Shown: positions 1-64,000 of the stretch, piece by piece | Position numbering within the stretch: position 1 is the first letter of the stretch | Layout of the letters: each line of letters starts with the position of its first letter | Source: Amphiscolops sp. MND2022 | Lineage: Eukaryota | Assembly (NCBI GenBank): GCA_964187785.1 | Contig: OZ076414.1 | Span: forward strand, 20,398,001-20,462,000 | Direction: 5' to 3' | Length of the DNA stretch: 64,000 bases | Made by a program: the position numbers and the translations under genes | Notes under the pieces: generated by a model | Databases searched by the model: none | The model's input: the letters and a program-made list of their open reading frames with translations, nothing else | Told to the model about the DNA's origin: nothing

Positions 1-39
1 AGTTGCGAACTTTTGAAGAAAACCAAATAAGCAATATCA

Positions 40-890
40 TACGGAGAGCCAAGGTAAAAGGACAATATTGTTAAAATAACATCAATTTTACAGCCCCAAA
101 AAAATACCCGAAGGGGTACGCTAAAGTCTCGAAAACCATTTTCCCCAAGTGGAAACAAAGAACCCATCTTTCTCAACCGAAAACTTTTCAGAAAATACAA
201 AAATTGAAAGTTTTTCGAAAAATTTTTCTGAAGAAGGTCTTCGGTAAGTTGCATAATCCCGAAAACCCTGAGGAGTTCTTTACGCTCGTAAAACGTTTCG
301 TTTCTTGTAAAAATTGAGGGGCTTCGATGAAAACAAATTATTTTTAAAACAAAGTCGCATAGAAAAAACACCGATCTTAATCGGATATAGCGTGCTGGGC
401 CTGAGAGCTAATTTTACGACAAAAATTATTCCTTTTGAAAAATCTCCATTCATTCTGTTGCAAAATTTCAAAAAAAAATCGAAGGGAGGACCCTTTGGAG
501 TCTTTAAAAAATTTTCGAAAAAAAATGAGAAATTTTAACAGTCTCATAGTGCCGAAGAATTTGAAAAAAGGGACCCTTTGGGATTTTCAAACATTCGTTC
601 TGTTGCAAAATATCAACCAAATTGAAGGGAGGACACTTTGGGGACATTAAAAAATTTTCGAAAAAAAGTCTGACAAAGCCGAAAAAGGGGGAGTCTCATA
701 GTGCCAAAAAAGTGAGAACCTTCTGCTTCGAGATACTTGTAAAAAAAATTAGCGCATATGCACGGGTTCGAACATGGAACCTCTGGGTTGAACAGCAAAC
801 ATCTTACCACTAGACCACGACCGCGTGAACTGTGCGACTTGCCGCGTGAAACGAGAGAGTTGTCACCCGGAAACTTTGAAAAAGCGCCCA
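40..890 (-). mobile_element. Helentron-associated non-autonomous element (HINE/DINE-1-like), copy A, degenerate ends, boundaries approximate
   Basis: Internal blocks are homologous to copy D (e.g. CGGATATAGCGTGCTGG, GTTTCGTTTC-GTAAAAATTGAGGG) and share the GTCTCATAGTGCC / AAGGGGGACCCTTT repeats of copies B-E. A degenerate 5' subterminal motif lies near 878-890. Confidence 0.6.
753..824 (-). pseudogene. tRNA-like module inside HINE copy A (A box TGGTCTAGTGG, B-box-like GTTCGAACCC)
   Basis: Minus strand reads GCGGTCGTGGTCTAGTGGTAAGATGTTTGCTGTTCAACCCAGAGGTTCCATGTTCGAACCCGTGCATATGCGC, followed by a T8 run. Anticodon and acceptor stems do not pair, so it is not a functional tRNA. Confidence 0.65.
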
Positions 891-1366
891 CACTTTCCCA
901 TAACACTTGCTTATCGCAAGTGTAAACACTTCAAGTTTTCCGGAGACATTCTTTATCAGGGATAAAAACTGTGAGCAGACAGATTATTCACTTGCAGCCT
1001 TTGTGAAAACGAACAGAAAAGTACTTTTTGTGCTGGCTATTTCCCAATTGACGACATAATTACGTTTTCTAGAAGATTGCAAAAAAAATCAGCATATTCC
1101 TCAAAATCAAGTAACAATTGTGTATTTCATTTCGGCTGATTTACACTGATTTCATCATGTTTAAATAAAAACTTTCGTATAAGAAAGCCTTGCCTTCAAA
1201 GTTGCAGACCGAATGCACTACAAATCAGGGTACAATCAAGTTGTGGAATTTGCCTGGTTTTGTTTTTAACATTGCCCAGGTAGTTTGAACCCTTGGCTGA
1301 TGGCAATAAAGAATGTAGAAATCCAAACCAACGAAATCTTTTTGGACATGAATCCAGGCTACTTAC

Positions 1367-1396
1367 CTCTTCGCCGCCAATATCATCACCAACAAC
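1367..1396 (-). CDS. TRAF3IP1: Probable 30-bp phase-0 exon (VVGDDIGGEE), likely of TRAF3IP1
   Basis: Flanked by TTCAG| and |GTAAGT, open phase-0 frame, same strand and downstream of the other exons. Assignment to this gene is inferred from position only. Confidence 0.45.
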
Positions 1397-2037
1397 CTGA
1401 ATTTTCAGCAGTAGAAAACTTGGGTGCTATTATAGGTTGACAAATTGCGTCTCGCCTGAACATGTTCAATTCAAAAAGATACACTCAGCGAAATTCAAGC
1501 CATGGTTGATTTGAACCGAAACAAATAAAGCTTCGTTTTTCTTCTGAGAAACAAAAAACAGATTCTTAAAGGCTTTCTCAGGTTTTTTGTTATCAGAAAT
1601 TTGAAGCCATGGAGTTTGGCAAGATTAATAAAGGAGCATTTCTATTGCTAAATGCAGCTAATGTACATGAAAGATTGAGTGAGGCCGAAAATATTTGTCT
1701 CTAATTGACCACGAATGCTTGTTTTCAAGGCCAATCTCTGCAGTTGTTGTTGCATCAACAAAATCAATATTTACTAAACGATGGTAAAAAGCAGGTGTCG
1801 AAAAGTGATCGTCAATGATGACTAACCAAGTCAGCTTCCGTTGCGTGTTCATTTGCACTCGTGTCGTGGTCTGGTTGCTAAATAGAAACAAAAAAATTTG
1901 TTGTGTGCTTTATTTATGTGATAGACTTGCAACTAATTGTAGTCAAAATCTGTTTACGGGTGAGACAATTTTCAAGAACTCAATACATCCAAACGATACT
2001 CATACTCAATCAAAAGTTTGGGTGGTATCGAAACCCA

Positions 2038-2440
2038 AAACAAGCTGGGATCGGCATAAGTCGGCGCCATATCTAAGGCTCGGAACAAGCAAAAAGACAT
2101 GAAAGTGTCAAAAACTCAAAGTATCAAACTCACAAAAAGAGTTCCGAAACACTTTCGAAAAACCCAAACGACCGAACTGGCGCGCTAAAAGGGGGGACCC
2201 TTTCGGATTTTTAAACATCCATTGTCGCAAAACATCAAGAATTTGAAGGGGGACCCTTTAGTCTCGACCGGTATTGTATGTTACGGTGAAAAAAAAGAAC
2301 AACTATTTTAGTTCAGTTCCCTAGGCCAAATGGTTCAATTTGATACTATAAAATTTTGTAGAACTATTTTGGTCAATTCCTGAGGATTGAAAAAAAATTC
2401 ATTATATTAGTGGCGTTTCACTTCACAAGCGCCGACTAAA
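2038..2440 (-). mobile_element. HINE/DINE-1-like element copy B (intronic in TRAF3IP1)
   Basis: 3' end ACAAGCTGGGATCGGCATAAGTCGGCGCC and 5' end GCGCCGACTAAAA form the subterminal inverted repeats, with a 3' hairpin and T-rich ends. Confidence 0.75.
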
Positions 2441-2878
2441 AACTGCTTTGAAGAGTATGTCCACAGCAACCGCTGTTTGTTTTTGAGAAAAAAGGCTTTC
2501 TCTTATAGCAAAATTCGCATTACTTTTTACACATTTAGATTTCGTTGAGGTGGTTGCCTATTTTAACGGATGAATTACTGGAACATGAAATAATTAAATT
2601 TCGATCTCTGAAAATGCACTGTGTATTTAAGATGTATAAAAGCACCAATTTATTGCATACTGTCCATGCAAAACTTTTCGATACTTTGGAAATGTCTCAA
2701 ATTTTAAACTCAACTTGAATCTGCCTTACATGAACAAACTTTTTTTGCTAGTAGAAGTTTAAAAATTGGGCTTTAGCTATGAGTCAAAAAACTCGAACAA
2801 TATAAAATTCCAGATTTTAAAAGAAACTAAATCAAATACAAGCCGCGGCTTCTATATATAATTATATGAGCGCCTTAC

Positions 2879-3073
2879 TGTTCTGTCCGTGGTGTCGTTT
2901 TCATTCTTGTCCTTGTGGTGGGACCGTGACCTCTTGGATGACTTATCGCGGGTCTCTCCTCCACTTGACCTTTTGTCTTCCCCTCCTCCCCCAGACTTGT
3001 CTCTGTGTTTGCCCCCATCGGACTTGTGAGATCTGTCGGGAGACGAGTGCCCATTTGTTATTACCTCTTTTTT
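2879..3073 (-). CDS. TRAF3IP1: TRAF3IP1/IFT54 exon, charged low-complexity region (KKEVITNGH...DTTDRT), 195 bp, phase 0-0
   Basis: CACAG| acceptor and |GTAAGG donor, open frame continuing from the upstream exons. A K/R/E/S-rich middle region is typical of IFT54. Confidence 0.7.
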
Positions 3074-3481
3074 CTGTGAAGCACAATTAACAATGATCAT
3101 TATAAATTTTCAAGTTATTGGTTATTGATTTTAGAAAGTTGCAGAATATAGTTCAAAGTGAAGAAATACGCTCAAAATTTGAGGAAATTCGTTCACCGCA
3201 AAATATCCAATTTTTATTTCTTCGACGGTAAATTGTAATCAAGGTCCGATTGGTAGCTGAACAATTAATTTTTGTAGGTTACATCATGATATTGGTGTTT
3301 TTCATCAGCAATTCAGACGATGAATGATTAGGAGAAAGTTTGTAACTTATTTCGGAAAATCGAAAGAACCGAAATCAAATCCCAATAATTTACAACCAGA
3401 AAACTAATTAAGGCCTAATCTATGCAAGATCAACCATAGGTTTACTTTGTTAGAAACAATAAAATCTTGAAAAAAGCAAAC

Positions 3482-3586
3482 CTCTTCTTGGTCTTCTTTG
3501 GCTTCTTTCCGAGAAGATCTGTGCTTCCTTCGAGCTTCTTTCTCACTCGTGGCATCTTTTGCAGCCGATTCCTCGTTATTAGCAAC
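3482..3586 (-). CDS. TRAF3IP1: TRAF3IP1/IFT54 exon (VANNEESAAK...KEDQEE), 105 bp, phase 0-0
   Basis: AATAG| acceptor and |GTTTGC donor, open frame. Confidence 0.7.
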
Positions 3587-4165
3587 CTATTTAATGAAAC
3601 AATAGTTCGTATTCTAAATTTTGTAGTCACTAACAGCTCTTGGTAGGTAAAACTTCTCAAAAACATTTCAGTGAGTTACCTACACGTCTAAAGTAGCCTT
3701 CCAAAAACCATAGTCAAAAATGAAGCAGCTTTTTGCATGTTGCAACCCTTCATGCAAGGTAAATAATCATGAAATCTAGGAAACTGGTAAGCTGTCGGTG
3801 GTAAATCTTGTAGAATTAGACTGCAGTTTCAACTATTGCAATTGAAACTGGAAATACAGTACTTCCCGCTTCGTTACCGACACAATCACTCTTGATGAAA
3901 TCACCGCTTCTCAAACCGCACGCTGATTATTCTAGTTTGCATTTAATTTGGTGAATGAAGTGAATTCGCGATATTTGAATTTTTGTCGTTTCAAGCAATC
4001 GAGTTGCGTTGTTTTAGAGCCCACTATTAAAGCGTTGTTTTTATAATGCAAGTGTATCAATGCAATTTCTGGAATGCATCCAACGAAACCCAGCCTGAAG
4101 TCAAAACAATGCGGGAAGAGCACTTAAGAAATTACTTCGAAAGCGATTTGAAACACTGATCTTAC

Positions 4166-4267
4166 TTCGCTTTTGGCTGAAGTTGGTTTTTCTGATGGTT
4201 TTTTCTTTGCAGATGGTTTTCTTCCATTCGATATTGCTTCGATTGCTTCTTTGGAACTCACTTTATC
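4166..4267 (-). CDS. TRAF3IP1: TRAF3IP1/IFT54 exon (DKVSSKEAIEAISNGRKP...), 102 bp
   Basis: TTTTAG| and |GTAAGA splice sites. The peptide resembles NKLSSDDAVRRVLAGEK, recalled from vertebrate TRAF3IP1. Confidence 0.8.
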
Positions 4268-4338
4268 CTAAAAAACACCAAAACATCAAATTTATTGAAT
4301 TGAATGATTTTGAGGCAAAAAAATTACTATGGACTTAC

Positions 4339-4445
4339 CAAAAGAGCTTGACCCAAAATTTGAAGCATTTCGTTAGTTTTTTCCGGTTCATGTCCAGCAA
4401 TGATTTTTGATGGTTTCGCCTGGATAGACTTTCCAGTACAACTTT
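4339..4445 (-). CDS. TRAF3IP1: TRAF3IP1/IFT54 exon, calponin-homology-like N-terminal domain (SCTGKSIQAKPSKIIAGHEPEKTNEMLQILGQALL)
   Basis: TTCCAG| and |GTAAGT, 107 bp, phase 1-0. AKPSKIIAGHEPEKTNEMLQ matches the [20 protein letters not shown] signature of IFT54/MIP-T3. Confidence 0.9.
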
Positions 4446-4517
4446 CTGGAACATAAAAAATAATAATCGACCAATAACCGGGAAAATATTACGGATTTGT
4501 TCCACAAATGTACTTAC

Positions 4518-4566
4518 GCAGGACATCGATGACTTTCTGTAGGAATGATATTTTGACTTCCTTTGA
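4518..4566 (-). CDS. TRAF3IP1: TRAF3IP1/IFT54 exon (SKEVKISFLQKVIDVL), 49 bp, phase 0-1
   Basis: TTTCAG| and |GTAAGT. Matches the KISFLQKAIDV motif, and its phase joins correctly to the 4339-4445 exon. Confidence 0.9.
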
Positions 4567-4850
4567 CTGAAATGAAATAAAAACAGAATTACTAAACGAA
4601 TTTGCTGACAATTTGTGTCTCAGACAGCGCACGGTTGAAAATTAACATGCGTAAATAAAAAAGCTAGTTGCCAATGTTTTCCATTGGATTTGGATTCAAG
4701 ACTTAACTGAAAGATTCAAGACTTCACTGAAATTTTAAAAAAAGCTTCAGCATGTTTCACCCAAAAACGTATGGTCGATACGCCCGCCCTCTCGGTAATG
4801 TGGACCAAATCATCATTTCACAAACTTACGGTTTCGATATGGATGGTTTT

Positions 4851-5383
4851 CAGTCGGCGCTTTTCGTAGAAAACGCAGACTATAGCAGTGACTTTTCTTT
4901 TTTCTTCTTTTTTTTTAAGACAAACGAAGTGACAGATTTTATAAGCTTTATAAGCTGGCTTCCACTAAAACTAACTGCCACACTGCTTCTACTGGCACTT
5001 GGCATAGAGGTTAATTAGGATTTTTTGAGGTCTGCCAAGCAGAAGGATGTGGGTTCGAGTCTCGCTCTTGACCAAAGTTTTTTTTGCATGTTATTTCGGC
5101 TTTGTGAGACTTTTTTGTAAATTTTTTCAATGTCTCCAAAAGGTCCCCTTTCAATTGTTTTCTATTTTGCAACAGAATGGATGTTCGAAAAATCCCAAAG
5201 TGTCCCCCTTTTACATTTTTCGGCACTATGCGACTTACCAGAAACTTCAAAAAAGTTCGAAAAAAAATTTTGGAATTTTTTCCTCATTCGGGTACTGTAG
5301 GAGAGAGTACTTGACACTTTGAAGTCCTTTTGCTATTTTTGAGCCTTAGATATGGCGCCGACTTGGGCCGTTTCCGGCTTGTT
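4851..5383 (+). mobile_element. HINE/DINE-1-like element copy C (intronic in TRAF3IP1)
   Basis: TTTT-CAGTCGGCGC ... GCAGACTA 5' hairpin; 3' GGCGCCGACTTGGGCCGTTTCCGGCTTGTT (subTIR plus GCCG/CGGC stem-loop). Confidence 0.8.
4995..5073 (+). pseudogene. tRNA-like module in HINE copy C (intact T arm / B box GTGGGTTCGAGTCTCGC)
   Basis: T stem-loop pairs, CTGCCAAGCAGA resembles a remnant anticodon arm, and a T run follows. The 5' half is degenerate. Confidence 0.5.
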
Positions 5384-5703
5384 ATTATTCAAAACTGTAA
5401 TCTGGCGAAGTCAAAATGGCCAGGAGTAAAACAAAAGGCAACGTTCGAAAGTGATTGCGGGTTAAATCGCTCTTTCACCGTGAAGTAACAGTTATTCAAG
5501 AGAAGGCATTTTGAAGCCAGAGCATAGAAGATATTCTCATGTGCCATTCTTACATTGATGCTTTCATAAACAAGCCCAGAAGTCAAACAGTTTTTGTTTC
5601 TTTCATTAGCTACATATATATGTAAATTCATTAAAGGGCATTGCTAAGATCTTCGAACGTTTTCGTTGCATGAAACAATTCATCAGGAAGTGCGATAACT
5701 AAC

Positions 5704-5775
5704 GGTTTCTTTAGTGGGAGCAGCAAGTTCTTCTTCGTTGAAAAGACCAGTGAAAAACCCAGAAACGTTATTCAC
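5704..5775 (-). CDS. TRAF3IP1: TRAF3IP1/IFT54 exon (VNNVSGFFTGLFNEEELAAPTKET), 72 bp, phase 0-0
   Basis: TTTAG| and |GTTAGT. Resembles VIRMTGFMKGLYTDAEM of IFT54 and joins in frame to SKEVKISFLQ. Confidence 0.8.
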
Positions 5776-6308
5776 CTAAACAAAGCTTCATCAAACAACA
5801 AATTTTGGAGCAACACATTTGAGAAACTGAACATTCATTAGATGACATAGACAGACATTACATGACAGACATTAGATGAAATATTGGGAAAACAAACAAT
5901 AATTTGAAAACCTTTCCCAAGAAAAGACTTTTCCACTAATTTGTTGCTTTCATTGTTAAAATCGTCTATTCTTTCGCGGCGGAAAAGATAATCAACAATT
6001 CGAGCATATTTTTAAGGGGTTTTTTGGAGGTTGAAGAACTTCATTTTGAATACCGATAACTTCTGTTCTCTTTGATCAATAATTACCTCCTGAATGTTAT
6101 TTAGTTAAAGAGTGGTATTCATAATGTCCATCAATAAGGTTCGCCAGCATTACGGAAGATCAAAAGCTCAATCTGGTGACAGATTGACAGAAAAAAGTGG
6201 TTTTCAAGCTGAGATCCAGAGCTCTGTTGATGACTGAGCTCCCAGTGAACCGAACGGTCTTTTTTCATCATAATGATATCAAGAAACCAAGCTAGGATAC
6301 CATAGATA

Positions 6309-7045
6309 AACAAGCCGGGAACGGCCCAAGTCGGCGCCCCGCTCAAGGTTCAAACGAGTAAAGGTTTTCAAATATGCAAAAGAACACTATAATTAAAATT
6401 TCATCATTTTTTCAGTGCCAAAAAATTCCCGAAAGGATACACATATGACTCGAAAACCACTGAAAATCAGAATTTTTATTTCGGAAAAAGTCGCATAGGG
6501 GCGAAAACCTTAAGGAGCCCTCTATGCTCTTAAAATGTTTCGTTTCTGGTAAAAATTGAGGGAGCTTCGACAATAACAAATAGGAAAAAAGTCGCGTAGT
6601 ACCGAAAAACGCCGGTCTCAAAAAAAAAACAAAATTCGGATATAGCGTGCTGGTCCACTGAGAAAACCTAATTTTAAGACGAAAATAATCATTCTGAAAA
6701 ATCTCACAATGCCGAAAATTGCAAAAGGGGGGCCCTTTGGGCTTTTTGAAAATTCAATTTGTTGGAAAATATCAGAAAAATTGAAGATGGGATCACTTGG
6801 AGACATTGAAAAATTTTCGGAAAAAGTCTCACAAAGCCGAAAAATCGAAAGGAGAGACCCTTTAGTCTCCTGTGGTTTTGCAAATGCAGGAAAAAGTTTC
6901 AGGCTGAAGCAGGGACTCGAACCTGCGACCGTTGGGTTCCCACTAAACCGATTAACCCATGTGACAAAAAAGCGGTACATACAAGGTGAGCTCTGTGGTC
7001 TGACGAAAAAAATAGCCACTTTTTCTCAAAAAGCGCAGACGAAAA
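6309..7045 (-). mobile_element. HINE/DINE-1-like element copy D
   Basis: 3' end AAACAAGCCGGGAACGGCCCAAGTCGGCGCC at about 6309-6340; degenerate 5' end AAAAGCGCAGACGAAAA at about 7030-7045. Confidence 0.7.
6900..6965 (-). pseudogene. tRNA-like module in HINE copy D (T arm GCAGGTTCGAGTCCCTGC)
   Basis: Canonical B box with a pairing stem, followed by a T5 run on the minus strand. The 5' half is shortened. Confidence 0.5.
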
Positions 7046-7331
7046 AGAGGACAAATGATCTATACAAATTCAATTTTATCCAAAGCGAGGGTCTTAAAGA
7101 TATTGTTTCAAAAACATGAAAGACTCTTCTCGCTTGGTTGATGGGGAAAAATTTTACTAGTCCTCATTTCACTATATGTAAATTTTTGTATTCCATAACA
7201 CCTCATCGAAAAATAGCTTACCAGAAACTTCAAGACGCTTTACAAACTAAACAATAACAATTGAGCATCCGTACTCTTTAGAGACTAACGAAGGCAGTTT
7301 TTTAAACTAAAAGTTGTTGAAGAGTTGTTTT

Positions 7332-7967
7332 TAGTCGGCGCTTCATGAAGTGAAACGCGACTATTATAGTGACTCTTTTTTTCTATCCACACGAACTGAC
7401 CAAAATAGTTCTACAAAAGTTCTACAAAATATTATTGCACCAAATTGCACTATTTGGTCTAGCGAACCGAACCAAAAAGGTTTTTCCTGTTTTTCCGCGT
7501 AACATACCATACCGGGCGAGGCCAAAGACTCCCCCCTTTCATTTTTTGGCACTGCGAGACTTTTTTTTCGAAAAAAAAATTCCCCAAAGGGTCCCCCCTG
7601 CATTTTTTTTGATGTTTTGCGACAGAATGGATGTTGAAAAATCCCAAAGGGCCCCCCCTTTCAGTTTTTTTGGCATTGTGAGATTTTTTCCCGAAAATGA
7701 AAATTTTTGTTTTCTTCAATTTTTTCATGTTTTGCGACAGAATGGATGTTGAAAAACCTTAAAGGGTCCCCCCTTTCAGTTTTTTGGCATTGTGAGACTT
7801 AAGCGCGCCACTCGGTCCATTTTTTTGAGTATGTAATTTTTTCGAAATTTTTTTTTCAAAAAATTTTCGATTTTCGAGTACTGTAAAAGAATACTTGACA
7901 CTTGGAAGTCTTTTTGCTATTTTGGAGCCTTGGATACGGCGCCGACTTGGGCCGGTCCCGGCTTGTT
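7332..7967 (+). mobile_element. HINE/DINE-1-like element copy E, with internal duplicated blocks
   Basis: TTTTTAGTCGGCGC...CGCGACTA 5' hairpin; GGCGCCGACTTGGGCCGGTCCCGGCTTG 3' end; GACAGAATGGATGTTGAAAAA block duplicated at about 7620 and 7735. Confidence 0.85.
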
Positions 7968-7974
7968 ATTTCAT

Positions 7975-8127
7975 TCACTGAAATTTCTGTCATGGTAATT
8001 GTTCCGAGATGGCCAGATCTCGTTCTTTTCCAAGCTTCAGCCATATTTTCAAATTTAATAATCTTTCTGGTCAATGTGAAGATTGAACTTCCAAGTTCGA
8101 AATTCCTGGGTAGTCGCGGCACCAAAA
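7975..8127 (-). mobile_element. Truncated second BEL/Pao unit: PBS and first gag codons (MAEAWKRTRSGHLGT)
   Basis: Homologous to 12985-13135, directly follows the 8128-8361 LTR on the minus strand, and ends at HINE copy E. Confidence 0.8.
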
Positions 8128-11100
8128 TGTTGAAGAGTTGTTTTTATGAAACGATTGAATTAAATTTGATAATGACAAGAGAGTTTTCATTCAGTGCGAA
8201 CAGTAGAACGAATTTGACTCTTGAAAAAAAGTGGGAAAGTGTGAATAGACGTGGCAGAAGATCAACAGCTCAAACTTGTTCATACGTAGTTTTATGTGTT
8301 GATTCCTGATTGGTTAATTCAAAGTTAGCATCACAAACGAAAGTTTTAGAAAGTATCAACATATGTTGCCCGGGTTGAAGTCCTTCAAAAAAAATAAAGT
8401 TGTTTTCAGATACCTCATGGCACAATTTGTCAAAAATGACAAGGAGGGACAGGAGTGGGAGGAAGCGGCGTGTGGATAACTTGAAACAGAGCCACGGATA
8501 TGGTCTGCGAGCCAATGATTCTGCGAAGTTGCCGGGATTTGAGATGTTCCTCAAGTGGCTTAAGTCGTCATGCTTGACTCCAGTGCCCGTAAAGACGCTC
8601 CAGCAGGTGCTTGAAGATCCTCGAGAGTTGGTGGTCATTCAGGAGCGGGTGGCAACACTTTCTTCAGAAGATGAAGAGGCTCTACGGAAGCTACATTCGT
8701 TGGATGATCTTCCAGAGACTTGGAAGGGGTGTGCTGTTGTCGAACAGTGTTGAGACCCCTTCTAAAGTAGTCCGCGCGGTAGTGAAATCACCGGGTGCAG
8801 TCTGTGTTGCGGAGGAATGGAGCGAAAGGGAGATAGTTGCAGAGAGACTTGGTGACACGATTCTCGTGGAGAAGTCTAGTTTCAGAGGATTCCATGTTGA
8901 CGTTGCTTAGGAAGGACATTCTTTTTCTACTCTCTTACTGGGAAAAAGATTTGGATGTTCTGTCTGCTTTCACCAACAGGGAAGAAGCTGGATGCGGCTG
9001 CACGAGATCGTAGAAAGTCTTTTTCTGAGACTATCGATCTTTTGCAATGTCTCTCTAGGACGCAGGCCCGTCAGGTGTCTTGGACTCTTCTGGAGCCTCG
9101 GGTGCGCCGTCTACTTTTCGTACCTCTTCTTGCTCTCTGTTTGGACGTACGTGCTGCCTGTGTGAACGATGTACAGCTGCGAGAGGACGGTCGAAGAAGG
9201 ATGGCGTACTGAGCAGATAAGGCGAGCGGACCAGTACTTGGCTCTCGCGTGCCGCAGGGGGGAAGAATTCGGCTCCAGTTCCTGATAGAGGTATGTACAT
9301 CAGCCTTCTTCATTTCTCTTGAATAACTTGCTGATCAGTAATCATTTATAAGCTGCAAGACCGAAGTATATGCTATAAAATGCACTTTGTGATAAGTTGA
9401 AATGGTATACGTAGTAGTCAGTAGTCCAGTAGAAGGCATAAATTTTTTGACCAAAAGGTAACAACGACTTGAACTAGGACGATGAATCGAATATTTCCAT
9501 AAACTAGAGATTAATAGGGAGCGAATAAGCCATTTCCCGCGGTCCGTACCCCAAACGAGTCATGAGGGGATACTTTTTGCGACTGTGGATTGGCAAAAGA
9601 AACGAGATATTACGAAGTTAACTAAAATATACTGTCTTTTTCCTCCCACAATGACCACTGGGGGTTCCTTTCACGATGGATTCAGCTAGCGATAGCTTTC
9701 TGAGCTTAATTATAGGTCGATTGAAGGTTTTCTTTGACGTTTTAATCTCTGCTACCCTCGGAATTTCATCATTTCCTTTAAATAGGTTCGAGACTCTGGC
9801 AAGTTTCTACACTAGTGGGGATTCGTTATTTCACCCTCGGAATTTCATCATTTCCTTTAAATAGGTTCGAGACTCTGGCAAGTTTCTACACTAGTGGGGA
9901 TTCGTTATCTTCAGCTACCAAAACAAGGTCACCCACGTTTATACAAGGTCCAGTGCGAAACCGTTTCTTTCGTATTTGCAGTTCCACAAGGTAGTCTCTG
10001 CTCCAAGACTTCCAGAAATCTTGTTGAATTCGTTGAAGGAGTTTTAGTCTCTGTCCTGCAGGTACATCTATGTCTTCTGCGGCTATTGAAAGTAGCGAGT
10101 CTCCAATGATAAAGTGTGCGGGCGTTAAAGCTCGACAGTCATCGGACATTGGAAAGAGTGGCCTTGAGTTTAAGATTGCTTCAATTTGCTGGAGAATTGT
10201 TAGGAGTTCTTCATATTTCAAAGTTTGAAGTCCGAGTATGCGTCTCAGTTTTCTCGTCATTCTCTTTTCAGCGGCATCCCACATACCACCGAAGTGTGGT
10301 GCTCAAAGGGGTAATCCTAACCCATTCAGTGCCTTGACCTGTCAAGTGTCTCAGGAGTTGTTCGCCTTGAACGGTCTCTTTGTTAAGTAGTGCTTGAATT
10401 CGTAAGAAATCATTTCTGGCCCCAATGAAGTTGCTTTCATTTTCTGTTATGATCTTCTTAGGGGTTCCTCTTGGTGTGAAGCGTTTGAGGGCCATTATGC
10501 AGTCCTCCTGGTTAGACTTGAAACTAAATCCACATGAATGGCTTTCGTGACTAGGCAAATGAATACAGCAATATAGATTATGGGATTTTTCTTGTGCTTG
10601 ACATTGAAAGGTCCAGCGAAATCTATTCCACAGGAAGAAAACGCCCTAGCTGGGGTCACGCGTTCACTAGGTAGGTCAGCCATTAGTTGGGGAGTAGACT
10701 TCGATTGAAAACAGAAACATTTGACAAAATTCTTGATGAAGTTATTTACCATTTTTCCGTTTACTAGTCAAAACTGTTCTCTCATTGTATTGAGAGTTAA
10801 ATTGCCTCCCCCATGAAGTGTAACTTCATGGTAATGACGAATCAGAAGCACCTTCAGAGGTGGATCTTGGCAATAAGATAGGAAAGTTTCTTGTCTTCAT
10901 GCAAACTTGATTGTGCGAGACGACGCAATGGTCGGGTAGGTAGAAGATTTTGCTGTCCTCCAAGCGTGTCTCTTTCACTGGAACTTCCTACACATGCCCA
11001 GTTTCCACAAACTGATCGAGAAATGACTTGTAGCGTGATTTGAGCTCTGGATCTAAATCTAGACGTTTTTCAAGTGAGTTGAACCTTCTGTTTGCTTGAT

Positions 11101-13369
11101 CTAAACTTTCGATCAACTGACAATGTTGCTCAAAGGGTAATTTTACAGTGAAACAGTTGTCTTTGTATTTTGTCGTGTTAACAAAATAATGCTCACAGGC
11201 TTCTTCCTTGGAGAACTGGCGACCTTTTGGAATTTCCTCCAACTCCCAAAATTGCTCTAAATCAAAGTCGACTGATGATTGGAAGGAACTAGCGGTTGTC
11301 ACTGACTTGCCAGGTTTCGATCCACAGATTGTCTACCGAATACTGTTTTGCGTGCGTAGATACCATCACACACTTTGGTTCTTTCGTTTCCATTGACGTG
11401 TTCAAAAAGATCAATTTCGATGATGATATCAACAATGGAAGGTTTTGCAAAAATTGAGTCAGAAAGCTCGATCTTTGGAAACTTGATTAGCTCTGGTATT
11501 TTCAACAGACTAAAGGGAATAGCAGCTGCCAGTCGTGGTAAAACGAATGCTGAAACATCGTAGGAGATGGAATTTTCATCAACAATTATCAGGTCAGTCT
11601 TTCCACGGGTAGTTGATTTTGATGAACATCCAATGCCATTGATAACTATCTCGGATTAGAATCGTTTAAGCTGCAAAGGTTGTACACAGTCCTCGCTAAG
11701 GAATGCCAATTCCGATCCACTATCCAGAAGTGCTCGATACTTGTGGGCGATGCCAGTTTTTGACATAACTGACACTTCCACTGTAGGTAGAATGTGTTTC
11801 GCAAAAAATATCCCCTCGTGACCCAAATGCGAATTGGCCACGGGGATCTGTTCCGTTTGCTCACCAGGGGTATGGACCAGGGTATGGTGTAGCTTTTGAC
11901 ACTTCTGACACCTTGACGTAGATTCGCAGGCCTTAGAATTGTGACCTGGTCGTAAACAATTGAAACAGATCTTCTTCATCTTGATAAATTTGTTTGTCTT
12001 CATAACTCATGATCTTGAATTTATTACACTGGTGTAGTTTGTGTCCCTCGGAGCAGTTGATGCAGGACACGCTAGCAGTAGAGTCTCGGGAACATTGAAC
12101 TTTGTTTGATTCTTGATTTTTCTTGACTAATTTGCTTGATGAGGCTGAGGGTTCAAGTGCTCGGGCTCTATCTTCAAGAAAATGCTTCAGGTTGACCATG
12201 CTCTGAGCATCATCGCCCTTGCTGTGGAGTTCCCATTGTCTGCGGCTTTGGGTGTCCAACTTTTTAAGCAATGATGTGAACCCAGATAATATCGGATGGT
12301 CCGACATCCAATCCCATTCCTTGTAGGGCCATCGTGTTTTCCATTAAATTGCTAATCAATTTCCGAAGCTGGTCAGGCGATTCTTCTTTGATCAGACGAA
12401 AATCATAAATGGCTTCTAGATGAGTATGAACTATCTTTCTTTTATTCGCATACCTGTCTTGGAGAAGTTTTTTTGGCAACTTCGTAATTCGCACTAGAAG
12501 TAGGTAAATGCGATAGAAGACGATCAGGCTCATATTTCAGCGAAGAACTGAGACAGTGGAGTTTCTGGTTGTTACCAAGCGTACGATTGCTGTCCACGGT
12601 GCCGATGAATGTGTCTGAAAATGGAGTCCACCCAGAGTATTTCCCAGTAAACGTAGGAAGATTGAGCTTCGGCAGTTTCAATCCAGAAGTTGATGCTTGT
12701 TGATTATCTTCAGGTACAGTCTGTGATTGTCTCGGGGCGGCGTCAGCAGCCTCTTCGATCCGTTCTTCGGCCATTTCAAGCGCTTTGATCTTAAGATCAT
12801 TGTCATCAATTCTAGCTCTTTCAGCTTCGATTTCTTCCGAGATTGTGTCATTTTCAGTCAATTCCTTGATGATGCGTTCGTTTAATTCTTGGACACTTGT
12901 TCCTTACACCTTTCAAGAGAACACTTGATCTTTTGAGATTTCCAGCAGCGTTAGTGTGTTAGGTTCCGTCTCAAGGATTTCTTTCACTGAGTTTTCTGTC
13001 CTGGTAACTGTTCCGAGATGGCCAGATCTCGTTCTTTTCAAAGCTTCAGCCATTTTTCAAATTTAATGATCTTTCTGGTCAATGTGAAGATTGAATTTCC
13101 AAGTTCGAAATTCTTGGGTAGTCGCGGCACCAAAATGTTGAAGAGTTAATTTTATGAAATGATTGAATTAAATTTGATAATGACAAGACAGTTTTTATTC
13201 AGTGAGAAGAGTAGAACGAACTTGACTCTTGAATTAAAGTGGGAAAGTGTGAATAAACGTGGCAGAAGATCAACAGCTCAAACTTGTTCATACGTAGTTT
13301 TATGTGTTGATGCCTGATTGGTTAATTCAAAGTTAGCATCACAAACGAACGTTTTAGAAAGTATCAACA
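8128..13369 (-). mobile_element. BEL/Pao LTR retrotransposon, decayed, RT and RNase H deleted
   Basis: 234-bp LTRs TGTTGA...TCAACA at 8128-8361 and 13136-13369 (about 13 differences). PBS TGGTGCCGCGACTAC resembles the complement of a tRNA-His 3' end. DUF1759-type gag LPKLNLPTFTG, Cys knuckles CFNCLRPGH, protease ALLDSGS, integrase GIDFAGP and DUF5641-type tail FWKSWSRDYL. Confidence 0.92.
9754..9911. repeat. 79-bp tandem duplication in the BEL integrase C-terminal region
   Basis: ACCCTCGGAATTTCATC...GGGGATTCGTTAT starts at 9754 and again at 9833. Confidence 0.9.
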
Positions 13370-13891
13370 AAATATCAGAATACAAATGGGTCCGTCCATT
13401 CGTTATATTTTTCTGCGTTGTTACTATTTTATTTAACTCTTTTCACTGACACGCTCTCCTTGTAATAAGGGAAATCTTCTCCCTCCAAAATCTTCCCTCT
13501 TCGCACCAAATCGCGACTTCGGTACGCGCGGTCCTTTTATTCATTTTCTGCATTGCTCAAGAACAAAGCATTTGAAATGTTTTTCATTCAAAATTTCCGC
13601 AGTTTTTGACTCATTCTCACTCTCGGAGAATCTTATAGTATAATACAGAATACAGAGCCGCTCATACTATATCTTGGATCTAATCCCTGCAAATTATAGA
13701 TAGTGTTTTCGTCTTTTTCAGTTTTCGTCTGGCACTATTGCGATTCTTTGGCAAGTACTGAGTATTCAAATCAGATTTTCATAGTCGTTCGAAAAAATTA
13801 CGGAAGCAAAATCTAATTCAAATAAAGAATCATGTCCCATATTAAGGGAGAGTTTGCAACGTTTTTGGGAAAAGGAGTAGATTCTGAAGAA

Positions 13892-14403
13892 CAGGGGCTG
13901 TCAAAAATTAATTGGAGAAAAATTAATTGCAATTAATTGCAATCAATTAATTGATTGCAGATCTCCAGCAATTGCAATTAATTGATTGCTAGATGCAATT
14001 AATTGCAATTAATTGTAATACTTTTGATTTACTCGTTGTTATGTCAAATCACATCGGTTGCAGAATTTATGAAACGACGAAAGTTAACAAGAGCTGAACA
14101 TGACAACGGTTACATTGAAACAAGATTTTTATTGCCAACCTCAAACCTGGTCGAGAGGTTTTTCAGCGTTTCTGGCCTTGCATACGACGATTTTCGCCAA
14201 AATATGACACCTATGATCTTAGAAATGCAGCTGTTCTTGAAAATAACAAACAAACGATTTTGGGACGAAGAATTTGTTTCAAAATGCTGTGCATAACAAT
14301 GATTAATTGCAATTAATTGATTTATTTTTTCTAAAATTAAATTAATTGATTGCAATCTTTGATAATTGATTGTTTCCCAAAAATTAATTTTTGACAACCC
14401 CTG
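13892..14403 (+). mobile_element. hAT DNA transposon, 512-bp internal-deletion derivative
   Basis: 22-bp TIR CAGGGG(C/T)TGTCAAAAATTAATT, perfect 8-bp TSD CTGAAGAA (13884-13891, 14404-14411), AATTAATTGC subterminal repeats, and C-terminal transposase remnant PTSNLVERFFS...LEMQLFLK. Confidence 0.92.
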
Positions 14404-14559
14404 CTGAAGAATCCTAACTGGCGAAAAAATCTGAAATATAACAGAGGGAAAAAGATTTTTAGTGCCACGTTAAAACCAATGAAGTTGGGGTTAACATGTG
14501 CTTTTAGAGAGTAGATAAAGAAGTCAATGTTCAACATCTAATTTCAAATTGCAGAAGAA

Positions 14560-14830
14560 ATTCTGCCCTGTAGGTGAAAACTCAGAGATAAGCCTGTGAT
14601 GCATCTGCTTAAAATCTAAAAATTAAGATCGATCTCAAGAATTAATGTTAGGAAAATTATTTCATCATCGCTGCAGTCAACTATTGGAATTCAAAATGAT
14701 GTCAACAGTAAGAACATCAATATGTTTAAGTCCACACTACAAAGACACTGGGAAAAATCTTAATATAATATGGATTTCATGAATCAAAATGGACGAATCT
14801 GAGGAGCTGATCGACAGAGGACGACTTGGC
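14560..14830 (+). mobile_element. Probable decayed 3' end of a CR1-type LINE
   Basis: Translation gives RINVRK..F..AVNYWN..VNSKNINMFKSTLQRHW, resembling CR1 ORF2 C-termini. Confidence 0.35.
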
Positions 14831-15695
14831 CTGCAGATCAAAAGCAATCTATGAACCTGTGAAGGTTTTCGGGAAAAAACGTGACTAGAATCATTTCGAA
14901 GGTTCCAGATGGACGCAAGTAAACGAGAGGAAGTGGTCGGGAAAAATCTTGGACAGAGGCGTCGGATCCAAATATGTTTTCTCAGCCAGTATTCCAGAGG
15001 AAATTTAGTCTTAATTCGGGTGACCGGGAATAAGACCTAAAAATTCAAAAGGAATAGAACCTAAGAGAATAGGACCTAAAAAACGGGATTAAGCCTTAAA
15101 AGGATTTGTTTTTCCATGGAAAAAATAGGCCCCTCCGGGGCTCAGTACTATTTCTGCTTTAATCTTTATTTTTTTAAAACAAAAAATCATTAATAAAAGA
15201 ATCATATCTGGAATACCAATACACTCCTGTTTAATCATTACTTAGAGCACAATTAATCACTGTACAAGTTTACACCGCCTTTAATTCTTCTCGGACTAAA
15301 GAAAATATAACTAAGCGTAGACGAAGTTTCGCATTCGCATTTGAATGCAGGCGAAGCTCTCAACGAACGAATAATTAACACTCATTCGCTTCATCTCAAT
15401 GACGTCAGCATACGAATGGATAATTACCACTCGCTCGTTCTATCGCACTAGAATTGAATTGTTGTCGGCAGCTTTCCCACGCTTACACTCACTGCCGAAC
15501 AAAATATCTGAATTATTCAGTAGGACGAAATTTGACGACTGAAAAAAAAAAAGGACCAACTTTGAGGTTACAATAACATTCCTGCTAAAGCAGAAATATT
15601 AAAAACGTTTGAAGGCAGAATTTATTACCAAATCTTCAGAAACAAATCTCCAGCAGAACGAATTGAGGTAATTGGCTCTTCAGATCGACAATGCC

Positions 15696-15990
15696 GCCTG
15701 TGTTCTAGGAACTGTGAGCGACAGAGATGCGTTCGAAGAAATTTATTACATATATTTGAGGAATAGAAAGACAAGTGTTGAATTAAAAAGCTTTTCGAAT
15801 GTAACATCATTCATCATCAGTTAACACTTATTACATATAGCCTAATTTTTTGACCTTTATCTCAAAGCAGGTTTTTAAAAAAAAATTCCACCGGTCGACT
15901 GCATAGTGGCTGGTTTGAGTAGTTTGTTCGTTGTTTTTTTTTACTGGTCTACTGGTATAGTGGCTGGTATGGGGTTCCCTACTTTCGTTG
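15696..15990 (+). repeat. Unclassified ~230-bp 'host' repeat, copy 1 (near-empty reference allele)
   Basis: Colinear with the pieces at 53163-53221, 54134-54162, 58704-58784 and 63769-63786. Confidence 0.8.
15755..15828 (-). mobile_element. 74-bp Penelope-like 3' remnant containing a putative hammerhead ribozyme
   Basis: 11-bp TSD TATTACATATA (15744-15754, 15829-15839). Minus strand reads CTGATGA-T-GAATG/atgtta/CATTC-GAAA-AGCTTT. Confidence 0.65.
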
Positions 15991-16231
15991 CAGACCACAG
16001 TTGTGTGTCTTCTCCCCCCAACATGATGATACACATGGCACTTGATTGATGACGAAGATCCATGATATTGAGGTAATCCACGCAAATAACCTTTCAATTA
16101 CAAACTTCTCAATCATTGATTTCTTTTCCCCATAACAATTTTATAAAATCGGTAGATCTCAAATCATTTTATTTAAGAAGAAATTATTACCTTTCGTAGA
16201 GGTCTTACAAAAATTGCAGTACTTTCCCCAC

Positions 16232-16352
16232 CTAATGTGGAGCATATACGGTGTAGGCACGCTCGCCCTGACCTCGCTTAGCAAGATGGGAACATAAGCG
16301 GCCCCAAGGGGCCGCGGAGTACTACAGGAAATGGGAACATATCCGAGGCATG
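16232..16352 (+). repeat. GC-rich structured cassette, partial copy
   Basis: GCATATACGGTGTAGGCACGCTCGCC...GCGGCCCCAAGGGGCCGC...CATATCCGAGGCA. Confidence 0.8.
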
Positions 16353-18146
16353 CTTTATACTTTGAAAAACTTTAGATATTACTTCCGAAAAAAATATTGC
16401 GTTCATTCCGTACTGTAGGTCTTATTCCCGTTTTTAGGTCTTATTCCCACTTTTTAGGTCTTGTTCCAATTTTTACGTCTCATTCTGCTATTGGGTCTTA
16501 TTCTGGAAAACTGCGAACCATGTTAGGTCTTGTTCCCGTTTCCGATTTAGGTCTTAGTCCGTAGGTCTTATTCCGTTCATCTTAATTCGTCTGAAGATTG
16601 TTCTAATTCAAATAACTGGTGGGATATTTTAGAGCATTTACGTTAGGCCCACTTCCAGTAGTTCTGCTTCTTCAGTCCTTCTCCTATTTTCCTGATTTAA
16701 ATATCCACAAAAAAGTTCGAAAAAACATTCACATCACAACAAACCTCCATCATAATGTCGTACAGATATCTGTAGGGTGGTTTGGACAAAAGTTTCTCTG
16801 ATAATGGAGGACGTTTTATACTCTGCCCGAGTGTCTTTTTGGTTTTTTCGATATTCAATTCAGGCATTTTGAGAATAAATAATGTAAAAAGTGAATGAAT
16901 TTAAAGATCGGGCATTTTTCACTTAAGCATGAAATTATTTGAACCACGGTGATTAGAAAAATCAGAAACGAAATTTTCGATTTCGTCTCCAGGGTAAATG
17001 AGCTTTTTTGTAATTGAAGTAATTGTTTCAATATCACTCTCACACTCGGTCATCGCGAACTGCACAAAGAAAATTGATCATCTGTTGAGAGTGGGGAACT
17101 TTTTCCTTTCCCCCCACACTTTTCAAGATGATGTTTTTGCAATTAATTATATTTCAATTGCGTTTCCAATGAAACAGTTCAGTTTTATATTTATTCTCAG
17201 GGTGATAGTGATTCAGATACAAACTTTGTTCACACTTTTCCCCTATGTACTTACGCATTTTTTGATGAAGAAATCAACACTTTCCGGTTTTGAGTCATCA
17301 ATAAACACTCAATACGAACATAATTAGCCAAATTGTGTGAACAATGTTTTGTTCAAGCGGAAAACTACTCTAATAGTGTGGAGACAACAAAACAAAGGAA
17401 AAGACTTATTCGAAAAAATACTGAATGATATAGTCAAATATAATCCTTTATGTTGAGTTTGTTTTCTTTAAAAAGTGTGGGGGGGAGGAAAAGGAGCCAA
17501 GTGTGGAGCCGTTTTTCCTCTGAAAGGAAGTTTTGTATCTGTATTTGCATATATCTGGACGAGAAGATTTTGAAACTGGGATAATGATACCACTTTAAAA
17601 ATTTTTACCTAGCAGCATCTTTGGGCATTTGAGAGACTGATCGACGATGTCGTGTTCCAATAGGGCATTACTTGGGGGAAAATCAAAGCCCATGCTAACT
17701 TTCAAAAGGTACTTTGTGTATGATTGAGTAGATTATGCTTTGTATAGTCCATTGTAAATAACAATTCAAATGTAGTTTTAGTCGGTGCTTCCTGGAATGA
17801 AAAGCGTCCAACCTTTGTAGTGGCTTTAACTCTTGTGGCTATACGGCCACAGACCTCACGTCGAATAGTCCTGGTTTTGACCACACCCTCTTGTGCGTTC
17901 GGAACTAGGTGAAGTCTTTTTCCGCACAGGATTTCCACATGGAGATTGACGTTATAAGAAAATGACGTTATCAACGAATTTAAAGAATATCCGACTAAAA
18001 ATGTCCCCAAATTGACACGATAGTAGCAAAAAATTCAAGTACTTCTTAAATTAGGATAATTTTATGCATTTTGTATTTTCGTATATTTCCACCCACTGCA
18101 AAATTTCTAGTTACTAAGATGTAGCTTGGAGGAAACCTGATGTTTT

Positions 18147-19070
18147 TAGTCGACGCTTTTCGTGAAAAACGCATACTATAGCACTGCCTTTTCTAAAACC
18201 AACGAAGTGACAGACTTTATGAGCTTTCTAAGCTGTTACGTGTACCGGATATAACGTTCCTGGAGTTTTCAATGTTAAAAACGGGTCTCCCTTTTGATTT
18301 TTTTTTACCGCAAACCGGATAGAACGAATTCCGAATGAAACGTTTCTCGTATATGCTCCCAAAAGTAAAGAGGAGACCAAACGTTCACCCCTGTGGGTTT
18401 TTTCGGCACTATGCAACTTTTTCCGGAAAAAAATTTTTTCTGTAACGCCCAGCAGTCGGCGAACGAAAATTACAAAATGTAGATGAAAAATTCGAAATGT
18501 GCGATTTAAAATGGCCCGACAGATACCGAAAATCGTAGAAGAAGCAGAAAAACGCACACAAAACCCCCCACCCAGCCCGAGAGAGAACACCCCGCCATAG
18601 AATTATCCCCGAAATCGCCGTGTGGTGCCGGCTTGTGGGACGTGTCCGGACTTTGAGAGCGCCGGAACGTTGCCTCGAAGCTCTAACTAAGGAGCCTCCC
18701 CAGACGAATGGAAAAGTCCCTTTCAGGAGACCATTTTGGGATTAAAAACTTCTGTCTAGGTTGTAGTAAGACACTGGTCTCCTGTTCAAGCAATCTAGGC
18801 ATTGTCCCACTTCTATGATGTGCGTCACTAGCCTGACGTTACATTCAAAGTTCGAATATAACGTTCTCAAAGTTCGGATATAACGTTTTCAATGTTTGGA
18901 AGTAACGTTTTCAAAGTTCGGATAAAACGTTTAGAGTTCGGATGTAATGTGTTCAGTATTCGAATGTGACTTTTTCAAAGTTTGGATATAACGTTTCCTT
19001 GACAGTTTGAAGACATTTTGCTATTTTTAAGCCTTAGATACGGCGCCATCTTGGGCCGTTCCCGGCTTGT
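18147..19070 (+). mobile_element. HINE/DINE-1-like element copy F, with unrelated internal sequence and a GGATATAACGTTTTC tandem array (about 18840-19000)
   Basis: TTTTTAGTCGACGC 5' end; GGCGCCATCTTGGGCCGTTCCCGGCTTG 3' end. Confidence 0.7.
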
Positions 19071-21249
19071 TGTTTCTGAAAGTGACCCAAAGTGACAGAA
19101 AAAACTTTGACCGTTTTATGCAGTTTTGGTACGTTTATTTAAAAAATTCGTTTGAATAATCATCTACAGTTAAACGACAAAATTATTTAGCATCTGAACA
19201 AACTTTTTGTTAAGAAATTTTAATGTTTTGCAATAAGAGGCCTTACTTGCTGTTGAGAAAAAAACACTTTGCTGTTTTCGCAACTTTTCACTCGATTTGA
19301 ACAGCTTTTTTGCGGGTTTGAATATCCACGGAGATCGAAGTTTTCGTGAGTATGGAAAACAGAACACACGAAATGTTGTTTTTAGTCATCTGTGAAAAAG
19401 TCAAATGAGACACCTTTCAAGAAAAAATGCCACGAAGGACCCAAAAAGACGAAATTTGGAGAAAGATTTCATTTTTGGTGTGTTCCAAGAGATTTCATAA
19501 TTTTAACAGCCGAACAAAAAGTTAGCATATGATACCAGTGAAAAGTTTTTAAATGAAAAAAGTGCCTAAAATGAACCGAGGAGGTTTCAAAATTTACTCT
19601 CTAGCTGCTGTCCCTACTTTTCAACAACTCGAATTGAAGGAGAAGCCCGACGAGTTGACATACATTGATGATCGCCAATGCTCTGATATTAGCTGAAACT
19701 TTCTGTTGTGACTAGTGACGTCATGAGATGCAGCTTTGTACGGTATACGGTGCTCACCTCTTATTCAGTTTTTATAGTTCTGGCGAGTAATTGAATCTGT
19801 CAATTGACTTCCATTTCGAATTTTAAAAAATTAACTATTTGATTGCTCTTTTTTCTAATATTGAAAACTTTCCGTTCAGCAATGTCGAGTCACTTTGACT
19901 GCAACTTCCCAGCTTCAATTTTTCTAATTTTAGGTTTTGTACTCCCTATAAATGGGAACAACTCGTAGATTATGACGAAATTAAAAACTCGATGGTCAAA
20001 CAAGATTGCCTCTTTAGAAAATACAGACTCCGAAAATCATACGATGTACAACAGAATGCAGTAACGCAAAAGAACGTGCAAAAAAAGCGAATATCAAAAA
20101 GCTAAGTCCTAACCCAACTCCGAAACATATTCACAGGACATTCAGAGCAAAACCTTCCTGCAAATGCAACACCAATGTTCCGTTGTGCCCGATCTTGACC
20201 CTGTAAATAACGATTTTGTGTATCCCACTCATGAGTTCGAAGTTTCAGAATTATTCGAAGAAATGAAAAAGAAGAAAGTTTGGGCGAAGATGGAATAAGC
20301 ATTCAGATGTCTAAATGATGCTCTTGCACAAAAAAAAACATTATACTGCAACATTATTCGACAACGGCATTGGAGGAGGCATAGAAATGCCATCCAAACT
20401 AGAACTACAGCCATTTTGAAAAGACTTGACTACATCGTGTACGAACGAAAACCGGAAGCTAAAAACGAGTCCGTCCAAGTAAGGTGCGGAACAGAACGAT
20501 TTTCCATCGAAGAGTGTTTTTGCCATAGGGCCCTGTTGTTTTGTTCTCATGTACAGCCAATCTGATTCAAGTTCTTCTGCGCGGTTGTGTTGCGTTTTGA
20601 AGGTTTCCGTCTCACTACAGTCGAAAATCGCTTGTTGATTATCGCGCAGTATGATGAATTCTTGCGTTACTCCCAAACAAAAAACATTGAACCCAAAAAG
20701 CAGATATATATACTTTCCCCGTCGAATGCCAGTTAAAACTTTCGCGCGGCGTGGGCCTTCACTTGTTGCCTTTGTTTGTTGTGCGAGATCCTTCGTTGGT
20801 TCATCCGTTTTTCATCTTCTCTGAGAAGAGTGTATGTGAGGTTTGTATCAGCTAAGTCTGCACTAGACCGTCATTGATTGATGTGTAAATTGATCAAAAT
20901 AGAGCGTGTTGATAAGCTTGTGTAAACAAATTTTGCGATCATCGTTTCAGTGAAATTTTCATTCGCGTTTTGAGCTGCGGTTTCATTGGCTGACAATTAG
21001 CGGATAAGCTGACGGAACGGTTTACCAAACCGTGAAAAGGATTTTTCCCGATAAAGATCTTTTCGACAGAGCATGAAGCAATGGCGTGCTCCTATTTTTC
21101 CTGTATTTCAAAACAGCCGAGTTTGTGCAAAGAGGTATTAAAAATATAAATGTTTCCACTATCAAAAGTTTGGATATTGAGTAAAAACTGTCATTTAAGG
21201 AATAATGCAGCCATTGTACTGAAGAGGTCGGCTACGAACATTGTCGGAA

Positions 21250-24000
21250 CAAAAACAAGCAGCGCATGGGTTCCAACTTGATTGAAACGACGGAAGTGGC
21301 TCGCTACAGTGTCCACTATTTCAAAACCAGGTCAAAGCAGTAAATGAAGCGAGAGGTGCACAAAGTCTACAATCTGGACAGTGAGCAAATCGAGGGTTGT
21401 TGAGAAATCGGGACAGTAGTTGGGCCCAGAATGCCGAGTCTGTTCGACAGGACAATGAGAGGTGAGCAAGGCCGCGGTAGTCGAGTCCTCGTTTTTGATG
21501 CTGCTCACAAGCCAGAGGACCTTAAAAACGAACTACCCAATCTACGAATGTGATCTATCTTGATTGGCTCTCTAATAGATGATCATAGGTCACAATTGAG
21601 TTCAATCGGGTTGATTCAGCTTCCATCTTGAGGTTGGGCAAAAATCACCTTCTGGCATTTGAGCCTTCGTCAGCTCTACCGTGTTTTCGAGTTGTGATGA
21701 AGCTGCCTTGCACTCTCCCTTTCCGTGCTTGCAAAGTTTGTTTTTCACAAACTTCTGATGCCTCATTGTCAATCAACCGTTGCCCATTTCGGAACGTTTC
21801 CCAAGAACCACGTCACTGAAACAATTCCGCCCTTATTGAACCGCTTGCTCACCTTCTAACTTAACCATGTCTTAATTTGTTTTCAGTTGACCGGAAACGA
21901 ATGTCGAATCACCCACACTACCGGCATTTGTGACTAATCCTCGTCAGTGTTAAAGCAAGTGTGGGTGGTCAATTGATGCCTTGAATTGAGCTCACATAGA
22001 TGGAAGTGAGAGACAGTCAAATCCTCTGGCTGCTTCATATTGATGCATGTGAAAATCAATTGCCGGCGTTTGAGTGAACCTTCGTGCCTTGACTCGAACC
22101 TTGCACGTCAACACTTTTCATCTAATTTGTGAGCAAGAAAAGTAGGATAAACGACTTGCGAACAAACCGGAGAAGTTGGGAAAGGTCAGATTGGAAGCAT
22201 ACTTCTCGACAAACTTCGAGGCAAATATCTCGAAAGTAGACTTGCCGTGAGCCGAATGGATTGATTAGTTCTTGATGTAGATAGCAGTGGAAAGAATAAA
22301 GGCCAGAACAGCTGTGGAACCCCCCATTGTTGCCATTAAGCATCGCGTCATGCCAGTAACAGTGCCCCAAGCTTCCTCAATTTGTCCATTTTCCTCGGGC
22401 ATGTGTGGCGCAAAGAACACATGTTAATTGCCATTGGATGTGCAAGAGTTCCTGAGCTGCTTCTATTTGTTTCAAAGAGTCCGTCTGAGGCCTATGAGCC
22501 AGGCTCCCCACATCGATGACAGGTCGTTGCAATGTTGCCGTCACCACATTCTCCGACCTCGCCGGGTACACTCAATCAAAAGGGCTGTAGCACTCGACGA
22601 AACCCACGTCACAAAAAAACCATTGCTAGGATTCCTGCTGAACGGGTCCGAACACGTCAGTGTGAACGAAAAACCGTTTGTTTTTTTACCCCTGAGCCAC
22701 ACGAGTTTGGGATGGATGTTGATTTTTTTGTCCAACAGATGTTGAAGTTCTCTCTTATTCCAGAGGTTAAGATGCCCATGCCATCGATCTCGTGCTGCAA
22801 CCTAGACTCATCGTGCCAGCTGCTGTGCCCCAATCTTTGATACCAGTGTTTGGTATAAAGAGATATCATGTCGCCACAGGTTGAACCATCACAGTGAAGA
22901 GTTCGATTTTTGACAACAATGGCAACACAGCATCGTGGGCCCTGTTGATGGCTGGATTGTCATAGAACAAGATTTTTGTTCCACGTCCGTCAATTCTTCA
23001 GTGAAACAGATTCTTCGCGTACGATGGCACTAGGAAAGCATCAGTAAACAAAATTGGCACGTGTTTTATCTGACCCAGCACCACACTGTCCGACATAGCT
23101 GATCTCTGAACGATTGCTGTTAGCGTTGCAAACATTCACCAAGCAACCTTCGTCCAGCTCAGAGAGAAGCTCCCTGTTCTTAATCATGAAGCCTCGTCCC
23201 GGAAGTAAATGTGGTGCTCGATGCTTCTGCTGTCGCAGCCTTCAGTGCTGAAGGATTCGAAGCTGAAAAAGTATGCTGATGAGTAGATGCTGGAATTGAC
23301 CTGAGCCATATTCTCTTCATTAGCTTCGTTGGTGTCTCTACTTGCAAGATGAACACTGATGATCCTTCGGTTCGGACCATTGTTGAAGCAAGCAGTTCGT
23401 CTGATACCCATTTCTGTCCTCAGCTCGAATCAGTACATTTCCACATTCAAAATACTTCAAAAAGATCCTTCTGCTGAATGAAATGCTGTCAACGACGTCT
23501 CACTGCAACCTCCCATGCCCCTTGTTGCTGAAACGTTGACCAAAACCTGCATCATCGCGTACTACCTCTTCGCTCTGCCGATATTGAAGACTGCCACAAT
23601 ATTTAACCATTAAGTATCATCTCTGATCTGCGACAGCTTCCCCAGCTTAGACGAAATCAATTTCAGCCCAACTAAGTTAGTCACTCACTTTCTCCTTTTA
23701 CTGTCATATTTAGACCAGTGAGATGAGTCATCAATGTATGAATCCGACATTGTCAAAGCGGCCCAAGCTGCAGTCCCATCCTGATCATGGTCTCTGATGA
23801 AGTTGATGCTTGCCTTGTCAAGGCAGTGAACCAGCTCGTACAACACCATGTGAAGCAGTTTGGTCAACTTTGCTTCTTCTCCATCGAGTTTGCCACGTTC
23901 GTCATTCGTGTGCTTGCCTTTCAGTGTATAGACTTCAGTGTTTCGAACGTTTCCAAAAAGGTGGTGAAATCGTCCTCTCGTCCAAGGAACACCAGCTTCT
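21250..24000 (-). mobile_element. Ty1/Copia LTR retrotransposon, heavily decayed internal region, LTRs not found
   Basis: Motifs in Copia order on the minus strand: gag-like LVHCLDKASINFI, protease-like CDSRSIEHHI..RD, pre-integrase WYQRLGH, integrase DVFGP..GFVECYS and PEENG..TRCLM..AIYIKN, then an RT-like QKRGLDY. Confidence 0.7.
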
Positions 24001-24829
24001 TTTGTTGAGAGCTTCGTGGTGCTTTCATCACGATCTTGTTGGTGAAGCTGTGATCAGCCTGATAGATTGTAAACTGCTGATACTAAAAGATTTCAAAACA
24101 GGCGTTGGTATCAGTGAAGAATTGATTTTAAATGTTTTTCTAACAATCAAACTTGGTTACTGTTTTTTCAAAGGCAACTGATCGTAGAAATAGTTAAGCA
24201 TCGGATTTATATGGCACTGAAACAGGTATGTGTAAGTCACCAAAAGTGTGCAGTATCAAATGCAGGATGAGGCATCGTACAAACAAAGTGAGTATGAAAC
24301 ATCATCTGGCAGGTACTTGAACGTCCGAGGTTAATGATCACAATTCAACCGATCCTGCTTTGCAAGCAGTACGGCAAACCTTGAAAAGTTTCTGAAGTTT
24401 GGGGTTTGTTTGGAAAATTGTCTATCGTAAAGTTTGGAAATTTTTCTAGGTTCGTCAAGCAAGTTTTACCTGTTCTCGAAATTGAAACGTTTTTGCACTG
24501 TGTTCACAGCAAACGAAGGTTCGAATAACCTTTGCGTACTTCATATGCAGTTGCTGTTTGCAAAGAGTACAAACAATCTAGTGAATCAAACCTGAAGGCT
24601 TGAGGCATTTAGGAGTTTCACCGGTTATGTTGTTTTTTGTCATTCATCAACCTATTGCAGGAATACCACATTTATATGGATGTCACACTCCCCAAAAGGA
24701 GGAGGAAAGAAGAGACACCAAAGAAAAGGAACAACAAATATGGTAAAATATTTCTCCTAATTCAGACAATTCATTGAGAAGAAGTCACTAGGTTATGTTT
24801 CGTCTTTCTGCCTAATTGAAGCAACAAAT

Positions 24830-27720
24830 TAACTCACAACCTTCCTTTTGATGTCGACCAATTCCTAAGATTATCCAAAATCTTGTTGGATATTGTCCAT
24901 TGCGGCGTTAGAATGTAGTTTAAGATTATCAGCGCAGAGAAAATGATGGCAACAATTGAGATTTTCCTCAAGCTCATATACATGCAAAAAAAAAGAAGTG
25001 GACCGAGTACACTTCCCTGCTTTACTCCAGAGGTGACAGCACGAGGTTTGGATAGAAAGTTGTTGATACTAAGGCATTGAGTTCTGTTAGTCAAATAAAA
25101 ATCAAGTAATTGAAGGAAGCAATTGTCACGATTGTAGACAGTTTGAAGTTTGGACAAAAATTTATCATGTGGAAAACTATCGAAAGCTTTACGTAAGTCA
25201 AAATAAAGAATGGATAGGTTAAACTGTCTATTATCGTTGTACTGATGCAAGAGATCGAAATATTCGAGACGTTGCGTTACTGTACTTCTACCTCGAGGGA
25301 AACCATTTTGATATCGTGATATAAGATACCGGGAGGAAATACGAAAACAGGTGACAACTTATGGAGGACGCAAATAGGTCGGTAGTTGCCAACATGATGC
25401 TTTGCATCAGATTGATGACTAGGTGTAACCCAGGACTATTTTCAATTATCTTCATTTCAAATAAAGAATCCCCAGAAACAAATGATGTACTGAAGTTTGA
25501 GAATCTCGCAACCACGCTTCTGTACAAAATTAGGAAGTATGTCTTATGCAAAAGAGGACGTGTCAGGACATTGAGACAACTGTTTATAAACATCGTTTTG
25601 CGTCAGGAATAATTCAGATAAACGAATGGTCGGATTCTTAATATTATTAGGAGTAGATTGTACCGAAAAATTATGCTTTGTAGAATAAACCGAACTGAAG
25701 TTTTCAATGATGAGCTCAGTAACAGATTCTGGTCCATGTGCAGACTTTTTACTCCAGTAGTTTAAATTGGGTATGTTTTTGAAATATTTGAATGAACGAA
25801 GCAAAAAACACTGCGATTTTGTCACAAGAGTAGATCCATTAACGTAGGCAAAGGCAAGTTTGTCAAGTTCTATTGAATGATCAAGGTTGATAGAAAAGTG
25901 ATCATTTCAAGTGACTCATGAAGAGACCAACTCTTGGAGATTTTTCTTCGTGACGTGTTTCTCATATTTATCAAGTGCATAGTATGCGATGAGTGATAAA
26001 CAAGGAGCGTAACTCTTCTGGAGTGTTTGATTGGGTTAAAGTCATATATTGACTGAGTAAATAACGCAAAGCAATTCGCGAGGTGGTCCTCATCGTAGGT
26101 GAGGCATGAAGAAATAAAACTGTAAAGCAAAGAAAAATTAGAATTGAGTGTGCCAAGGTGGACAAAAGATTTGAAGAAGCAGATAGAGACATCATCAGCA
26201 GGTAGGTGATCAACTGTGATGAAAAATAGTAATGAAAAGTGATCAAAAAAAGACCTCGGTAAAGTTATATAAGTAGTGTCATCCGAATTGGTAATGAGAA
26301 GATCTAATGCATTACCAGAGATGTGAGTAGGACCTCTCACCATTTGAATCAGCTCAAGCGATTCTAGTAGTTGGAGGTTGGAGAAAACAAAAATCATTAG
26401 TTTTCTGACCAACTAGTTCTTCCCAATTGGTACCTGGATAATTGAAGTCCCCAATAACAAAGATTTCACAACAACAATTGAAAGAGTTTCGGAGAGTTTT
26501 CGGAACTTATCAATGTACTTCTTAATTGGTGAATGAATATCATCAACGAGAATTTCACTGTCTGGTTTAACCGCGGGTTTATAAAATAAAATAACAAGCT
26601 TCATGTGATTCGGTGACTCGAGATATCAGCATCTGCTGAAGACAAATTTATCATAAAAAATATATAAATTATGGAATATTGATTCATCGTTTTGGCTTAG
26701 ATAGTTAATCCACTATGCTGATTTTTCAACCGGTCTTTTCTAGAAACTACTTTGATCTAAGAGTTACGAACAATGTTCTTTGTTCATAATGTCATCGGAT
26801 AACAAGCTTCCTGTTCTAAATGTCAATATTAAAAATTGTCAGTAGCTTGCGAAGGCTAATTACCCGTTGCACATTGATGAGTGATTGGCAGTTTAGAATG
26901 AGACCAGACAGTAAGGTTGATTATCAAGTTGCAGGAAGCTCGACAAGTGAGTTTCTATAAAAGAGCTGTAAATTGTTATTTCGGAATGCGGCTTCGGAGA
27001 ATCCTACTTCAGTCTACTTTTTGTATTGTAGTGCTTGAATCTTTCTCTCAATTTCTCTTTCAGCACTAGATAAATATTGCTTAAGGTAAACTGAATGTTC
27101 GAAGTCTTTTAGTAAGTAAGTTTTAGCGAACAGGTTTTGCAGAGTCCACTCAAAAATAAATTCAACAAGTAATGGTCTGGGGTGGTTGCGTCCTCTAGAA
27201 GTCGTTTCACACTAGAAAGTTTATCCTCAGTATTTACACCGATGTGGTTGAAAACTTTGTTCAGCTGAACAAAGTCCGATTAAATTTGCTTGTACAAAGT
27301 GGTTTGATCATCAGGAATACCGTTGACAACCATGAAAAACTCATCTGAAGACGAGTTGTTTTTGCAGAGGTTGTGAGGCGAGAGACTGAGTGAGAACTTG
27401 TATCTGTTTATTGACAACTTTCGGAAGTACTTTTTCAACACATTCAGTGACTACTGACTTGTCTATAACAGGATGAGAATCATCTTCATGCTTTTTCATT
27501 TCGAGACAAGAATCACAAATAGAAAGAAGATGCCCGTCTTTTATTAGGACAAGGCACTCTGAAGGCAAAGACGAGCAACCATCATGATACCAAAGTTATC
27601 AAAAGTCACACTCCACCCATTGTGTTCCATCATCATTTGATTTCTTACATTTGGTACATTAGAAGCTGTCATCACTCGTTGAATTATCACCTCTGAAGTT
27701 AGGACCCATCATTTGTGAGA
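24830..27720 (-). mobile_element. CR1-type LINE, decayed, related to the intact copy at 59.6-63.5 kb
   Basis: ORF1 PHD remnant (C..C..VECD..WYHDGC..ICDSC) and VYLKQYLSSAER tail; ORF2 remnants PTHISGNALDLLIT, YFDLRKAFDS, GVKQGSVLGPLLF. Confidence 0.85.
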
Positions 27721-28249
27721 TGACAATACACAGAAATGAAATTATTTGATTCGTTTATCACATCAATTAGGCATTTAGTGTGCCGCCTTGAACCTTAACC
27801 CCTGTTTTGTGTCATATTTTATTTTGCACAAATAACCTTTCGAGAATCCATTCTTTATTCAGCTATTTTAGCTGGAAAAGACACACAACTTCAATGCTGA
27901 TAAGACGAGATTAACGTCCAGAATCGGAAATGACATACTAAGTTGACGTGAACAACGTCTGAATCTCCAGAGGTTATTCCCAAAAAAAAGATTGTTTTAG
28001 ACGTCGTTGTTCCCGTTTTTGATTTAGACGTTTTTCCGTAGACGTTGTTTCCGCTCACGGTTTGAAAAAATGGAAAAATTATTTGTTTTAAATTAAATTG
28101 TTAAGAAATAAACAAAATACATTCCTTTTTACTTTTGTGCAGTACAATATATTCATTTTTTGTTCCATTGTATTTGTAGTTTTGTTCCTCATGTCTCGGC
28201 CAACTGTTATATAGTATTTGGATTTAATTACAAGTGTGGAAAAATCGAT

Positions 28250-30485
28250 TCAGTTAGTTCGGTAAAACTAATGATTGATATGAATCCGGCGATCCTACGC
28301 GTCTTCATCGTTCTTAGACCGTTGCTGAAACTGATGAATCTATCAAGTGTGAAACATGTGGCTACTGGGCCCATCTCAACTGTACCAAAATCCCCCCTGA
28401 AGCGCTGACATATTGACCACGGAGGGAGTTTTCTGGTTCTGCAACGAATTCAGTAAAACTGTAAAAAGAGAGTGAAGATGAAGTCTTAATCAGACACTGA
28501 ATTCAGAGAGAAAGTCAACAGAAGCTTGGCGGAGGTCAAATTATCACTGCAAAAACTCGAAGCTAAGTAGCAATCCAATTTACCTAAACCTGCTAATTCT
28601 AAAACTGACGTCAAACATGTAGAGAAAAAATATGCAACTACCGATACTAATCTAGAGATATAAAGTCCTGGAGTTCCAGAATATAGCTCAGAGTCGGATA
28701 CGAAGTTCGCAGATGCAATGCAACACCAAGTTTGCGAATCAATGAACTTTTTGGTTTTTCTTTCACCAAGACGAAAACGTCATCACAAAGTTTGGGACGC
28801 TCGGGAAAATTAATTAAAACTGCATCGGGACCCAGACCAATATTGATAACTTTCAACATCCATTGGACTGTGGAAAAGCTACTGGCTAGTGCTTTCAGAC
28901 TGAAAAGCTACGATGAACAAAACAAAAGCAACATTTTCTTGAACTGCTCCATAAACAAAGATGAACAAAAAAGAAACCTCGTCTGAATAATAGAGATTCA
29001 CTCATTCAACAAGGTTACATTGAGGGAAAACTAAAGATTTTCTTAAGAATCCCAACCTATTCTACGTTGGAAGAGAAATCGATACCACACAACGATTAAC
29101 AACAACTCATAAACAGTATACGAGATCTTTTACCATCAACATTAGAAGCATGATAACCCGTGAAAGAAGACTTATATTCTGCAAAGATTGTAGCTATCAA
29201 AAACTCGGATTTTTTCATGCTGACAGAAACATGGTTACATACTTCAATCTTAGATGGTGATTTTTTTCTTCCGGAATATAAATTCCACAGGTCAGAGCAA
29301 CTGGCTATACTAAATGTCTCAAAACGTGGAGGAGTCTTGATAGCAGTGCGATCTTAGTTCGACAGCACAAAAATCAATCTTGACACAGAAATACTCGGAG
29401 CTAAAGTCGCTTGCTCGGTAACTTACCTAAATTCTAATATTCTTTTATTATGTTTCTACTATTCCTACATTGTAAAAATTGTGTTACCTACATTATAAAA
29501 AGGCTCAAAGTCTGACGTAGAAAACTCCAGCATATTTCCTTACTATGCATGCATTGTGTCTAAAATATTCGAACGTATCTTTGTCAACGTCTCAACTTTT
29601 ATCTCGGTTGCGGTACAAAAATGCTGTAAAAATTGCAGTACAAACTGACTTATCACGGGTCAAAAGGTAGAGTGATTATCATGGTCTTCCATTGAATACT
29701 GGAAAATGTCACGACCCATCCCTTTTTAACAATAACACCGAATACTTCTTCGCAAAGTCACCTTATCTGAAAACAGACTGCCAGAGAGGGTGAGGTTTTT
29801 TTGGATCGAGTTTTTGTGTGAGCGAAAAGCGAGATCGAAAATGGATTGAAAGTTTTGAGATCGAATTGTTCAGTTTTTGCTATGTTTTCGCTCCTGCAAT
29901 GCGTTTAAATGCGTGTAAAAGATTTTAGGTACGTTTCTCCACCTAATATGTAGCCATATACGGTGTATGCACGCTCGCGCTCACCGTCACAAAGACCAGC
30001 TCCCACAACGGTCGCTTCGCGATCTCCGTTCCCGCTAGGTCTTTGCTCCTGTACGACCTCGCTTTGCACGAAGGGAACATAAGCAGCCCCAAGGGGCTGC
30101 GGGGCAATAGGAGAAAAGGGGGCATATCCGACGGCCAAAAACATAGTTATTTGATACTGCGAGATGTTTGAAATCATTGATTCGATTTCATTTTCTTTGA
30201 CCGTTTCACTTCGACCTCGGTGACAGATTGCATAATCGCGCAAATTCATTAGATCCATACGCCCACCACCGCCAGACAGAGCTTGGAATTCTAGTCAGTA
30301 AAGATCTGAAATTGGGCCATCATATTGAAATCGCATGTAGCAAAGCGCTCTGTGTAATCTTCATGTGGAAAAGATGTTCTCCTAAGCAGTCTTTGGCCAC
30401 CAAATTGAACTTATATATGTCTATGGTTGTGCCATCTCTGTTTTATGTTAGTGTATGCTGGTTTGACAATGTTTCGAATAGCAAG
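28250..30485 (+). mobile_element. CR1-type LINE, decayed, 5' part (interrupted by a MITE and the Gypsy array)
   Basis: PHD remnant IKCETCGYWAHLNC, ORF1 tail PRPILITFN, APE motifs LTETWLH and RGGVLIAVRS, RT-downstream fragment LGILVSKDLK. Confidence 0.75.
29945..30140 (+). repeat. GC-rich structured cassette copy, within a GAGATCGAAA-repeat MITE-like insertion (about 29790-30265)
   Basis: Homologous to 52193-52380 (GATCGCTTCGCGATC-like and GCAGCCCCAAGGGGCTGC hairpins). Confidence 0.75.
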
Positions 30486-30796
30486 TGTGACAGGGCAAAA
30501 ACAAACTGTTAACGTGAAACAAGAAGCTAAAAGAAATACCCAATTAAGAAGAACAATGTGATTGACAAACTAAATTTAATTGAATGATTGATACAAACTG
30601 TACAACCAATTGTTATTGTTATTACTAGTACACAATAAGATAACACTACCAGTTAACATTATAGACCATTTCATAATGGGTCGAACCAGTTTGCCAAAAG
30701 GTCTAAACGGAAGTAGAGTGTTGCTTCTCCTTCTTTTCTAAAGAACCCAGAACAATCTTCCTAGCCGAATTATCAAACTGTCGCAACACTATAACA
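30486..30796 (+). repeat. Gypsy 5' LTR
   Basis: TG...CA, 311 bp, followed by the PBS. Confidence 0.92.
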
Positions 30797-33700
30797 TGGC
30801 GCTGCGCAGCGAATCCACGGGCATGAACCAACCATCAGCAATTGCAGTATTCCCCAATTATTGGGCGGACGCTTCCAAACCACCACAATTAGAGTGGGAA
30901 AAATGGATTGATCTTTTCGAAGTCGCACTAATGTCGAAAAACAATTTTTCAATTACAGAATTAACAAAAACAACAGAAGTCAAAGAAAAAAGTTTGATGG
31001 ATGATATTGAAGAGCCCACCGCCACAAAGAAGGCCATCAGTGTACTATTTCTTGCTCTGGGAATGGCAGCCAGAAAAACAATTGCAAATATGTTTCCAAA
31101 CACAAATATTGCGAGAATATCCCTGACAGATCTGTTGAAAAACTGTAAAGACTGCTTTGAGAAGCCCAAAAATGAGACATTAGATCGATACAAAATTCTG
31201 AGCCGCAAACAACATGAAGGTGAAACATTAAGACAGTTCTGGAACGAACTGAACGGACTCGCCGCAAAATGCAGTTTCGGAGGAATTACGGAAATCCTTC
31301 TGGAAGATGTATTTATTGTGAATATGACGAATAAAGAGGTACAGCAAACATTGTGCACTGAGCTCAAAACAACTGTACAAGAAAATACTGAGTTTGTAAT
31401 TGCTTACGAAGAAGGCACTATACGGCAAAAATCGTTCGACAAATTGGAGAAGATGAATGTAAAATCAGAAGTAGGCGAAAAAAATAACGTAAACCAAAGT
31501 GCAAATAAAAGATGGGGACCCACCAAGAAATGCTTCAGTTGCGAAGCTCCATTTGCAACACAACATTTAAAAGAATGCGAGGCGATGGGAATAACTTGCA
31601 TGAAATGTGGAAAAAAGGGCCACTTTGCGAAGTGTTGCCAAACCAAAGGAGCATGAAACTTTGCAAAAAGCCGAAAGTCATGAGACCCCTACATCAGCAA
31701 ATTCAGAGAATCGATGATTGGGATGAAAGTAGCAACGATTCCACAACCAAAGAAGATAAACTGGTGTTGACAATAGAAGGAGACGAAAATGGGCAGTTCA
31801 CGGTGTCAGGCACTATGAACGGAAACTCATTCAAAACAATGGAAGACTCGGGGTCACCCATCACAATATTTGAAAGAGACGAAATAAAGAAGATAATGCA
31901 GAGGAAAACCCTATTCATATGCGAACTACCGGAAGGCGAAGATTATATTGACTTCAATAAACGAAAATTGAATCTATTGGAATCTATTGTACTCTGTCAA
32001 CTAGACGTGGAGAAGAGCAAATTACAGAAGGCAAGAATATTGGTTGCAGCAAAGGGAGCAAAGTCATTGACTGGACGCGATTGGCTAACTGCCTTCAACT
32101 ACCAATTTGTCTCGCCCATTCTGAACGAAGGCACAAACGCTATTTAGAAAGTTACTACAAACTACTCACTACAAAGAAAAACAAACAAAACAAATAAGGC
32201 GGGTAAACAAACTGAATTAAATGAGAACAAGAATATTAACTAATACATAAAACTACAGAAAGAATTTAAAGAATTGTTTGAACGACCAGGAAAATTGATC
32301 GGACACGATGTAAAAATCGAGTTCAAAACAAACGCAAAAATAACACAACAAAAAGGCAGAAGAGTGCCTATTCAATTACAAGAGGCAGTAGAGGCAGAAA
32401 TTAATAGACTACTAGAAGAGAGCCACATAAAACGAATTACCGAAGTAACCGATAGGGAATTCATACAACCGGTGGTAATCTCCGTGAAAAGAGACAAAAG
32501 TGTGAAAATAGAACTTGACGCGAGAGCATTAAATAACGAGATTATTAAAGACAAATACCAAATGCCAAATTTTGAGCACTTAGTTGATATGGTGGCCGAA
32601 CAGCTAGATAAAGAAGGAAACGAACCAGCCTTCTACATGTCACTCGAAATGCACTATGCATATGGACAAGTCCAATTAGATAAAGAAACGGCTAAACATT
32701 GCAACTTTCAAATAGCCGGTGAGAAAGCCACCAGAACATACCGTTTCATTACCGGAATCTACGGATTAACGGTAATGCAAAACGAATTCCAAAAAGCTAT
32801 GGACATGGAACTATCAAATATACCCAACACGTATGTATTCCTTGACGATATCATGATAGTAACTAAAGGAAATCAAGAAACCCATTACAAAGCAGAACGG
32901 AAAATACCAACAAAGTTAAATGAGGCAAATATCAGACTAAAGTGGGAAAAATGCAAACTTGCACAAAGTGAAATCGAGAGGTTAGGGTATAAGTTAACAC
33001 AAACTGGAATCCAACCAATAAATACAAAAATACAGGCCGTAACAGATAAATTAAAACCAAAAGGGTTAAAAGAGTTGCGATCTTATCTAGGGGCAGTAAA
33101 CCAATTAAACAGGTTTATTCCAAATTTAGACAAACTATGTTACCCATTACGACTACCATTGAAATAAGACAATCCATGGAAATGGAACGAAACACACGAA
33201 AAATCATTCAATGAGATTTAAAAAAATATGAACCAAAAGTAACTGAATATAGGCCATTTTAAAAGAAGCAGCCCAATCCGGATTATTTGTGACGCTAGTA
33301 AATCTGGACTTGGAGCAGTATTACAGCAACAAGATGAATTAGGCTGGCGACCAATCCACTTCGCATCAAGGTTCCTAACAGCTTTGGAAGAAAAATATTC
33401 AATATACGAACTTGAATTGTTGGCCGTTGTCGGGTCAGTGGAACACTTCAAATATTACTGATTTAGCATTAAATTTCAAATAGTGTCGGACCACGAAGCG
33501 TTAGCAGAAGTTTTGAAAGGAAACAAAAACAACAAAACAAATTCAAGCCGATTAACACGCTGGGTAGACCGCCTGCTACCGTTTGAATTTGAAATATTCC
33601 ATGCACCAGGAAGAACAATTGGGTTCGCAGACTACTTGTCCAGACACCCTTCACAAATACACGGAGAAAGTAAAAAGGCAGACGAGTTGTGGAATAACTG

Positions 33701-36700
33701 GTTCAAAGTGAACCATGTAAAAAAATGTAATTAGCGTTTTAGCAAAAGAAGTAAACGAACCAATCAGAGGGCGTAGACGACAAAAATTACAAGGCGACGA
33801 TGAACGCAGCAAAATTACACAACTGCCACATTTATGTGAACAAACAGAACGCAAGCATTTTGCAAAGATGGGACAGGGCAGCTCTACAAACGCTTTAACA
33901 GGTACTGCACACTCCGCTCGATATTTAATCCAAAGCTAGAACTAGCAAATAAAATTGGTGAAAACATGTTAGCCTCAAGCTATCAGGATAGCGAAAACCT
34001 ACAAAAAATTATTGTCGTGATGAAAAACCCAACAAAAGGGAAAATTATAGCGCTAGACAGTCCATGGCGAGAAAAATTCTCGTTCCCTTCATTAGACAAA
34101 AACAACTTTCTATATCTTGATGACCGCTTAGTAATCCCAAAATTACTCCAATGCCCCATTAAAATCCCCTTACACTGGGGACACCCAGGTCGGGACCAAA
34201 TGCTCCGACAAATTGCTGACTTTTGGTGGCCAAAAATCCATCGGGACATCGTCCTACTTACAAAGACCTGTAAAAAATGCCAAGAAGCCGGTAAGTCAAT
34301 AAAACCTATATTAAGACAAAAACAATTTGGCAAATTACCTACCTCAAATAAAACAAATGAAGAAATTGCTATAGACTTCGCAAGCCCTTTCAAAGTCGCA
34401 AATAGCTCTAAAAAGTATTTAATTGTGTCAGGAGACTGTAAGACCGGCTGGCCAGATGCAAAATTACTTCGAACCCCAACAAATAACAAAGTAATTGAAT
34501 TCCTAACTAATTATATAGCAAACAACAACAGCATTCCCCGACAAATAAGAACGGACCCGGGGACAGCCTTCACCAGCAAGAAGTTTAAAGAAATATTTTA
34601 TAAAACATATAACCTACCCCATAACAGACCACAGGGGAAATGGAAAAGTCGAGAGGCTTATCAGAACAATAACCGAAATACCTAGGACCAATAAAAGAAT
34701 AGTACTACAAAAGGGTAACACCGAATTATCCGAATTATTATATACACTTAGAAGTACACCAAAAGTAACTAAAATAACACCCGCCGAACTACAACTTGGG
34801 CGAAAAATGACTACTGTAAAAGATATAATTACCACCAAACCTCAAACAATCTACACTGTTTCAGAAATGGACGACAAACTGGAATTGGAAATGAGCGATT
34901 TTCAGGCAGACCAAGACTCAGAAATCCTGGTCAGGGAACGGGTGAGGGAATCCAAACTCGTGAACGACTACAACTGAAACAAGGGCCAAATTACAATAGA
35001 AAGCCCGCGCACAGTCACGCTACAAGAACACAACAAACGGAAGACAACAACATACAGTAAAAGGGAGATAGCGAAAGCAAAAGAGCAAGAAGACATGAGA
35101 AAAGCAAAACAGCCACTTCACAGTGAAAAGCAGAAAACCACAAAAGTGAACAAGACAGCAGAGAACAAGCAACCAACGAAACAAAAACTAAAGAGAAATC
35201 CATCAGAATTCAAACGCTTAGCAAAATGGCAACATTTGCTACAGGAGTCAGAACATGAGGAACCAATCAAAAGAAAAGAACCCATAAAAGCGACGGTGAC
35301 ACGGGAGAAAGAGAAGATGAAAACAGAACCAGAAGAAGGAATTGAACAAGAACAAAGCAGTTCGACTATTGAGAGACCACAAACAATCCGAAATGCACCA
35401 AATACACAATAAGATAACACTACCAGTTAACATTATAGACCATTTCATAATGGGTCGAACCAGTTTGCCAAAAGGTCTAAACGGAAATAGAGTGTTGCTT
35501 CTCCTTCTTTTTTAAAGAACCCAGAACAATCTTCCTAGCCGAATTATCAAACTGTCGCAACACTATAACATGGCGCTGCGCAGCGAATCCACGGGCATGA
35601 ACCAACCATCAGCAATTGCAGTATTCCCCAATTATTGGGCGGACGCTTCCAAACCACCACAATTAGAGTGGGAAAAATGAATTGATCTTTTCGAAGTCGC
35701 ACTAATGTCGAAAAATAACTTTTCAATTACAGAATTAACAAAAACGACAGAAGTCAAAGGAAAAAGTTTGATGGATGATATTGAAGAGCCCACCGCCACA
35801 AAGAAGGCCATCAGTGTACTATTTCTTGCTCTGGGAATGGCAGCCAGAAAAACAATTGCAAATATGTTTCCAAACACAAATATTGCGAGAATATCCCTGA
35901 CAGATCTGTTGAAAAACTGTAAAGACTGCTTTGAGAAGCCCAAAAATGAGACATTAGATCGATACAAAATTCTGAGCCGCAAACAACAAGAAGGTGAAAC
36001 ATTAAGACAGTTCTGGAACAAACTGAACGGACTCGCCGCAAAATGCAGTCTCGGAGGAATTACGGAAATCCTTCTGGAAGATGTATTTATTATGAATATG
36101 ACGAATAAAGAGGTACAGCAAAAATTGTGCACTGAGCTCAAAACAACTGTACAAGAAAATACTGAGTTTGTAATTGCTTACGAAGAAGGCACTATACGGC
36201 AAAAATCGTTCGACAAATTGGAGAAGATGAATGTAAAATCAGAAGTAGGCGAAAAAAATAACGTAAACCAAAGTGCAAATAAAAGATGGGGACCCACCAA
36301 GAAATGCTTCAGTTGCGAAGCTCCATTTGCAACACAACATTTAAAAGAATGCGAGGCGATGGGAATAACTTGCATGAAATGTGGAAAAAAGGGCCACTTT
36401 GCGAAGTGTTGCCAAACCAAAGGAGCATGAAACTTTGCAAAAAGCCGAAAGTCATGAGACCCCTACATCAGCAAATTCAGAGAATCGATGATTGGGATGA
36501 AAGTAGCAACGATTCCACAACCAAAGAAGATAAACTGGTGTTGACAATAGAAGGAGACGAAAATGGGCAGTTCACGGTGTCAGGCACTATGAACGGAAAC
36601 TCATTCAAAACAATGGAAGACTCGGGGTCACCCGTCACAATAATTGAAAGAGACGAAATAATGAAGATAATGCAGAGGAAAACCCTATTCATATGCGAAC

Positions 36701-39700
36701 TACCGGAAGGCGAAGATTATATAGACTTCAATAAACGAAAACTCAATCTATTGGAATCTATTGTATTCTGTCAACTAGACGTGGAGAAGAGCAAATTACA
36801 GAAGGCAAGAATATTGGTTGCAGCAAAGAGAGCAAAGTCATTGACTGGACGCGATTGGCTAACTGCCTTCAACTACCAATTTGTCTCGCCCATTCTGAAC
36901 GAAGGCACAAACGCTATTTATAAAGTTACTACAAACTACTAACTACAAAGAAAAACAAATAAAACAAATAAGGCGGGTAAACAAACTGAATTAAATGAGA
37001 ACAAGAATATTAACTAATACATAAAAGTACAGAAAGAATTTAAAGAATTGTTTGAACGACCAGGAAAATTGATCGGACACGATGTAAAAATCGAGTTCAA
37101 AACAAACGCAAAAATAACACAACAAAAAGGCAGAAGAGTGCCTATTCAATTACAAGAGGCAGTAGAGGCAGAAATTAATAGACTACTAGAAGAGAGCCAC
37201 ATAAAACGAATTACGGAAGTAACCGATAGGGAATTCATACAACCGGTGGTAATCTCCGTGAAAAGAGACAAAAGTGTGAAAATAGAACTTGACGCGAGAG
37301 CTTTATTTAACGAGATTATTAAAGACAAATACCAAATGCCAAATTTTGAGCACTTAGTTGATATGGTGGCCAAACAGCTAGATAAAGAAGGAAACGAAGC
37401 AGCCTTCTACATGTCACTCGAAATGCACTATGCATATGGACAAGTCCAATTAGATTAAGAAACGGCTAAACATTGCAACTTTCAAATAGCCGGTGAGAAA
37501 CCACCAGAACATACCGTTTCATTACCGGAATCTACGGATTAACGGTAATGCAAACCGAATTTCAAAAAGCTATGGACATGGAACTATCAAATATACCCAA
37601 CACGTATGTATTTCTTGACGATATCATGATAGTAACTAAAGGAAATCAAGAAACCCATTACAAAGCAGAACGGAAAATACCAACAAAGTTAAATGAGGCA
37701 AATATCAGACTAAAGTGGGAAAAATGCAAACTTGCACAAAGTGAAATCGAGAGGTTAGGGTATAAGTAAACACAAACTGGAATCCAACCAATAAATACAA
37801 AAATACAGGCCGTAACAGATAAATTAAAACCAAAAGGGTTAAAAGAGTTGCGATCTTATCTAGGGGCAGTAAACCAATTAAACAGGTTTATTCCAAATTT
37901 AGACAAACTATGTTTCCCATTACGACTACCATTGAAATAAGACAATCCATGGAAATGGAACGAAACACACGAAAAATCATTCAATGAGATTTAAAAAAGT
38001 ATGAACAAAAAGTAACTGAATATGGGCCATTTTAAAAGAAGCAGCCCAATCCGGATTATTTGTGACGCTAGTAAATCTGGACTTGGAGCAGTATTACAGC
38101 AACAAGATGAATTAGGCTGGCGACCAATCCACTTCGCATCAAGGTTCCTAACAGCTTTGGAAGAAAAATAATCAATATACGAACTTGAATTGTTGGCCGT
38201 TGTCGGGTCAGTGGAACACTTCAAATATTACTGATATAGCATTAAATTTCGAATAGTGTCGGACCACGAAGCGTTAGCAGAAGTTTTGAAAGGAAACAAA
38301 AACAACAAAACAAATTCAAGCCGATTAACACGCTGGGTAGACCGCCTGCTGCCGTTTGAATTTGAAATATTCCATGCACCAGGAAGAACAATTGGGTTCG
38401 CAGACTACTTGTCCAGACACCCTTCACAAACACACGGAGAAAGTAAAAAGGCAGACGAGTTGTGGAATAACTGGTTCAAAGTGAACCATGTAAAAAAATG
38501 TAATTAGCGTTTTAGCAAAAGAAGTAAACGAACCAATCAGAGGGCGTAGACGGCAAAAATTACAAGGCGACGATGAACGCAGCAAAATTACACAACTGCC
38601 ACATTTATGTGAACAAACAGAACGCAAGCATTTTGCAAAGATGGGACAGGGCAGCTCTACAAACGCTTTAACAGGTACTGCACACTCCGCTCGATATTTA
38701 ATCCAAAGCTAGAACTAGCAAATAAAATTGGTGAAAACATGTTAGCCTCAAGCTATCAGGATAGCGAAAACCTACAAAAAATTATTGTCGTGATGAAAAA
38801 TCCAACAAAAGGGAAAATTATAGCGCTAGACAGTCCATGGCGAGAAAGATTCTCGTTCCCTTCATTAGACAAAAACAACTTTCTATATCTTGATGACCGC
38901 TTAGTAATCCCAAAATTACTCCAATGCCCCATTAAAATCCCCTTACACTGGGGACACCCATGTCGGGACCAAATGCTCCGACAAATTGCTGACTTTTGGT
39001 GGCCAAAAATCCATCGGGACATCGTCCTACTTACAAAGACCTGTAAAAAATGCCAAGAAGTCGGTAAGTCAATAAAACCTCTATTAAGACAAAAACAATT
39101 TGGCAAGTTACCTACCTCAAATAAAACAAATGAAGAAATTGCTATAGACTTCGCAAGCCCTTTCAAAGTCGCAAATAGCTCCAAAAAGTATTTAATTGTG
39201 TCAGGAGACTGTAAGACCGGCTGGCCAGATGCAAAATTACTTCGAACCCCAACAACTAACAAAGTAATTGAATTCCTAACTAATTATATAGCAAACAACA
39301 ACAGCATTCCACGACAAATAAGAACGGACCCGGGGACAGCCTTCACCAGCAAGAAGTTTAAAGAAATATTTTATAAAACATATAACCTACCCCATAACAG
39401 ACCACAGCGGAAATGGAAAAGTCGAGAGGCTTATCAGAACAATAACCGAAATACCTAGGACCAATAAAAGAATAGTACTACAAAAGGGTATCACCGAATT
39501 ATCCGAATTATTATATACACTTAGAAGTACACCAAAAGTAAATAAAATAACACCCGCCGAACTACAACTTGGGCGAAAAATGACTACTGTAAAAGATATA
39601 ATTACCACCAAACCTCAAACAATCTACACTGTTTCAGAACTGGACGACAGACTGGAATTGGAAATGAGCGATTTTCAGGCAGACCAAGACTCAGAAATCC

Positions 39701-42700
39701 TGGTCAGGGAACGGGTGAGGGGCTCCAAACTCGAGAACGACTACAACTGAAACAAGGGCCGAATTACAATAGAAACCCCGCGCACAGTCACGCTACAAGA
39801 ACACAACAAACGGAAGACAACAACATACAGTAAAAGGGAGATAGCGAAAGCAAAAGAGCAAGAAGACATGAGAAAAGCAAAACAGCCACTTCACAGTGAA
39901 AAGCAGAAAACCACAAAAGTGAACAAGACAGCAGAGAACAAGCAACCAACGAAACAAAAACTAAAGAGAAATCCATCAGAATTCAAACGCTTAGCAAAAT
40001 GGCAACATTTGCTACAGGAGTCAGAACATGAGGAACCAACAAAAGAAAAGAACCCATAAAAGCGACGGTGACACGGGAGAAAGAGAAGATGAAAACAGAA
40101 CCAGAAGAAGGAAATGAACAAGAACAAAGCACTTTGACTATAGAGAGACCACAAATAATCCGAAATGCACCAAATACACAATAAGATAACACTACCAGTT
40201 AACATTATAGACCATTTCATAATGGGTCGAACCAGTTTGCCAAAAGGTCTAAACGGAAATAGAGTGTTGCTTCTCCTTCTTTTCTAAAGAACCCAGAACA
40301 ATCTTCCTAGCCGAATTATCAAACTGTCGCAACACTATAACATGGCGCTGCGCAGCGAATCCACGGGCATGAACCAACCATCAGCAATTGCAGTATTCCC
40401 CAATTATTGGGCGGACGCTTCCAAACCACCACAATTAGAGTGGGAAAAATGAATTGATCTTTTCGAAGTCGCACTAATGTCGAAAAATAACTTTTCAATT
40501 ACAGAATTAACAAAAACGACAGAAGTCAAAGAAAAAAGTTTGATGGATGATATTGAAGAGCCCACCGCCACAAAGAAGGCCATCAGTGTACTATTTCTTG
40601 TTCTGGGAATGGCAGCCAGAAAAACAATTGCAAATATGTTTCCAAACACAAATATTGCGAGAATATCCCTGACAGATCTGTTGAAAAACTGTAAAGACTG
40701 CTTTGAGAAGCCCAAAAATGAGACATTAGATCGATACAAAATTCTGAGCCGCAAACAACATGAAGGTGAAACATTAAGACAGTTCTAGAACAAACTGAAC
40801 GGACTCGCCGCAAAATGCAGTTTCGGAGGAATTACGGAAATCCTTCTGGAAGATGTATTTATTGTGAATATGACGAATAAAAAGGTACAGCAAAAAATGT
40901 GCACTGAGCTCAAAACAACTGTACAAGAAAATACTGAGTTTGTAATTGCTTACGAAGAAGGCACTATACGGCAAAAAACGTTCGACAAATTGGAGAAGAT
41001 GAATGTAAAATCAGAAGTAGGCGAAAAAAATAACGTAAACCAAAGTGCAAATAAAAGATGGGGACCCACCAAGAAATGCTTCAGTTGCGAAGCTCCATTT
41101 GCAACACAACATTTAAAAGAATGCGAGGCGATGGGAATAACTTGCATGAAATGTGGAAAAAAGGGCCACTTTGCGAAGTGTTGCCAAACCAAAGGAGCAT
41201 GAAACTTTGCAAAAAGCCGAAAGTCATGAGACCCCTACATCAGCAAATTCAGAGAATCGATGATTGGGATGAAAGTAGCAACGATTCCACAACCAAAGAA
41301 GATAAACTGGTGTTGACAATAGAAGGAGACGAAAATGGGCAGTTCACGGTGTCAGGCACTATGAACGGAAACTCATTCAAAACAATGGAAGACTCGGGGT
41401 CACCCGTCACAATAATTGAAAGAGACGAAATAATGAAGATAATGCAGAGGAAAACCCTATTCATATGCGAACTACCGGAAGGCGAAGATTATATAGACTT
41501 CAATAAACGAAAACTGAATCTATTGGAATCTATTGTATTCTGTCAACTAGACGTGGAGAAGAGCAAATTACAGAAGGCAAGAATATTGGTTGCAGCAAAG
41601 AGAGCAAAGTCATTGACTGGACGCGATTGGCTAACTGCCTTCAACTACCAATTTGTCTCGCCCATTCTGAACGAAGGCACAAACGCTATTTATAAAGTTA
41701 CTACAAACTACTAACTACAAAGAAAAACAAATAAAACAAATAAGGCGGGTAAACAAACTGAATTAAATGAGAACAAGAATATTAACTAATACATAAAAGT
41801 ACAGAAAGAATTTAAAGAATTGTTTGAACGACCAGGAAAATTGATCGGACACGATGTAAAAATCGAGTTCAAAACAAACGCAAAAATAACACAACAAAAA
41901 GGCAGAAGAGTGCCTATTCAATTACAAGAGGCAGTAGAGGCAGAAATTAATAGACTACTAGAAGAGAGCCACATAAAACGAATTACGGAAGTAACCGATA
42001 GGGAATTCATACAACCGGTGGTAATCTCCGTGAAAAGAGACAAAAGTGTGAAAATAGAACTTGACGCGAGAGCTTTATTTAACGAGATTATTAAAGACAA
42101 ATACCAAATGCCAAATTTTGAGCACTTAGTTGATATGGTGGCCGAACAGCTAGATAAAGAAGGAAACGAACCATCCTTCTGCATGTCACTCGAAATGCAC
42201 TATGCATATGGACAAGTCCAATTAGATAAAGAAACGGCTAAACATTGCAACTTTCAAATAGCCGGTGAGAAAGCCACCAGAACATACCGTTTCATTACCG
42301 GAATCTACGGATTAACGGTAATGCAAACCGAATTCCAAAAAGCTATGGACATGGAACTATCAAATATACCCAACACGTATGTATTCCTTGACGATATCAT
42401 GATAGTAACTAAAGGAAATCAAGAAACCCATTACAAAGCAGAACGGAAAATACCAACAAAGTTAAATGAGGCAAATATCAGACTAAAGTGGGAAAAATGC
42501 AAACTTGCACAAAGTGAAATCGAGAGGTTAGGGTATAAGTTAACACAAACTGGAATCCAACCAATAAATACAAAAATACAGGCCGTAACAGATAAATTAA
42601 AACCAAAAGGGTTAAAAGAGTTGCGATCTTATCTAGGGGCAGTAAACCAATTAAACAGGTTTATTCCAAATTTAGACAAACTATGTTTCCCATTACGACT

Positions 42701-45700
42701 ACCATTGAAATAAGACAATCCATGGAAATGGAACGAAACACACGAAAAATCATTCAATGAGATTGAAAAAAGTATGAACAAAAAAAACTGAATATAGGCC
42801 ATTTTAAAAGAAGCAACCCAATCCGGATTATTTGTGACGCTAGTAAATCTGGACCTGGAGCAGTATTACAGCAACAAGATGATATAGGCTGGCGACCAAT
42901 CCACTTCGCATCAAGGTTCCTAACAACTTTGGAAGAAAAATATTCAATATACGAACTTGAATTGTTGGCCGTTGTCGGGTCAGTGGAACACTTCAAATAT
43001 TACTGATATAGCATTAAATTTCAAATAGTGTCGGACCACGAAGCGTTAGCAGAAGTTTTGAAGGGAAACAAAAACAACAAAACAAATTCAAGCCGATTAA
43101 CACGCTGGGTAGACCGCCTGCTACCGTTTGAATTTGAAATATTCCATGCACCTGGAAGAACAATTGGGTTCGCAGACTACTTGTCCAGACACCCTTCACA
43201 AATACACGGAGAAAGTAAAAAGGCAGACGAGTTGTGGAATAACTGGTTCAAAGTGAACCATAAAAAAAATGTAATTAGCGTTTTAGCAAAAGAAGTAAAC
43301 GAACCAATCAGAGGGCGTAGACGACAAAAATTACAAGGCGACGATGAACGCAGCAAAATTACACAACTGCCACATTTATGTGAACAAACAGAACGCAAGC
43401 ATTTTGCAAAGATTGGACAGGGCAGCTCTACAAACGCTTTAACAGGTGCTGCACACTCCGCTCGATATTTAATCCAAAGCTAGAACTAGCAAATAAAATT
43501 GGTGAAAACATGTTAGCCTCAAGCTATCAGGATAGCGAAAACCTACAAAAAATTATTGTCGTGATGAAAAACCCAACAAAAGGGAAAATTATAGCGCTAG
43601 ACAGTCCATGGCGAGAAAGATTCTCGTTCCCTTCATTAGACAAAAACAACTTTCTATATCTTGATGACCGCTTAGTAATCCCAAAATTACTCCAATGCCC
43701 CATTAAAATCCCCTTACACTGGGGACACCCAGGTCGGGACCAAATGCTCCGACGAATTGCTGACTTTTGGTGGCCAAAAATCCATCGGGACATCGTCCTA
43801 CTTACAAAGACCTGTAAAAAATGCCAAGAATCCGGTAAGTCAATAAAACCTATATTAAAACAAAAACAATTTGGCAAGTTACCTACCTCAAATAAAACAA
43901 ATGAAGAAATTGCTATAGACTTCGCAAGCCCTTTCAAAGTCGCAAATAGCTCCAAAAAGTATTTAATTGTGTCAAGAGACTGTAAGACCGGCTTGCCAGA
44001 TGCAAAATTACTTCGAACCCCAACAACTAACAAAGTAATTGAATTCCTAACTAATTATATAGCAAACAACAACAGCATTCCACGACAAATAAGAACGGAC
44101 CCGGGGACAGCCTTCACCAGCAAGAAGTTTAAAGAAATATTTTATAAAACATATAACCTACCCCATAACAGACCACAGGGGAAATGGAAAAGTCGAGAGG
44201 CTTATCAGAACAATAACCGAAATACCTAGGACCAATAAAAGAATAGTACTACAAAAGGGTAACACCGAATTATCCGAATTTTTATATACACTTAGAAGTA
44301 CACCAAAAGTAAATAAAATAACACCCGCCGAACTACAACTTGGGCGAAAAGTGACTACTGTAAAAGATATAATTACCACCAAACCTCAAACAATCTACAC
44401 TGTTTCAGAACTGGACGACAAACTGGAATTGGAAATGAGCGATTTTCAGGCAGACCAAGACTCAGAAATCCTGGTCAGGGAACGGGTGAGGGAATCCAAA
44501 CTCGAGAACGACTACAACTGAAACAAGGGCCGAATTACAATAGAAACCCCGCGCACAGTCACGCTACAAGAACACAACAAACGGAAGACAACAACATACA
44601 GTAAAAGGGAGATAGAGAAAGCAAAAGAGCAAGAAGACATGAGAAAAGCAAAACAGCCACTTCACAGTGAAAAGCAGAAAACCACAAAAGTGAACAAGAC
44701 AGCAGAGAACAAGCAACCAACGAAACAAAAACTAAAGAGAAATCCATCAAAATTCAAACGCTTAGCAAAATGGCAACATTTGCTACAGGAGTCAGAACAT
44801 GAGGAACCAATCAAAAGAAAAGAACCCATAAAAGCGACGGTGACACGGGAGAAAGAGAAGATGAAAACAGAACCAGAAGAAGGAAATGAACAAGAACAAA
44901 GCAGTTCGACTATAGAGAGACCACAAATAATCCGAAATGCACCAAATACACAATAAGATAACACTACCAGTTAACATTATAGACCATTTCATAATGGGTC
45001 GAACCAGTTTGCCAAAAGGTCTAAACGGAAATAGAGTGTTGCTTCTCCTTCTTTTCTAAAGAACCCAGAACAATCTTCCTAGCCGAATTATCAAACTGTC
45101 GCAACACTATAACATGGCGCTGCGCAGCGAATCCACGGGCATGAACCAACCATCAGCAATTGCAGTATTCCCCAATTATTGGGCGGACGCTTCCAAACCA
45201 CCACAATTAGAGTGAGAAAAATGGATTGATCTTTTCGAAGTCTCACTAATGTCGAAAAGTAACTTTTCAATTACAGAATTAACAAAAACGACAGAAGTCA
45301 AAGAAAAAAGTTTGATGGATGATATTGAAGAGCCCACCGCCACAAAGAAGGCCATCAGTGTACTATTTCTTGCTCTGGGAATGGCAGCCAGAAAAACAAT
45401 TGCAAATATGTTTCCAAACACAAATATTGCGAGAATATCCCTGACAGATCTGTTGAAAAACTGTAAAGACTGCTTTGAGAAGCCCAAAAATGAGACATTA
45501 GATCGATACAAAATTCTGAGCCGCAAACAACATGAAGGTGAAACATTAAAACAGTTCTGGAACAAACTGAACGGACTCGCCGCAAAATGCAGTTTCGGAG
45601 GAATTACGGAAATCCTTCTGGAAGATGTATTTATTGTGAATATGACGAATAAAGAGGTACAGCAAAAATTGTGCACTGAGCTCGAAACAACTGTACAAGA

Positions 45701-48700
45701 AAATACTGAGTTTGTAATTGCTTACGAAGAAGGCACTATACGGCAAAAATCGTTCGACAAATTGGAGAAGATGAATGTAAAATCAGAAGTAGGCGAAAAA
45801 AATAACGTAAACCAAAGTGCAAATAAAAGATGGGGACCCACCAAGAAATGCTTCAGTTGCGAAGCTCCATTTGCAACACAACATTTAAAAGAATGCGAGG
45901 CGATGGGAATAACTTGCATGAAATGTGGAAAAAAGGGCCACTTTGCGAAGTGTTGCCAAACCAAAGGAGCATGAAACTTTGCAAAAAGCCGAAAGTCATG
46001 AGACCCCTACATCAGCAAATTCAGAGAATCGATGATTGGGATGAAAGTAGCAACGATTCCACAACCAAAGAAGATAAACTGGTGTTGACAATAGAAGGAG
46101 ACGAAAATGGGCAGTTCACGGTGTCAGGCACTATGAACGGAAACTCATTCAAAACAATGGAAGACTCGGGGTCACCCGTCACATTATTTGAAAGAGACGA
46201 AATAAAGAAGATAATGCAGAGGAAAACCCTATTCATATGCGAACTACCGGAAGGCGAAGATTATATAGACTTCAATAAACGAAAATTGAATCCATTGGAA
46301 TCTATTGTATTCTGTCAACTAGACGTGGAGAAGAGCAAATTACAGAAGGCAAGAATATTGGTTGCAGCAAAGGGAGCAAAGTCATTGACTGGACGCGATT
46401 GGCTAACTGCCTTCAACTACCAATTTGTCTCGCCCATTCTGAACGAAGGCACAAACGCTATTTAGAAAGTTACTACAAACTACTCACTACAAAGAAAAAC
46501 AAATAAAACAAATAAGGCGGGTAAACAAACTGAATTAAATGAGAACAAGAATATTAACTAATACATAAAACTACAGAAAGAATTTAAAGAATTGTTTGAA
46601 CGACCAGGAAAATTGATCGGACACGATGTAAAAATCGAGTTCAAAACAAACGCAAAAATAACACAACAAAAAGGCAGAAGAGTGCCTATTCAATTACAAG
46701 AGGCAGTAGAGGCAGAAATTAATAGACTACTAGAAGAGGGCCACATAAAACGAATTACCGAAGTAACCGATAGGGAATTCATACAACCTTTGGTAATCTC
46801 CGTGAAAAGAGACAAAAGTGTGAAAATAGAACTTGACGCGAGAGCATTAAATAACGAGATTATTAAAGACAAATACCAAATGCCAAATTTTGAGCACTTA
46901 GTTGATATGGTGGCCGAACAGCTAGATAAAGAAGGAAACGAACCAGCCTTCTACATGTCACTCGAAATGCACTATGCATATGGACAAGTCCAATTAGATA
47001 AAGAAACGGCTAAACATTGCAACTTTCAAATAGCCGGTGAGAAAGCCACCAGAACATACCGTTTCATTACCGGAATCTACGGATTAACGGTAATGCAAAC
47101 CGAATTCCAAAAAGCTATGGACATGGAACTATCAAATATACCCAACACGTATGTATTCCTTGACGATATCATGATAGTAACTAAAGGAAATCAAGAAACC
47201 CATTACAAAGCAGAACGGAAAATACCAACAAAGTTAAATGAGGCAAATATCAGACTAAAGTGGGAAAAATGCAAACTTGCACAAAGTGAAATCGAGAGGT
47301 TAGGGTATAAGTTAACACAAACTGGAATCCAACCAATAAATACAAAAATACAGGCCGTAACAGATAAATCAAAACCAAAAGGGTTAAAAGAGTTGCGATC
47401 TTATCTAGGGGCAGTAAACCAATTAAACAGGTTTATTCCAAATTTAGACAAACTATGTTTCCCATTACGACTACCATTGAAATAAGACAATCCATGGAAA
47501 TGGAACGAAACACACGAAAAATCATTCAATGAGATAAAAAAAGTATGAACAAAAAGTAACTGAATATAGGCCATTTTAAAAGAAGCAGCTCAATCCGGAT
47601 TATTTGTGACGCTAGTAAATCTGGACTTGGAGCAGTATTACAGCAACAAGATGAATTAGTCTGGCGACCAATCCACTTCGCATCAAGGTTCCTAACAGCT
47701 TTGGAAGAAAAATATTCAATATACGAACTTGAATTGTTGGCCGTTGTCGGGTCAGTGGAAAACTTCAAATATTACTGATATAGCATTAAATTTCAAATAG
47801 TGTCGGACCACGAAGCGTTAGCAGAAGTTTTGAAAGGAAACAAAAACAACAAAACAAATTCAAGCCGATTAACACGCTGGGTAGACCGCCTGCTACCGTT
47901 TAAATTTGAAATATTCCATGCACCAGGAAGAACAATTGGGTTCGCAGACTACTTGTCCAGACACCCTTCACAAATACACGGAGAAAGTAAAAAGGCAGAC
48001 GAGTTGTGGAATAACTGGTTCAAAGTGAACCATGTAAAAAAATGTAATTAGCGTTTTAGCAAAAGAAGTAAACGAACCAATCAGAGGGCGTAGACGGCAA
48101 AAATTACAAGGCGACGATGAACGCAGCAAAATTACACAACTGCCACATTTATGTGAACGAACAGAACGCAAGCATTTTGCAACGATGGGACAGAGCAGCT
48201 CTACAAACGCTTTAACAGGTACTGCACACTCCGCTCGATATTTAATCCAAAGCTAGAACTAGCAAATAAAATTGGTGAAAACATGTTAGCCTCAAGCTAT
48301 CAGGATAGCGAAAACCTACAAAAAATTATTGTCGTGATGAAAAACCCAACAAAAGGGAAAATTATAGCTAAACAGTCCATGGCGAGAAAGATTCTCGTTC
48401 CCTTCATTAGACATAAACAACTTTCTATATCTTGATGACCGCTTAGTAATCCCAAAATTACTCCAATGCCCCATTAAAATCCCCTTACACTGGGAACACC
48501 CAGGTCGGGACCAAATGCTCCGACAATTTGCTGACTTTTGGTGGCCAAAAATCCATCGGGACATCGTCCTACTTACAAAGACCTGTAAAAAATGCCAAGA
48601 ATCCGGTAAGTCAATAAAACCTATATTAAAACAAAAACAATTTGGAAAGTTACCTACCTCAAATAAAACAAATGAAGAAATTGCTATAGACTTCGCAAGC

Positions 48701-49909
48701 CCTTTCAAAGTCGCAAATAGCTCCAAAATGTATTTAATTGTGTCAAGAGACTGTAAGACCGGCTTGCCAGATGCAAAATTACTTCGAACCCCAACAACTA
48801 ACAAAGTAATTGAATTCCTAACTAATTATATAGCAAACAACAACAGCATTCCACGACAAATAAGAACGGACCCGGGGACAGCCTTCACCAGCAAGAAGTT
48901 TGAGGAAATATTTTATAAAACATATAACCTACCCCATAACAGACCACAGGGGAAATGGAAATTCGAGAGGCTTATCAGAACAATAACCGAAATACTTAGG
49001 ACCAATAAAAGAATAGTACTACAAAAGGGTAACACCGAATTATCCGAAGTATTATATACACTTAGAAGTACACCAAAAGTAAATAAAATAACACCCGCCG
49101 AACTACAACTTGGGCGAAAAGTGACTACTGTAAAAGATATAATTACCACCAAACCTCAAACAATCTACACTGTTTCAGAACTGGACGACAAACTGGAATT
49201 GGAAATGAGCGATTTTCAGGCAGACCAAGACTCAGAAATCCTGGTCAGGGAACGGGTGAGGGAATCCAAACTCGAGAACGACTACAACTGAAACAAGGGC
49301 CGAATTACAATAGAAACCCCGCGCACAGTCACGCTACAAGAACACAACAAACGGAAGACAACAACATACAGTAAAAGGGAGATAGCGAAAGCAAAAGAGC
49401 AAGGAGACATGAGAAAAGCAAAACAGCCACTTCACAGTGAAAAGCAGAAAACCACAAAAGTGAACAAGAGAGCAGAGAACAAGCAACCAACGAAACAAAA
49501 ACTAAAGAGAAATCCATCAGAATTCAAACGCTTAGCAAAATGGCAACATTTGCTACAGGAGTCAGAACATGAGGAACCAATCAAAAGAAAAGAACCCATA
49601 AAAGCGACGGTGACACGGGAGAAAGAGAAGATGAAAACAGAACCAGAAGAAGGAAATGAACAAGAACAAAGCAGTTCGACTCTAGAGAGACCACAAATAA
49701 TCCGAAATGCACCAAACTACTATGGCAACCTCATAATGACATGCAGAATGAATAAAGACGAAAAAGACAAACCAGAAAAAATCACCATCTTTAGTGACGA
49801 CAATTATAGATGAAACACCACAACACAGAATACACAATAACCTAAACAGTAGTCCAACTCTTTTTCAGTTTACCCTAACCCACGCCGAGCTTGCCCGAAA
49901 AAGGGGGAA

Positions 49910-50221
49910 TGTGACAGGGCTCAAACAAACTGTAAATGTGAAAAAAAAGAAGCTAAAAAAGTACTTAATTAAATAGAACATTCTGATTGACAAACTAAAC
50001 TTACTTGATTGATTGATACAAACTGTACAACTAATAGTTATTGTTATTATTAGTACACAATGAGATAACAGGGCCAGTTAACAATATAGACCATTTCAAA
50101 ATGGGTCGAACCAGTTTGTCAAAAGGTCTAATCAGAAAAAGAGTATTGCTTCTCCTTCTGTTCTAAAGAACCCAGAACAATCTTCTTAGCCGAATTATCA
50201 AACTGTCGCAACACTATAACA
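49910..50221 (+). repeat. Gypsy 3' LTR
   Basis: TG...CA, 312 bp, preceded by the polypurine tract; roughly 89% identical to the 5' LTR by eye. Confidence 0.92.
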
Positions 50222-50420
50222 CCATGTCTCCGAAAAATGTTCAAAAACGCTGCACCAAATAGATCAGTAGTGATTTGAAGAGTAATTACAAGCAATTGCA
50301 ACTGAAAGATCGATTGTTCCCATTATCCATCTACTCAAAGCTACAAGATATCCTATTCCTGACAGATATACAAATTTATTCTTCAAATCCCTTTTGATGC
50401 GCCATACTTTGCACAATTTC
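50222..50420 (+). mobile_element. Continuation of the 28.2-30.5 kb CR1-type LINE beyond the Gypsy insertion
   Basis: NVQKRCTK*ISSDLKSNYKQL...LQDILFL continues the peptide VCWFDNVSNSK that precedes the 5' LTR. Confidence 0.65.
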
Positions 50421-50429
50421 GTCAGTCAG

Positions 50430-52036
50430 GCTTTTTGACCATTTTGATCTTCTCTACTTCTGATTTTCACTGTTTTTGGGTGTTAGGTTTTTTGTTGCGT
50501 CTACAAATTTAATTAAATTTTTCATCCAATCTTTATCATTGGTCTCTCATATGCTGTGTCTCCTGCATTCAAAAAGAAAGTGTCTCGATGTTTCTTCGAC
50601 TTTTTGGCCTTGACAATTTAGAGAAGGCACTAGACTGCACTGATTGGCGAAATTTGCAAAGTCTATGCATCTGTCCAGGAGAGTTTTTTGTATGGTTTTC
50701 TGCATCTCTAGAGGACAAGACATAGGCATAGCGATGGAAGAAATTTTCACTTGCTTCACTTGCACTGGTATCAAGGCATTGTGTTCAGAGTTTTTAATTC
50801 TGCGGTTCCACTTGAACTCGATGTACTTGATCACATCTGCTCTGCTATAGTCTTTTCTTTCACTATGCGTGATCTTTTCGAATTCGTTCGTTATTGTAAT
50901 GTCTTGTTTGATTTTTTTGTCAAGTGTTTCTAGTGTGCATCTCCTTAAATCGTCTTTCGATTTCATCAATTTTGCAGAATCTAGCTGTTATCGTCTCGCA
51001 ACGTAAAGCTATTGGCGGTGTTCCTGTAATAATTTCCGTCACGCTGTTGTTGCTAGATGTGGTTACTCCCAGTGCTTGCTTGATTGTCTTGTTGATTGCG
51101 CTATTCAGGGTATTAAGGTTTCTTAGTGCCCATATGGAGGCTGCATACAAAACTTTTGGAATTAAAACCTGATTGAAAAGCCTGATTAGCGTTTGCGGAC
51201 TCAACCCCCACTTCTGTCCTACAAGTTTATCCAGTGTCTGGAAATAAAACAAGGCTCGTCCCTTCATAACATTTGCATGTGATTTGATTGGCAGCTTGGA
51301 GTCAAATGTTACACCAAGTATTTTACAGCTTTCCAAAATTTTCACAGCTTCAGTTCCGATCTTGTGAGATTTTATGAAGGTAGCATCTACGTTAATTGGC
51401 ACTAGTACCGTTTTGTCCACATTCATTTTAAATCTCCAATTCGTGCACCAATGAAAAAACTTCAGAAGGGCTGCTTCTGTTCTTTGGTGTACTTCTGTCG
51501 TTGAACTTGCGCTTATCAGGAGATTTCCATCATCTGCGAATTTGAACTTAACGGCATCGATTTCAATAAAACATTTCTGAGACAAAGATTATAAACAGAA
51601 GTGGTGATAGGTTCCGCTCTTTGTGGAACTCCGTTATCTGTCTTGAATTCGTCGCTCTGATATTCTCCAATTTCCACATATAATTGACGATTTCTGAGGA
51701 AGCTTTCAGTCAGACCTAATATGTTGCCTGATTGAGCTTCAATAGTAAGCCATTTATCCAGACTGAGTCGAAAGCTTTCTCCAGATCTCCAGAGTAGAAG
51801 CATGTACAGATGTCGTACAGTACTTTTTTGTTTTCGAACTCCCTCTTGTTCCTTGTCGAGAATTCCTTCGTGTTCAGCGAGAGCTCTAATTCTGGATTCC
51901 AGTAACCGTTCAAGAGTTTTCCAACGTAGCTGGAAACTGTGATTGGTCGGTATAATGATGGAGTGTAGTAGTTTGATTTTCCTGACAAAATGTATGATTG
52001 GTAGACTTGATTACACTTTTGAACAATATCTTTGTT
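50430..52036 (-). mobile_element. 5'-truncated non-LTR retrotransposon (I/Jockey-group-like), RT plus C-terminal zinc knuckle, frameshifted
   Basis: YRPITVSSYVGKLL, DLEKAFDSVW, GVPQ, KFADD, and C-terminal CQGQKVEETSRHFLFEC. Confidence 0.85.
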
Positions 52037-52046
52037 TCAGAGATCA

Positions 52047-52544
52047 GAGTGTACGCCTTTGATCTAATTGCTTGGGTCTAATGGAATTAGATCTAACTGT
52101 TAGGTCTAACTTTCAGATCTAATTTTATCTAAAATACTTAGGTCTAACCCCTTAATTATCTAATATGTGTTCTGAAAGCGAAAATATAATAGGCATATGC
52201 GATGTATGCACGCTCGCCCTCACCGTCGCAAAGACCAGCTCCAACTACGATCGCTTCGCGATCTCCGTTCCCGCTAGGTCTTTGCTCCTGTTCGACCTCG
52301 CTTAGCAAGATGGGGATATAAACGGCCCCAAGGGGCCGCGGGGCACTAGAGGAAATGGGGACATATCCGAGGCACGTTTTATACTTTATATGACTTTTTA
52401 ATTTTAGATCCTAATTGACTTTTTTTCTCAAATTAGATCAAATTAGAAGAGATTTTTAGACCTGATTATTTAAATCAAATTATTTAGATCTCAGTTTTGC
52501 CCCCTCTCTTAGATCTATTTCAATAGACCTGATTCCACGTAGCC
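52047..52544. mobile_element. MULE-like MITE with TTAGATCTAA subterminal repeats, carrying the GC-rich cassette
   Basis: 10-bp direct repeat TCAGAGATCA at 52037-52046 and 52545-52554; inverted arrays of AGATCTAA/TTAGATC. Confidence 0.75.
52193..52380 (+). repeat. GC-rich structured cassette, most complete copy (~190 bp)
   Basis: GGCATATGCGA...GATCGCTTCGCGATC...CGGCCCCAAGGGGCCG...GGACATATCCGAGGCACG. Confidence 0.85.
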
Positions 52545-53221
52545 TCAGAGATCATCCTCGTCCATTAAGATCAGATAATTTGAACACAGAAAACCACGTG
52601 CGACAATCTGTAAACATAGTTTCTTTACCCGGACGATGTCTCTAATCATACGACTACCTAGAAACTTGAATTTTGAAGATCCTCAAGGTCTGAAAGAACG
52701 ACGTTTGAAATACCCCCGGGCGTATTTCGAGAACAACTAGAATGAATTTGTTAGTGACACCTGGAAATAATAGCGGTATCCACAGCATCTTTTGACTGGG
52801 GAGTTTCTGACGTCTAACAGTGGAAGGACGAATCCATAATAGTACTATTACTAATACAGTCCTAGAAGTCTACAACCGAAATCTTTGTTCGAACAATAAT
52901 TATTTCTCCTCACGCAATATTGGATAATATGTATAATATATTTGTTAGTCAGCAACAAATATATTTTTTGAAAATTTGAATACATTGTTTTACGTCCCCG
53001 TTCCCACTCGCCCTAGTGGGGTTTCGCATTGGTGAGACCAGTATTTCTGCCATAGTTCTTCATATCGTTCAATTTCAGTCCATTGTACGAGAGCGTTGGT
53101 CGTGCATTTCATTTATTTCGATGCGATCTCGATGTGAATTTCCACGGTATTAAAGATCAGAGGCCTGTGTTGTAGGAGCTGTGAGCGACAGAGATGCGTT
53201 CGAAGAAATTTATTACATATA

Positions 53222-54123
53222 TTACAGGGCACTAGCTCCAGTCAAATACAAGAAAAACATCATTGAGGGCACAATTTATAGAATCTTTAATGCCACCTCG
53301 ACCTGGGAAAACTTCACTGAAGGCATCAAAAAAGCGATCGAGACTTGGGAGAAGAATCAATACCCACCTCAATTCTACCAACCCATTCTTCGTCAGACGT
53401 TAGATAAAATTCTTAACGGAAAATCAAGTTGCCATCCGGAAAGATCAGCATGTGATAGTGGAAGAAACCCGCCCCTCTTTCTTCAATACCGCGGTAATAA
53501 AAGCGATCAATTCTCGAAGAAGTTACGAAGAACTGTGGAAGTCTCAACGATTTTCACAACCCGAAAGCTCAAAACCGCTCTTCCATCGCTGAAGTCACCT
53601 TTCCCTACGGTGTTCCTGAGTAACGTCGTCTACCAAATTACTTGTCCTGGGTGCCAATCCAGCTACGTCGGGCAAACAACCCGCCACTTGACGATGAGAA
53701 TTCAGGAACACGCCAGACCAGCCAGCCATGTGGGAAGCCACCTGAGGAACTGCTAGCAAACGATGCAAGATGCTGATGTTAACATAATCGACAGAACCAA
53801 TAGCAACAACCAATACCAAGCTACTCACTCTGGAAGCCCTTCACATATCCAGGAGAGCGCCGTCCATCAACCAGAAGGAGGAATACAGGACGCGCGAACT
53901 CACACTGAAAGTGTGATTTGTCATTGTTCCGATAAATCATTTGGCTTGATAATCTGTGTATCTATCCCATTTGTTTCAACTTTTTTCCACTTAATGGTGC
54001 TCTTTATATTTTTTAAAAAATTCCTACAACTTTTGCATTTGTATGTTTTTTTAGATTCTGATGATGGTCTACAAGACCGAAAACGTTTAAGTCAACTTTT
54101 CGATATCAATCTTCTTTTTCATA
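53222..54123 (+). mobile_element. Penelope-like element, 5'-truncated, GIY-YIG endonuclease plus 3' hammerhead
   Basis: YRALAPVKYK...NVVYQITCPGCQSSYVGQTTRHLTMRIQEH (GIY-YIG), tail LEALHI...INQKEEY, and 10-bp TSD ATTACATATA (53212-53221, 54124-54133). Confidence 0.9.
54054..54093 (+). ncRNA. Type I hammerhead ribozyme (PLE-type, minimal)
   Basis: GATT-CTGATGA-T-GGTC/tacaa/GACC-GAAA-ACGT-TTA^-AGTC: conserved core, stem II, palindromic stem III (AACGTT), stem I GATT/AGTC. Confidence 0.75.
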
Positions 54124-54325
54124 ATTACATATAGCCTATTTTTTTACCTTCATTATCACAGCCTAATTGTTGTGATAAACTTATTAAATAAATGAGATAT
54201 GGTGGTGTGCCGATAAGAAGAAGCCCTAGTGGATTTCAGAGATCGACCGAAGATGACGGGGGGATCACAATGCAGAATGTACAACAAATGACGAGGCATC
54301 GCAAAGCATTTGCAAAAAGTGTGAT

Positions 54326-55396
54326 GTGGAGGTCCTAGATGGTCAATTAGCAATAATGTGTGACATGTGCTCTATATGGTTTCATGAAGAATGTTCGGGT
54401 TTGTCGAAGAAGCAATTAAATGTCATCGGAAAGATCGACGCCTGCAAGTGGTTCTGTGGTTGGTGTCTGGACAATGTGGATGATCGTCTCAAGTGTGTGT
54501 CAAACAATCTAGGAATGAAGAAGGACATCGAAGACATAAAAAGATTAGTAACCTCGTTTAATACCAATAAACCTTCTTATGCATCCAAAATTTCGGAAAA
54601 ACCTACAAATGTAAATGAAACTTGCACTGGTGATCGTAAATATCCTGATGAACAAACACTATACATTTCTGGTACAATAGATGATGATATTCTTTCTTCT
54701 AGTGTATTACAAAAACGGAGGCTCTATACTCATTTCCCCGGTATCAAACTGGACTTCACTTTTACCAACAAGCTTGGGAAAATTGTACTATTAATTAACA
54801 ACAAAGATTGTTGCACTAGAGTGAAAAACAAATGGTGTTCGAATCTTCTCGGGACAGATACTAGAGTGTTTTCACCCAATGAAAGCAGATCACATAGGGG
54901 TATAATCCGAGATGTGCCGGTTGAAATTTCCACTGATGACATCAAAAATGTTTTAGCTGGCGAAAAAGAGGAAGAAATTCAAGTGATCCGATATATCAAA
55001 GGCGGAAAGGCCATACCTTTAGTGGAACTGGTTTTCCAGAAAGAATGCACATTCAACAAATATCTTCAAAATGGAATTACGCTACAGTATATGTACTTCA
55101 AGATGGACCCAAAACGTACCACCAAACGGATTAATCAATGTTTCAACTGTCCACAATGGGGTAGTCATGTATCCAAAATTTGTAAAAACCAATCGTTGTG
55201 TGCCATCTGTGGTTACGAGCATCCAACCAACCGTCATAAAGGATACGTATGCCAGGAAAAACATGAACATACAAAGGATTGTATCCCACCAAATGAAATC
55301 TATTGTGTGAATTGCTGCAAGGATCACACAGCTTTTGACAAAAACTGCGAAATGTACCAGGAATTGTGGAAAAAGTTGAACAGAGTCAACTCGTGA
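54326..55396 (+). CDS. LINE ORF1 (PHD + zinc knuckles); true start probably upstream, across a frameshift
   Basis: CKKC just upstream in frame, CDMCSIWFHEEC..CGWC, CFNCPQWGSHVSKIC, CAICGYEH, CVNCCKDH. Confidence 0.85.
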   Translation: MEVLDGQLAIMCDMCSIWFHEECSGLSKKQLNVIGKIDACKWFCGWCLDNVDDRLKCVSNNLGMKKDIEDIKRLVTSFNTNKPSYASKISEKPTNVNETCTGDRKYPDEQTLYISGTIDDDILSSSVLQKRRLYTHFPGIKLDFTFTNKLGKIVLLINNKDCCTRVKNKWCSNLLGTDTRVFSPNESRSHRGIIRDVPVEISTDDIKNVLAGEKEEEIQVIRYIKGGKAIPLVELVFQKECTFNKYLQNGITLQYMYFKMDPKRTTKRINQCFNCPQWGSHVSKICKNQSLCAICGYEHPTNRHKGYVCQEKHEHTKDCIPPNEIYCVNCCKDHTAFDKNCEMYQELWKKLNRVNS

Positions 55397-58300
55397 TGAA
55401 ACAATTTCTCTTAGCCATGACTATAAACATTGCTGGTCTCTCCGCTCACTCGTGTATTGCTATGGATAAATATATAAACGACAACAACCTAAAAGTTATT
55501 ACGATCTCTGAAAGTCATGGAAAATTTCAGGGTTTTGGAAACTACGATATCTACCGCGCCCATTCAAACAAACTTGGTTGCTCCTTGCTCATACACAAAC
55601 AATTAAATTCCTATGAAGTGAAAATAACACCCAGAGAAGGCGTTGATTGCTGTTTTGCAGCAATCTCTATTGAAAAGAGGAAAATTTTGCTGGGATCAAT
55701 ATACGTACATTTAGGAAACACTGAAAAAATCGAAAGTGCCACAGATGTTCTGACTGAAGTGTATACGTTATGCAAAAATGAAAATATAACCGGACCAATA
55801 ATCTTCGGGGATTGGAATTCGAGGCATCCACTATGGGGCGATAAATTAGAAAATAAATATGGTAAATTACTCGCCGACTACTGTGCCGACAATAGTCTTT
55901 CTATAATAAGCCCTCACCAGCCCACTTTTGTCTCAGCAAGCAAGAAAGGTAGCAGCATAATCGATTTTTGCATCACTGAACAAAAGTGCTCTGATCTTGT
56001 ATGCAATGCGCGGGTGATCGAAGATATCGAATTCTTCTCTGGTGCTCCAGAGCAAGGTCATTGGCCTGTTCTATTTGATATAGATATTCCTGTGGAATAT
56101 GATAATCCTGAACGGTGTGTGCTAAACTACAAATTGGCAAATTGGGAAGAAATAAGTATACAACTGGAAAATATAATGGTGGAAAACATGGAAAGCATGA
56201 TAACGGAAGCACCCACGAAAGCTCTCCTAATATTTATGGGCCTAGTGAGAGGAGTTTGTGAAAATTCGATTCCACGGAAAACACTTTGTAAATATTCCAA
56301 ACCATACTGGAACAATAAATTGACTCACTTATCAAAAAAATTGAAAGATGCACGCAAAAAATATAGACTCCAAGGTAACCCAAAAAACAAGAACATTGTT
56401 GAAATGGCTAAAATCGAATTCAAAAAGGAAATGAAAAAGAATAAAACCCGTTGGACGCAAAATGGCATCATGGAAATGAATGAGGGAAACTCTAAAACAT
56501 TTTTCAATATTATCCGCAAATTCAATGGCTCAATGGACTTAAATAACATAGGAGTACTTCGTCACAAGGGTAAGACCTTGGAAAAGGATTGCCATAAAGC
56601 AGCGCTCTTTCAACGTATTTTCTTCGACGGTGCACACCTTACTGGTAAACTATTTGACGACGCTTTTTATGAAAAAACAAAAGAAGAAGTGAAAGAGAAG
56701 TTGGCTCACACCGTTGGGGATTATTACAAGGAGGAGGTCAAGAATGATCTAAACATGCGTATTATAATGGATGAACTTAAACAAGCCATAAAGAAAATGA
56801 ACCCAAACAACAAGGGCGTGGATCCTTAATCTATCCTTCATCCTAAACTATTAAAGAAATTCAAATTTAACACCATTAGCATATGTTTCCACTTGATAAA
56901 CAATGCATTCTTCATGGGGATTTGGCCATTTGATGAAACCATAGACAAATTCTTGAAAAAGTCTGGCAAAACTGATTATTCCAATCCATCTTCATGGAGA
57001 CCTATTTCACTTACATCCCATTTAAGAAAAGTAGTTGAACGAGTGATAGATAGGAGACTAAGATAATCAGATATCCTCGACATTGATGAGCAACAATTTG
57101 GTTTTCAGCCAGGCAAGTCAACCTTGCACTACTTATACAAATTATATCATGATATCTTAGCAATGAAAAATTTACCAATAGCAACAGTATAGGATCTTGA
57201 GAAAGCTTTTGATTCCGTAGATCAAACTTTATTGCTAAGCAAACTAATAAACAGTGGTTTAAATGGTCCAATGTTAGCTACTATAAAATCTTTCTTATCG
57301 AATTGGAAAATCAGTATCCAAGTCAATGATTTTATCGACATGTCGTTTGTCCCTCTTAATGGTTTACCTCATGGTGCTGTACTGTCACCACTTTTGTTTA
57401 TATTTGATATGAAGGGTTTCCTCCAAGATGCGGACTTCACATATAAGTATGCAGATGACAGTACTTCTCTTTCAAGCAAAGAAAACTTGAGCACAACTTT
57501 AGAAAAGGCGGAAAACTATACATACAAATGGAGACAGGTGCTGAAAAAAGACAAAAGTGAACATATAAATTTCTCAAAAGAAGTATTTCAGTCCGACTAT
57601 AACTTTGTTGAGAAAAGTAAATTACTGGGCCTATGGTTTGAGCGAGATTTGAGTTTCAAAACACATGCTGCCATTATCTCTGCCTCAGTGGTTAATTTCT
57701 GGAAAGGAACTAGTATACTTATAACGCAAGGATTAAATCCATTTTACGCTGTACGTATCTTTGATTCATATGTGAAACCACGTGTAGCGTACTGTATGAC
57801 TATATGGTTTCATCAAAATATGACATCTCTGGAAAAGATGTGGTGGAGTGTTCATAAATCTATCTTTGGGATAAGAAACTACCAGGTTTCGAAACACGTA
57901 GTCAGTGTTTTAAAAAATATTTAGCCTCCTTCTCTACTCTACACTAATCAAGTATTATTGTTTCTGCATTCAACTGCTAGAAGTGCAGATATTCTAAACC
58001 CAGGTAATTTAGCTATAATACCCCAACAAATTATTATGGTGAGATTATTTCTGGTACACAAACTTTCAATTGTAAATCGTGACCCCGATGAAATTAAGGC
58101 AATATACATACAATATGCTAGACAATCCTCAGTCAGTACTTTTAAGAAGGAGGTGGATGAGTATTGCAGGCACTTATGGCAACGAGAAATAAAGCAAGGT
58201 CTTATGTACTCAAATTACTCAGGGCTTAAAGTAAGAAACAGCATCATGAAAATGCTTGCACCATATCCTGGGAAAGTTTCTGTCAAAACGCTACGTGTTC

Positions 58301-58554
58301 TAATGAATGATTTTGAAGTACGCGAGGTTTTATTTAGAAGTAAAAAGAGCAAAACCGATATTTGTCCCTATTGTAGAATTGTCGATGATACTGCACATTT
58401 CTTATTTTCCTGTGTCTCATATCAAGAACACCGAAGGAGTTTCATCAAGGAGCTTCAAAATCAAAACATTGACGAAACGCTAGTTGGTTTGCTAAATTGC
58501 GAAAACAAGCATGTGATAAACGCGTTGGCTGGCTTTATTGCAAGCATCGATTAA
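55396..58554 (+). pseudogene. LINE ORF2 (APE-RT-CCHC) with stops/frameshifts near 56829, 57190 and 57924
   Basis: ORF track segments 55366-56829, 57232-57924 and 57958-58554; ATG overlaps the ORF1 stop (TGATG). Confidence 0.85.
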
Positions 58555-59629
58555 CTCTTATAACCCTGCAATCCTCACCTGCCTTCCTTCTGTGTCAATT
58601 CTATTTATACTACTTACTTTGTTCTGGAATCAATGATAGAAAGTCATATGTACTGCCACATCCCGAAGGTTAATTGATTATCTTCTTCTTCTTCTATCAT
58701 AGCAGCTTTAAAAATTTTTACCGGTCGACTGCATAGTGGCTGGTTTGAGTAGTCTGTTGGTTGTTTTTTTTTGTTACTGGTCTAGGGTGCGGCGAATAGG
58801 TCCGAATGCCGATGACCGAATTGCAAGAAAGAAGTAAGAAGTCCGACTATTTCAACAAGGCTATAAGTCAGAAAGAATAAGTTCGACTGGGATGCAAAAT
58901 GGAAGAAATACGAATGACTCAAACCTAACGAAGTCCGAATCGGTTTTTTATGAAAAAATAGTCCATTGTCATGAAAAACTAACGAGATTTAATGCGATTT
59001 TTTGCAGAATGGACGAAATTTAACGCGGTTTTTTTAAGTACAAAACGTGCCTCTGATATTTCCTCATTTCCTCTAAGGCCCCGCGGCCCCTTGGGGCCGC
59101 TTATATTCCTATCTTGCTTATCGAGGTCGAACAGGAGCAAAGACCTAGCGGGAACGGAGATCGCGAAGCGATCGTAGTGGGAGCTGGTCTTTGCGACGGT
59201 GAGGGCGAGCGTGCATACATCGGGAAATGGTCATTTCGCCTAATGCCATTTCGCCTAAAGTCATTTCGCTTAACGTGTTTGGTCACTTCGCCTAATTTTT
59301 TTAGGCGAAACGTCTTTTACTTTGGTCACTTCGCCTAATTTTTTTTCAGAAACGTGAAAAACACATGAAATTGGAAAACAAATAGTGGAAAACAAATAGA
59401 AAACGTGCCTCGGATATGTCCCATTCCTTCTAGTGCCCCGCGGCCCCTTGGGGCCGCTTATGTTCCATCTTGCTAAGCGAGGTCGAACAGGAGCAAAGAC
59501 CTAGCGGGACCGGCGAGTGTGCATACACCGCATATGCCCCACATTTTGATATTTTCGCTTTCAGAAAGCCTTTTTCGAAACATGATTATTTAGACGTTAT
59601 TCCCGTTTGGTCATTTCGCCTAATTTTCT

Positions 59630-59686
<57 letters not shown>
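59630..59686 (-). repeat. (CTA)19 microsatellite, the 3' tail of the CR1-type LINE
   Basis: 57 bp of TAG repeats about 75 bp downstream of the ORF2 stop. Confidence 0.9.
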
Positions 59687-59759
59687 AAGAAGACTTAATT
59701 CCAAGATTATGGAGTTATAAAATACGTACATGTTATGAATAAAACGAAAAACCGAAAGA

Positions 59760-62603
59760 TTATGAGCGACAAAACGAACAGTAGCATTTTATAAACAGTA
59801 AACAGGAGTTCGAGATATCAAAGTTTGAGATCTTTGATAGAAGAAAGTTACGTAGCACCAGTTTGAAATGTTGCAGCGACATACTGAAATCAAGCACTTT
59901 TAGACTAATGAGAGCATCTGCTGCTCTAGTGGATCTGACAAAGAAGTTGCTTTCAGAGCCAACTTTTTTGGTTTTTGGAACATCAAAAAGCCCCAGAGTG
60001 GATGATCTTGTGTTCAGGGTACTCGTGGCAAGATTGTGATCGACATCAAGACAGCGATTTTGCAGTTTCCATAGCAGTATGAGGTCGTTTTCCGCAAGCT
60101 GAAAACACAAGGGTAGATAGGAATGACTCAAAAGGGCTGACTTATAACTTTTATCAGAACAAATCCATTTAAAAGCTCGCATTTGAAACTTTTCTAATTT
60201 TTTGAGGTAAGTAACTGAAGGCGACCATACAGGAGATCCATATAGAAGAACAGATACTACCAAAGAATGGTAAAGTAATTTCTTTCTGGGACTAGCGGTA
60301 GAAAAAGGGATATTTCGACGCATAAAGTTAAAAACTCTGGTGCATTTGGCGAGTTTCGTTTCAATATGGTTCGTCCAGTCGAGGTTGGATGTGACAGTAA
60401 ACCCAAGGTCTTCAATGCTCTTTTCAAATGGCAATTCATTTGAACCAAGATTCAGCATTAAATCAGGCATTACATCCGAGAAAGGAATACATTTACATTT
60501 CGAGGGATGAAAACTCAGACCATTTAAAACAGACCAATGTAGAAGAGCATCAAGATCGCTTTGAATGAGTTGGAGGATACAGTCAAAATGTACTTTTAAA
60601 TCATCAGCAAAAGCAAATGGGCATCCATGTTCAATAGATTCCATCATGTCGTTGATAAACAGAATGAATAACAATGGTCCCAAAACACTTCCCTGAGGAA
60701 CACCTGAAGGTACAGCAACTGGAGACGAGAGACTTTCTCTTACTTTGACAATTTGAAACCTGTTCGAAAGATAAGATTCCATTAGTTTGATGAGACCAGG
60801 ACATAAACCGAAAAGCTTGAGCTTGGATAATAGCAAATGATGAGGTACTGAATCGAATGCCTTTTGCACATCAAAATAGATAGACAAAGTGGGAGTATTG
60901 GAGTCCATGGCACGATAGACAAGATCTAAATATGATATCATTTGAGTTACAGTGCTCCGGGCTTTCATGAAACCGTGTTGTTTCCTGTGAATTAGCTTCA
61001 AAACTTTGGGGTACAAAAAATTGAAAAAAATCCGCTCCAGAATGAGTGAGAGTTTGCAAAGAATACTGATTGGGCGATAATTATCAATGGAAGATTTCGG
61101 GCCTTTTTTATGTAGTGGTGTTATGTGCGATACTTTCCAAACATCAGGCCAAGTTCGATTTTTAAGTATATGTGTGAATAGTTCCAAAACAAGTGGAGCC
61201 AGTATATTTGATGCCTTATGAAGAACAAACGAAGGCACTTGATCAGGACCCATAGAATTTGAATCATCGCATTTCAGCAGAAGTGTTTCCACTTCAATAA
61301 GTGAGACTTGGAGATCATCAATAAAAATAGAGGGTACAGTTTCAGTTTCTGATGCTGCGACAAAGTCAACTTTTGAACTAAACACTGAACTAAGGTAATT
61401 GTTGAAGGCATTTGCAATATCACTGTCAGTGCAGTATTTTTGGTCGTTGTAATACATAACAGAGGGAATATGATTGCAAAAACCCAATTTTCGGAGCATA
61501 CGAAAGCACTCAGTTGAAGAAGATAAGTTGAAACTATCCAGAAAGACAAGTTTATCTAATTCGATCGATTGGGATAGTGATAGATCTATTTCACGTTGTT
61601 TGAGAGCTAATTGAAACGACCAGAATCTGGACATTTTGCGAATGTTTGTATCTTTTTGATTCAGAAGATGAATCGTATGGGAGGAGTAGTAGATGGGAAA
61701 ATTCCGACGACGTTTTCTTTTTTGTCTAATAGAAATGAATAAAGAAGAGGACAAACGTGAATACCATTCAGATACAAAGTCAAAGACAGTGGAGGGCTGC
61801 ATGAAACAAATCAGATCATATAGAGGAGATAGAGATTGATTGAAAATTGACTTATCGAAAGACGACTGTGAGTAGGAAGGTACAATAGGTATTTCATTAT
61901 TCGTGCACTCGAGTGAAAAATAAATAGGATAATGATCGGAAAAAAGATTTAGGTTCACCCAACAGTCAAGGTTGCTAGAGTCAGTTAGAATAAGGTCGAG
62001 GATATTACCCGCTTTATGAGTAGGTGAATCAATAAACTGCGACAGGCAGAGCTCATTTACAGCTTCGAGGAAGGATAGCTCTTTTTCATTACTACTTGTC
62101 ATAGTGTCCCAGTCAATATCGGGGAAATTGAAGTCACCAAGAACAAACGTTGAAAAGTCCCATTTGGGGTTTCCAACTTTTTCCACAAGTGTTTTCTGAT
62201 ATGCATGTATACATTCAATAATTTGCGCAACATCGACTTTGTAATCAGAGGTAGATGGAGGATTGTATATAAGGATGAAAAGTTTCAACTCAGTCTCCGA
62301 AAGACAACAGCCAACAGAAAAAGGATATTGTTTGAGTGAGATATCCACAAGGGTTGAGCCGCAATGGTTTGATACTGCTATTAATATGCCTCCCTGTTGA
62401 CCCTGAGGCCTATCGGAACGTGAGATAATGGTGTAAGAAGAACCAAGAAAAATTTCCGAGTCAGAAACATTCTCATCCAGCCATGTTTCAGTAAGAAATA
62501 CGAGAAAGAATGAATTTAAAGATAAGAGTTTTCCAAGTTTATGACGTTTGGATAGACTAAGAGTTGATCTGCAGTTCAGCAAGAGGCATGTTTTTTTTGC
62601 CAG
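59760..62603 (-). CDS. CR1-type ORF2: APE endonuclease + reverse transcriptase, no initiating ATG
   Basis: LTETWL, GDFNFPDIDW, YRPISIL, DVQKAFDSV, GVPQGSVLGP, FADDLK; open from the codon after the ORF1 stop. Confidence 0.92.
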   Translation of the reverse strand: MAKKTCLLLNCRSTLSLSKRHKLGKLLSLNSFFLVFLTETWLDENVSDSEIFLGSSYTIISRSDRPQGQQGGILIAVSNHCGSTLVDISLKQYPFSVGCCLSETELKLFILIYNPPSTSDYKVDVAQIIECIHAYQKTLVEKVGNPKWDFSTFVLGDFNFPDIDWDTMTSSNEKELSFLEAVNELCLSQFIDSPTHKAGNILDLILTDSSNLDCWVNLNLFSDHYPIYFSLECTNNEIPIVPSYSQSSFDKSIFNQSLSPLYDLICFMQPSTVFDFVSEWYSRLSSSLFISIRQKRKRRRNFPIYYSSHTIHLLNQKDTNIRKMSRFWSFQLALKQREIDLSLSQSIELDKLVFLDSFNLSSSTECFRMLRKLGFCNHIPSVMYYNDQKYCTDSDIANAFNNYLSSVFSSKVDFVAASETETVPSIFIDDLQVSLIEVETLLLKCDDSNSMGPDQVPSFVLHKASNILAPLVLELFTHILKNRTWPDVWKVSHITPLHKKGPKSSIDNYRPISILCKLSLILERIFFNFLYPKVLKLIHRKQHGFMKARSTVTQMISYLDLVYRAMDSNTPTLSIYFDVQKAFDSVPHHLLLSKLKLFGLCPGLIKLMESYLSNRFQIVKVRESLSSPVAVPSGVPQGSVLGPLLFILFINDMMESIEHGCPFAFADDLKVHFDCILQLIQSDLDALLHWSVLNGLSFHPSKCKCIPFSDVMPDLMLNLGSNELPFEKSIEDLGFTVTSNLDWTNHIETKLAKCTRVFNFMRRNIPFSTASPRKKLLYHSLVVSVLLYGSPVWSPSVTYLKKLEKFQMRAFKWICSDKSYKSALLSHSYLPLCFQLAENDLILLWKLQNRCLDVDHNLATSTLNTRSSTLGLFDVPKTKKVGSESNFFVRSTRAADALISLKVLDFSMSLQHFKLVLRNFLLSKISNFDISNSCLLFIKCYCSFCRS

Positions 62604-63476
62604 TCATTTTGTATCCACGGTAACAGGAGCTCCCTTGTAGTAGAGCTTCAAGTTTTTAATCTTGAAGTCTTCCCTGGACTTCCCTTCCTTTATCATTGAA
62701 TAACGTTTGGACAAAACCTCTTTCTCTATTGCACGTTCTTGAGACGACAAAAACTTTTTGATGTAAACAGCATTTTGGTAACTCTGTAGATGATAACTAC
62801 GGGCGAAGCATTGTTTTAGGAACAGTGGGTTTGAGGTTGTTATGAGTAAAGGACGACATGCTCGTTTCTCTTTATTTGCTGGGTTATGACTTCTGCCTAA
62901 CCTACGAATTTCGGATACGTTGCTATCACTAGAGAGTCCCATATGTTTAAGAATTTTGTTCACTTCATCCACATCTTTTTCAATTTGTTTCAAGTAACTA
63001 TCTTCGGTTTCAGTAGAGCCTGTGATAACAAATTGCATTTCCTTTTTTTCTTTAACAAAATTGCCACCAACAACATCACTATACGAAGGAATGGAATCAG
63101 CGACAGCTTTTGAAACATTTTCTTTGAGAAGTAGAGGAACGGTGTCTTTTATGGCTTTTGGAATAAGCTCAGATATTGACGTGTTTACTTTTGTGCTAAA
63201 AGAATTAAAAAGTGAATTCAACTTAGCTTCGGTTTTTGCTGATGCTCCAATTAAGCAATCCCCCTTGTCCAGGCAGGCGTCGCAGCACCACAAGCAGTTT
63301 CGCTGAGTCCCCAGCCACTTCACACTGTCGATTGAGAGCCCTACACAATCACCGTGGAACCAGGAATTGCAATACTCGCATCCGATGCCCGATGAGTCGT
63401 CGTCTTCAACTGTTTTTTTACAGGTCACACATTTGGTTGATGATTTGGAGCACAATCTCGGTCTTCGATTTGCCAT
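62604..63476 (-). CDS. CR1-type ORF1 with N-terminal PHD finger
   Basis: CVTC..GCEYCNSWFHGDC..WCCDAC; PHD-bearing ORF1 is established for CR1-clade LINEs. Confidence 0.9.
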   Translation of the reverse strand: MANRRPRLCSKSSTKCVTCKKTVEDDDSSGIGCEYCNSWFHGDCVGLSIDSVKWLGTQRNCLWCCDACLDKGDCLIGASAKTEAKLNSLFNSFSTKVNTSISELIPKAIKDTVPLLLKENVSKAVADSIPSYSDVVGGNFVKEKKEMQFVITGSTETEDSYLKQIEKDVDEVNKILKHMGLSSDSNVSEIRRLGRSHNPANKEKRACRPLLITTSNPLFLKQCFARSYHLQSYQNAVYIKKFLSSQERAIEKEVLSKRYSMIKEGKSREDFKIKNLKLYYKGAPVTVDTK

Positions 63477-63786
63477 AACGATATATGAAACTATTTAATG
63501 ACTTAGGCGAAATGACTCAACTAAATTTTTAGGCGAAATGGCATTAGGCGAAATGACCTGCATTCCATACATCGCATATGCCCCACATTATATAAACTAA
63601 AAGTCTGCCATTTGACAAATTCGAACTATTTCCAAAAAATCGCACGTTCGAACCTTATCAGTCGGTCAGTTTTCGGTCTTAAACTTTGGACTTATTCTTT
63701 CGGACTTATGGTCGGACTAAAAAGTTCGGACCTATTCTTTCGGACCTATTATGACAGTCCCTGGTCTACTGGTATAGTGGGTGGTA

Positions 63787-63930
63787 CAGGGTTTTCGATC
63801 CCGATTCGATTCTCGATTCCCGATTCCAAATTTTTCAAATTCGATTTTCGATACCCGATTCCGATTCCCAGGGCGGCGATTCCGAATAATCCAGGGTCCC
63901 AGACAAAACCGGGTCGATTCCGACTCTATT
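63787..63930 (+). mobile_element. Possible left end of a hAT-like MITE with CGATTC repeats
   Basis: Starts CAGGG exactly where homology to the host repeat (15965 onward) stops, followed by a CGATTC(C) array. No right end or TSD identified. Confidence 0.35.
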
Positions 63931-64000
63931 TTTTTGAGAAAGATGCACTACACACTTTTTCATGGAATTTGTTTTTTTCAAGAATTAGGAAATCACTTTT

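What the first reader, a model, noticed from the sequence alone, without database searches (positions are those of the whole stretch)
15696..54133. Two different hammerhead-bearing Penelope-like insertions at the same nucleotide of two copies of one repeat, in opposite orientation
Seen: both copies of the ~230-bp repeat read ...GCGTTCGAAGAAATTTATTACATATA|GCCTA when reconstructed. Copy 1 carries a 74-bp insert (15755-15828, TSD TATTACATATA, hammerhead on the minus strand). Copy 2 carries a 902-bp GIY-YIG PLE (53222-54123, TSD ATTACATATA, hammerhead on the plus strand). The two inserts share no obvious sequence apart from the ribozyme core, so they look independent. Established: PLEs carry a GIY-YIG endonuclease and hammerheads, and are generally not regarded as strictly site-specific. 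Inference: a sequence-specific PLE endonuclease that targets a mobile repeat and makes a symmetric staggered cut.
Basis: partly seen in the sequence, partly recalled or inferred. Interest (0 to 1): 0.78.

Follow-up and report, generated by a model that had tools for sequence, protein, structure and literature searches.

The report
Two Penelope insertions, one LINE site
Two unrelated, truncated copies of Penelope-like jumping genes really do sit at the same nucleotide of two copies of an abundant LINE, in opposite orientation. A genome-wide check finds no dedicated targeting, so this is an ordinary nested insertion at an AT-rich soft spot plus a coincidence.

Summary
Both junctions, both target-site duplications (12 or 11 bp, and 10 bp) and the opposite orientations are exactly as described.

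The host "repeat" is the 3' end of an abundant non-LTR retrotransposon whose copies are 5'-truncated. The shared site is the stop codon of its ORF (...ATTACATA-TAG).

The 74-bp insert is the last ~72 bp of PLE family A, which has about 50 3' ends in the genome and encodes RT plus GIY-YIG. The 902-bp insert is a 5'-truncated copy of family B, which has about 24 3' ends. Their endonucleases are 41% identical. Both carry the Penelope-type minimal hammerhead, read by motif; Rfam finds nothing.

The interpretation of a sequence-specific endonuclease aimed at this repeat is not supported:
- 201 exact empty sites exist.
- Among all copies with an exact flank, only the two window copies hold a PLE at this site.
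- 25 other independent family A flanks and 18 family B flanks are heterogeneous and only moderately AT-rich.

The site lies in one of four AT-rich patches of the LINE tail. These patches also attract MITEs and other elements. Published biochemistry on a full-length Poseidon PLE (AT-rich nicking and extension of both strands) explains either orientation at one staggered cut.

Unexplained: the only two occupied copies lie 37 kb apart.

The parts
15673..15754 (+). LINE copy 1, left part (LINE 1425-1506): the last codons of the LINE ORF (...AFEEIYYI), ending just before the stop codon
   Evidence: blastn to L006:54-1807, 97.6%; ORF reading in L006
15743..15754 (.). left copy of the TSD TTATTACATATA (copy 1)
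   Evidence: direct reading
15755..15828 (-). 5'-truncated PLE family A: its last ~72 nt. 15756-15826 is 100% identical to family copies; the end bases are ambiguous by 1-2 nt
15787..15820 (-). Penelope-type minimal hammerhead core of A: CUGAUGA (15820-15814), bulged U, helix II GAAUG/CAUUC, GAAA (15796-15793), palindrome AAGCUU (15793-15788)
   Evidence: direct reading against the features listed in PMC4209133; no Rfam hit
15828..16068 (+). right TSD copy (15828-15839) and LINE copy 1, right part (stop codon and 3' UTR, LINE 1495-1733)
53162..53221 (+). LINE copy 2, left part (LINE 1447-1506); the left TSD ATTACATATA is 53212-53221
53222..54123 (+). 5'-truncated PLE family B. 53222-53224 is an extra TTA, 53225-54120 is B sequence (96% to L032), and 54121-54123 is an extra ATA in place of the family's terminal C
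53625..53726 (+). N-terminal half of the GIY-YIG domain of B; the ORF is broken by a stop at 53754-53756
   Evidence: Pfam PF01541, 17.7 bits, below the cutoff; ORF list
54058..54088 (+). minimal hammerhead core of B: CUGAUGA (54058-54064), bulged U, helix II GGUC/GACC, GAAA (54079-54082), palindrome AACGUU (54082-54087)
   Evidence: direct reading against PMC4209133; no Rfam hit
54124..54163 (+). right TSD (54124-54133) and continuation of LINE copy 2 up to the next nested insertion
   Evidence: local alignment
58691..58784 (+). further piece of LINE copy 2 (LINE 1524-1617), lying beyond a ~4.5-kb nested insertion

Best explanation
These are two independent target-primed insertions of 5'-truncated copies from two related but distinct canonical (RT then GIY-YIG) Penelope-like families. 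Each landed in an independent, short, 5'-truncated copy of an abundant LINE.

Both used the same staggered break in the AT-rich patch around the LINE's stop codon. The + strand was nicked at ATATA^G. The - strand was nicked 10 nt (family B) or 12 nt (family A) to the left.
- For B, the - strand nick primed reverse transcription.
- For A, the + strand nick did, which gives the opposite orientation.

The endonucleases are not site-specific. They have the moderate AT-rich preference already described for PLEs. The LINE tail offers only four such patches, and it is the most abundant part of an abundant repeat. The identical nucleotide is therefore a local soft spot plus coincidence, not homing.

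Shown: junctions, TSDs, family membership, heterogeneous targets elsewhere, and no further PLE at this site.
Inferred: which nick primed which insertion, and that a PLE protein made both nicks.
For: - Junctions and TSDs.
- Host element: RT motif YLDD, an ORF ending at the site, variable 5' truncation, at least 1373 candidate copies.
- Family A: RVT_1 at 50 bits plus GIY-YIG, 50 3' ends, diverse flanks and head-to-tail junctions.
- Family B: 24 3' ends, variable 5' truncation points, and TSDs of about 10-13 bp at unrelated sequences.
- The first 12 nt of the target are 71% (A) and 75% (B) AT, against a 61% background, with no shared motif. The LINE tail has only 4 patches with 12-mers of at least 11/12 AT, and the site patch is one of them.
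- Survey of the site: 201 exact empty sites. Of 43 left-flank non-G variants, only the two window copies hold PLEs; two hold a TA-duplicating MITE and the rest are substitutions. The 35 right-junction variants are substitutions or small local duplications.
- The other interruptions in 30 LINE copies are MITEs, not PLEs.
- Literature: a purified full-length Poseidon PLE nicks AT-rich DNA (ATT) on both strands and extends both (PMC11167929). PLEs have moderate target preference and variable TSD length (PMC8557442).
Against: - The only two PLE-occupied copies found among about 245 exact-flank copies lie 37 kb apart in one window. For a random pair of copies I estimate this at roughly 1e-3, even allowing for the visible clustering of LINE copies.
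- Families A and B are small (50 and 24 ends), so two hits on one nucleotide of one repeat is far above a uniform expectation.
- A simple weight matrix built from each family's other flanks ranks the exact observed registers only 46th (A) and 380th (B) of 682 positions in the LINE tail. Neighbouring registers of the same patch rank in the top 8.
- The survey needed exact 15-25-mers, so diverged LINE copies were not examined.
Confidence: 0.68

Rival explanations
1. A real sequence-level hot spot. The endonucleases of this PLE clade (A and B are relatives) share a marked, though not exclusive, preference for the motif around (T)TATTACATATA^G. They cut it with a fixed stagger, and either nick can prime.
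For: - The + strand nick is identical and the - strand nicks are only 2 nt apart, in two independent events by two small families.
- Three LINE copies show small local duplications at this very site (L004, L118, L124), which could be scars of abortive nicking.
- Two other B targets contain TGTAAT, the reverse complement of the site's ATTACA.
Against: - There are no further PLEs at 201 exact empty sites or among the variant junctions.
- None of the 43 other A or B flanks resembles the site as a whole.
- A sequence-level hot spot does not explain why both occupied copies are neighbours.
Confidence: 0.2
2. The site is a fragile or exposed spot for many mobile elements and breaks, through DNA structure or local chromatin. 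PLE reverse transcriptases used nicks that were not made by a motif-reading endonuclease. The locus around copy 2 is a regional landing pad.
For: - A TA-duplicating MITE sits at the TA of the same ATA|TAG in two other LINE copies (L007, L097).
- L022 and L074 are interrupted at neighbouring patches.
Against: - The TSDs of 10-12 bp are exactly those of ordinary family B insertions elsewhere, so the PLE's own endonuclease suffices.
- There is no direct evidence of fragility.
Confidence: 0.1
3. One ancestral insertion that was later duplicated and inverted.
For: The two copies lie only 37 kb apart.
Against: - The inserts belong to different families, each with dozens of copies elsewhere.
- The TSD lengths differ.
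- The LINE copies have different truncation points and unrelated flanks.
Confidence: 0.01

Closest known systems
Canonical EN+ Penelope-like elements of the Penelope/Poseidon type (e.g. Penelope of Drosophila virilis, PAc of Anolis carolinensis)
   Same: - RT followed by a C-terminal GIY-YIG domain with Cys/His residues inside the core.
- Minimal dimer-type hammerhead near the 3' end.
- 5' truncation, head-to-tail junctions and variable TSDs of about 10-13 bp.
- Moderately AT-rich targets.
- Published both-strand nicking and extension fits insertion in either orientation at one cut (PMC11167929, PMC8557442, PMC4209133).
   Different: Family B carries a PHD finger in its RT region. No biochemical data exist for these families. 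Clade assignment by phylogeny was not done here.
Target-specific PLEs: the (TA)n bias of Neptune/Naiad/Hydra, the (CA)n bias of Chlamys, and the 28S rDNA-specific PLE-X of spike mosses (PMC8557442)
   Same: These show that PLEs can be targeted. The site here ends in a short TA run (ATATA).
   Different: In those families most copies share the target. Here 1 of about 50 and 1 of about 24 copies do, and no (TA)n appears in the other flanks. No CX2-5CxxC linker motif is seen in the stretch upstream of the GIY-YIG core that I read by eye.
Site-specific non-LTR retrotransposons (R2, NeSL, SLACS/CZAR)
   Same: They insert at one nucleotide of a repeated target, with defined nicks on both strands.
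   Different: Those elements occupy a sizeable share of targets and are rarely found elsewhere. Here fewer than 1% of targets are occupied, and more than 95% of the element copies lie elsewhere.

Membership tests
Penelope-like elements (canonical EN+) | RT followed by a C-terminal GIY-YIG endonuclease in one ORF | tested here: met
   Family A: RVT_1 at 50 bits (cutoff 29.6) plus GIY-YIG at 21.6-23.9 bits (cutoff 22.6). Family B: GIY-YIG at 17.7-19.3 bits, below the cutoff, but 41% identical to A over 148 aa with E=2e-31.
Penelope-like elements (canonical EN+) | 5' truncation, variable TSD, head-to-tail (pseudo-LTR) arrangements | tested here: met
   B copies start at positions 4, 171, 228, 329, 348, 518, 558 and 689 of the query and have TSDs of about 10-13 bp. 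The A 3' end is followed by the A 5' sequence in 7 loci. There is a tandem array with a 1701-bp period.
Penelope-type minimal hammerhead (Cervera and de la Pena 2014) | [quoted passage not shown] | tested here: met
   All five features can be read in both inserts against the list in PMC4209133. Helix II differs between the families but stays paired (GAAUG/CAUUC versus GGUC/GACC). Self-cleavage was not tested.
Rfam hammerhead families | covariance-model score at or above the gathering threshold | tested here: not met
   No hammerhead hit at gathering score or at E<=10. This is expected for motifs without a helix III hairpin.
Site-specific retrotransposon | most copies of the element sit in the same target sequence | tested here: not met
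   25 other A flanks and 18 other B flanks are all different.
Site-specific retrotransposon | a substantial share of target copies is occupied | tested here: not met
   2 PLE-occupied copies against 201 exact empty sites plus about 75 substitution variants.
Non-LTR (LINE) retrotransposon, for the host repeat | RT ORF, variable 5' truncation, common 3' end, no LTR | tested here: met
   YLDD motif, truncation points from 253 to 1478 with a common 3' end near 1805. The C-terminal ORF has no Pfam, NCBIfam or PDB hit. Its CCHC and RPD...D motifs, read by eye, suggest an RLE-type domain; this is not confirmed.

The most novel reading that the evidence does not exclude
The stop-codon patch of this LINE is a genuine preferred substrate of a Poseidon-like PLE clade. 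The protein, acting as a dimer, makes a fixed 10-12-nt staggered pair of nicks there, and either nick can prime reverse transcription. The two window insertions would then be natural, in vivo evidence for the symmetric both-strand cleavage so far seen only in vitro.
Probability: 0.18. Interest if true: 0.45.

Novelty: new member of a known kind. Interest (0 to 1): 0.24.

Why it matters
As it stands, this is routine nested transposon structure. Two small Penelope-like families with the family's usual ribozyme and endonuclease have inserted into a common LINE tail.

Its modest value is as a clean natural example. One staggered break was used in both orientations by two PLE families, which fits the recent in vitro result that a full-length PLE protein nicks and extends both DNA strands. 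The empty site is a ready-made substrate for a nicking assay.

If such an assay showed real preference, it would give PLE endonucleases a defined target for mechanistic work. The genome-wide data here argue against homing.

Tried and rejected
1. Rfam at gathering score on the whole window, and at E<=10 on both insert regions, gave no hammerhead. The motif was then judged against published min-HHR features.

2. A MAFFT alignment of 25 host loci timed out and produced nothing. No consensus of any element was built, and L006 served as the reference copy.

3. Weight matrices built from the other A and B flanks were used to rank positions in the LINE tail. The sample is too small and the register too uncertain: the observed registers rank 46th and 380th of 682, while the same patch ranks in the top 8 in neighbouring registers.

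4. Public runs were checked for presence/absence alleles of the young A insertion. Only 4 runs from one study exist, all short repeat-dominated contigs, and no contig bridges the insert, so this was uninformative.

5. Naming the host ORF by Pfam, NCBIfam, PDB sequences and the ESM Atlas gave only unnamed retroelement-like clusters.

6. A tblastn search for further PLE coding sequence in the window found none besides B, so the window is not PLE-rich.

7. The idea that PLE-LINE association is general was checked. LINE tails lie within 1.5 kb of 9 of the 29 other A loci but only 2 of 29 B loci, at varying distances and orientations. One other A copy (L063) is inside a LINE, at coordinate 1437. 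No fixed relation was found.

8. A template-switch (chimeric cDNA) origin was considered and dropped. It cannot give the antisense A insert, and ordinary TSDs explain both junctions.

Those flanks were not read.
Full report
**What is there**

- In copy 1 a 73-74-bp insert (15755-15827/8) is flanked by TTATTACATATA. That is 12 bp, or 11 bp if the T at 15828 is counted as insert.
- In copy 2 a 902-bp insert (53222-54123) is flanked by ATTACATATA (10 bp).
- Both duplications end at the same base, directly before GCCTA.

**The host repeat**

The two window copies share only about 88 bp as aligned, which kept both TSD copies (about 77 bp for the empty site). Genome searches show that this is the 3' end of a very abundant element:

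- The 60-mer left flank has at least 1373 candidate matches, the best 40 of them 100% identical.
- Aligning 30 loci to L006 gives a unit of at least 1.75 kb (L006:54-1807) with a common 3' end and variable 5' ends.
- The unit begins in a reverse-transcriptase YLDD motif.
- It carries a 334-aa ORF plus a last short frame ending ...AFEEIYYI-stop.

The insertion site is therefore the stop codon of this LINE-like element: ATA|TAG, LINE coordinate 1506.

The C-terminal ORF has no Pfam, NCBIfam or PDB match. Its CCHC and RPD...D motifs, read by eye, suggest a restriction-like endonuclease domain, but that is not confirmed.

In the window, copy 1 covers LINE 1425-1733 and copy 2 starts at LINE 1447. 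The flanks outside the LINE are unrelated. These are two separate LINE insertions.

**The inserts**

The 74-bp insert matches the last 71 nt of a family I call A at 100%.

- In other copies the sequence continues upstream into an ORF with RVT_1 (50 bits) and GIY-YIG (21.6-23.9 bits).
- A pattern for its 3' end finds 50 places in the genome.

The 902-bp insert is a 5'-truncated copy of family B, 96% identical to L032.

- There are 24 3' ends in the genome.
- The GIY-YIG ORF is broken by a stop in the window copy.
- Another copy shows PHD plus GIY-YIG.

The two endonuclease regions are 41% identical, and the last ~72 nt of both elements are colinear. They are different families of one PLE group. 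This rules out a single ancestral insertion that was later inverted.

**The hammerheads**

Rfam finds no hammerhead at any threshold I could use. Both inserts nevertheless show every feature that Cervera and de la Pena list for the minimal, dimer-type hammerheads of metazoan PLEs (PMC4209133):

- CUGAUGA;
- one extra nucleotide before helix II;
- a G10.1-C11.1 pair closing helix II (GAAUG/CAUUC in A, GGUC/GACC in B, so different sequences that stay paired);
- GAAA;
- a palindrome directly after it (AAGCUU in A, AACGUU in B).

The motif is on the minus strand in copy 1 and on the plus strand in copy 2, as reported. Self-cleavage is untested.

**Is the site a dedicated target?**

1. Targets of A and B elsewhere:
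   - 25 independent A flanks and 18 independent B flanks are all different.
   - B copies with both junctions resolved have TSDs of about 10-13 bp in unrelated sequences.
   - The first 12 nt of the target are 71% (A) and 75% (B) AT, against 61% in the window, and no motif is shared.
2. Occupancy of the LINE site:
   - The exact 29-mer spanning an empty site occurs 201 times.
   - The exact 24-mer left flank followed by anything but G occurs 43 times.
   - Most of those 43 end in TAA rather than TAG. I did not read these; I take them to be a stop-codon substitution.
   - I read all the T and C cases. Besides the two window copies they are LINE sequence variants (L001, L091-L096), or a MITE with terminal inverted repeats and a TA duplication that sits at the TA of the same ATA|TAG (L007, L097).
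   - Right-junction patterns for 10-, 11- and 12-bp duplications gave 35 places. Apart from the two window copies, these are point substitutions in uninterrupted LINE copies or small local duplications.
3. The other interruptions in 30 LINE copies are MITEs with 8-10-bp duplications, not PLEs.

So there is no enrichment of PLEs at this site genome-wide, and neither family is aimed at it.

**Why the same nucleotide, then?**

The LINE tail of 330 bp has only four patches in which a 12-mer reaches 11/12 A+T. The patch ending at the stop codon is one of them, and the whole 1.75-kb unit has only 25 such 12-mers. The other patches are hit by other elements:

- Copy 2 carries further nested insertions near LINE 1538 and at LINE 1617.
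- L022 is interrupted near 1521 and L074 near 1590.

PLE endonucleases are described as having moderate target preference with variable distance between the two nicks (PMC8557442). The one full-length PLE protein studied in vitro prefers AT-rich DNA (an ATT motif) and, unlike R2 or L1, nicks and extends both strands (PMC11167929).

Under target-primed reverse transcription the two junctions imply the following:

- Both events had a + strand nick at ATATA^G.
- Both had a - strand nick 10 nt (B) or 12 nt (A) to the left.
- For B the - strand nick primed; for A the + strand nick primed.

This polarity is inferred, not shown.

**What stays odd**

The only two occupied copies found lie 37 kb apart. 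LINE copies are visibly clustered: about a fifth of the first 100 listed empty sites have a neighbour within 64 kb. Even so, I estimate the chance that two random copies are neighbours at about 1e-3. The two families are also small.

Neither the coincidence reading nor a sequence-level hot spot explains the proximity. The window holds no other PLE coding sequence.

The survey also depended on exact 15-25-mers, so older, diverged LINE copies were not examined.

For these reasons I keep about 0.2 on a real hot spot and 0.1 on a general fragile or exposed site.

**Limits**

Public runs were uninformative: one study, with short repeat-dominated contigs.

**Verdict**

This is an ordinary nested insertion of known kinds of elements, with a small unexplained coincidence.

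Noticed in passing
L007:1559-2625 and L097 (G000:C1786:428980-429270): A MITE with terminal inverted repeats (CAGYCGAACTMGGATAAAAGAAAC...) and a TA duplication sits at the TA of the same ATA|TAG stop codon in two other LINE copies. The two MITE copies differ by several changes and an indel, so they may be independent hits.
   Followed up: partly
L057:1501-3129 (window coordinates about 65116-66744, just beyond the window end) versus window 53995-55622: A 99.9% identical duplicate lies 11 kb downstream. It covers the last 129 bp of PLE B, the TSD (one substitution, ATTACATATG), the LINE piece and at least 1.47 kb of the next nested element. It could be a recent segmental duplication, a 5' transduction by the downstream element, or an assembly artefact.
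   Followed up: partly
L001, L004, L008, L010, L013, L021, L022, L027, L030 (LINE coordinates about 950-1530): LINE copies are riddled with MITEs of 240-920 bp that have inverted ends and 8-10-bp (once 15-bp) duplications. Several carry GGGTGG...CCACCC ends and repeated GGTCGAA motifs.
   Followed up: partly
L004:1559-1600, L118, L124: There are small local duplications or triplications of ACATAT/ATTACATAT-like units exactly at the stop-codon site in three LINE copies. They could be slippage or scars of abortive nicking.
   Followed up: no
L038:911-2176; window 54311-54460 (+) and 63249-63449 (-): The family B ORF has a PHD finger (Pfam 24.8 bits) upstream of GIY-YIG, as earlier notes on this genome report for PLE RTs. 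PHD-like stretches of other nested elements in the window cross-match it at 30-39% identity.
   Followed up: partly
G000:C2:38861199-38866324: Four family A 3' ends are spaced exactly 1701 bp apart: a tandem array of a shortened A unit.
   Followed up: no
L063, L066, L073, L074, L077, L079, L080, L083: LINE tails lie within 1.5 kb of 9 of the 29 other family A loci but only 2 of 29 family B loci, at varying distances and orientations. L063 is a second A copy inside a LINE, antisense, at LINE coordinate 1437.
   Followed up: partly
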